A stretch of DNA of 32,000 nucleotides from Acidothermus cellulolyticus 11B (GCF_000015025.1 NC_008578.1:1830001-1862000); one strand, 5' to 3'. Numbered from the stretch's first letter, positions 1 through 32,000 are shown. Notes: generated by a model not told the origin, from the sequence alone. Numbers and translations are program-made.

Positions 1-167
1 ATATCGCAATTGCGTGCAACCGGACGACGGCGGACATGGTGATTTCGTCGCCGCTCTTCAGCGGGCCGTATCAGATCCACCGCCCGACGTACCGGCAGCC
101 CGACAACGTGCACCTTGCATCGACCGCGGTTGACAGCCCCCACGACGACGCACTGCCCCAGCCCTAA
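1..167 (+). CDS. 3' end of an unidentified CDS entering from upstream of the window (partial)
   Basis: Frame 3 is open from nt 3 to a TAA at 165-167 (IAIACNRTTADMVISSPLFSGPYQIHRPTYRQPDNVHLASTAVDSPHDDALPQP*). Most third codon positions are G/C. No family recognised. Confidence 0.3.
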   Translation, partial: IAIACNRTTADMVISSPLFSGPYQIHRPTYRQPDNVHLASTAVDSPHDDALPQP

Positions 168-330
168 CAGCTAGCCCGCCCACCGTCAACCGGTGACCAA
201 CCCACCGGCGCCAGACCCGCGTCCACGCGGCAACCCTTTGGCAGTCTGGACGCCGTCAATCCGGCCCACCTGCTGATGCGGGCGCGGCCGGTTTCGGCGC
301 CTGACGGGTCGGTTCGCCGCCCGCCCATGC

Positions 331-1779
331 CTAATGCACGATCTCGACCTTTGCGACGCTCGCCCAGAAATACCGCGACTTGGGATTCTTCTTCGGCGAT
401 ACCTCGAGGTGGAAGACGTGCTCACCGGGCGGCAAGTCGGGGCTTTCCCAGACGAGGGAGTGCGCCCGACGCACCGGCGAATAGAAGTCAACCAACTGAC
501 GCGGACCGTTGTCCACCCATACCTCGGCCATTCCCTGTTGGGCGTCCAGTGAGCCGTAAAACCGGATTTTCCGTCCGACGAAGCGCAGGCTCACCGAATC
601 CCCGGGGACGCTGCTGTACGCATCACCCCCGGCGTCGGTCTCGTATCCACTGCCGTGCAGCCACGAACCGTGGTAATCAAACTCGTTCAGCCCGGTGCCG
701 CACACATAGTCGAGCACGGTCGTGACATTGCCGACCGTGCTCGTGCCCTTACGGTTCAGCTCGGCCTGATCGACACGTTCGACCGGATCGTCGATCGGAG
801 CGGCAAATCCATTTGCCACGCATCCGTCGACGAGCTGCCGCAGCGCCCGCTCGATACGGGCAATCTCCTCGGTCTTGGGGGCATCTTTCTGCGCCCCCAG
901 ATAGGCGACTTCCCGCGCCTGGTCGTGCACCATCGAAATGCGGCGGGCAATTTCGGCGGCACCTTGGGCGGCAAGCGCCGAGACCCGGCCGATCTCCCGC
1001 GTCGTGGCGGTCTGTTGGTTGACCGCACCGGCGATGCTCGCGGTACTTTCGCAGATCCGCGCCATGGTGGCGGAAATTGCGTGGATTGTTTCGGACGCGT
1101 GCTTGGACCGCTCGTCAATCCCGACGAGCAGCGAACGCACCTGCTCGGTGGCCTGCGAGGTCTGACTCGCGAGATCGTTGACTTCTGCGGCGACGACGGC
1201 AAAACCGCGCCCGGCCACACCGGCGCGCTGGGCCTCGATTTTGGCATTCAACGCCAGCAGATGAGTACGGCGGGCGATGGCCGCAATCGTGTTCGCGATC
1301 TCATCCACGCTGCGGAGCGCTTCGGCCAATTCCAGCACCCCACTCGCCGCCTGGTGACTCTGATCCGATGCAGCAACGGCAATGTCGGCTGCCTCGGACG
1401 CATGGCGGGCGATATCGCTAATCGTGGAGTTCAGCTCGTCAGTGGCGCTGGCCACGACACCGACGCCATCGGAGACCTGAGTAATCGTGACACCGACGTC
1501 GTACGCCTGTCCCGCCGTCATCTCTGCGGTGTCCAGCATTTGCTTGTGGGTCGCGGTGGCGGCGCGGCGGGCCTCGTCCAGGCGATCGACGGCCTCCTGC
1601 ACGGTCGCGGTCAGGGTCGCGTACCGGCGCAACACTTCATTGAGCTTCTGCTCCACGGCACTGTCGGTGGCGGGACCGGCGTCGACCTGCGCCGTCAAGT
1701 CACCGGCCAGCACGCGGTCGAGGACGGCGGACAGGCGCCGCAGGCGCGCAGCACTCCGCCCGAAAGACAGCGAGCGCAC
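331..1779 (-). CDS. Soluble methyl-accepting-chemotaxis-protein (MCP) signalling-domain protein with a C-terminal beta-sandwich-like domain
   Basis: The maximal ORF is 331..1962. The MCP signalling core [34 protein letters not shown] is present. The last ~130 aa ([10 protein letters not shown]...[16 protein letters not shown]...[12 protein letters not shown]...) have a jelly-roll/CBM-like pattern. I placed the start at the in-frame GTG at 1779 because GAGGAG lies 4 nt upstream on the minus strand; the 61 codons upstream are Arg/Pro-rich and look non-coding. No hydrophobic TM segment seen. Confidence 0.75.
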
Positions 1780-2013
1780 GCTACTCCTCGTCGTAGTCGT
1801 TCGGACGTCCCTCCCCGCCGCCTCCGGGGAGACCCACGCATGGTTTTTCGGCACGTTTCGGACCGGCCTGAGTCCAAGAAGCGGATCGCGGCGACGCCTC
1901 TCACGGTAAGGCGATCTCTGCGGCGGCAAGCCGGACCATCGCGCGGGCGAAGCCGGCGTCACCGGACGTCCGGCTCGCTCGGACCGTGGGGCCGCCCACG
2001 CCCGCCGAGCAGG

Positions 2014-2652
2014 TCACGCCTTGTCGACAGATCTCTCACGGAGCTGCCGCTCCGCCGCTTCCAGATCGGTAGGGGTATCGACGTCCACCGGCATCACAAG
2101 ATCGTCACACCAGATCTCGGTTACCCAGTCGGGGTGCGCACGCATCAGCGATCTCGCACCTTCGTCACCTGCGGCGAGTCGCACTGCTTCAGGCCAGCAG
2201 TCGCGACTCAGGAGAACGGGGTGTGCCCGCCGGTCTCCATACTTCGCCGCCGCGATCCGCGCTCCGGACTGGAACGCACGAATCACCCGCCGCACGGCAA
2301 GTGAAGTGATTCCCGGCTGGTCGCCAAGCGCCACGACGACCGCATCGGCGTGACTCGCCGCCAGAGCATCAAGGCCCGTTCGCAGACTCGTGGCAAGACC
2401 CGCCGACCATGCGGTGTTGTGAACAAGTCGCAGCCGTCGATGCTGCACCGCTGACGAGGAGCGAAGCGCAGCGGCCGCCTCCTCCCACGCCGCGCCACCG
2501 ACCACGACGATCGGTGCCACACACCCACCGCTGAGCAGCGCGTCGGCCACGTATTCCACAAGGTATCGGTCAGCCAACCGGACGAGAATCTTCGGCTTGC
2601 CGAAGCGGGTACCACCACCTGCGGCAAGGACAAGGCCGGCCACCCGGGTCAT
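2014..2652 (-). CDS. MobA-like NTP-transferase; likely molybdenum cofactor cytidylyltransferase (MocA/CoxF-like)
   Basis: N-terminal LVLAAGGGTRFGKPKIL nucleotidyl-transferase motif. Length 212 aa. ATGA start/stop overlap with the upstream XdhC-family gene (2649-2652). Confidence 0.8.
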   Translation of the reverse strand: MTRVAGLVLAAGGGTRFGKPKILVRLADRYLVEYVADALLSGGCVAPIVVVGGAAWEEAAAALRSSSAVQHRRLRLVHNTAWSAGLATSLRTGLDALAASHADAVVVALGDQPGITSLAVRRVIRAFQSGARIAAAKYGDRRAHPVLLSRDCWPEAVRLAAGDEGARSLMRAHPDWVTEIWCDDLVMPVDVDTPTDLEAAERQLRERSVDKA

Positions 2653-3737
2653 CGTCGAACGGGTCCGGCGGTTTCGCGCAATGGCCTACCGCTCGCCGCG
2701 TGCCGACTCGCGATGATCTCAGCCATGATCGATATTGCGGTCTCCTCCGGGGTCGATGAGCCGATGTCCAGGCCGATCGGCGAATGCAGCCGGTTGAGCG
2801 CCTCCGTCGAGACTCCCGCCGCACGCAGGGCGGCGAGGCGTTTGGCGTGGGTGCGGCGACTTCCCAGCGCGCCGATGTAGCCGGCAGGGGTGGCGAGGGC
2901 CGTTTCGAGCAGCGGAATATCGAACTTCGGGTCGTGGGTGAGCACACAGACTGCGGTGCGCTCATCGACCTCCACACCGCCAAGGTAGCGGTATGGCTGA
3001 TCGACAATGATTTCGTCGGCCTCCGGGAAACGCTCCCGCGTCGCAAATACTGCACGGGCGTCACACAGCACGACGTGATATCCGAGCAATTTGGCGGCGC
3101 GCACCAGCGCTGCGGCGAAGTCAGTCGCACCAAATATCAGCATGCGCGGGGGCGGCAGAAAAGTCTCGACAAAATAACGGCCGCCGTCCACGGTTACGAC
3201 CGCGGTTGTTCCAGACTTGAGCATGGCACGCATCTCGGCGACCAGAGCAACGGCCGAGGCTTCCGGATGTGACGGCGGCAGCACAGCCCCCTCCGTGACA
3301 ATGACGTGGTCACCGAGGACGTCGTCGGAGAGACCGGTGGCCGACGCAACCGGAACTCCGCCGGCGACATCCCGGGCAAGGTCGGCGAAATGCGGATGCC
3401 GCCCAGCGTCGATCCGCTCGATATAGACGTCAATGTCTCCGCCGCACGTGAGTCCCACGGCGAATGCGTCCTCGTCGCTCACGCCGTAGTGGGCAAGCAC
3501 CGGAGAACCGTCCTTTATCACGTGCATCGCGGTCTCGTAGACGGCTCCCTCGATGCACCCGCCAGAGACGCTGCCGACGACTGTGCCATCGCCACTGATC
3601 GCCATCGCGGCGCCCGGGCCGCGCGGCGCGCTGCCGAAGATACGGACCACCGTCACCAAAGCGAACGGACGGCGAGCGGCAAACCACCGGCTGGTGGCGC
3701 TAAACAGTTCCCGTGCGGACACGTGCATGCCTCCCAC
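2649..3737 (-). CDS. XdhC/CoxI-family molybdoenzyme maturation (accessory) protein
   Basis: 362 aa. The N-terminal part resembles an XdhC_CoxI domain (FALVTVVRIFGSAPRGPGAAMAI...GSVSGGCIE), followed by a Rossmann-like XdhC_C part (MLIFGATDFAAALVRAAKLLGYHVVLCDAR). The exact start is uncertain: GTG 3737, ATG 3728 or GTG 3722, with GGGAGG just upstream. Confidence 0.85.
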   Translation of the reverse strand: MGGMHVSARELFSATSRWFAARRPFALVTVVRIFGSAPRGPGAAMAISGDGTVVGSVSGGCIEGAVYETAMHVIKDGSPVLAHYGVSDEDAFAVGLTCGGDIDVYIERIDAGRHPHFADLARDVAGGVPVASATGLSDDVLGDHVIVTEGAVLPPSHPEASAVALVAEMRAMLKSGTTAVVTVDGGRYFVETFLPPPRMLIFGATDFAAALVRAAKLLGYHVVLCDARAVFATRERFPEADEIIVDQPYRYLGGVEVDERTAVCVLTHDPKFDIPLLETALATPAGYIGALGSRRTHAKRLAALRAAGVSTEALNRLHSPIGLDIGSSTPEETAISIMAEIIASRHAASGRPLRETAGPVRR

Positions 3738-3936
3738 TAGCGACGGTACCGCCGTCGGCTACGGGGACGCACAAGCCTGAACCAATCGGTTCGGCGCCAG
3801 GATGCCGCTGTCCTAGAACAACGCAATTCCGCCGCCACCGAGACGACCTCGGCTGCGAACAAATGATCGGACGGCGCCCGCCGGAGCTCTACGCGTGGCT
3901 CATCACTCCCGGAGGTCACGAGGCGCACAGGCGCAC

Positions 3937-4560
3937 TCAGCCGGCATCGCCCGGTCCATGGAAGATCTCCCAGAGCAGCGGCTTCCGCCTGCCGGCGTTG
4001 CACGGGTTCAGATCTTGCGGACAGTTAGATAGCGCAACGACGAGATCCATCTTCGCCAGGAATTCGACGTAGTCGCCTGCACCAGCATTCGGTTCCTCGA
4101 TAGACCACGTACCATCCGGTCGCACCGGACAGTTCATAAAGAGGTTGAACGACATAGGTATATCACACCGACGAAGCCCCCACGGCCTTAGCGCCTCACA
4201 GAAATTCTCCACACATCCGCGGTGTCCTTCTACTCCATATCGTACATTGTCAATCTCAGCATTACACGAGCCGGCTAAGAGGTCATGCGGCTCTCCACTG
4301 CTTGCGAGAATTTGCAGCATAGGTCTACTCAGCTCCGAATAGAGGACGTTGCCGGTCGTCAGGTAAATCGAGCCATTCAGACGTATTGTGTTCGAGACCC
4401 AGAATCGTTCACTCAAGTCATCCGCCGCAAAGGCAATAAGGTCACCGACTTGCTTGCCTTCGATGTTGGTCACGCGAAGGACCTGGCCCGTGATGATTTT
4501 CGTTGCGATGTACCCGCCCGGTTCAATCACGGAAGATGTCAAGAGCCTAGCCTCTGCCAT
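3937..4560 (-). CDS. DUF1989 (urea-carboxylase-associated family) protein
   Basis: 207 aa. The pattern GGYIATKIITGQVLRVTNIEGKQVGDLIAFAADD...SNTIRLNGSIYLTTGNVLYS...HDLLAGSCN is typical of the DUF1989 cyclophilin-like family as I remember it. AGGAG lies 8 nt upstream of the ATG. Confidence 0.65.
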   Translation of the reverse strand: MAEARLLTSSVIEPGGYIATKIITGQVLRVTNIEGKQVGDLIAFAADDLSERFWVSNTIRLNGSIYLTTGNVLYSELSRPMLQILASSGEPHDLLAGSCNAEIDNVRYGVEGHRGCVENFCEALRPWGLRRCDIPMSFNLFMNCPVRPDGTWSIEEPNAGAGDYVEFLAKMDLVVALSNCPQDLNPCNAGRRKPLLWEIFHGPGDAG

Positions 4561-4698
4561 GTTTCTTGCTCCTACGCCCTGCGCATAACGGCGGAATAAG
4601 CGATCAATGGTTCCACACTGACCAGCTTAGGCGTTACGCATCCTGGAGTTATCGTCAACGAATGCCAGAACAGAGCCACGCTCCTGTCAGATATCGCC

Positions 4699-4719
4699 AC
4701 AGTTGACAATGACAACTGT
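4699..4719. promoter_or_regulatory. Perfect 7-bp inverted repeat ACAGTTG-N7-CAACTGT, a candidate operator/promoter element
   Basis: Read directly: ACAGTTG (4699-4705), spacer ACAATGA, CAACTGT (4713-4719). It is nested within flanking CTGTCAG (4685-4690 region) and GTGACAG (4722-4728). It contains TTGACA at 4703-4708. It lies in the 283-nt gap between the PucR gene end and the DUF1989 start. Confidence 0.35.
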
Positions 4720-4843
4720 CTGTGACAGAGCGACGAGACGTCACCAGCTCCGCACGCTCACTCCGAGTGACGGCCCAATGACGTGGGCCTCATCCCCCCA
4801 GCCGCTGCTAGTGAGATCTGATCGTCGGCCAGAGCCTCGGGCA

Positions 4844-6649
4844 TCATGCAATCGCCTTTGGCTGCCGCGCTGCGGCGTGTTGTCTTCCATGCGACGAAGA
4901 CTCACTTCCATCGCTCGCGTTGAGACTGCCGAGGATCTCATCCATTTCGAGAAGTCTCAACGCGACGCTGATTCTCATTGAGGCCTCTGCGTCATCGATG
5001 AACGGACCTAGAAGATGCTCAAGCTTGGCGACACGGTACCTCATGGTGTTGTAGTGATAGTGGAGGGTACGGGCGGTTTCGGCGACATTGCATCGGTTCT
5101 CCAGCAGAGCTGAGAGTGTTGTCAACAAATCAGATCTGGACGGTTGCGGAAGGCGGAGGAGCGGTCCGAGTGTCTCGATCACGAACGAGCGCAAGTCGTC
5201 GGGACCTACATTGCAGAGGAGGCGATAGATGCCGAGTCGGGAATAACTCGTCACTGCCCCGGCCCCAGTCAGCCTGTTGCCAACAGCGAGAGCCACGCGA
5301 GCTTCCTGGTAAAGGCGGGGGATCTGGTCGGGGGCAGTACCAGGACCGCTAATGCCCACCGAAAAGTTCCCCAAGCCGGTCGTAACGAGTTCGTTCCGAA
5401 CCATGCGTGCGATGTGCTCCGCTTTACCGGCGTCAACCACAGCTACAAGCTCAGCGGCAAATCCGGCCGCCGCCGCTGCCGAATCATGGTTCCGGACAAG
5501 TGACGTCCACTGATTGACAACCCTCAGGGCCGCCAGTTCCCGAGCGCGAGGATGGAGATCAATCGCACCGGGAAGCTCGTGCTGACGCGCCACAATGACA
5601 CTTACGGTGCGGTTCAGATTCCAGCCAAAAGTCGTCGCATATGCAACCGAGTCGACGCCGCCTGCGGACCCACCCGTCACAAGGTCGTGGAGTGCGTTCG
5701 ATGCAAAATGGCGTTCAACGGAAGCCACCGCCAGTTCCCTGGTGATCTCCAGTGCAGCGACGAGAGCAGCCTGCTCGACTGCGGTTGTACGCACGAACGG
5801 CAGACGTCGCTGGCTCCCATCGACGGCAATGACGTAGCCATGCTCAAGACCGCCTGCAGAGATCTTGGCAACGGACCAAGGTGCGTCAGACGACGTTGGA
5901 GAAGAAGCGTCCAATAGGCGCTCGATCGCGATACAACCGTCTGAGCGTAGCAGTCCAGCCTGCTCAAACGATGCCCGATCGTCGCTGATCGCGCGAACTG
6001 ATCCTGCCCGATCCACGATTGCAACCGCTGCGCCTCCGAGCATGTCCGAAAGCTCCTTGACCAGCAACGCAAGCCCGCCGCCGGTGAGGGCGACCGTCAG
6101 TAACCGATGATGAAAGTCATGCGTCAGTTTGAGAGCCAGGGCTTGACGATTGACGATGATGGTGAACGCCTGGCTCAAGACTTCATCCAGCGCCGTCTCA
6201 TGTGGGATAATGATCACGGGAAAGTTCAACCGATCTGCTGTCGCAAGCACTTTCGGTGCGAGGTTCGACATGTACTGGTCCAGTTTCACACCTAATCCAG
6301 CCAAGCCTCGCTCGGACAACTGCTCAACCAGGCCTGAGAACTCATCCGGATCGCGAGGCAAGGGATACCCAGTAGCCAACAGAAATTCGTCGCGTCGGGT
6401 CCACCGGACGATATCCGGTACCGACATGACGTTCAGACAGGCTATGCCCCGCTCCAACCCGCCTCGACCTGCGACGATGCTTGCGCTCCGCATCACATCG
6501 TGCTCGAGCAACTCGGCAACGGTGAGCGTCATGCGCGTTATCGGTGAAACACCATCCGGCGCAGCGCGTTCGGCGTTACGGCTCGTAACGATATCGGATG
6601 ACATGCGGTCGGATTGCTGATCGGAGGAGCGAACCGTTGACTCACACAT
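4844..6649 (-). CDS. PucR-family transcriptional regulator (purine-catabolism-regulator-like, C-terminal HTH)
   Basis: C-terminal PucR-type HTH: LENRCNVAETARTLHYHYNTMRYRVAKLEHLLG. The N-terminal region is PucR-like (VAELLEHDVMRSASIVAGRGGLERGI). I placed the start at ATG 6649 (MCEST...) because GAGG lies 5-8 nt upstream and it sits 2 nt after the stop of the upstream gene. The maximal ORF extends to 6709. Confidence 0.85.
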   Translation of the reverse strand: MCESTVRSSDQQSDRMSSDIVTSRNAERAAPDGVSPITRMTLTVAELLEHDVMRSASIVAGRGGLERGIACLNVMSVPDIVRWTRRDEFLLATGYPLPRDPDEFSGLVEQLSERGLAGLGVKLDQYMSNLAPKVLATADRLNFPVIIIPHETALDEVLSQAFTIIVNRQALALKLTHDFHHRLLTVALTGGGLALLVKELSDMLGGAAVAIVDRAGSVRAISDDRASFEQAGLLRSDGCIAIERLLDASSPTSSDAPWSVAKISAGGLEHGYVIAVDGSQRRLPFVRTTAVEQAALVAALEITRELAVASVERHFASNALHDLVTGGSAGGVDSVAYATTFGWNLNRTVSVIVARQHELPGAIDLHPRARELAALRVVNQWTSLVRNHDSAAAAAGFAAELVAVVDAGKAEHIARMVRNELVTTGLGNFSVGISGPGTAPDQIPRLYQEARVALAVGNRLTGAGAVTSYSRLGIYRLLCNVGPDDLRSFVIETLGPLLRLPQPSRSDLLTTLSALLENRCNVAETARTLHYHYNTMRYRVAKLEHLLGPFIDDAEASMRISVALRLLEMDEILGSLNASDGSESSSHGRQHAAARQPKAIA

Positions 6650-6651
6650 TG

Positions 6652-7632
6652 CTACCTCACTGTTGGCGGTGCCGACATGCACGGATCTTCGACCAGCGAC
6701 CGCGCCCACGCGAGATCCTCCTCCGAGGGCTCTGGGACGCTCCCGTCGAAATCGAGGAGGTCTAATGGGTTTGCCGAGATCATCCTTCTGACATCTTCCT
6801 CGGACACGCCCTTCTCAAAGATGGTCTGTGCAAATATTCGTAGGGCCTCTGAAGGCAGCGGATTATGGCGCTGCCCCGTATCTGACACGAGCAGGCAACG
6901 GGAGGCGCCGATTCGCTCGATGCTCTGCACAATCTTTGGTACTGCCGCGTACTGCCATGCCGGGGAGACCGTGCAATACCCAAACTCGGGCATGGCGCCA
7001 AGGCGGGCCACCTCTTCCAAGGTATCCAGGTCGAGGTTGGGTACCCTAAAGTACGGATGAGTTATGACAATCTTCTCGACGCCCACCGAACGTGCCTCTT
7101 TCACGAGTGCCACGATCTCGCGAGGAGCGAGGTGCGCCGTCCCCAGGATCGCACCATACTGTGCGACCAGCTCAAGAATCTCCTTTACCTCGGGACGTAG
7201 CTTGCCCTCTTTGTCCTCGATCCAGATCCCCTCGGCCTGACTGCGCCCACCCTGCTGGGCGTCGTAACCCCCCGTACCGCCGTGCACCGCGGCGTGGTAG
7301 CCAGCATCCACGGTAGGCATCCACACTTCCTTGCCGCCTAACCGGAGCGCAGCTTCAACAGCCGCGGCATTGAGGCCGCCAACGTAATAGTTAAGAACAA
7401 TTCCGCCATAGACACGGATACCTGGGATAACGCGCTGAACCAGGTAGGCGCGGGAGACAGTACTCTCGTGGTGGCATTTCAGCATGATGGCCTTCATGCC
7501 AGCGTCACGTGCGGCGCGCACAATGTCGAAATCATCCGCAAGTCGCGGGAACAGGTCGGGATACGGATGACAGTGGAGATCAGCCGCGCCGACGACATCG
7601 ATCAATGGACCACCATATGTACGCTTGCCCAT
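6652..7632 (-). CDS. Metal-dependent TIM-barrel hydrolase, amidohydrolase superfamily (DUF6282-like)
   Basis: 326 aa. It has an N-terminal HxH motif (DLHCHPYPD) and later His/Asp-containing strands (KCHHES, GTAHL, ITHPY, VSDTG). The assignment is by motif pattern only and the substrate is unknown. Confidence 0.55.
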   Translation of the reverse strand: MGKRTYGGPLIDVVGAADLHCHPYPDLFPRLADDFDIVRAARDAGMKAIMLKCHHESTVSRAYLVQRVIPGIRVYGGIVLNYYVGGLNAAAVEAALRLGGKEVWMPTVDAGYHAAVHGGTGGYDAQQGGRSQAEGIWIEDKEGKLRPEVKEILELVAQYGAILGTAHLAPREIVALVKEARSVGVEKIVITHPYFRVPNLDLDTLEEVARLGAMPEFGYCTVSPAWQYAAVPKIVQSIERIGASRCLLVSDTGQRHNPLPSEALRIFAQTIFEKGVSEEDVRRMISANPLDLLDFDGSVPEPSEEDLAWARSLVEDPCMSAPPTVR

Positions 7633-7634
7633 CC

Positions 7635-8858
7635 CTAGCTCCCTGGCTTGACACCTACTGCTTCCTCATGAACAGGCACGGATCGGCCGACAATCCGCGC
7701 CCATCCTTCAGGGTCGGTCGCGCCCTCGGTCGATAGCAGAAGAATGACGGCGTTCTCGTCGAGGTGCAGCCGCTCGCGCCACGCAGTAGGAGCACGGTGG
7801 TCACAGAGCGCCAGAAGGCCGCCCAGGGAGGCGGCACCACTCTCTCCCGAGATGACACCGATGTCAGCGAGCTCGCGCATCGCCCGACGGCTCCACTCAT
7901 CATCAATCGCCACGACGACATCAAGACCCTGAGACACGAATGGCCAGGCCACAGCAGACGGCGTCCCGCAATTGAGACCTGCCATGATCGAGTGGTGTGG
8001 GCCCGGCACAGTCACAAGACGCCCCTCACGGATGGACGACTGGACACAGTTGGCCGTCACAGGCTCAACTCCGATAACGATTGGCCGTACGCCGTCTCCC
8101 AATTCCGGCTTGTAGTAGTTGATCACCGCAGCCGCCAGTGCACCGACACCCACAGGCACGACGATCAGGCTTGGCTCGGGACTGCCATGGCCCGCCAACT
8201 GTTCCGACGCTTCGAAAAAGATCGTTGAATATCCCTCAATCACACGCCGCGGTATTGACGTGTAGCCCGGCCACGAGGTATCTGAGATCACGAGCGTGTG
8301 CTCATCTTCATCCTGCGCCGACCGGCGGATTGCGGCATCATAATCCCCGCGCACAATCTCGACCACGGCACCCTCAGACTTGATGGCAGAAATACGTGCC
8401 GGAATCGTGCCCTCCGGTACATAAATCTTCGCCGGACACTGGAGCAGCTTCGCCATCCGGGCGACCGCTCGGCCGTGGTTGCCGTCCGTCGCTGCGACAA
8501 ACGTAATCGGCCTTAGGGGATCGATGGCTGTCTTGAGATCCTCCACGCTGGACCACGTAATCTCGTGGCCAAGTCGATCAATGAGGGCGCAGTAGATCGC
8601 ATAGGATGCGCCCAGAATCTTGAAAGAAGGCAAGCCAAGGCGCCAGGATTCGTCCTTCACCCAAACGCGCCTCACCCCGAGCCGCGAGGCGATCGAGGAA
8701 CTCTCAACAAGAGGAGACGGCGCGTACGCCGGCAATTTGCGATGAATGGCGAGCGGTCGCGCTGTCCGCGTCGCACCGGCTACGTGCGTGACGGCGGCGG
8801 AATTGACGACTACCTCCGGCAGCGGAGGAGGTGCGGCTGACACCGTCACCGCAATCAT
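7635..8858 (-). CDS. PLP-dependent diaminopropionate ammonia-lyase-like enzyme (DpaL/YgeX family)
   Basis: The segment AIHRKLPAYAPSPLVESSSIASRLGVRRVWVKDESWRLGLPSFKILGASYAIY matches the N-terminal DpaL/YgeX pattern, with the PLP lysine in SFKILGA. It has fold-type II features (ATDGNHGRAVA). Start chosen at ATG 8858, which forms an ATGA overlap with the CoxG-like stop. In-frame alternatives are 8879 and 8909. Confidence 0.8.
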   Translation of the reverse strand: MIAVTVSAAPPPLPEVVVNSAAVTHVAGATRTARPLAIHRKLPAYAPSPLVESSSIASRLGVRRVWVKDESWRLGLPSFKILGASYAIYCALIDRLGHEITWSSVEDLKTAIDPLRPITFVAATDGNHGRAVARMAKLLQCPAKIYVPEGTIPARISAIKSEGAVVEIVRGDYDAAIRRSAQDEDEHTLVISDTSWPGYTSIPRRVIEGYSTIFFEASEQLAGHGSPEPSLIVVPVGVGALAAAVINYYKPELGDGVRPIVIGVEPVTANCVQSSIREGRLVTVPGPHHSIMAGLNCGTPSAVAWPFVSQGLDVVVAIDDEWSRRAMRELADIGVISGESGAASLGGLLALCDHRAPTAWRERLHLDENAVILLLSTEGATDPEGWARIVGRSVPVHEEAVGVKPGS

Positions 8859-9568
8859 CTCCTCTTCCTGGGCAACCATCGAGCCAGCTTGTCGAGCAGT
8901 ATTGACCACAGCAATCGCAAGAGGTTGACCGGCTTGGCGGGAGCCACGGTCTTAGTCTCAAAGGGCGCACTCTTTTGATCCGGCGAACCTTTAGCAGGCG
9001 CCTGATCACGCAGTGTTCCGTCAGCGGCGGCAGGCCGCACGGCGACGTCATCCATGGGCGGCGTAGAGCCACCGACTCGGGTTTCGGCTTTGTCGGTCCC
9101 TGCAGGCTGCATGCCGGCGCTGTCGGCTGCGAGCGCCTCGGACATCCGCTCACCGAACTGAGCAAAAAGCTTGCCTGCCACGTCTTGCACGCCCCGGCCC
9201 AGCGAGGCGATTCGACCGGTCAGTTGGACATCGCTCTCCAGCGCCAGCTCTGTCCGATTCTCGGATAGGGCTTTGAGTCGCGCGACGACGGTCGCCCGCG
9301 CTGTCCCGGCGCCGTTGCGATCGCGCCCATTGGCTTGCAGGCGAACGCTATAGGACGTCTTGTCCTTATCTTCGATGGTCAAGCGTCCCTGGTAGTGCAC
9401 AGAGATCGGACCGACCTTGACCACGACCGTACCGTCGAAGGTTCGATCGTCGAGAACTTCCGTGAGCGTCGCTCCCGGCATGCAGGATGCCACACGCGGA
9501 ACGTCATCGAAGAACGACCAGACCCGATCGATTGGTACCGGCACCTCAAGGGACTGCTCGATTCTCAC
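8855..9568 (-). CDS. CoxG-like SRPBCC-family protein with a long low-complexity linker and a basic amphipathic C-terminus
   Basis: The N-terminus MRIEQSLEVPVPIDRVWSFFDDVPRVASCMPGA is typical of CoxG-family proteins. The C-terminal ~85 aa are Ala/Pro/Asp-rich and end in VNLLRLLWSILLDKLARWLPRKRR. GTG start, 2 nt after the 2Fe-2S subunit stop. Confidence 0.8.
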   Translation of the reverse strand: MRIEQSLEVPVPIDRVWSFFDDVPRVASCMPGATLTEVLDDRTFDGTVVVKVGPISVHYQGRLTIEDKDKTSYSVRLQANGRDRNGAGTARATVVARLKALSENRTELALESDVQLTGRIASLGRGVQDVAGKLFAQFGERMSEALAADSAGMQPAGTDKAETRVGGSTPPMDDVAVRPAAADGTLRDQAPAKGSPDQKSAPFETKTVAPAKPVNLLRLLWSILLDKLARWLPRKRR

Positions 9569-9570
9569 CG

Positions 9571-10056
9571 TTACTCTTCCTTTTCTGCACGTCGCATGGC
9601 CGCGTAATCCTCGATCGCGTCAAGTATCTTCGTGTAGCCGGTGCAGCGGCAGATGTTTCCCACCAGTGTGTAACGGATCTCGTCACGCGAGGGCAGGGAG
9701 CGCCGTTCGACGAGGTCATACGCCGTAAGCAACATTCCCGGGGTGCAGAAACCGCACTGCGATGCACCGTGGCGTAGGAAGCTTTCCTGCAAGGGGTGAA
9801 GCGCGTCGCCTTCTCGGCACAACCCAGCGGCTGTGATGATGTCCCGCCCGTCTGCCTGCACGCCTAGCATCAAGCACGCACTCACGGGCGAGCCGTCAAG
9901 GAGAACCGTACATGTCCCGCAGACCCCTTCGCCGCATCCGTAACGCACGTCAGGCATACCGAGTCGATCGTGTAGCACGTCGACGAGCGTTTCCTGTGAC
10001 TCGACAGGTACCGTACGTCGCACTCCATTCACGACGAGGGTTATTTCGTGTTTCAC
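9571..10056 (-). CDS. Molybdenum hydroxylase small subunit, [2Fe-2S]-binding (CoxS/XdhC-iron-sulfur type)
   Basis: Two cluster motifs are present: CGEGVCGTCTV and CGFCTPGM...NICRCTGY. Length 161 aa. GTGA overlap with the FAD subunit gene. Confidence 0.92.
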   Translation of the reverse strand: MKHEITLVVNGVRRTVPVESQETLVDVLHDRLGMPDVRYGCGEGVCGTCTVLLDGSPVSACLMLGVQADGRDIITAAGLCREGDALHPLQESFLRHGASQCGFCTPGMLLTAYDLVERRSLPSRDEIRYTLVGNICRCTGYTKILDAIEDYAAMRRAEKEE

Positions 10057-10949
10057 CGATGCGATGCCCCTCCTCTCGCTCTTGCGATTGCACCCGCAAG
10101 GGCTCGCCGCGTGAGAACAGCGACCAAATGACGGCGATAGGCGGCAGATGCCCGAACATCTGAGAAGGGTTCGACATGGGCAGCAATCATTGCGGCTATC
10201 TCGTCGAGGGACTCATCGCTCCCATCTGTTCCCACCGCAGAGGTGAGAAGTGGTGCGTCGACGGTCATCGCGCGATCCCCGACTCCGCCGAGTGCAAGCG
10301 CGACATCCGAGATGGTGCCGTCTACGTCCGAAAGCCGCACCCGAGCGGCGACGGCGACAACCGCAAAATCCGATCCACGTCGAACGACTTCTTCGAAAGC
10401 CCAACCGGTGCGAGGTGCCGGTAAGGGTATGCGAACCGCTGTGATCATCTCATCCGGCTCAAGCGACGTCGTGAGATAGCCAACGAACAAATCAGAGGCG
10501 TTAAGCGTCCTACCGCCGCTGCTGCCAAGAACGTCCACGCGGGCGTCGACGGCCAGAGCGGCCACGCACAATTCCGCACTTGGATCACCATGGGCAAGAC
10601 TGCCGCCGATCGTTCCCCGATTCCGTACCCGGACGTTGCCAATGTGCTTGGCAACCATCGGCAAGAGCGGTGCGTGTGCCTCGATCAACCGATCTTCCAG
10701 AAGCGACCGGTGACGAGTTAACGCCGACAGTCGGAGCTCGCCGTCGGTGATGATCGGCGCGTGAGCTGGAACGCTGTTAAGATCAATCAGCACACTCGGC
10801 CGGAGGAGCCGCAAGTTCAACATAGGAATGAGGCTCTGTCCCCCTGCGAGCAGTTTGGCGTCCTCCCCGTAGGTACGGAGGAGCTGGGCCGCGTGCTCGA
10901 AGCTGTCTACCGTGACGTAGTCGAACGGTGCACAGCCCATTTCACGCAC
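10053..10949 (-). CDS. Molybdenum hydroxylase medium subunit, FAD-binding (CoxM/XdhB type)
   Basis: FAD-binding PCMH-type motifs are present: LLAGGQSLIPMLNLRL and NRGTIGGSLAHGDPSAE. Length 298 aa. Confidence 0.9.
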   Translation of the reverse strand: MREMGCAPFDYVTVDSFEHAAQLLRTYGEDAKLLAGGQSLIPMLNLRLLRPSVLIDLNSVPAHAPIITDGELRLSALTRHRSLLEDRLIEAHAPLLPMVAKHIGNVRVRNRGTIGGSLAHGDPSAELCVAALAVDARVDVLGSSGGRTLNASDLFVGYLTTSLEPDEMITAVRIPLPAPRTGWAFEEVVRRGSDFAVVAVAARVRLSDVDGTISDVALALGGVGDRAMTVDAPLLTSAVGTDGSDESLDEIAAMIAAHVEPFSDVRASAAYRRHLVAVLTRRALAGAIARARGGASHR

Positions 10950-10959
10950 CTCTTCGCAG

Positions 10960-11652
10960 TTACGCGGCCAAAAGTCTGGACACGATCCGGAGTGTCGCCG
11001 CCAGAACAGCTTGATTACTGGAGATCACCGGTATGCCAAGCTTTTCGGATATTACGGGCAGGACTTCAAACGCCCTGAAGTTCGTGCACGACACAAAACC
11101 CAGGTCGATGTCTAGCCCGCCCAGTGACGCGACAACGGAATCAATGATCGTGGTGGGAGGCACCTGAGCGATCTGGAAGTTTTCGTCGATTCCGAGGCCA
11201 GCAATCTTCACCACCTCCACACCGTCTGCCTCGACGCTAGCCTTGATCCTCTCGTTCAAGTCGTCAACATACGGCGTGAAGATCCCGACACGGCGCGCAC
11301 CGGAGGCCGCAATCGCCTCGCGTACCGACCGTACTGTCGACACTGTAGGTGCACCAGTGACATCGCTGATCCGCTGGCACAGCTGCGTGTCATATGCATC
11401 GCCCCGCAAGGCTCCCGCGCTTGTACAACCGAAGACAACGACGTGCGGTCTGGCCGTTGCGAGATCGCGAGCGGCAGGAAGAGCGAAGTCGTCGAGCATG
11501 CGACTCTCGCCCTCGACAGTGGTCGCCTCCATGAACATGCGTGCCGTGTGCAGTGTTGCCTCCGGCGGCAACTGACGCACGAAGTCCACCTCCATCACCG
11601 TGTTGGATGAGGGGATCATCAGGCCGACGCGAACTCGATGATCTCCGTTCAT
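10960..11652 (-). CDS. Asp/Glu/hydantoin-racemase-fold protein, maleate cis-trans isomerase / arylmalonate decarboxylase-like
   Basis: It has two Cys-containing motifs at the positions expected for the catalytic pair of maleate isomerases (VVFGCTSAGAL and GFVSCTNFRAF). Start chosen at ATG 11652 (MNGDH...) because GGAG lies 6 nt upstream. The maximal ORF starts at 11664. Confidence 0.7.
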   Translation of the reverse strand: MNGDHRVRVGLMIPSSNTVMEVDFVRQLPPEATLHTARMFMEATTVEGESRMLDDFALPAARDLATARPHVVVFGCTSAGALRGDAYDTQLCQRISDVTGAPTVSTVRSVREAIAASGARRVGIFTPYVDDLNERIKASVEADGVEVVKIAGLGIDENFQIAQVPPTTIIDSVVASLGGLDIDLGFVSCTNFRAFEVLPVISEKLGIPVISSNQAVLAATLRIVSRLLAA

Positions 11653-11869
11653 TCGTCGCTCCACATGCCGAGTTGGGAAGTCTTCAGGATGACCTTCCGG
11701 CAGAATTGCTTGTCGCCCCGCCGTTGGTGATCACGAGCTCTCTCAGACCACTGTATGACGACAGCATCACACGAGCACTGGCATGATTCGCCCAAAATCC
11801 CCCTCATTCCTCGTCGACTCTTGCCACGTATCATTCGTTTCGCCGACGGCAGTCACCGCCGAAGCTTCA

Positions 11870-13549
11870 TCACGGAGCAATTGACTCACCAGCATGGATG
11901 ATCTGCAAAAAGCGGCGGGTCCGTTGGTCTCTGGGATTGCTGAAGATCTCGTCCGGTGCACCTTCCTCCACGACAACACCGCCTTCCATGTAGATCACTC
12001 GATCGGCGCACGCCCGCGCAAAGCCCATCTCGTGGGTAACCACGATCATCGTCATACCGAGTTCGGCCAGTTCGCGGATGAGGCTCAGAACTTGGCCCAC
12101 GAGCTCAGGGTCCAGTGCGGAGGTCGGCTCGTCGAACAACATCAACCGCGGGTGGCAGGCCAAGGCACGCACGATCGCGACCCGCTGCTGCTGACCACCC
12201 GACAGCTGGTGGGGATAGTGATTCTCGAAGCCCGAGAGTCCCGCCCAGTCCAGTAGCGCACGCGCTTCCCGCCTCGCATCGCGCGCATCGCGACCGTAGA
12301 CGCGCACCGGGGCTTCCATGATGTTCTGCAGCACCGTCATGTGGTCGAAAAGGTTGAAGTGCTGAAAAACGAAACCGATCCGCGCGTCACGCCGCGCAGC
12401 AGCCGCTGAGCGCACGGGCACGACACCCCGAGAGGTGCGGCGATAGCCGACGAGCTTCCCGTTGACGAGAATCTCTCCCGCGTCGATCTGTTCGAGATGG
12501 TTGATCGTGCGCAAGAGGGTGGTTTTACCAGAACCACTCGGACCCAGGATGACGACCACCTCGCCGGCGTTGATATCCATCGAGACGCCGTTGAGAACCT
12601 GACGTCCCCGGAAGGTCTTCCGAACGTCTGCGATTTTCACAAACGGCTCGACGAGAGCGCCGACGTCTGCACGAAGCGTGGCTGCGAGTTGCTGGGCCAG
12701 TTCAGCGTGTTGGCTACTGTGCGTCCGCTTCATCTCCAACTCAACTTCATCGAGTACGTCCGCCACCTCCTCCGTCGCCGACGTGCGCGGCAGCGCCCTT
12801 CGCGGCCGCAGACGGGTAAGAAATCGTGCCGACGTCGCGGACGAGCGTGCATCGAGGACCACTGGGACATGCGACGTTTGCGATATAGGCTTTACCTGCT
12901 TGCGCTCGATATTCAACCGTCGCTCCGCCCAGCTCTGGAGCACGGTGACAGCAGAACTGGCTATCAAGTAAAGCGCACCCGCAGCGCCGAACACAGCCAA
13001 GTATTCAAAGTTCACAGCCACAATCTGCTGACTGCGGAGGGTCAACTCGTCAACTGCAATCACCGACGCCAAGGAAGTGTTCTTCAACATAATGATTAGT
13101 TCGTTGGACAGCGCGGGTGCTATCGACCGAAACGCTTGCGGGAGTATCACTCGATGCAGAATCGTCCAGCGCGACATGCCTAGAGCAAGACCAGCTTCTC
13201 GTTGGGCGCTCTTGACCGCACTGATCCCTCCCTTTATGATCTCACCGGAGAACGCGATCTCATTCAGCACCAATGCTATGACGGCAGTCGTGAATGGGCT
13301 GACTCGAAATCCGAGTGTCGGCAGTATGTCAAACCAGAAGAGCAACTGCAGCAGGAGCGGTGTGCCACGCATCACCCAGACATACGGCCACAGAAGCACT
13401 CGGACTGACCGCCACTTTGACAAACGCATCAAAGCAACAGCTATCGAGGGCGGAATCGCCAAGGCAAATGAGATAACCGTGATCTCCACCGCCGTCGCAA
13501 GACCTTGCCAGAGGAAGGGCAACGTGAAGTAGTGAAGCAAATTGGACAT
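11870..13549 (-). CDS. Fused polar-amino-acid-type ABC transporter: N-terminal permease domain plus C-terminal ATPase domain in one polypeptide
   Basis: Residues ~1-215 form a His/Glu/Gln/Arg-opine-type permease (EAA-like region REAGLALGMSRWTILHRVILPQAF). A ~95-aa non-hydrophobic linker follows. The ATPase has Walker A GPSGSGKTT, signature LSGGQQQR, Walker B LMLFDEPTSALD and H-loop VVTHEM. It is a single uninterrupted 559-codon ORF. Confidence 0.88.
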   Translation of the reverse strand: MSNLLHYFTLPFLWQGLATAVEITVISFALAIPPSIAVALMRLSKWRSVRVLLWPYVWVMRGTPLLLQLLFWFDILPTLGFRVSPFTTAVIALVLNEIAFSGEIIKGGISAVKSAQREAGLALGMSRWTILHRVILPQAFRSIAPALSNELIIMLKNTSLASVIAVDELTLRSQQIVAVNFEYLAVFGAAGALYLIASSAVTVLQSWAERRLNIERKQVKPISQTSHVPVVLDARSSATSARFLTRLRPRRALPRTSATEEVADVLDEVELEMKRTHSSQHAELAQQLAATLRADVGALVEPFVKIADVRKTFRGRQVLNGVSMDINAGEVVVILGPSGSGKTTLLRTINHLEQIDAGEILVNGKLVGYRRTSRGVVPVRSAAAARRDARIGFVFQHFNLFDHMTVLQNIMEAPVRVYGRDARDARREARALLDWAGLSGFENHYPHQLSGGQQQRVAIVRALACHPRLMLFDEPTSALDPELVGQVLSLIRELAELGMTMIVVTHEMGFARACADRVIYMEGGVVVEEGAPDEIFSNPRDQRTRRFLQIIHAGESIAP

Positions 13550-13613
13550 TACCGTGCATCCCTTTCATTGATCACAGCTAGTCCTGGCTTTGTGACAGCC
13601 ACCCTAAGCTGAC

Positions 13614-13652
13614 GTGAGGCGGCCGGCCACCCAAGGCGGCCGGTCGCCTCAC
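13614..13652 (-). terminator. Strong GC-rich hairpin between the binding-protein gene and the permease/ATPase gene (attenuator, terminator or mRNA-stabilising element)
   Basis: GTGAGGCGGCCGGCC (13614-13628) pairs with GGCCGGTCGCCTCAC (13638-13652). That is 15 bp including one G-U, with a 9-nt loop. It starts 8 nt downstream of the binding-protein stop codon (13660-13662). No U-tract. Confidence 0.45.
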
Positions 13653-13659
13653 CCTTCCG

Positions 13660-14568
13660 TCAGGATGACGATGAGGGACTCAGGAGTGACGTGTCCGGTA
13701 TTCCCCACTTACTGGCATCCGTCTTGTATTGAGCAGAGGACAAGTACCACTCAACATCGCTCCGCAATGCGGGCAACATCGGGCTGTTCTTGGCAACTGC
13801 AATACCGACTTCTATTTCTGTCCCCGGTACAACAAAGGCCACCCCATATGCCCCGGGCTTTTGCTTTTGCACATAAATCAGTGAAAGTGAATCTTCGATG
13901 ATTCCGAACAGTCGGCCATTATCGATCTGAGCAAGCTCGTCGGATACGGCCTGGAAGGACTTGAGATCGAGGCCAGCCTTTCCCGCGCTCTTGCACTTCT
14001 GTGTCATTGAGTTGCCGGCCTCAGCTTCACTCGGGCTGCCGGTCACCACGCCGATGGGCTTCCCGCATAAGTCAAGCTCGCTCTTCGTCGTCGATAGATT
14101 CTTCTGGGCTACGAGCACGGATAGGCCGCTCTTCATGTATGGCACGAAGTCAACCACCTTCTCCCGCTCAGCCGTCACGTAGACGTCGGAGACAGCCATG
14201 TCAAGCTGACCCGACTGGATCGCCGGGATCAAGCCACTGAAGTTCGAGATCTGGATCGTGTAGTTCTGATGAACGTGATCCATAAGTGCCTTGATCATAT
14301 CCGCTTCGAAGCCCTGAACCTTGGAGGGATCAGACGGATCGCGGATCATCATGGGAGGAAAGTCGGCCGAGGTTCCGATCTTCAGCGTTCCCGCCTTCAG
14401 CGGCTGCGCGCCGGCCGTGCCGACAGCGCTCGTACCGGCCGCGGACGCCGTAGAGCGTGCACTTGATCCGGCGGAACTGCCGGAGCTGCTACACGCCGTG
14501 ACAGCAAGGCTCACCAGAATTCCCGTGCAGATGACGTGACCCGTCGCCCCCCGTATGGACCTCTTCAT
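13660..14568 (-). CDS. ABC transporter substrate-binding lipoprotein, family 3 (polar amino acid type)
   Basis: Lipoprotein signal MKRSIRGATGHVICTGILVSLAVTAC, followed by a Ser/Ala-rich tether and an SBP_bac_3-like body (LKIGTSADFPPM...GFEADMIKAL...LDMAVSDVYVTAEREKVVDF). The start could also be 14592/14595 or 14643. Confidence 0.85.
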   Translation of the reverse strand: MKRSIRGATGHVICTGILVSLAVTACSSSGSSAGSSARSTASAAGTSAVGTAGAQPLKAGTLKIGTSADFPPMMIRDPSDPSKVQGFEADMIKALMDHVHQNYTIQISNFSGLIPAIQSGQLDMAVSDVYVTAEREKVVDFVPYMKSGLSVLVAQKNLSTTKSELDLCGKPIGVVTGSPSEAEAGNSMTQKCKSAGKAGLDLKSFQAVSDELAQIDNGRLFGIIEDSLSLIYVQKQKPGAYGVAFVVPGTEIEVGIAVAKNSPMLPALRSDVEWYLSSAQYKTDASKWGIPDTSLLSPSSSS

Positions 14569-15096
14569 AAGCACCACCCGCTTTCTGCGCATCATGCCGG
14601 ATGACGACCGCCTTGCCGATGCCGCTGATCGGTCGTATGGCATACGGTTGTCCTTCTGATGCTAGGGTGGGGGTGCGGTGTTGCTTAGGTCACACGCTTA
14701 CAATAATGCGAGTTTGTCGTAGTCAAGAAGTGCTACAAGGCTGGGGTGGCTGCTCTGAAATGGCGGCGCGACTCCGCGTTTTTCTACCGCTCCAACTCCT
14801 ATTTCGCCTATCCGCTGTAACCCGCGGCATGGGTGCGATAGCCCCGGCAGGGAGAGCACGGTTCGCTACACGGCGTGATAACACGTTTATAACGCTTCGG
14901 CAGCAATTTTCACTCGAGATCGCAACACTGGATGGGCGGCTGATGCTATGAGGCCCGCGTCAGCGACGCGACCTGCGAGCCTAGGATGTGAGCCAACGGC
15001 CAGGTCATGAGAGCCCCGCTGCTCAGGGGTATTCCGACAGTCCGGTGAGGGGGGACGCAGCCCCGCCATCTGCAACGTCGTACTGACAAGCTCGGC

Positions 15097-17445
15097 TTAT
15101 GCGGCGCCTCGGATGGGATTGTCGCGCAGCAAGTCGAGCAGCCGCTCGGGCGTCATGGGAAGGCGGCGCGGTTCAATACCAATTGCGTCGGCAATAGCAC
15201 TCGCGATCGCCGCCGCAACCGGACCGATGGGCGGCTCGCCGATGCCTCGCGCCTGCATGGGTCCCTTCCCTTCGCCGCTCTCAACGATCCTGACCGTGAT
15301 GTCGGGAACCTCAAGAGCGGTTGGTACTAGGTAGTCTGCAAAGAGCGTTGACTTGGGTATACCTTCGTCCAACTCCACCTCTTCCATCAATGCATAGCCG
15401 AGGCCCTGTGCCACACCGCCCTGGATCTGGCCTTCTACCCGTAAGGGGTTGATAGACCGCCCTACATCATGTGACGCGACGTATTTCAGCACTGTTACGC
15501 AGCCAGTTTCGAGATCCACTTCAACCTCTGCAGCATGCGCACCGTAGGTGTAATCCGGGAAAGTCGCTCCCTTGCCGGTCGTCGGATCAAAGCTCCCAAC
15601 CGGCGCCCGCCAGGTATAAAGCACGGCGGGACTCACGCCGCGACTCTCGCACTCGCGAGCCAGCGTCGCGAGATTGATGCCCTGGCCTGCGGTTTCCCCG
15701 CGAGCGACGAAGACGGCGCCGTCACGAAACTCAAGTTGCTCGGGGGTGGTATTGAGGATGCCAGCCGCGACATCTGCGAGTACGCGGCGGAGTTCGAGAG
15801 CCCCATGGAGCACAGCATTACCCGACATATAGAGCTGCCGGGTCGCAAATGTGCCTCCCGCAGGTGGGTTCAGGGCTGTATCCCCGATGTGGACACTGAT
15901 CTCGTCTAACGACACACCCAGCACCTCGGAGGCGATCTGGCAAAGGCTGGCGGCTTGGCCACCACCGAGATCGGTGATGCCGCTGCGGATGGTCAGACTG
16001 CCATCGGCGGACAGACTCAGCCAGACAGATGCCTGATCGTGGAACCATGCCGTGCGCCCGTAGGGTTGCATGTTGCATGCCAAGCCCCTGCCGATCCGCT
16101 TCCGTGGTGAACTCGGCGCGGACGGCGCACCGAGCGCGTACATCGCCTGGTCAAGGGTTTCCTCGATTGCAACTGTCGTGTCGACGCGCTCCCCAGTTGG
16201 ACGAAGGTCGCCCTTTCGCAAGAAGTTCCGCTTGCGTATCTCGTCTGGCGGTAGGTTGAGAACCCGCGCCAGACGATCCATCTGACCTTCGTAGCCGAAC
16301 ACGACCTCCATTGCGCCGAAACCACGAAATGCACTTGTCGGCACTTGATTAGTAAAGACTGCACGCGATCGAACTCGCGCATGAGGAATGCGATAGGGGC
16401 CGCATGCAGTAACCGCGGCAGCGAACATGACCCTCGCACTCAGGTAGGGATAGGCGCCGGCATCACCTACGATGTCGACTTCCTGCGCCGTAATGACGCC
16501 GTCGCGACGTGCACCAGTCTTGTACTTCATTACGAACGGCGCACGCTTAGTGGTCGCCAGAATGGACTCCTGCCGCTCAAAGATCATGCGCACTGGGCGT
16601 CGGGTATACCAAGCAAGAAGTGCCACGTAAGGTTCCACCGTCATGTCTTCTTTCCCGCCAAATCCACCACCCATGTACGTACTGATGACCCTCACTCTGT
16701 TTTGCGGGAGATTGAGGATTTCAGCAATCTCGGCCGCATGCTCGACCACCTGGGTGGCAGCCCTGATCGTAAGGATCCCTTGGTCCATCCAGGCCACCGC
16801 GGCTTCGGGTTCCAGGTACGCGTGCTCGACGAACTGTGTCCGATACTCCTCCTCGACGACGACGTCAGCCTCGCGAAATCCTGCTTCGACGTCTCCGCAG
16901 CTGATGTTCCAAGTGATCAGGACATTCCCTTCCTCGTGCACTAAAGGAGCATCGGGCAAGAGAGCCGACAGCGGATCATAAACACCGGGAAGCGGTTCAA
17001 GGTCGATGTCCACCAGCTCAGCCGCCTGGTCCAGCGCTGCTCGCGTTTCCGCAGCCACCAGAGCCACCGGCTCGCCCGCATAGCGCACTCTGTCCGCCGC
17101 AAGAACAGGCATGGCCACGTCAAGCTCGCCAAGTCCTCCACTGGCGTGGGTGGCGATACGGTTGACCGGCACATCCCGCGCTGTCAGCACCGCAGCCACA
17201 CCGGGCACCTCAAGGGCCTTCGACACGTCGATCGCCCGGATCCGCGCGCTCGCCATCGGGCTGCGGACCACCTTGCCGAGCAGCATGCCGGGCAGCGACC
17301 AGTCCTCCGCATAGAGCAGCGAACCCTTGACCTTCTCGATGAAGTCATGACTCATTATCGACTTTCCGACGACTCGTCGATCAGTTGCGACCACCGACGA
17401 GTCCGTCGCGATACCGCCGACGGAATCTACGGACGTGTCGCTCAT
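15097..17445 (-). CDS. Molybdopterin-binding large subunit of an XDH/aldehyde-oxidase-family hydroxylase (not a CO dehydrogenase)
   Basis: 782 aa. Motifs: YMGGGFGGKEDMT, TSAFRGFGAME and the C-terminal catalytic-Glu motif RGIGEPPIGP. It lacks the CODH signatures AYxCSFR and AYRGAGR. ATGA overlap with the upstream CoA-transferase B gene. Confidence 0.92.
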   Translation of the reverse strand: MSDTSVDSVGGIATDSSVVATDRRVVGKSIMSHDFIEKVKGSLLYAEDWSLPGMLLGKVVRSPMASARIRAIDVSKALEVPGVAAVLTARDVPVNRIATHASGGLGELDVAMPVLAADRVRYAGEPVALVAAETRAALDQAAELVDIDLEPLPGVYDPLSALLPDAPLVHEEGNVLITWNISCGDVEAGFREADVVVEEEYRTQFVEHAYLEPEAAVAWMDQGILTIRAATQVVEHAAEIAEILNLPQNRVRVISTYMGGGFGGKEDMTVEPYVALLAWYTRRPVRMIFERQESILATTKRAPFVMKYKTGARRDGVITAQEVDIVGDAGAYPYLSARVMFAAAVTACGPYRIPHARVRSRAVFTNQVPTSAFRGFGAMEVVFGYEGQMDRLARVLNLPPDEIRKRNFLRKGDLRPTGERVDTTVAIEETLDQAMYALGAPSAPSSPRKRIGRGLACNMQPYGRTAWFHDQASVWLSLSADGSLTIRSGITDLGGGQAASLCQIASEVLGVSLDEISVHIGDTALNPPAGGTFATRQLYMSGNAVLHGALELRRVLADVAAGILNTTPEQLEFRDGAVFVARGETAGQGINLATLARECESRGVSPAVLYTWRAPVGSFDPTTGKGATFPDYTYGAHAAEVEVDLETGCVTVLKYVASHDVGRSINPLRVEGQIQGGVAQGLGYALMEEVELDEGIPKSTLFADYLVPTALEVPDITVRIVESGEGKGPMQARGIGEPPIGPVAAAIASAIADAIGIEPRRLPMTPERLLDLLRDNPIRGAA

Positions 17446-18227
17446 GACGCTCGCCCCCTGCGCACCGCGGCCTCACCATCGCGGAGCAACCGGTAGGTAT
17501 CGAGTTCATCCTCGGACGGCGGGTCGATCTCACCAATTTCATCCGCCATCAGCAGCTCGAAGCCCGTTGCAGCCTCAACCTGCTCGACGGAAGCGCCGCG
17601 TTGCACAGCGCACAGCCGGAGCCGTCGAGAGTGCGGTTCAAAGTCCATCAGCGCGAGATCGGTGATGACGACACTGACCCTGCCGAAGATAAGACCTGCA
17701 GCCTCCCTGGACTTCTCGCCGGTGAGATAACCCGGGCTCGTAATGAAGTCAACCTTCTCGACAAAGCGGCGCGGCTCGTGCACTGTCGCAATCAACACCT
17801 CATTACAGAGGGAGATGATGTCGTTAGCGCCTCCGCTCCCGGGCAGGCGGACGCGAGGCTGTGCGTAACTTCCGATGACACTGGTGTTGATGTTGCCGAA
17901 CTTGTCAATCTGTGCGGCGCCAAGGAAGCCGTAGTCGAAAAAGCCACGTTGCGCAAACAGGAAGATGTCCGTTACGTCCGTCAACATCTCCGCACCATGT
18001 GCAGCGCTCATCTCGTTCGTCGAGATCGGGAGGTGGCCCGGCATGAGACGGGTCCCTATGATCCCACCCTCGAGAACGATCGTCAAGTGAGGAGCCTGGC
18101 GACGCCGTGCAAGCGCTGCGGCCAGTAGCGGCGTACCCACGCCCGCGAAGACAACCTTGTGATCGGCGAGCATCCGGCTTGCCGTAATAGCCACAATTTC
18201 CTCAGGTGTGACATCCTGCCTACTCAC
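17442..18227 (-). CDS. CoA-transferase subunit B (glutaconate/3-oxoacid CoA-transferase family)
   Basis: 261 aa. Typical beta-subunit pattern (ASRMLADHKVVFAGVGTPLLAA...IVLEGGIIG...GAAQIDKFGNINTSVIG). GTGA overlap with subunit A. Confidence 0.8.
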   Translation of the reverse strand: MSRQDVTPEEIVAITASRMLADHKVVFAGVGTPLLAAALARRRQAPHLTIVLEGGIIGTRLMPGHLPISTNEMSAAHGAEMLTDVTDIFLFAQRGFFDYGFLGAAQIDKFGNINTSVIGSYAQPRVRLPGSGGANDIISLCNEVLIATVHEPRRFVEKVDFITSPGYLTGEKSREAAGLIFGRVSVVITDLALMDFEPHSRRLRLCAVQRGASVEQVEAATGFELLMADEIGEIDPPSEDELDTYRLLRDGEAAVRRGRAS

Positions 18228-19177
18228 GGCGCCAACCTCTTCGCAGCAGCGACGAGATCATCAAGTGTGCCGGGTGGCAGGGAGGCCAGAAAGCCGGCAA
18301 AGTCGTCATGCTGATCCACATGCTCGGCAATGTACTCTCGTGCGCCATCTGGGCCTTTCGCCTTCACTAAATTGACGTATTCGTCGAAGTGCCGGAGGTC
18401 GGCATGATAGAGGCCGTAACACTCACTGGGATATGCGCCGAACGGTGCCTCGACGATAGCATCAACCGCGAAGTGCGGAAGAATCGTCGTGGTCGGTAAA
18501 GCCCGGATCTCGTCGCTGCTCACGATCTGCTCGACGCTCACAATGACGCGCCGCGCCGCTCGAGCCATGTCCACATCCATGTGGCGATAGCCGTCCACCT
18601 GAACGTTCCCGTAGATATCGGATCGATGCGCGTGAATCAGCGCGACATCGGGGTTCAGCGCGGGTAGTGCAGCGAGCCGCTGTCCTGTGTAGGGACAGTC
18701 GACCTCGCGCAACTCAACGGTCCGCGCGATGTCTGATCCGAGCATCGTCAGCGCTGGAAGGAACGGCACACCCATTGCACCTGCCTTGTAACGCAGGCCT
18801 ATGCCTAGATGACTCCACTCCTCGTAGACAGCCTGTCCTGTCTCGACGTAATGTCGCATGATCTGCGGCAAGCCCCATTTTAAACCGATGCCGATCCAGC
18901 TCGTAATCACGCGATCGGCCATCCCTGCCGCATAAAATAGCTCCGCCTCGTAGCACGTGAGAGGTCGAGAGATTGTCAGGTGGCGGCGCCGCGTCTTCAA
19001 GAGCGCGAACACAAGGGCCATGGGTGTTCGTGAGTACAAGGTACCGCCGATTGCGACGTGATCCCCATCATGAACAAGCTCCATCGCCTGAGTGGCCGAC
19101 ATGCGCTTGTCAAGCATCCGCCGGTCGGTCGCCTCGAGTTCCCAGCGAACGGACCGGAAGTCCACCGACGCGCTCAT
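18224..19177 (-). CDS. CoA-transferase subunit A (glutaconate CoA-transferase GctA-like)
   Basis: 317 aa. Alpha-subunit pattern (SATQAMELVHDGDHVAIGG...YEEWSHLGIGLRYKAGAMGVPFLP...IHAHRSDIYGNVQVDG). Its ATG overlaps the LLM gene stop by 1 nt (TAATG). Confidence 0.8.
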   Translation of the reverse strand: MSASVDFRSVRWELEATDRRMLDKRMSATQAMELVHDGDHVAIGGTLYSRTPMALVFALLKTRRRHLTISRPLTCYEAELFYAAGMADRVITSWIGIGLKWGLPQIMRHYVETGQAVYEEWSHLGIGLRYKAGAMGVPFLPALTMLGSDIARTVELREVDCPYTGQRLAALPALNPDVALIHAHRSDIYGNVQVDGYRHMDVDMARAARRVIVSVEQIVSSDEIRALPTTTILPHFAVDAIVEAPFGAYPSECYGLYHADLRHFDEYVNLVKAKGPDGAREYIAEHVDQHDDFAGFLASLPPGTLDDLVAAAKRLAP

Positions 19178-20124
19178 TAATGCTCAGGCCTCCAATCGAG
19201 CATAGGAAGCACTTCTTTAGTTAAGCGATCGACTTGCTCATATTCATAATTCCACGGACAGAACACAATGTGCTGTACCCCGGCGTCGACGTGTTGCTGA
19301 ATCTGTTCCGCACACTGCTCGGGAGTACCGCAAATCGAACTTTCTGGAGTCGAGTCACTCCACTCGGCCACGTCAAAGTAGCTCGCAACATAGGCCATGC
19401 ATTTCGCACGCGCATCCTCGTACGTACGGTCAATACAGATCGGCAATTGGGCGACATTGCGTAGTTCATCAGGGTCACGTCCCGCTTCCTCGGCAAACAT
19501 GCGAATCTTTTTCCAAGATTTCGCAAATGCATGTGCAGTGTAGAAGTAGGTAAGCCAGCCATCGCTCTTCGTCGCGACACGCTTCAACACTCGATCGACG
19601 TAACCACCGATGAGAACCTGTGGACGTGGCTCGGGACGTGGGAGCATCCTCACATGAGTAAATGTTCGGTCTTCGTACTGACCGTTGACGTCGTCCTCCG
19701 TCCAGAGGCGGTACAGTATTTCGAGGTTGCGCTCGAAGATCCTTCCTCTCATATGGAGCGGAACTCCAGTAATTGCAAACTCCCGCTCATACCAGCCGGC
19801 AGACATGCCGAGCGTCAAGCGACCGCCGCTGGCCAACTGGAGCGTGCCGGTCACCTTTGCCAAGAGCACGGGCTCGCGGATCGGGAGCACAAGCACCCCG
19901 GTACCCAACTCGATTCTCTTGGTGTGCGCCGCGACAAGGCTAAGGGTGGTAAGCGACTCAAGGAACGGGAACGCCCTTTTCGAGCCAAGGATCAGATGAT
20001 CCCACACCCACACGGAAGAGAGGCCGGCCTGTTCGGCCTTCAGGGCGTATTCGATCACGGCATCCATCGAGACGCCGATATTCTCCGGTGCAAAGTTCGC
20101 GAGGGCCAGGCCGAAACGTGTCAT
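19177..20124 (-). CDS. Luciferase-like (LLM-class) flavin/F420-dependent oxidoreductase
   Basis: LLM pattern MTRFGLALANF...AEQAGLSSVWVWDHL...GTGVLVLPIREPVLLAK...LTLGMSAGW. Start chosen at ATG 20124 (codon 40 of the maximal ORF 19177..20241) because the homology begins there and GGAG is directly upstream. F420 use is inferred only from the neighbouring F420 reductase gene. Confidence 0.8.
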   Translation of the reverse strand: MTRFGLALANFAPENIGVSMDAVIEYALKAEQAGLSSVWVWDHLILGSKRAFPFLESLTTLSLVAAHTKRIELGTGVLVLPIREPVLLAKVTGTLQLASGGRLTLGMSAGWYEREFAITGVPLHMRGRIFERNLEILYRLWTEDDVNGQYEDRTFTHVRMLPRPEPRPQVLIGGYVDRVLKRVATKSDGWLTYFYTAHAFAKSWKKIRMFAEEAGRDPDELRNVAQLPICIDRTYEDARAKCMAYVASYFDVAEWSDSTPESSICGTPEQCAEQIQQHVDAGVQHIVFCPWNYEYEQVDRLTKEVLPMLDWRPEH

Positions 20125-20458
20125 CTCCACACCCTTGCAATGCCACCGTGATCCGGGATGGGGACCCCGTAGCACGGTTGACGGACGAACGCTCCGAGGA
20201 TTTGCCACCAGAACGCTATCGACCGGCACGGCGCAGTGCATTGTCTCCAGTTGCTAAAGCTTCGTGTAGATCTTCGTACAGCGTGGCTACATGACTGCGT
20301 GATGGGCCGGACATTTGGGCGGCATCGGCTCGATGGTCACGGTGTGATCAGATGCTGAACGGGAGCGTTGCCAGCCGGCAATTTCTGTCATGTCTCGAAC
20401 AGCGGCGGACTGGTACCGTTCCAGGCAGACCACACGTGGAGACCGAAGGAGTCGGTGC
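20125..20458. promoter_or_regulatory. Divergent intergenic region between the LLM/CoA-transferase/large-subunit operon and the F420 reductase gene
   Basis: A 334-nt gap separates two divergently oriented start codons (20124 minus, 20459 plus). Promoters for both units must lie here, but I could not define -10/-35 boxes. Confidence 0.4.
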
Positions 20459-21148
20459 ATGGAACGACTTCGGCTTGCCGTCATTGGAGGCACGGGTCCG
20501 CAGGGTCGCAGTCTGGCCTATCGGTTCGCCGTGGCGGGCCACCATGTCGTCATCGGCTCTCGCGTCGCGGAGCGAGCCTCACGGACGGCAGAGGAGATTC
20601 AGTTGCGTGTTCCACGGTCATCTGTGGTGGGCCGAACGAACAACGAAGCAGCAGCCGACTGTCCGGTTATCCTTCTCGCCGTACCCTACGATGGACATGC
20701 CGACGTCGTGACGTCGCTCCGAGATTGCCTTGTCGGCAAAGTTGTGATCAGCTGCGTCAATCCCCTTTTGGTTGACAAGACGGGCGCTCGAGCCGTGCGG
20801 GTTCCGCATGGCAGTGCGGCAGAGGAAGCCGCGGCGCTCGCACCAGGATCCGACGTCATCGCCGCTTTCCATCATCTTTCCGCAGCCAAGCTCTGGCGAG
20901 ACGACGAGAGTCTCAGGCAAGAAGACGTCCTCGTGTGCGGCGACAACCCGACCGCAAAGAATTTGGTGATGGAACTTGCGTCGGCGGTCACCGGCCGACC
21001 GGGGGTGGACGCCGGCCCGTTACGGATGGCCGGTGTGCTGGAATCGTTCACCGGAGTCCTGATCAATATCAACCGGCGCTACAAGACACGCTCGGGTATC
21101 GCAATCGTCGGTCTCGCCGGTCGGAACAGGCAGAGCCCAGGCGCCTAG
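20459..21148 (+). CDS. fno: NADPH-dependent F420 reductase (NpdG/Fno family)
   Basis: Motifs: MERLRLAVIGGTGPQGRSLAYRFAVAGHHVVIGSR (Rossmann GGTGxxG), LLAVPY, and the C-terminal GPLRMAGVLESFTGVLININ. Start chosen at ATG 20459, with GAAGGAG 7-13 nt upstream. The maximal ORF begins at 20390. Confidence 0.85.
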   Translation: MERLRLAVIGGTGPQGRSLAYRFAVAGHHVVIGSRVAERASRTAEEIQLRVPRSSVVGRTNNEAAADCPVILLAVPYDGHADVVTSLRDCLVGKVVISCVNPLLVDKTGARAVRVPHGSAAEEAAALAPGSDVIAAFHHLSAAKLWRDDESLRQEDVLVCGDNPTAKNLVMELASAVTGRPGVDAGPLRMAGVLESFTGVLININRRYKTRSGIAIVGLAGRNRQSPGA

Positions 21149-21304
21149 CGCGGTCCGAACGGGTCCGCCGGCTGTGCTGGACACTGACGCCGGTTGATTC
21201 ACGTCGAGCGCGCGAGAGACGCGGACCGTGACGCTCCGGTGCTGGAAGTGACGACGCACGGCACGGACGTCTCGCAACTGCAACGCGCACGCCCTCGTGT
21301 CGTG

Positions 21305-21344
21305 CTTTTGGGGTACCGGTCCGCCCTAACCGGCACCCCAAAAG
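21305..21344. other. Long near-perfect hairpin in an otherwise unassigned region
   Basis: CTTTTGGGGTACCGGT (21305-21320) pairs with ACCGGCACCCCAAAAG (21329-21344). 15 of 16 positions pair (one A/C mismatch), with an 8-nt loop. It is symmetric, so it can form on either strand. Confidence 0.45.
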
Positions 21345-21610
21345 TCTCGATTAGTCCACCTCGTCGACACAACAGTGGGCGCGGTGAAAGACGGCCCCTA
21401 CGGCAGCATCCTGTTTCGAAGACAATGCCAATTGGCTGACCGCCGTCCGACCATGCAACTCATGGACGCCAAACTAGCGATGCAAAAACACACCGTCAAC
21501 CTCGTCTCGAGAAATGCGGGCGTTCTACCCTTCCCTTCCCGTAATTTCGTTAGGAAACGCCATACCAGACCCTCAGAGACGCAATTTATGAGGCGCCTGC
21601 TGAGCAAGAG

Positions 21611-22003
21611 GTGACAGACTCCTGCGATGCCCTTCGCCGGGTCCCGGACGATCCGGCTCGCCACTCCACATTGCTGCACACGATCGCTGAGGCGCGCCTT
21701 CGCTACGCACACGTCCGCGTCAGCGGCGGGGCCCGCGGTGTCGGCAGCACGCTCGTCCCGGCGCTCCCGGCCCGCGGCGTAGGTCTCGGCGCTTCGCGCC
21801 GGCACCGCCCGCCGCTGTCCCGCTGCAACCGGCCGTGTTGGGATTGCGTGCACTGCGTCCCGCGAGCCCTGCGTGTCGGGGTCCGATCCGCCAGCCCGAG
21901 CTCGGAGTCATTGGCGCGGCCGGAGACGACCACGCATGCCACGCTGCCTCATCTCCTCGACGACGGCGCGTCGCCCCGATCTGGAGATCAGGACTCTCGT
22001 TGA
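21611..22003 (+). CDS. Hypothetical Arg/Cys-rich protein (doubtful ORF)
   Basis: 130-codon ORF with a GTG start. By my hand count about 78 percent of codons end in G/C. It contains a CNRPCWDCVHC cluster. No convincing RBS and no recognisable family, so it may be non-coding or a gene remnant. Confidence 0.25.
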   Translation: MTDSCDALRRVPDDPARHSTLLHTIAEARLRYAHVRVSGGARGVGSTLVPALPARGVGLGASRRHRPPLSRCNRPCWDCVHCVPRALRVGVRSASPSSESLARPETTTHATLPHLLDDGASPRSGDQDSR

Positions 22004-22076
22004 CCATTGGCGCAATGCTGGGAACATCACATCGGAGTCAGCGTGACCGTGCCGGGTGATTGAGCGAAGATGAAGC

Positions 22077-23591
22077 ATGGCCGACCTTACAGACACGGTC
22101 TCGGATCCCCCGGGTCAGCAGGCCGGCGCGCCACGGCCGACCGGCCGACCGAGTGGAGCCGGCTACACCGTGACCATGCGGGTGGTCGCGCCTAACGACC
22201 CCGCGCTTCTACCCCGTCTTGCGACAGCGGTGAGCGAGGCCCACGCCGTGCTCACCGGCTTGGACCTCGTTGAAGTGACGACCGCGGGCGCAACCGTGGA
22301 CGTCACGCTTCTCGCCCTCGACGAGGCGCACGTCGGCGAAGTCGCCGCCACCATCGAGGCGAAAACGGGCGCGCGGGTCCGGCACACCTCCGACCCGACC
22401 TTCCTCTACCACCTCGGCGGCAAGATCGAAGTAACGCCGCGGACGCCGCTGCGTACCCGGCAGGACATGACGATGGCCTACACCCCCGGAGTGGGGCGTG
22501 TTGCCGCGGCGATCGCGCAACGTCCCGAGTCCGCGTGGACCCTCACCGCCAAAGGCAACAGTGTCGCGATCGTCACCGATGGAACAGCCGTGCTCGGACT
22601 GGGGAATATCGGGCCGTTGGCGGCGCTGCCGGTCATGGAAGGAAAGTCCTTGATTTTCAAGGAATTCGGTGGCGTGAACGCCTATCCCATCTGCTTGAAC
22701 GCACCGACCCCGGACGCCGTCGTCGAGGCCACCATCGCCATCGCACCGGGCTTCGGCGGGATCAATCTGGAGGACATTGCGGCCCCGGCGTGTTTCGGCA
22801 TCGAAGCACGCCTGCAAGCCGAACTCGATATCCCGGTCTTTCACGACGACCAGCACGGCACAGCGATCGTCGTGCTTGCCGCCCTGCTCAACGCCTGCCG
22901 CATCACGGGCCGCACCTTCCCGGATATCCGGGTCGTCCTCGTCGGATGCGGCGCCGCAGGCACCGCGATCAGCCTCGCACTCCTGGAGGCCGGCGTACGC
23001 GACCTCGTCATCGCCGACCGGGACGGCGTCCTGCACGACGGCAACGCCGCCCTGCCGCATCACCGCGAGCTGGCTGCCCGGTCCAATCCGCGCGGCATTC
23101 GCGACGTACGAACCGCCATGCACGACGCGGATGTGTTCATCGGCACGGCCCGTCGTGGGTCGATCGACCCGGAGTGGGTGAAACTCATGTCGCCACACCC
23201 GATCGTTTTCGCGTTGTCCAACCCGGAGCCGGAAATCCTCCCGCACGAAGTCGGCCCCGACGCGCTGCTCGCGACCGGACGAACCGACCTGCCGAATCAA
23301 ATCAACAATGCACTCTGCTTCCCCGGCTTCTTCCGCGGAGCCCTGGACGCCCGGGCAACACGCGTGACCAGCGCGATGAAACTCGCCGCCACCCGGGCCA
23401 TCGCGGACACCGTCACCGACGAGCAACGGGCGATCGGCGTCATCGTCCCCACCATGTTTCAAGCGGCCCTGCATCAGGCAGTGGCCAAGGCGGTTGCCGA
23501 CGCCTGGCGGGCGGAACACCCGACCATCGGTACCGGCACCGCCAACGATACGGACGACCCCGACACGGGAAACCGCGGAACCGTGCGATGA
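22077..23591 (+). CDS. NAD(P)-dependent malic enzyme (short bacterial type) with an N-terminal ACT-like extension
   Basis: Motifs: MAYTPGVGRV, NSVAIVTDGTAVLGLGNIGPLAALPVMEGKSLIFKEFGGVNAYPICL, VLVGCGAAGTAI, SNPEPEI. The first ~95 aa (YTVTMRVVAPND...VDVTLLALDE...) resemble an ACT regulatory domain. Confidence 0.9.
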   Translation: MADLTDTVSDPPGQQAGAPRPTGRPSGAGYTVTMRVVAPNDPALLPRLATAVSEAHAVLTGLDLVEVTTAGATVDVTLLALDEAHVGEVAATIEAKTGARVRHTSDPTFLYHLGGKIEVTPRTPLRTRQDMTMAYTPGVGRVAAAIAQRPESAWTLTAKGNSVAIVTDGTAVLGLGNIGPLAALPVMEGKSLIFKEFGGVNAYPICLNAPTPDAVVEATIAIAPGFGGINLEDIAAPACFGIEARLQAELDIPVFHDDQHGTAIVVLAALLNACRITGRTFPDIRVVLVGCGAAGTAISLALLEAGVRDLVIADRDGVLHDGNAALPHHRELAARSNPRGIRDVRTAMHDADVFIGTARRGSIDPEWVKLMSPHPIVFALSNPEPEILPHEVGPDALLATGRTDLPNQINNALCFPGFFRGALDARATRVTSAMKLAATRAIADTVTDEQRAIGVIVPTMFQAALHQAVAKAVADAWRAEHPTIGTGTANDTDDPDTGNRGTVR

Positions 23592-23619
23592 GACAACCGA
23601 GCGACCGCGAGACCCTGCG

Positions 23620-24708
23620 ATGACGCAGCCCATCCGAGACAGCCTCGGTCGTCCGCTCCGTGACTTGCGCATCTCGGTCACCGACCGCTGCAACATGCGA
23701 TGCCGGTACTGCATGCCGCGGGAGATTTTCGGGCCGAATTTCACCTTTCTGCCCCGCAGTGAGCTGCTCACCTTCGAGGAGATCACCCGTATCGCCGCGG
23801 CATTCATCCGCGCCGGCGTGCGGAAAATCCGGCTGACCGGCGGCGAACCGCTGCTCCGCGCCGATCTCCCGCGCCTCGTCGCCATGCTCGCGGACCTGCC
23901 CGACGTCCATGACCTCGCCTTGACCACCAACGGCTCGCTGCTCGCGCGATACGCCCGCCCGCTGCGGGACGCCGGACTCCGCCGCGTCACGGTGAGCCTC
24001 GATACCCTCAATCCGGCGACATTCTCCCGCCTCGCCGACACCGACATTCCCCTCGACAACGTCCTCGCCGGAATTGACGCCGCTCAATCGGCTGGATTCT
24101 TCCCGATAAAGCTCAATGCCGTCATCCGACGGGGGGTCAACGACGGCGACGTCGAAGAACTCGCCGCATTCGCCCGCGACAACGGGCACATCATGCGGTT
24201 CATTGAATACATGGACGTCGGGAATTCCAACGGGTGGCGGGCCGCCGACGTCGTGCCCGCCGCGGAAATCATCGCTCGGATTTCCAGCCACTGGCCGATC
24301 GACCCTCTCCCGCCGCGCTATCCCGGCGAAGTGGCAAACCGATTCCGTTACCGCGACGGCCGCGGCGAATTCGGTGTCATCGCATCGATAACCCAGCCGT
24401 TCTGCCGGGACTGCACCCGGCTGCGGCTCTCCGCCGTCGGTGAAGTCTTCACCTGCCTCTTCGCCGTCCGCGGCCATGACCTCCGCTCAATCGTGCGGAG
24501 CAACACCGATTCCGCCGCGATTGACGCCGCGCTCGACGAGGCCATCACGCGCATCTGGTCGCGACGATCGGACCGGTATTCGGAATTGCGTGCGCTCGAC
24601 AGCGACGGAAGCCGCGAGGACGCGGACGAGTCGGAGGCCTCGGCAGTGCCGGGCCGGTCGACGCACCCCGGGCATCGGAAAGTCGAAATGTCCTACATCG
24701 GCGGCTGA
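23620..24708 (+). CDS. moaA: GTP 3',8-cyclase MoaA (radical SAM, molybdenum cofactor biosynthesis)
   Basis: Radical-SAM motif CNMRCRYC. Second-cluster cysteines CRDCTRLRLSAVGEVFTCLF. Characteristic C-terminal ...IGG tail. Start chosen at ATG 23620 (MTQPIRD...); the maximal ORF from 23494 overlaps the malic enzyme gene. Confidence 0.92.
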   Translation: MTQPIRDSLGRPLRDLRISVTDRCNMRCRYCMPREIFGPNFTFLPRSELLTFEEITRIAAAFIRAGVRKIRLTGGEPLLRADLPRLVAMLADLPDVHDLALTTNGSLLARYARPLRDAGLRRVTVSLDTLNPATFSRLADTDIPLDNVLAGIDAAQSAGFFPIKLNAVIRRGVNDGDVEELAAFARDNGHIMRFIEYMDVGNSNGWRAADVVPAAEIIARISSHWPIDPLPPRYPGEVANRFRYRDGRGEFGVIASITQPFCRDCTRLRLSAVGEVFTCLFAVRGHDLRSIVRSNTDSAAIDAALDEAITRIWSRRSDRYSELRALDSDGSREDADESEASAVPGRSTHPGHRKVEMSYIGG

Positions 24709-24749
24709 CATAACGCAGTGCCGAGCCTGGCGCGGCGGCAAAATTCCGC

Positions 24750-24785
24750 GGACGCAGGCGACGTCGTGGACGCAGGCGACGTCGT
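24750..24785. repeat. Perfect 18-nt tandem duplication (GGACGCAGGCGACGTCGT x2)
   Basis: Read directly: 24750-24767 and 24768-24785 are identical, followed by a further GG. It lies in the moaA-orn intergenic region. Confidence 0.9.
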
Positions 24786-24842
24786 GGCACATCCATACGG
24801 CGCGACGACGCTTAACCTCAGGCCCTCCCCTAGAGTGATCCC

Positions 24843-25652
24843 GTGACCGACGCCTTGGTGTGGATCGACTGCGAGATGACTGGTCTCGACCTCCGATCCG
24901 ATGCGCTCATCGAAGTCGCCATGCTGATCACCGACGCCGAGCTGAACGTCATCAGTGACGGCATCGACGTCGTGATCAAGCCGCCGGACGAGGCGCTGGC
25001 CTCAATGCCGGACGTCGTCCGGCAGATGCACACGGCGTCCGGGCTGTTGGATGAACTTCCGCACGGCGTCAGCCTCGCCGAGGCGGAAGAAAGGCTGCTC
25101 GGCGTCCTGCGGGAATACGTGCCGGAGGCCGGCAAGGCACCCCTGTGCGGCAATACGATCGCCACCGATCGCGCGTTCCTCGCGCGGGACATGCCGGCGG
25201 TCGACGCCTACCTGCACTACCGGATGATCGACGTCTCCAGCATCAAGGAGCTGGTGCGCCGGTGGTACCCCCGGGTGTACTTCGCCAGCCCGGAGAAGAA
25301 GAGCGCCCACCGGGCACTCGCAGACATCAGAGAAAGCATTGACGAGCTGCGCTACTACCGCGAGACGATCTTCGTGCCGCTGCCCGGCCCGGACAGCGAT
25401 ACCGCACGCGCTGCGGCCGCCCGGATTCTGGGCCTCACCCCGAACGGCGGCCACCCGAACGGCGAGCGGCTGGACGGCGGTCATCCGGGCGCGGCGGGCG
25501 ACGAGACTGCGGCGAACGGCGAAGCTACGGCAGGCGGCGGGCCTGCGGCGGGCGGCGAGCCTGGCGAGGGGCCTGGCCCCGAGCGGCCTCTAGACGGGGC
25601 GGACGGCAGACCCGCAGACGCCGTACCGCTCGATCCGCCCGCGTCGGGCTGA
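24843..25652 (+). CDS. orn: Oligoribonuclease (DEDDh 3'-5' exonuclease) with a Gly/Ala/Pro-rich C-terminal tail
   Basis: Motifs: [46 protein letters not shown] start at 24843. The last ~65 aa are low-complexity ([47 protein letters not shown]...). Confidence 0.9.
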
Positions 25653-25717
25653 CGCCATCGCGGTCGTACGTCCCGCCCGATACACTTTCTCCTGCAGTCG
25701 CTCCCGCGACAAGCCTT

Positions 25718-25794
25718 GGTGGGTGTAGCTCAGTTGGCAGAGCACTGGGTTGTGGTCCCAGGTGTCATGGGTTCGAGTCCCATCACTCACCCCA
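25718..25794 (+). tRNA. tRNA-His (anticodon GTG)
   Basis: Cloverleaf read by eye. An extra G at -1 (25718) faces discriminator C73. Acceptor GTGGGTG pairs with CACTCAC. D-arm TAGCTCAGTTGGCAGAGC. Anticodon loop contains GTG. T-arm ATGGGTTCGAGTCCCAT. CCA is encoded at 25792-25794. Confidence 0.93.
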
Positions 25795-25801
25795 CGCGAG
25801 T

Positions 25802-25826
25802 CGTGTACCGGTGATTCCGGTACACG
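25802..25826 (+). terminator. Perfect hairpin immediately after tRNA-His
   Basis: CGTGTACCGG (25802-25811), loop TGATT, CCGGTACACG (25817-25826). The stem is 10 bp with no mismatch. No U-tract. Confidence 0.5.
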
Positions 25827-25929
25827 TCATGCAGCGGACGTGTTGGGACAATCCCCTCTCCGCCATCCTTGGGACAAGCCACTCGTCGAACAGTTGATCA
25901 CAGGTCTGACGACGTGCTGATGAGGCCGC

Positions 25930-26072
25930 CCTCCCAGGCAGGCCCACTCCGGGCCGGGCGATTCCCGGGCAGGCCCCTCCGGCGCAGACCGACTCCGGGC
26001 AGAGCCCCTGCGCAGACCTCCCAGGCAGGGCGATTCCCGGGCAGGCCCCTCGGCGCAGGCCGACTCCCGGGC
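25930..26072. repeat. Imperfect direct repeat (two copies of ~56-71 nt) between tRNA-His and csoR
   Basis: Copy A is 25930-26000 and copy B is 26017-26072. Both begin CCTCCCAGGCAGG and share an identical 24-nt core GGGCGATTCCCGGGCAGGCCCCTC (25956-25979 and 26028-26051). Copy A carries an extra ~15 nt. Confidence 0.8.
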
Positions 26073-26080
26073 CTAGGCAG

Positions 26081-26097
26081 ATACCTTACCGGGGTAT
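26081..26097. promoter_or_regulatory. Candidate CsoR operator (ATACCTTACCGGGGTAT)
   Basis: A pseudo-palindrome with ATACC/GGTAT arms and an internal G-tract lies 63-79 nt upstream of the csoR ATG. From memory it resembles the TACC...GGGGTA-type operators described for CsoR-family repressors. Confidence 0.55.
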
Positions 26098-26159
26098 AGT
26101 AGCCAGTAGCTGGGAAAGCATGGCGCTGGGAGAGCGCGCCCCTCGCTAGGAGAACAGCC

Positions 26160-26441
26160 ATGGTTGGCTACGCCGGCACGAAAGAGACGGTCCTCGCCCG
26201 GTTGCGCCGGATCGAGGGCCAGGTTCGCGGCCTGCACCGCATGGTTGAGCAGGACACCTACTGCATCGACGTCCTCACCCAGATCTCGGCGGCGACCCGG
26301 GCGCTGGAGGCCGTTGCGCTCAACCTGCTGGAAGAGCACCTCCGCCACTGCGTCCACGACGCCATCACCGCCGGCGGACCGGAGGCTGAGGAGAAGATCA
26401 CTGAGGCGGCCGACGCCATCCGAAGGCTCGTTCGATCCTGA
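26160..26441 (+). CDS. csoR: CsoR-family copper-sensing transcriptional repressor
   Basis: 93 aa. [33 protein letters not shown]...[10 protein letters not shown] carries the Cys...His-x3-Cys copper ligand pattern. AGGAG lies 7 nt upstream of the ATG. Confidence 0.9.
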
Positions 26442-26510
26442 CGGCAGGGACCAACCGGCCGGAACCAGCCGACACACGCAGCCCAACAGCCCATCCGGAG
26501 GAGGATGATC

Positions 26511-26714
26511 ATGACGACCAAGACCTACACCGTCGAGGGAATGTCCTGCCAGCACTGCGTCAGCGCTATCACCGCCGAGGTCGGCAAGGTTCCGGGTGTC
26601 GCCGGCGTCACGGTCGACCTTGCCGGCAAGACGGTGACGGTCACCGGCGACGCCTTCGAGGACGCCGCCATTGCAGCAGCCGTCGAGGAGGCCGGCTACA
26701 CACTTGTCGGCTGA
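26511..26714 (+). CDS. copZ: Heavy-metal-associated (HMA) copper chaperone CopZ
   Basis: [20 protein letters not shown] contains the CxxC metal-binding motif in a ferredoxin-like fold. GGAGGAGG ends 6 nt before ATG 26511; the alternative ATG at 26505 abuts the SD sequence. Confidence 0.88.
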
Positions 26715-26773
26715 TCCGGTTCGGCATCTGCTCGGCCTGGCCTGCGGCCGATCCCGAGAGGAGGCGAGCCCTC

Positions 26774-29161
26774 ATGGCCGCTGAAACCCGTCATCCGACG
26801 ACGAACCCGACGGAGAGCGAGTACGCCGACATCGAGCTGGCCATCAGCGGAATGACGTGCGCGTCGTGCGCAGCGCGCATCGAAAAAAAGCTCAACCGGC
26901 TGGACGGCGTCCGGGCTTCGGTGAATTTCGCCACCGAGAAGGCTCAGGTCACCTTCGATCCGGCCCGGGTCACCCCAGCGGACCTCGTAGCCACCGTTGA
27001 GGCGGCCGGATACCGGGCCCGGCTCCCCGAGCGCGTCGCGCGAGCCGGTGCGGGCTCCGCCCAACTTCACGAGCCCGCCGCACCGGGCGCCGGTGCCGCT
27101 GCGGCTCCGGCGGGAACCGAGCGCTCCCCCGTCCGCTCCCCTGCCGAGACACCCGACGATGAGACCACCGGAGTGCGCACCCGGCTTCTCATCTCCGCGG
27201 CGCTCACCGTTCCCGTCGTGCTCCTCGCCATGGTGCCGTCGCTGCAATTCCGGTTCTGGCAGTGGCTGTCGTTCACCCTGGCGGCTCCCGTGGTCGCCTG
27301 GGGCGCCTGGCCGTTCCACCGCGCGACTCTGATCAACCTCCGGCACCGCGCCGTCACCATGGACACGCTCATCTCCGTCGGGGTGCTCGCCGCCTTCGGT
27401 TGGTCGGTGTGGGCGCTTTTCCTTGGCGGCGCCGGGGAACCGGGCACGCACATGAGATTCGAGCTCATCCCGCACGCCGCTGGGAACCACCCGGACCTCT
27501 ACTTGGAGGTTGCGTCCGGGGTCACCACGCTCATCCTGCTCGGCCGTTACCTGGAAGCGCGGGCCAAGCGGCGTTCTGGTGCCGCACTGCGCGCCCTGCT
27601 CGAGCTGGGCGCCCGTGACGCAGCGGTGATCCGTGACGGAGCCGAGGTGCGGATCCCGGTCGAACAGCTCGCGGTGGGTGACCGATTCGTTGTCCGACCC
27701 GGTGAAAAGATCGCCACCGACGGGGTCGTCGAGGAGGGCACCTCCGCCGTCGACATGAGCATGCTCACCGGGGAATCGGTGCCGGTCGAGGTGGGTCCCG
27801 GCTCTGAAGTAGTCGGCGCCACGGTGAACGTCGGCGGCCGCCTCGTGGTCCGGGCGACGCGAGTCGGCGCGGACACCGCCCTGGCGCAAATAGCCCGGCT
27901 CGTGGCTCAGGCCCAAGCGGGGAAGGCTCCCGTGCAACGCCTCGCGGACCGCATCTCGGCCGTCTTCGTGCCCGTCGTCATCGCTCTTGCGGCGGCAACA
28001 CTGCTCTTCTGGCTGGCCGACGGCGCGTCGGCTCGCTTCGCCTTCACCGCGGCCGTCGCCGTCCTGGTCATCGCCTGCCCGTGTGCCCTCGGTCTCGCCA
28101 CGCCGACAGCCCTGCTGGTTGGAACGGGCCGCGGCGCCCAACTCGGCATCCTCATCAAGGGACCGGACGTGCTCGAATCGACGCGGCGGGTCGACACGGT
28201 CGTGCTCGACAAGACCGGCACGGTCACCACCGGAGAGATGACCCTCCTCGACGTGATCAGCGCACCCGGGGTGAGCAGCGAGGAAGCGCTCCGGCTTGCC
28301 GGCGCGGTCGAGGATGCCTCCGAGCACCCGATCGCCCGTGCCATCGCCCGCGCAGCCCGCGAGCGGTTTGGGGAACTGCCTGCGGTCGAATCGTTCACCG
28401 CGACCGCCGGTCTAGGTGTCGTGGGTGTGGTCGAGGGTCACGCCGTCGTCGTTGGACGGGCCGCTTTTCTTGCGGACTGGGGGCTGCATCCCGGCGCGGA
28501 ACTCACGGACGCGGCCACGAAGGCAGAGACCGCCGGCCGCACGCCGATTTTCGCGGGTTGGGACGGCGAACTCCGGGCGGTCTTCGTCGTCGCTGACACG
28601 CCGAAACCGACGAGCCGGGCCGCCGTGGCCGAGCTCCGCCGCCTCGGACTCCGTCCGGTGCTGCTCACCGGAGACAATGCTCGAACCGCAGAAGCGATCG
28701 CCGCCGAGGTAGGCATTGACGAGGTCGTTGCGGAGGTGCTCCCGGCTGAGAAAGTTGCGGCGATCAAGGAATTGCAGGCCCGCGGACGGGTGGTGGCGAT
28801 GGTCGGCGATGGGATCAACGACGCTGCCGCCCTCGCACAGGCCGATCTCGGAATTGCCATGGGCACCGGGACCGATGTGGCAATCGAGGCAAGCGACATC
28901 ACCGTCATTTCCGGCGATCTTCGTGCGGTGGTCGACGCAATACGCCTCTCCCGCCGAACCTTGGCGACGATCAAAGGGAACCTGTTCTGGGCGTTCGCCT
29001 ACAACGTCGCGGCTCTTCCGCTCGCCGCCGCCGGTCTCCTCAACCCGCTGATCGCCGGAGCGGCGATGGCGTTCTCCAGCGTCTTCGTAGTGACGAACAG
29101 CCTGCGGCTGCGCCGATTCGGCGTCGCCCACGCCCCGGCGTCCGGCGCCGCGAGCCAGTGA
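26774..29161 (+). CDS. copA: Copper-translocating P1B-type ATPase
   Basis: N-terminal HMA domain ([15 protein letters not shown]). Motifs TGES (LTGESVPV), transmembrane CPC ([11 protein letters not shown]), DKTGT and [21 protein letters not shown] lies upstream of the ATG. Confidence 0.93.
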
Positions 29162-29523
29162 CCGGGATGAGGAGCGTCAGCGATGACCGGCGGCCCAGGG
29201 AGCGCAGATCACGGTCACACATGCGGACTCACGTCGCAGACATCAGGAATTCCGGTTGTGCAAAAACGGGACGAAGGAATTCTCGGTATGAACCGAGAGA
29301 AAGACACTGTTCACCCGCTGAATACAGGGCGTTCGACCTGCCGATCGAGGTCTTTTGATCGGCCGCTTGCGCCTCCCTGCGGCGGTAGACAAGGACTTGC
29401 CCTCCCCGACGCAGCGGGTGACGAGAGGAGAGACCACAGAGGTGCCGTGGCAGCCGTTCACTCCCCGGCCGCCACGGTGAGTCCGAGCAGCGGACAGTTC
29501 CGATCGAGAACGGAGGTCGCACG

Positions 29524-29781
29524 ATGATGGACTGGGACACCGGCCCGGGTTGGGGTGGGCCGACCTGGGCTGGCTGGCTTGGCATGAGCCTGATGATGGC
29601 TCTCGCAGTAGCATTGATCGTCGCTGTAGTGGTGTGGTTGACGCGCATGTTGAGCTCTGCACCCGAGGCGCGCCGTGAACAGCGGGAAGACGCGTTGCGC
29701 ATCCTCGACGAACGCTTCGCGCGCGGGGAACTAGACGAAGAGACCTACCAGCGTCAGCGCGCACTCCTCACCCGCCGCTGA
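29524..29781 (+). CDS. Small membrane protein with a C-terminal SHOCT domain
   Basis: 85 aa. One hydrophobic helix (LGMSLMMALAVALIVAVVVWL) is followed by ALRILDERFARGELDEETYQRQRALL, which is the SHOCT pattern. GGAGG lies 7 nt upstream of the ATG. Confidence 0.75.
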   Translation: MMDWDTGPGWGGPTWAGWLGMSLMMALAVALIVAVVVWLTRMLSSAPEARREQREDALRILDERFARGELDEETYQRQRALLTRR

Positions 29782-29788
29782 TCGGGTC

Positions 29789-29816
29789 GGGTGTCGTCGC
29801 TGCGGCAACGACACCC
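29789..29816 (+). terminator. Hairpin 8 nt after the SHOCT gene stop
   Basis: GGGTGTCGT (29789-29797) pairs with ACGACACCC (29808-29816). 9-bp stem, 10-nt loop, no U-tract. Confidence 0.45.
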
Positions 29817-29855
29817 CGTCGCAACCGTCGTCGCTTTGCGGGGCGCCGTGCGTCC

Positions 29856-29926
29856 GCGGACGACCAACGGTTGCGCGCCTCCTACCGGCAGCGGACGACC
29901 AGCGGTTGCGCCGCCTCCTACCGGCA
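29856..29926. repeat. Tandem direct repeat, 35 + 36 nt
   Basis: GCGGACGACCAACGGTTGCGCGCCTCCTACCGGCA (29856-29890) is followed directly by GCGGACGACCAGCGGTTGCGCCGCCTCCTACCGGCA (29891-29926). They differ by one substitution and one 1-nt indel. A partial inverted copy, GCAACCGTCGTC, is at 29821-29832. Confidence 0.85.
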
Positions 29927-29957
29927 ACCGACGGTGGGAGTCAGGTGAGATGGATGC

Positions 29958-30995
29958 GTGAACATCATTGAGCGCGGCCTTCGGAGAATCGACCGACTTC
30001 AACAACGGCACGCCCTCCTCGGCGTGCCGTTCGCGACCGTCCGCAAGTTTGGTGACGACCAGGCCGGCACCCAGGCCGTGCTCCTGGCGTACTACGGCTT
30101 CTTCGCACTCTTCCCACTCCTCCTGCTCCTGACGACGATCCTCGGCTGGCTCCTCCCCGGCCACCCTGGCCTGCAGAACCGCATCCTCAACTCAGCACTC
30201 GCCAACTTTCCGATCATCGGCACCCAACTCCGCGGCGACGTGCATGCCCTCCGCGGCAACCTGCTGGCGGTGATCGTCGGTATCGCCGGTCTTCTCTACG
30301 GAGCGCAGGGAGTCGGCCAAGCAGCCCAGAGCGCGATGAACACGGTCTGGAACGTTCCCTTCCGTGATCGACCGAACTTCTTTTCCCGCCGGTTACGGGG
30401 GTACGCGTGGCTCGCCGTCCTGGGTCTTGCGACGCTGATTTCCACGGTCGTCGCCGGATTCGGCGCCCAAGTCTTCCCCGGGGCGCTCGGCTGGTTGTGG
30501 AGCCAGTCCGTGCCGTTCGCCATCAACCTCGGCGTATTCACCGTGATCTTCCGGGTTCTCGTCGCGGCTCCGCTCCGGTGGCGGGACGTCAGAATCGGCG
30601 TCCTCCTCGCCGCAGTCTTCTGGCAGGGCTTGCAGATCGGCGGCGGGTTCTACGTGAGCCGTACGTTGAACCACGCCAGCGACGTCTACGGCTTCTTTGC
30701 CATCGTCATCGGCCTTCTCTCCTGGCTGTACCTCGCTGCCGAGCTCACCCTGTTCGCCGCTGAGGTCAACGTTGTGATCCGGGACCGGCTCTGGCCACGC
30801 TCGCTGCTCCAACCTCCGCTCACACCCGCGGACCGCGTCGTGCTGGCCCGGCTGACCCGGATGGCGATCCGCCGGCCCGAGCTGGACGTCTCCGTACGCT
30901 TCACCGACGACGCACCGGCGCTCACCAGGAATCCCGGCCCACCCGGGGATCCGGACTCAACCGGGGATCCCGGCTCAAGTCCGGGAGCCGGGTAG
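29958..30995 (+). CDS. YihY/BrkB (virulence factor BrkB / former 'ribonuclease BN-like') family integral membrane protein
   Basis: Family pattern FATVRKFGDDQAGTQAVLLAYYGFFALFPLLLLL, multiple hydrophobic helices and a Pro/Gly-rich C-terminus. GTG start. Confidence 0.82.
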   Translation: MNIIERGLRRIDRLQQRHALLGVPFATVRKFGDDQAGTQAVLLAYYGFFALFPLLLLLTTILGWLLPGHPGLQNRILNSALANFPIIGTQLRGDVHALRGNLLAVIVGIAGLLYGAQGVGQAAQSAMNTVWNVPFRDRPNFFSRRLRGYAWLAVLGLATLISTVVAGFGAQVFPGALGWLWSQSVPFAINLGVFTVIFRVLVAAPLRWRDVRIGVLLAAVFWQGLQIGGGFYVSRTLNHASDVYGFFAIVIGLLSWLYLAAELTLFAAEVNVVIRDRLWPRSLLQPPLTPADRVVLARLTRMAIRRPELDVSVRFTDDAPALTRNPGPPGDPDSTGDPGSSPGAG

Positions 30996-31043
30996 TCGAA
31001 TCACAACAATGTAAGTTTCACGACTGTGATTCGAGGAGCTCCG

Positions 31044-31238
31044 ATGAACCGTGAGGCGACCGCGCACGTGCCCACGCCGGAACACCCGCTGTTGACCGCG
31101 CTGAGCCGGGGTCTGCCGATGACCCTGCTGGTCGATCTCGTCGATCCGAACGGTCCACGCTCCCGGGAGGTCTACGAGCGCGAAGGGACGGGCGACGGGC
31201 TGCGGCTCGCCGCCGCCCGATTCGCGGTCACCGCATGA
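31044..31238 (+). CDS. Small hypothetical protein (64 aa)
   Basis: ORF 31026..31238. Start placed at ATG 31044 (MNREATAHV...) because GAGGAG lies 5 nt upstream. Third codon positions are G/C-rich. No family recognised. Confidence 0.45.
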   Translation: MNREATAHVPTPEHPLLTALSRGLPMTLLVDLVDPNGPRSREVYEREGTGDGLRLAAARFAVTA

Positions 31239-31375
31239 CGCCCGAGCCCGACATCGCGGTGCCGGGTCCCCGGCCCGGCACCGGGAGCCCACTCCCCGGC
31301 TCGACGGCGAGGAGCCCACTCCCCCGGACGGTGCGCCCGATAACCGGCTGTCGAGGCTGGTACGCTCTTAGGCGC

Positions 31376-31448
31376 GCGCCGCTAGCTCAACTGGCAGAGC
31401 AGCGGACTCTTAATCCGCGGGTTCGGGGTTCGAGTCCCTGGCGGCGCA
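31376..31448 (+). tRNA. tRNA-Lys (anticodon CTT)
   Basis: Acceptor GCGCCGC pairs with GCGGCGC. D-arm TAGCTCAACTGGCAGAGC. Anticodon stem-loop CGGACTCTTAATCCG carries CTT. T-arm CGGGGTTCGAGTCCCTG. Discriminator is A and CCA is not encoded. Confidence 0.92.
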
Positions 31449-31520
31449 CGAGACGGGGACGTTGCGTAACGCACTGCCGCGACCGGTGACCCGAGCGTCT
31501 GAGGCGACACCGCGCCCCGG

Positions 31521-31548
31521 CCGCATCCGGCGTCGACATCGGATGCGG
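31521..31548 (+). terminator. Hairpin ~70 nt downstream of tRNA-Lys
   Basis: CCGCATCCG (31521-31529) pairs with CGGATGCGG (31540-31548). 9-bp perfect stem, 10-nt loop. Confidence 0.35.
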
Positions 31549-31857
31549 GACAGGCCCGGCTGGCGGCGAGCCGGGGCGACCGGCACGAAACCGGCGTCCG
31601 TGCTGACGTCGATAAAAAGACTCGGGACGCCAACAAAAGGCTCGGGACCTCGGCGCACATTAATAACACGGCAATCAAGCGGCGCGTGCACGACATCCAA
31701 ACACAGCACCCTTCCAGCGCGACGGGCGGCTCCGCGGTTGCGCATTTGCTCAATAGCCGTCGTGTTTAGGTTCGCATCATTGCGCGCCGACCTGGACGCC
31801 GTCATTCACGAGTCCGGTTACGCACGCCCGGGCGTCCGATTAGCGCGCATCGCATCT

Positions 31858-31976
31858 TCGCCGAAAGAACTAATCCCCACCGAGTTGACGTCGCCCATTC
31901 TCGCGTCTTTCTCAGGGCGTCGCCGAAAACCAAATCCCCACCGAGTTGACGGCCCCGATCCTCTCGCCTTTTTCAG
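31858..31976. repeat. Tandem direct repeat (58 + 57 nt, 62-nt period) at the right window edge
   Basis: Copy 1 is 31858-31915 and copy 2 is 31920-31976. They share the identical 19-nt core AATCCCCACCGAGTTGACG and similar flanks (TCGCCGAAA... and ...TTTCAG). An inverted CGTCAAC follows at 31979-31985. Confidence 0.85.
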
Positions 31977-32000
31977 TTCGTCAACGACGTCTGTCAATTC

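Follow-up and report, generated by a model that had tools for sequence, protein, structure and literature searches.

A conserved catabolic gene cluster, elaborated in Acidothermus cellulolyticus 11B, with a possible role in the breakdown of an N-heterocyclic carboxylic acid

A row of catabolic genes lies within a 32,000-nucleotide stretch of the Acidothermus cellulolyticus 11B genome, the whole of which is referred to here as the window. We consider this row, at a probability of roughly 0.55, to be a lineage-specific elaboration of a widespread catabolic cluster for an N-heterocyclic carboxylic acid; most likely a nitrogen-ring carboxylic acid is hydroxylated, reduced and then hydrolysed, and we infer all of these reaction steps. 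The gene families, the conservation of their catalytic residues, the conserved synteny and the alternative reductases are directly supported. By our own ORF reading the row comprises 16 minus-strand genes, from 20124 to 2014, together with the divergent plus-strand gene fno (Table 1). An earlier note on this DNA had counted seventeen minus-strand genes, the difference being that the ABC permease and ATPase form one fused ORF, whose identical 559-aa product is called in six independent assemblies of the same species; its family assignments all agree with our Pfam/NCBIfam profile and PDB sequence searches.

Table 1. Genes of the catabolic row, in positions of the window, with the matches on which their assignments are based.
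Gene product	Coordinates	Strand	Matches and remarks
NADPH-dependent F420 reductase (Fno/NpdG)	20390..21148	+	TIGR01915 201 bits vs cut-off 150; divergent from LLM gene
LLM oxidoreductase, F420-dependent, TIGR03619 family	19177..20124	-	Pfam Bac_luciferase 189 bits; TIGR03619 175 vs cut-off 167
CoA-transferase class I subunit A, GctA-like	18224..19177	-	Pfam CoA_trans; best PDB 1POI_A (glutaconate CoA-transferase) 129 bits
CoA-transferase class I subunit B, GctB-like	17442..18227	-	1POI_B 128 bits
Mo hydroxylase large (molybdopterin) subunit	15097..17445	-	Ald_Xan_dh_C + MoCoBD_1 + MoCoBD_2
Solute-binding protein, polar-amino-acid type, lipoprotein-like N-terminus	13660..14643	-	SBP_bac_3; lineage accessory
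Fused ABC permease + ATPase, single 559-aa ORF	11870..13549	-	BPD_transp_1 (residues 38-212) + ABC_tran (319-477); lineage accessory
Two-cysteine AMDase/maleate-isomerase-family enzyme	10960..11664	-	Pfam Amdase 91 bits
Mo hydroxylase FAD-binding medium subunit	10053..10949	-	FAD_binding_5 + CO_deh_flav_C
Mo hydroxylase 2x[2Fe-2S] small subunit	9571..10056	-	Fer2 + Fer2_2
CoxG/SRPBCC-type protein, low-complexity tail	8855..9568	-	Pfam COXG 61 bits
Diaminopropionate ammonia-lyase family PLP enzyme (YgeX/DpaL-like)	7635..8858	-	PRK08206 361 bits vs 276; TIGR01747 291 vs 274
DUF6282 amidohydrolase-superfamily metallohydrolase	6652..7632	-	Pfam DUF6282 241 bits
PucR-family transcriptional regulator	4844..6649	-	PucR + GGDEF_2 + HTH_30
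DUF1989 protein, urea-amidolyase-associated type	3937..4560	-	Pfam DUF1989 192 bits; TIGR03424 163 bits, below cut-off; accessory
XdhC-family Mo-cofactor insertion chaperone	2649..3737	-	XdhC_CoxI + XdhC_C; lineage accessory
MocA/NboR-like nucleotidyltransferase	2014..2652	-	NTP_transf_3 120 bits; lineage accessory

Conservation of the row was followed in 80 phylogenetically clustered loci of other genomes, centred on DUF6282 homologues and extending 10 kb to each side of this anchor, with gene content taken from tblastn and our own ORF calls, by which more distant genes such as fno are under-counted. The earlier note had treated the whole row as a supercluster, and its core does recur in order, but the conserved unit is one of 8-11 genes without the ABC importer, XdhC and MocA, which are found beside the core in none of the 80 loci. 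Eight genes make up the core, in conserved order: those for the three-subunit Mo hydroxylase, the GctAB-type pair, the TIGR03619 LLM, the two-cysteine AMDase-family protein and DUF6282, with a fold-type-II PLP enzyme and PucR as usual companions. Many Actinomycetota loci read LLM>CoAT_A>CoAT_B>racemase>FAD>FeS>MoL>(CoxG)>(PLP)>DUF6282>PucR, Chloroflexota, Binatia, Thermodesulfobacteriota and Bacillota have rearranged yet co-directional versions, and the cluster spans at least five bacterial phyla. With its gene content and order shared by dozens of genomes of several phyla, the grouping of the core goes beyond chance. The large Mo subunit gene, which follows the FeS gene in most Actinomycetota, has in the window moved beside the CoA-transferase. 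The neighbourhood comparison, which the earlier note had proposed, also reveals extra genes: at least 15 Actinomycetota loci have NCS1 permeases beside the core, and genes for aldehyde dehydrogenase, class-III aminotransferase, isochorismatase-type amidase and formamidase are recurring neighbours. DUF1989 homologues (31-64% identity) are present in about 6 of the 80 loci, and CoxG is a sporadic accessory of the Mo enzyme, found elsewhere in L040, L063 and L088.

The cluster occurs with alternative reductase genes. A CoA-transferase and/or LLM is present in 47 of the 80 loci and a PreA-like reductase instead in 10, with no locus containing both; the LLM accompanies the CoA-transferase in 37 loci and the DHODH-type reductase in none. 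Fisher's test for this exclusivity gives p = 5.6e-5, a value that ignores kinship and overstates the independence of clustered loci. Anaerobic Bacillota and relatives have the PreA-like DHODH/ferredoxin reductase (DHO_dh plus 2x[4Fe-4S]) in place of CoA-transferase plus LLM, encoded between the racemase and DUF6282 genes; in a third version of the cluster this place is taken by a fumarate-reductase-like flavoprotein together with an Fe-S protein. The alternation of these reductases suggests that the pathway reduces a C=C bond. DHODH and fumarate reductase reduce C=C bonds beside a carboxylate, a chemistry that fits with CoA activation being required solely in the F420 version. A deep division into two clades, with differences in several genes, could be part of the reason why loci have either CoA-transferase plus LLM or DHODH.

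The LLM and Fno of the window both score above curated F420-family cut-offs; the LLM orthologues of Binatia and Chloroflexota likewise exceed the TIGR03619 cut-off, and in L088, a metagenomic relative, fno and the LLM gene also point away from each other. The LLM is proposed to act as an ene-reductase on a CoA-activated ring, and Fno would regenerate F420H2. The catalytic Glu of GctB (IVESG) has its counterpart in CoA-transferase subunit B in Glu53 (VLEGG), which is invariant in 21 of 21 orthologues, whereas the decarboxylase AibB has Asn at this position. The large Mo subunit contains a GIGEPP motif with the C-terminal Glu, and its PDB matches include 4-hydroxybenzoyl-CoA reductase alpha (340 bits) and the L and M subunits of Eubacterium barkeri nicotinate dehydrogenase (289+197 bits). 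The MocA/NboR-like protein, which matches NboR at 138 bits and MocA at 113 bits, both under the equivalog cut-offs, is a probable Mo-cofactor cytidylyltransferase.

The protein that had been called maleate-isomerase-like does belong to that family, but keeps both catalytic cysteines and the oxyanion-hole and carboxylate-binding Thr-Ser/Tyr residues of AMDase, and we favour a racemase/epimerase or isomerase that uses two bases; Cys80, Thr81-Ser82, Tyr132 and Cys193 are invariant in 49 of 49 orthologues. In the PDB its best match is 3IXM, a racemase mutant of AMDase (G74C), with 72 bits for maleate isomerase, and its gene is present in 62 of the 80 loci. We propose that it works on the carboxylate-bearing carbon, either as a racemase/epimerase or as a cis-trans isomerase.

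Pfam places the HxH TIM-barrel hydrolase of the earlier note in DUF6282, a family for which a literature search returned nothing and whose sequence has no match in the PDB. An AF2 model of medium confidence (pLDDT 65.5, pTM 0.71) predicts a (beta/alpha)8 barrel, which Foldseek places closest, at a TM of ~0.5, to the E. coli PTE-homology protein, PTE-like lactonases and TatD. All of 73 sequences share H20, H22, K52, H54, H55, E56, H167, H192 and D251, and it is the His, Glu and Asp residues among these, with the barrel fold, that liken the protein to binuclear amidohydrolases; the role we propose is that of a ring-opening lactamase or cyclic amidase. The DUF6282 sequence of the window shows 100% identity to a protein of A. 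cellulolyticus 11B, and identities across many Actinomycetota are 76-88%. In most lineages the gene is directly flanked, upstream or downstream, by one for a fold-type-II PLP enzyme, of DpaL type or other. PucR (~50% identity) adjoins it in Actinomycetota and heads the cluster in Moorella-type loci. Saccharopolyspora erythraea has a DUF6282 gene alone, without the cluster. The DpaL-like enzyme of the window matches PDB 5YGR over its full length (234 bits) and retains the SFK and ATDGNHG motifs, and a terminal deaminating step is proposed for it. Among the accessory proteins, DUF1989 matches PDB 3ORU at 92 bits, and the top models for the ATPase half of the importer, TcyN and EhuA, both score below cut-off.

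In the route that we propose, the compound would enter through the SBP/ABC system in the window and, in most related Actinomycetota, through an NCS1 permease. The Mo hydroxylase, an XDH-family enzyme of three subunits matured by XdhC and MocA and assisted by CoxG, would place an oxo group on the carbon next to the ring nitrogen to form a lactam or cyclic amide; the GctAB-type CoA-transferase would convert the ring carboxylate to a CoA thioester, and the TIGR03619 LLM with F420H2, recharged from NADPH by the divergent Fno, would saturate the C=C bond conjugated to it. The two-cysteine AMDase-family enzyme may then equilibrate the new stereocentre or double-bond geometry at the carboxylate-bearing carbon, after which DUF6282 would cut the amide bond and open the ring, and the DAP-ammonia-lyase-family PLP enzyme would deaminate the resulting amino acid; PucR would control expression. 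Comparative genomics supports the similar logic put forward earlier for an imported heterocyclic carboxylate (hydroxylation, F420H2-type reduction, ring hydrolysis, deamination and CoA activation), while the order of steps is suggested by chemistry and analogy only, and the substrate too is one that we infer. A pyridine carboxylate (of isonicotinate/citrazinate, nicotinate or pyridine-dicarboxylate type) is one candidate, with which the DAP ammonia-lyase is at odds. An imidazole or other diazole/diazine carboxylate could yield a reduced cyclic urea that would open to 2,3-diaminopropionate, but diazoles are at odds with the closest solved Mo enzymes, nicotinate dehydrogenase and 4-hydroxybenzoyl-CoA reductase. 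Each of these candidates is individually unlikely, and no single substrate accounts for every gene.

The earlier note could match the row to no described pathway, and our literature search found none with the same gene set, queries for the gene combination returning no description of the cluster. It resembles the upper nicotinate fermentation, Mycobacterium isonicotinate and 2025 reductive urate routes, but falls outside each of them when membership is tested. The comparison previously drawn with the E. coli ygeV-ygfT region holds for the logic and the YgeX-type last step, but not for SsnA, HyuA, YgeW/UacY and YgeY, of which Pfam/NCBIfam scans of the main ORFs found no homologues in the window. 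This likeness is accounted for by the reductive urate (2,8-dioxopurine) pathway described in 2025, which has an XDH-family enzyme with a FAD subunit, YgeX/DpaL at its end, and as reductase YgfK, PF01180 DHODH-type, or a PF00296 F420 LLM predicted for Chloroflexota (PMC12507026, PMC12990295); a DHO_dh/LLM alternation is reported there too (PMC12507026).

That the row encodes an F420/CoA-using variant of the urate pathway is unlikely. In such a variant, urate and a dioxopurine would be interconverted by the Mo enzyme and the ring reduced by the LLM; ring opening would fall to DUF6282 in place of SsnA and/or HyuA, the hydantoin intermediate would be the substrate of the racemase, and pyruvate would be formed from 2,3-diaminopropionate by DpaL. 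The FAD-containing XDH-family enzyme, an LLM-type reductase and YgeX/DpaL are indeed all in the window, and purine/hydantoin-type substrates suit PucR and NCS1-type permeases. However, the scans of the main ORFs found neither the marker SsnA nor HyuA, YgeW/UacY or YgeY, a single hydrolase would replace four, and the GctAB-type CoA-transferase, its catalytic Glu kept, would have no role, because the purine intermediates up to ureidomethyl-hydantoin have no carboxylate.

We also find it improbable that the row encodes a reductive nicotinate pathway of the type in E. barkeri and Azorhizobium, leading from nicotinate through 6-hydroxynicotinate and 1,4,5,6-tetrahydro-6-oxonicotinate to 2-formylglutarate and ammonia, with DUF6282 as a non-homologous enamidase and the CoA-transferase sending glutarate-type products to beta-oxidation. 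The order of chemistry is the same, as that pathway uses a hydroxylase, a reductase and an amidohydrolase in turn; the E. barkeri dehydrogenase is the best solved Mo match when its halves are summed, and the two-gene Mo subunit of the Bacillota and Binatia versions is like that of E. barkeri. In L088 and a few other loci an isochorismatase-family amidase adjoins the NCS1 permease, its match to the nicotinamidase model being weak (60 bits, under the 174-bit cut-off). Against these points, CoA activation has no obvious benefit for 6-hydroxynicotinate because the C4=C5 bond that is saturated is not conjugated to the carboxylate, and ammonia is freed at ring opening, which leaves the conserved PLP enzyme and racemase unexplained. 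Homologues of enamidase and of the later enzymes of E. barkeri are absent, and a sequence search of the PDB with DUF6282 gave no match.

The layout of the window bears on our preferred reading, that of a single N-heterocyclic carboxylate cluster elaborated in this lineage. All of the overlaps and 2-nt gaps cited by the earlier note are seen in the sequence: a TAATG at 19177 joins the LLM and CoA-transferase A genes, 4-nt ATGA/GTGA overlaps occur at 18224-18227, 17442-17445, 10053-10056, 8855-8858 and 2649-2652 (the last between the mocA-like gene and xdhC), and 2-nt gaps at 9569-9570, 7633-7634 and 6650-6651, this last gap presupposing that PucR starts at the ATG at 6649. Wider gaps of 453 nt (MoL>SBP), 110, 205, 283 and 199 nt divide the row into blocks, and no shared operator motif, riboswitch or above-chance promoter or terminator signal linking these was found in the window. 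GC3 is 0.61-0.74 in the row and 0.78-0.85 in its flanks; every gene from mocA through fno is low relative to the flanks, forming one compositional block, with xdhC (0.74) intermediate. It is very unlikely that independent operons (Mo dehydrogenase with maturation genes, amino-acid importer, CoA-transferase/LLM pair and DAP lyase) have come to lie side by side in the row by chance or for regulation alone, for although the gaps of 453, 205, 283 and 199 nt give at least five transcription blocks, and the lineage-restricted importer, XdhC and MocA, the sporadic DUF1989 and the lack of a common operator motif agree with it, relatives such as L088 have the core genes of three of the window's blocks in one contiguous run with translational coupling, co-occurrence in conserved order spans phyla, the whole row has one compositional signature, and an MCD-type Mo hydroxylase requires XdhC and MocA. 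To the right of the row, where the earlier note had placed it, moaA lies on the plus strand at ~23620-24708 and contains a CNMRCRYC radical-SAM motif.

Comparison with other genomes places the Acidothermus gene row within a wider family of clusters, of which the conserved unit is a smaller core. Alignment of DUF6282 homologues yielded 80 loci in species-representative genomes, each with 10-kb flanks, in which homologues of the window proteins were placed by tblastn and open reading frames were predicted with a GC3-aware caller. With DUF6282 as the anchor, the gene for a racemase-like protein of the Amdase family is present in 62 of the 80 loci and that for the large subunit of the Mo hydroxylase (MoL) in 56; 36 loci have the complete set of both CoA-transferase subunits (CoAT_A and CoAT_B) and the LLM protein, 47 have one or more of the three, and many of the loci lacking CoA-transferase and LLM are on short contigs. 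The order in Actinomycetota is LLM, CoAT_A, CoAT_B, racemase, FAD subunit, FeS subunit, MoL, (CoxG), (PLP enzyme), DUF6282 and PucR, often with an NCS1 permease next, and a metagenomic relative (locus L088) contains this order as eleven contiguous genes with fno divergent; because fno in the canonical order sits at the edge of the 10-kb flank, it is under-counted. Metagenome-assembled genomes of Binatia, Thermodesulfobacteriota and Syntrophobacterales have the order CoAT_A, CoAT_B, LLM, FAD, FeS, MoL (split), racemase and DUF6282. The clusters span soil and peat Actinomycetota, Chloroflexota and Binatia, sulfate-reducer-type Thermodesulfobacteriota and anaerobic Bacillota.

In none of the 80 loci does the core adjoin genes for the solute-binding protein (SBP) or ABC importer, XdhC, MocA or the chemotaxis protein; CoxG is found in two and DUF1989 in about six, at low identity. 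Several genes of the row are Acidothermus-specific accessories, and in Acidothermus the MoL gene has been relocated beside the CoA-transferase, with the importer genes between it and the remaining genes. The interpretation in the earlier note, a catabolic supercluster acting on an N-heterocyclic or amino-acid-like carboxylate, is supported in outline, but the 80-locus comparison shows that the conserved unit is the core and not the whole row. We put at somewhat under an even chance (roughly 0.45) the reading that this core, composed of a Mo hydroxylase, a CoA-transferase with an F420-LLM, a two-Cys racemase and a DUF6282 hydrolase, with a DHODH-type or fumarate-reductase-type enzyme as alternatives to the CoA-transferase and F420-LLM, is the genetic basis of a hitherto undescribed reductive-hydrolytic pathway, phylogenetically widespread, that acts on a common natural N-heterocyclic carboxylate.

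Coordinates of features in the window and of DUF6282-related segments in other genomes
Feature	Sequence	Coordinates	Strand	Remarks
Methyl-accepting-chemotaxis signalling-domain protein (MCP)	window	331-1962	-	directly downstream of mocA, same strand
Minus-strand gene row	window	20124 down to 2014	-	
PucR, longest ORF	window	4844-6709	-	GTG start; 58-nt overlap with end of DUF6282 gene
Mo hydroxylase, 2x[2Fe-2S] subunit	window	9571-10056	-	
Mo hydroxylase, FAD subunit	window	10053-10949	-	
ABC permease and ATPase fusion	window	11870-13549	-	559 aa; one ORF, ~90-residue low-complexity linker
Spacer, SBP to permease/ATPase	window	13550-13659		110 nt
Mo hydroxylase, large subunit	window	15097-17445	-	hammerhead and two Mo-cofactor-binding domains
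fno	window	20390-21148	+	divergent from the row
moaA	window	~23620-24708	+	CNMRCRYC motif present
tRNA-His	window	25719-25794		
tRNA-Lys	window	31376-31449		
Distant DUF6282 paralogue	L090, Thermus oshimai plasmid pTHEOS01	8962-9882		39% identity
DUF6282 gene	L087, Saccharopolyspora erythraea chromosome	10001-11053		84% identity
Segment downstream of core	L060, Moorella naiadis	14607-19093		

ORF listing and translation bear out the row and its divergent neighbour, but the row has 16 minus-strand CDSs where seventeen co-directional genes had been claimed, because the permease and ATPase are a single fusion, a product called identically in six independent assemblies of the same species. All of the junctions described in the earlier note are present, namely TAATG at 19177, the 4-nt ATGA/GTGA overlaps at 18224, 17442, 10053, 8855 and 2649, and the 2-nt gaps after the FeS, DpaL and DUF6282 genes; Pfam and NCBIfam scans recovered every family that it named, and moaA does lie to the right of the row, in the native, high-GC portion of the window. 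Wider gaps of 453, 110, 205, 283 and 199 nt separate blocks within the row, and the second of these, the spacer between the SBP and permease/ATPase genes, contains an inverted repeat, long and rich in GC (GTGAGGCGACCGGCCGCC...GGCCGGCCGCCTCAC, read in the direction of transcription), which may form an intra-operon stem-loop tuning the SBP:transporter ratio. For PucR an ATG start at 6649, leaving a 2-nt gap, is more likely than the GTG of the longest ORF; public gene calls carry the 621-aa form. The DUF6282 protein is 100% identical to an Acidothermus cellulolyticus 11B protein, and an exact-protein look-up of the racemase-like ORF with its GTG start returned no record, probably on account of start-codon choice.

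All genes from mocA to fno (2014-21148) have GC3 values of 0.61-0.74, compared with 0.78-0.85 for the genes on either side (MCP, malic enzyme, moaA, orn and copA), so that the row as a whole stands out in composition as a single block. Such a pattern is compatible with acquisition from an outside source, although composition is no proof of it; no integrase or flanking repeats were seen around the block, and the tRNA-His and tRNA-Lys genes lie several kb to its right. The MCP protein is native by composition (GC3 0.78), and its C-terminal half (~190 aa) is without a family match. An Rfam scan at E<=1, aimed at a riboswitch or another RNA hinting at the ligand, gave only two tRNAs, a promoter and terminator scan of 1900-21300 gave counts at or under shuffled expectation, and a search of seven intergenic regions for a common operator motif gave just scattered 14-mers with one or two mismatches, none of them recurrent.

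Three reductase solutions are found at the same cluster position; they fix one step and open the pathway to direct testing. Moorella, Peptococcaceae, Syntrophaceticus, other Bacillota and some Anaerolineales have neither the CoA-transferase nor the LLM, and in these loci a DHO_dh protein of 384 aa carrying two 4Fe-4S motifs (PreA-like, 287 bits, under the equivalog cut-off) is located between the racemase gene and DUF6282; in two Chloroflexota-type loci the same slot is taken by a fumarate-reductase-like flavoprotein together with a small Fe-S protein. Of the 80 loci, the 47 with CoA-transferase/LLM and the 10 with the DHODH-type protein do not overlap, and 23 have neither (Fisher p = 5.6e-5 for exclusivity, among loci that are not phylogenetically independent). 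The C=C that dihydroorotate dehydrogenase and fumarate reductase saturate is in each case attached to a carboxylate. Hydride donors such as F420H2 generally need the carboxylate to be activated as a thioester, as established in enoyl-thioester chemistry. Applied to the cluster, such activation would be the simplest account of a CoA-transferase that travels and vanishes with the LLM. An alternation of DHODH-type and LLM proteins at the ring-reduction step of reductive urate breakdown was noted independently by Li et al. (PMC12507026).

The CoA-transferase has the features of class I (1POI_A, 129 bits; 1POI_B, 128 bits), and Glu53 of its B-subunit, invariant in 21 orthologues, is aligned with the Glu of the GctB 'IVESG' motif, where AibB has Asn; we take this to be the catalytic GctB Glu54. 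A non-transferase function like that of IpdAB or AibAB is less likely, the GctAB match being much stronger and the Glu retained. The LLM protein scores 175 bits against the TIGR03619 cut-off of 167 (orthologues in other phyla reach 207-209) and Fno scores 201 bits against the NpdG/Fno (NADPH:F420 oxidoreductase) cut-off of 150, so that both pass the curated cut-offs for the F420-LLM subfamily and NADPH:F420 oxidoreductase and are predicted F420 users. Pfam confirms the XDH-family three-subunit architecture of the Mo hydroxylase, whose large subunit has 4-hydroxybenzoyl-CoA reductase alpha as its best single-chain PDB match (340 bits); translation reveals a GIGEPP motif near the C-terminus, the Glu of which, going by the motif, is presumably the equivalent of the catalytic bovine Glu1261.

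The top PDB match of the Amdase-family protein is the engineered G74C racemase AMDase 3IXM. Position 74 is Gly in the wild-type AMDase chain 2VLB, and both catalytic positions are Cys in the window protein, Cys80 and Cys193 aligning with the two Cys of maleate isomerase 4FQ7. Since 49 of 49 orthologues retain both Cys as well as a Thr-Ser pair and a Tyr in the hole that binds the carboxylate, we read the protein as a two-base racemase/epimerase or a cis-trans isomerase of the Asp/Glu-racemase superfamily; the earlier description as maleate-isomerase-like is here refined to a two-cysteine racemase/isomerase. The single catalytic Cys188 and Gly74 of AMDase are not what this protein has, and a decarboxylase of the AMDase type is excluded by the invariance of both racemase-type Cys.

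The PLP enzyme exceeds the cut-offs of PRK08206 (361 vs 276) and TIGR01747 (291 vs 274), scores 301 with the stricter TIGR03528, under the cut-off of 532, and matches the solved DAP ammonia-lyase 5YGR over its full length (234 bits) with the SFK (PLP-Lys) and ATDGNHG motifs kept; by these scores and motifs it belongs to the diaminopropionate ammonia-lyase family. In loci without a DpaL-type gene, another fold-type-II PLP gene usually adjoins DUF6282.

DUF6282 itself gave no significant match to the PDB by sequence, and the family falls into 3,286 clusters at 50% identity with E<=0.001, or 659 with E<=1e-30. The AF2 model is a (beta/alpha)8 barrel of medium confidence (pLDDT 65.5, pTM 0.71), whose structural neighbours are the E. 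coli phosphotriesterase-homology protein (1BF6), PTE-like lactonases, TatD and a putative 2-pyrone-4,6-dicarboxylate hydrolase, the Foldseek matches to 1BF6 and the PTE-like lactonases having E ~1e-6 but a TM of only ~0.5 at a model pLDDT of 65. The residues H20, H22, E102, H167, H192 and D251 are invariant, as are K52, H54, H55 and E56, and the first six are at strand ends of the model. Compared with the pattern of the binuclear-metal, PTE-homology-protein-like amidohydrolase superfamily (HxH after strand 1, His after strands 5 and 6, Asp after strand 8, and a bridging Glu or carboxy-Lys), these residues may fit a metal-dependent cyclic ester/amide hydrolase. The paralogue on the Thermus oshimai plasmid is in a protocatechuate-4,5-cleavage-like cluster, with an extradiol dioxygenase, 4-carboxy-4-hydroxy-2-oxoadipate aldolase, an NAD(P) oxidoreductase and 4-hydroxybenzoate 3-monooxygenase as neighbours, and occupies the expected place of 2-pyrone-4,6-dicarboxylate lactonase, a context that weakly supports ring hydrolysis as a theme of the family. 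In the plasmid collection DUF6282 occurs only as such distant paralogues, with 31-39% identity and in unrelated contexts.

A pathway built from these enzymes would start with uptake of the compound, followed by Mo-dependent hydroxylation beside the ring nitrogen to give a lactam and by CoA transfer onto the ring carboxylate. The conjugated C=C would then be saturated with F420H2, with Fno recharging F420; the carboxylate-bearing carbon would be epimerised, the ring opened by DUF6282, and a PLP-dependent deamination would come last. The regulator would be PucR, with XdhC and MocA as putative maturation factors of the Mo enzyme. Gene families, residues, synteny and reductase alternation are observed here, and the order of steps and all substrates are what we infer.

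Among known systems, the isonicotinate/citrazinate pathway of Mycobacterium sp. INA1, reportedly described biochemically by Kretzer, Frunzke and Andreesen in 1993, is to our knowledge the sole described route that joins Mo hydroxylation, a ring-carboxylate CoA thioester, reduction of the activated ring and hydrolytic cleavage, and we know of no genes reported for it. Like the cluster in Actinomycetota it has an actinobacterial host, and its enzymes are said to be two Mo dehydrogenases, an NADPH-dependent reductase and a CoA synthetase; compared by described chemistry alone, it differs in needing neither a PLP lyase nor a racemase. No newer literature on this pathway was found.

The upper nicotinate fermentation of Eubacterium barkeri, with nicotinate dehydrogenase NdhFSLM, 6-hydroxynicotinate reductase and enamidase, proceeds by the three reaction types proposed for the cluster, and in that order. 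Its Mo enzyme is the nearest solved one by summed score (289+197 bits for the two halves against the window's large subunit), and MoL is likewise two genes in the anaerobe cluster versions. The hydrolases, however, have no detectable sequence relation: DUF6282 is without a PDB sequence match and so without a match to the enamidase structure, which is presumably deposited there. Only the cluster has CoA activation and F420, along with a racemase-like enzyme and a PLP lyase, and it contains none of the downstream B12/Fe-S enzymes; Pfam and NCBIfam scans of the window detected no enamidase, 2-(hydroxymethyl)glutarate dehydrogenase/dehydratase or B12-dependent mutase family. With no enamidase or downstream enzymes, it is not an E. 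barkeri-type nicotinate cluster.

A reductive urate (2,8-dioxopurine) pathway, published in 2025 for E. coli as well as Clostridium sporogenes and C. difficile, now accounts for the E. coli ygeV-ygfT region (PMC12507026, PMC12990295), to which the row had been likened. Its enzymes are XdhD/YgfM or XdhAC, YgfK/UacX, SsnA, HyuA, YgeW/UacY and YgeY as well as YgeX, with the aminohydrolase SsnA used as the marker by Li et al. and with either YgfK, a PF01180 DHODH-type protein, or a predicted PF00296 F420 LLM as the ring reductase (PMC12507026). The likeness extends to an XDH-family Mo enzyme with its FAD subunit, interchangeable reductase families including the PF00296 LLM, putative ring opening by amidohydrolase-fold enzymes and a last step by a DAP-ammonia-lyase-family (YgeX-type) enzyme. 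It does not extend further: no SsnA/Amidohydro_1-type protein is among the window ORFs scanned, DUF6282 being a different family, and Pfam and NCBIfam scans of the window detected no HyuA hydantoinase and no ureido-cleaving YgeW/UacY or YgeY enzyme, whereas the CoA-transferase pair, the two-Cys racemase-like enzyme and DUF6282, core genes here, are absent from the urate pathway. Because it lacks SsnA, HyuA, YgeW/UacY and YgeY and has a CoA-transferase that a purine route could not use, the cluster is not a member of this pathway, and a purine substrate is disfavoured by the need for a carboxylate.

The 2-furoyl-CoA pathway (HmfABCDE) and 4-hydroxybenzoyl-CoA reductase also involve XDH-family enzymes, acting on aromatic-acid CoA thioesters, and UbiD decarboxylases accompany the cluster in Binatia-type loci in the way that HmfF accompanies the furoate system, but the anaerobe versions of the cluster are without any CoA-activating enzyme, and the furoate route needs neither the reductase nor the PLP enzyme. 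The aerobic maleamate pathways for nicotinate and picolinate (nic and pic clusters) have in common with the cluster a multi-subunit Mo dehydrogenase and a maleate-isomerase-family protein, but membership fails since Pfam and NCBIfam scans of the window detected no ring-cleaving dioxygenase, nor an isochorismatase-type (maleamate) amidase, and the cluster, unlike nic and pic, is also without a monooxygenase and deformylase and has an isomerase-family protein that always accompanies a reductase and DUF6282.

Returning to the reductive-hydrolytic reading, no single substrate candidate accounts for every gene. The nearest relatives of the Mo enzyme, the pyrone context of the DUF6282 paralogue and the INA1 route with its combination of reaction types are clues to a pyridine carboxylate. 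The DAP-lyase-family enzyme, NCS1 permeases and PucR, together with an occasional isochorismatase-type amidase, formamidase, class-III aminotransferase or aldehyde dehydrogenase, are clues to a diazole/diazine or purine-derived ring and favour ring opening to 2,3-diaminopropionate or a similar beta-substituted amino acid. The UbiD decarboxylases of Binatia-type loci hint that the precursor is a dicarboxylate or that one step is a carboxylation.

The literature searched, of incomplete coverage, yielded no mention of DUF6282 and no description of this enzyme combination, and that on nicotinate/isonicotinate intermediates yielded nothing on this gene set. We know of few pathways for reductive, oxygen-independent breakdown of N-heteroaromatic rings, some of them never tied to genes, and we rate the cluster as a probable case of reductive-hydrolytic N-heterocycle catabolism that has largely uncharacterised enzymes, is widely distributed and can readily be tested. 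If the core is indeed the basis of an undescribed pathway, it would provide the first functions for DUF6282 and this TIGR03619 LLM clade, and a further instance in which F420H2-dependent dearomatisation is made possible by activation as a CoA thioester; the missing genes of the isonicotinate/citrazinate-type route might be found in it, or else genes for degrading lignin-derived pyridine dicarboxylates or imidazole carboxylates. Solving the cluster would also give the two-cysteine AMDase-family enzyme a clear role and help to annotate better the turnover of nitrogen heterocycles in soils and anaerobic environments.

Some loci differ around the core. A conserved, co-directional tail 3' of DUF6282 in L069, L071 and about 20 related Binatia/Thermodesulfobacteriota loci encodes two PLP enzymes, one CysK-like (just over the cysK cut-off) and one ThrC-like, two decarboxylases of the UbiD family, and two amidohydrolases, one an Amidohydro_2 protein and the other of the chlorohydrolase family, which suggests an extended or different upper pathway there. 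The Moorella naiadis segment encodes an M24 creatinase/ectoine-hydrolase-like peptidase, an M20 DoeB2-like amidohydrolase and, with a small Fe-S protein, a fumarate-reductase-like flavoprotein; its genes show a likeness to ectoine-degradation enzymes at scores under the cut-offs. The Saccharopolyspora erythraea DUF6282 gene has no other core gene within 10 kb, and may be a remnant or encode a protein that is used alone.
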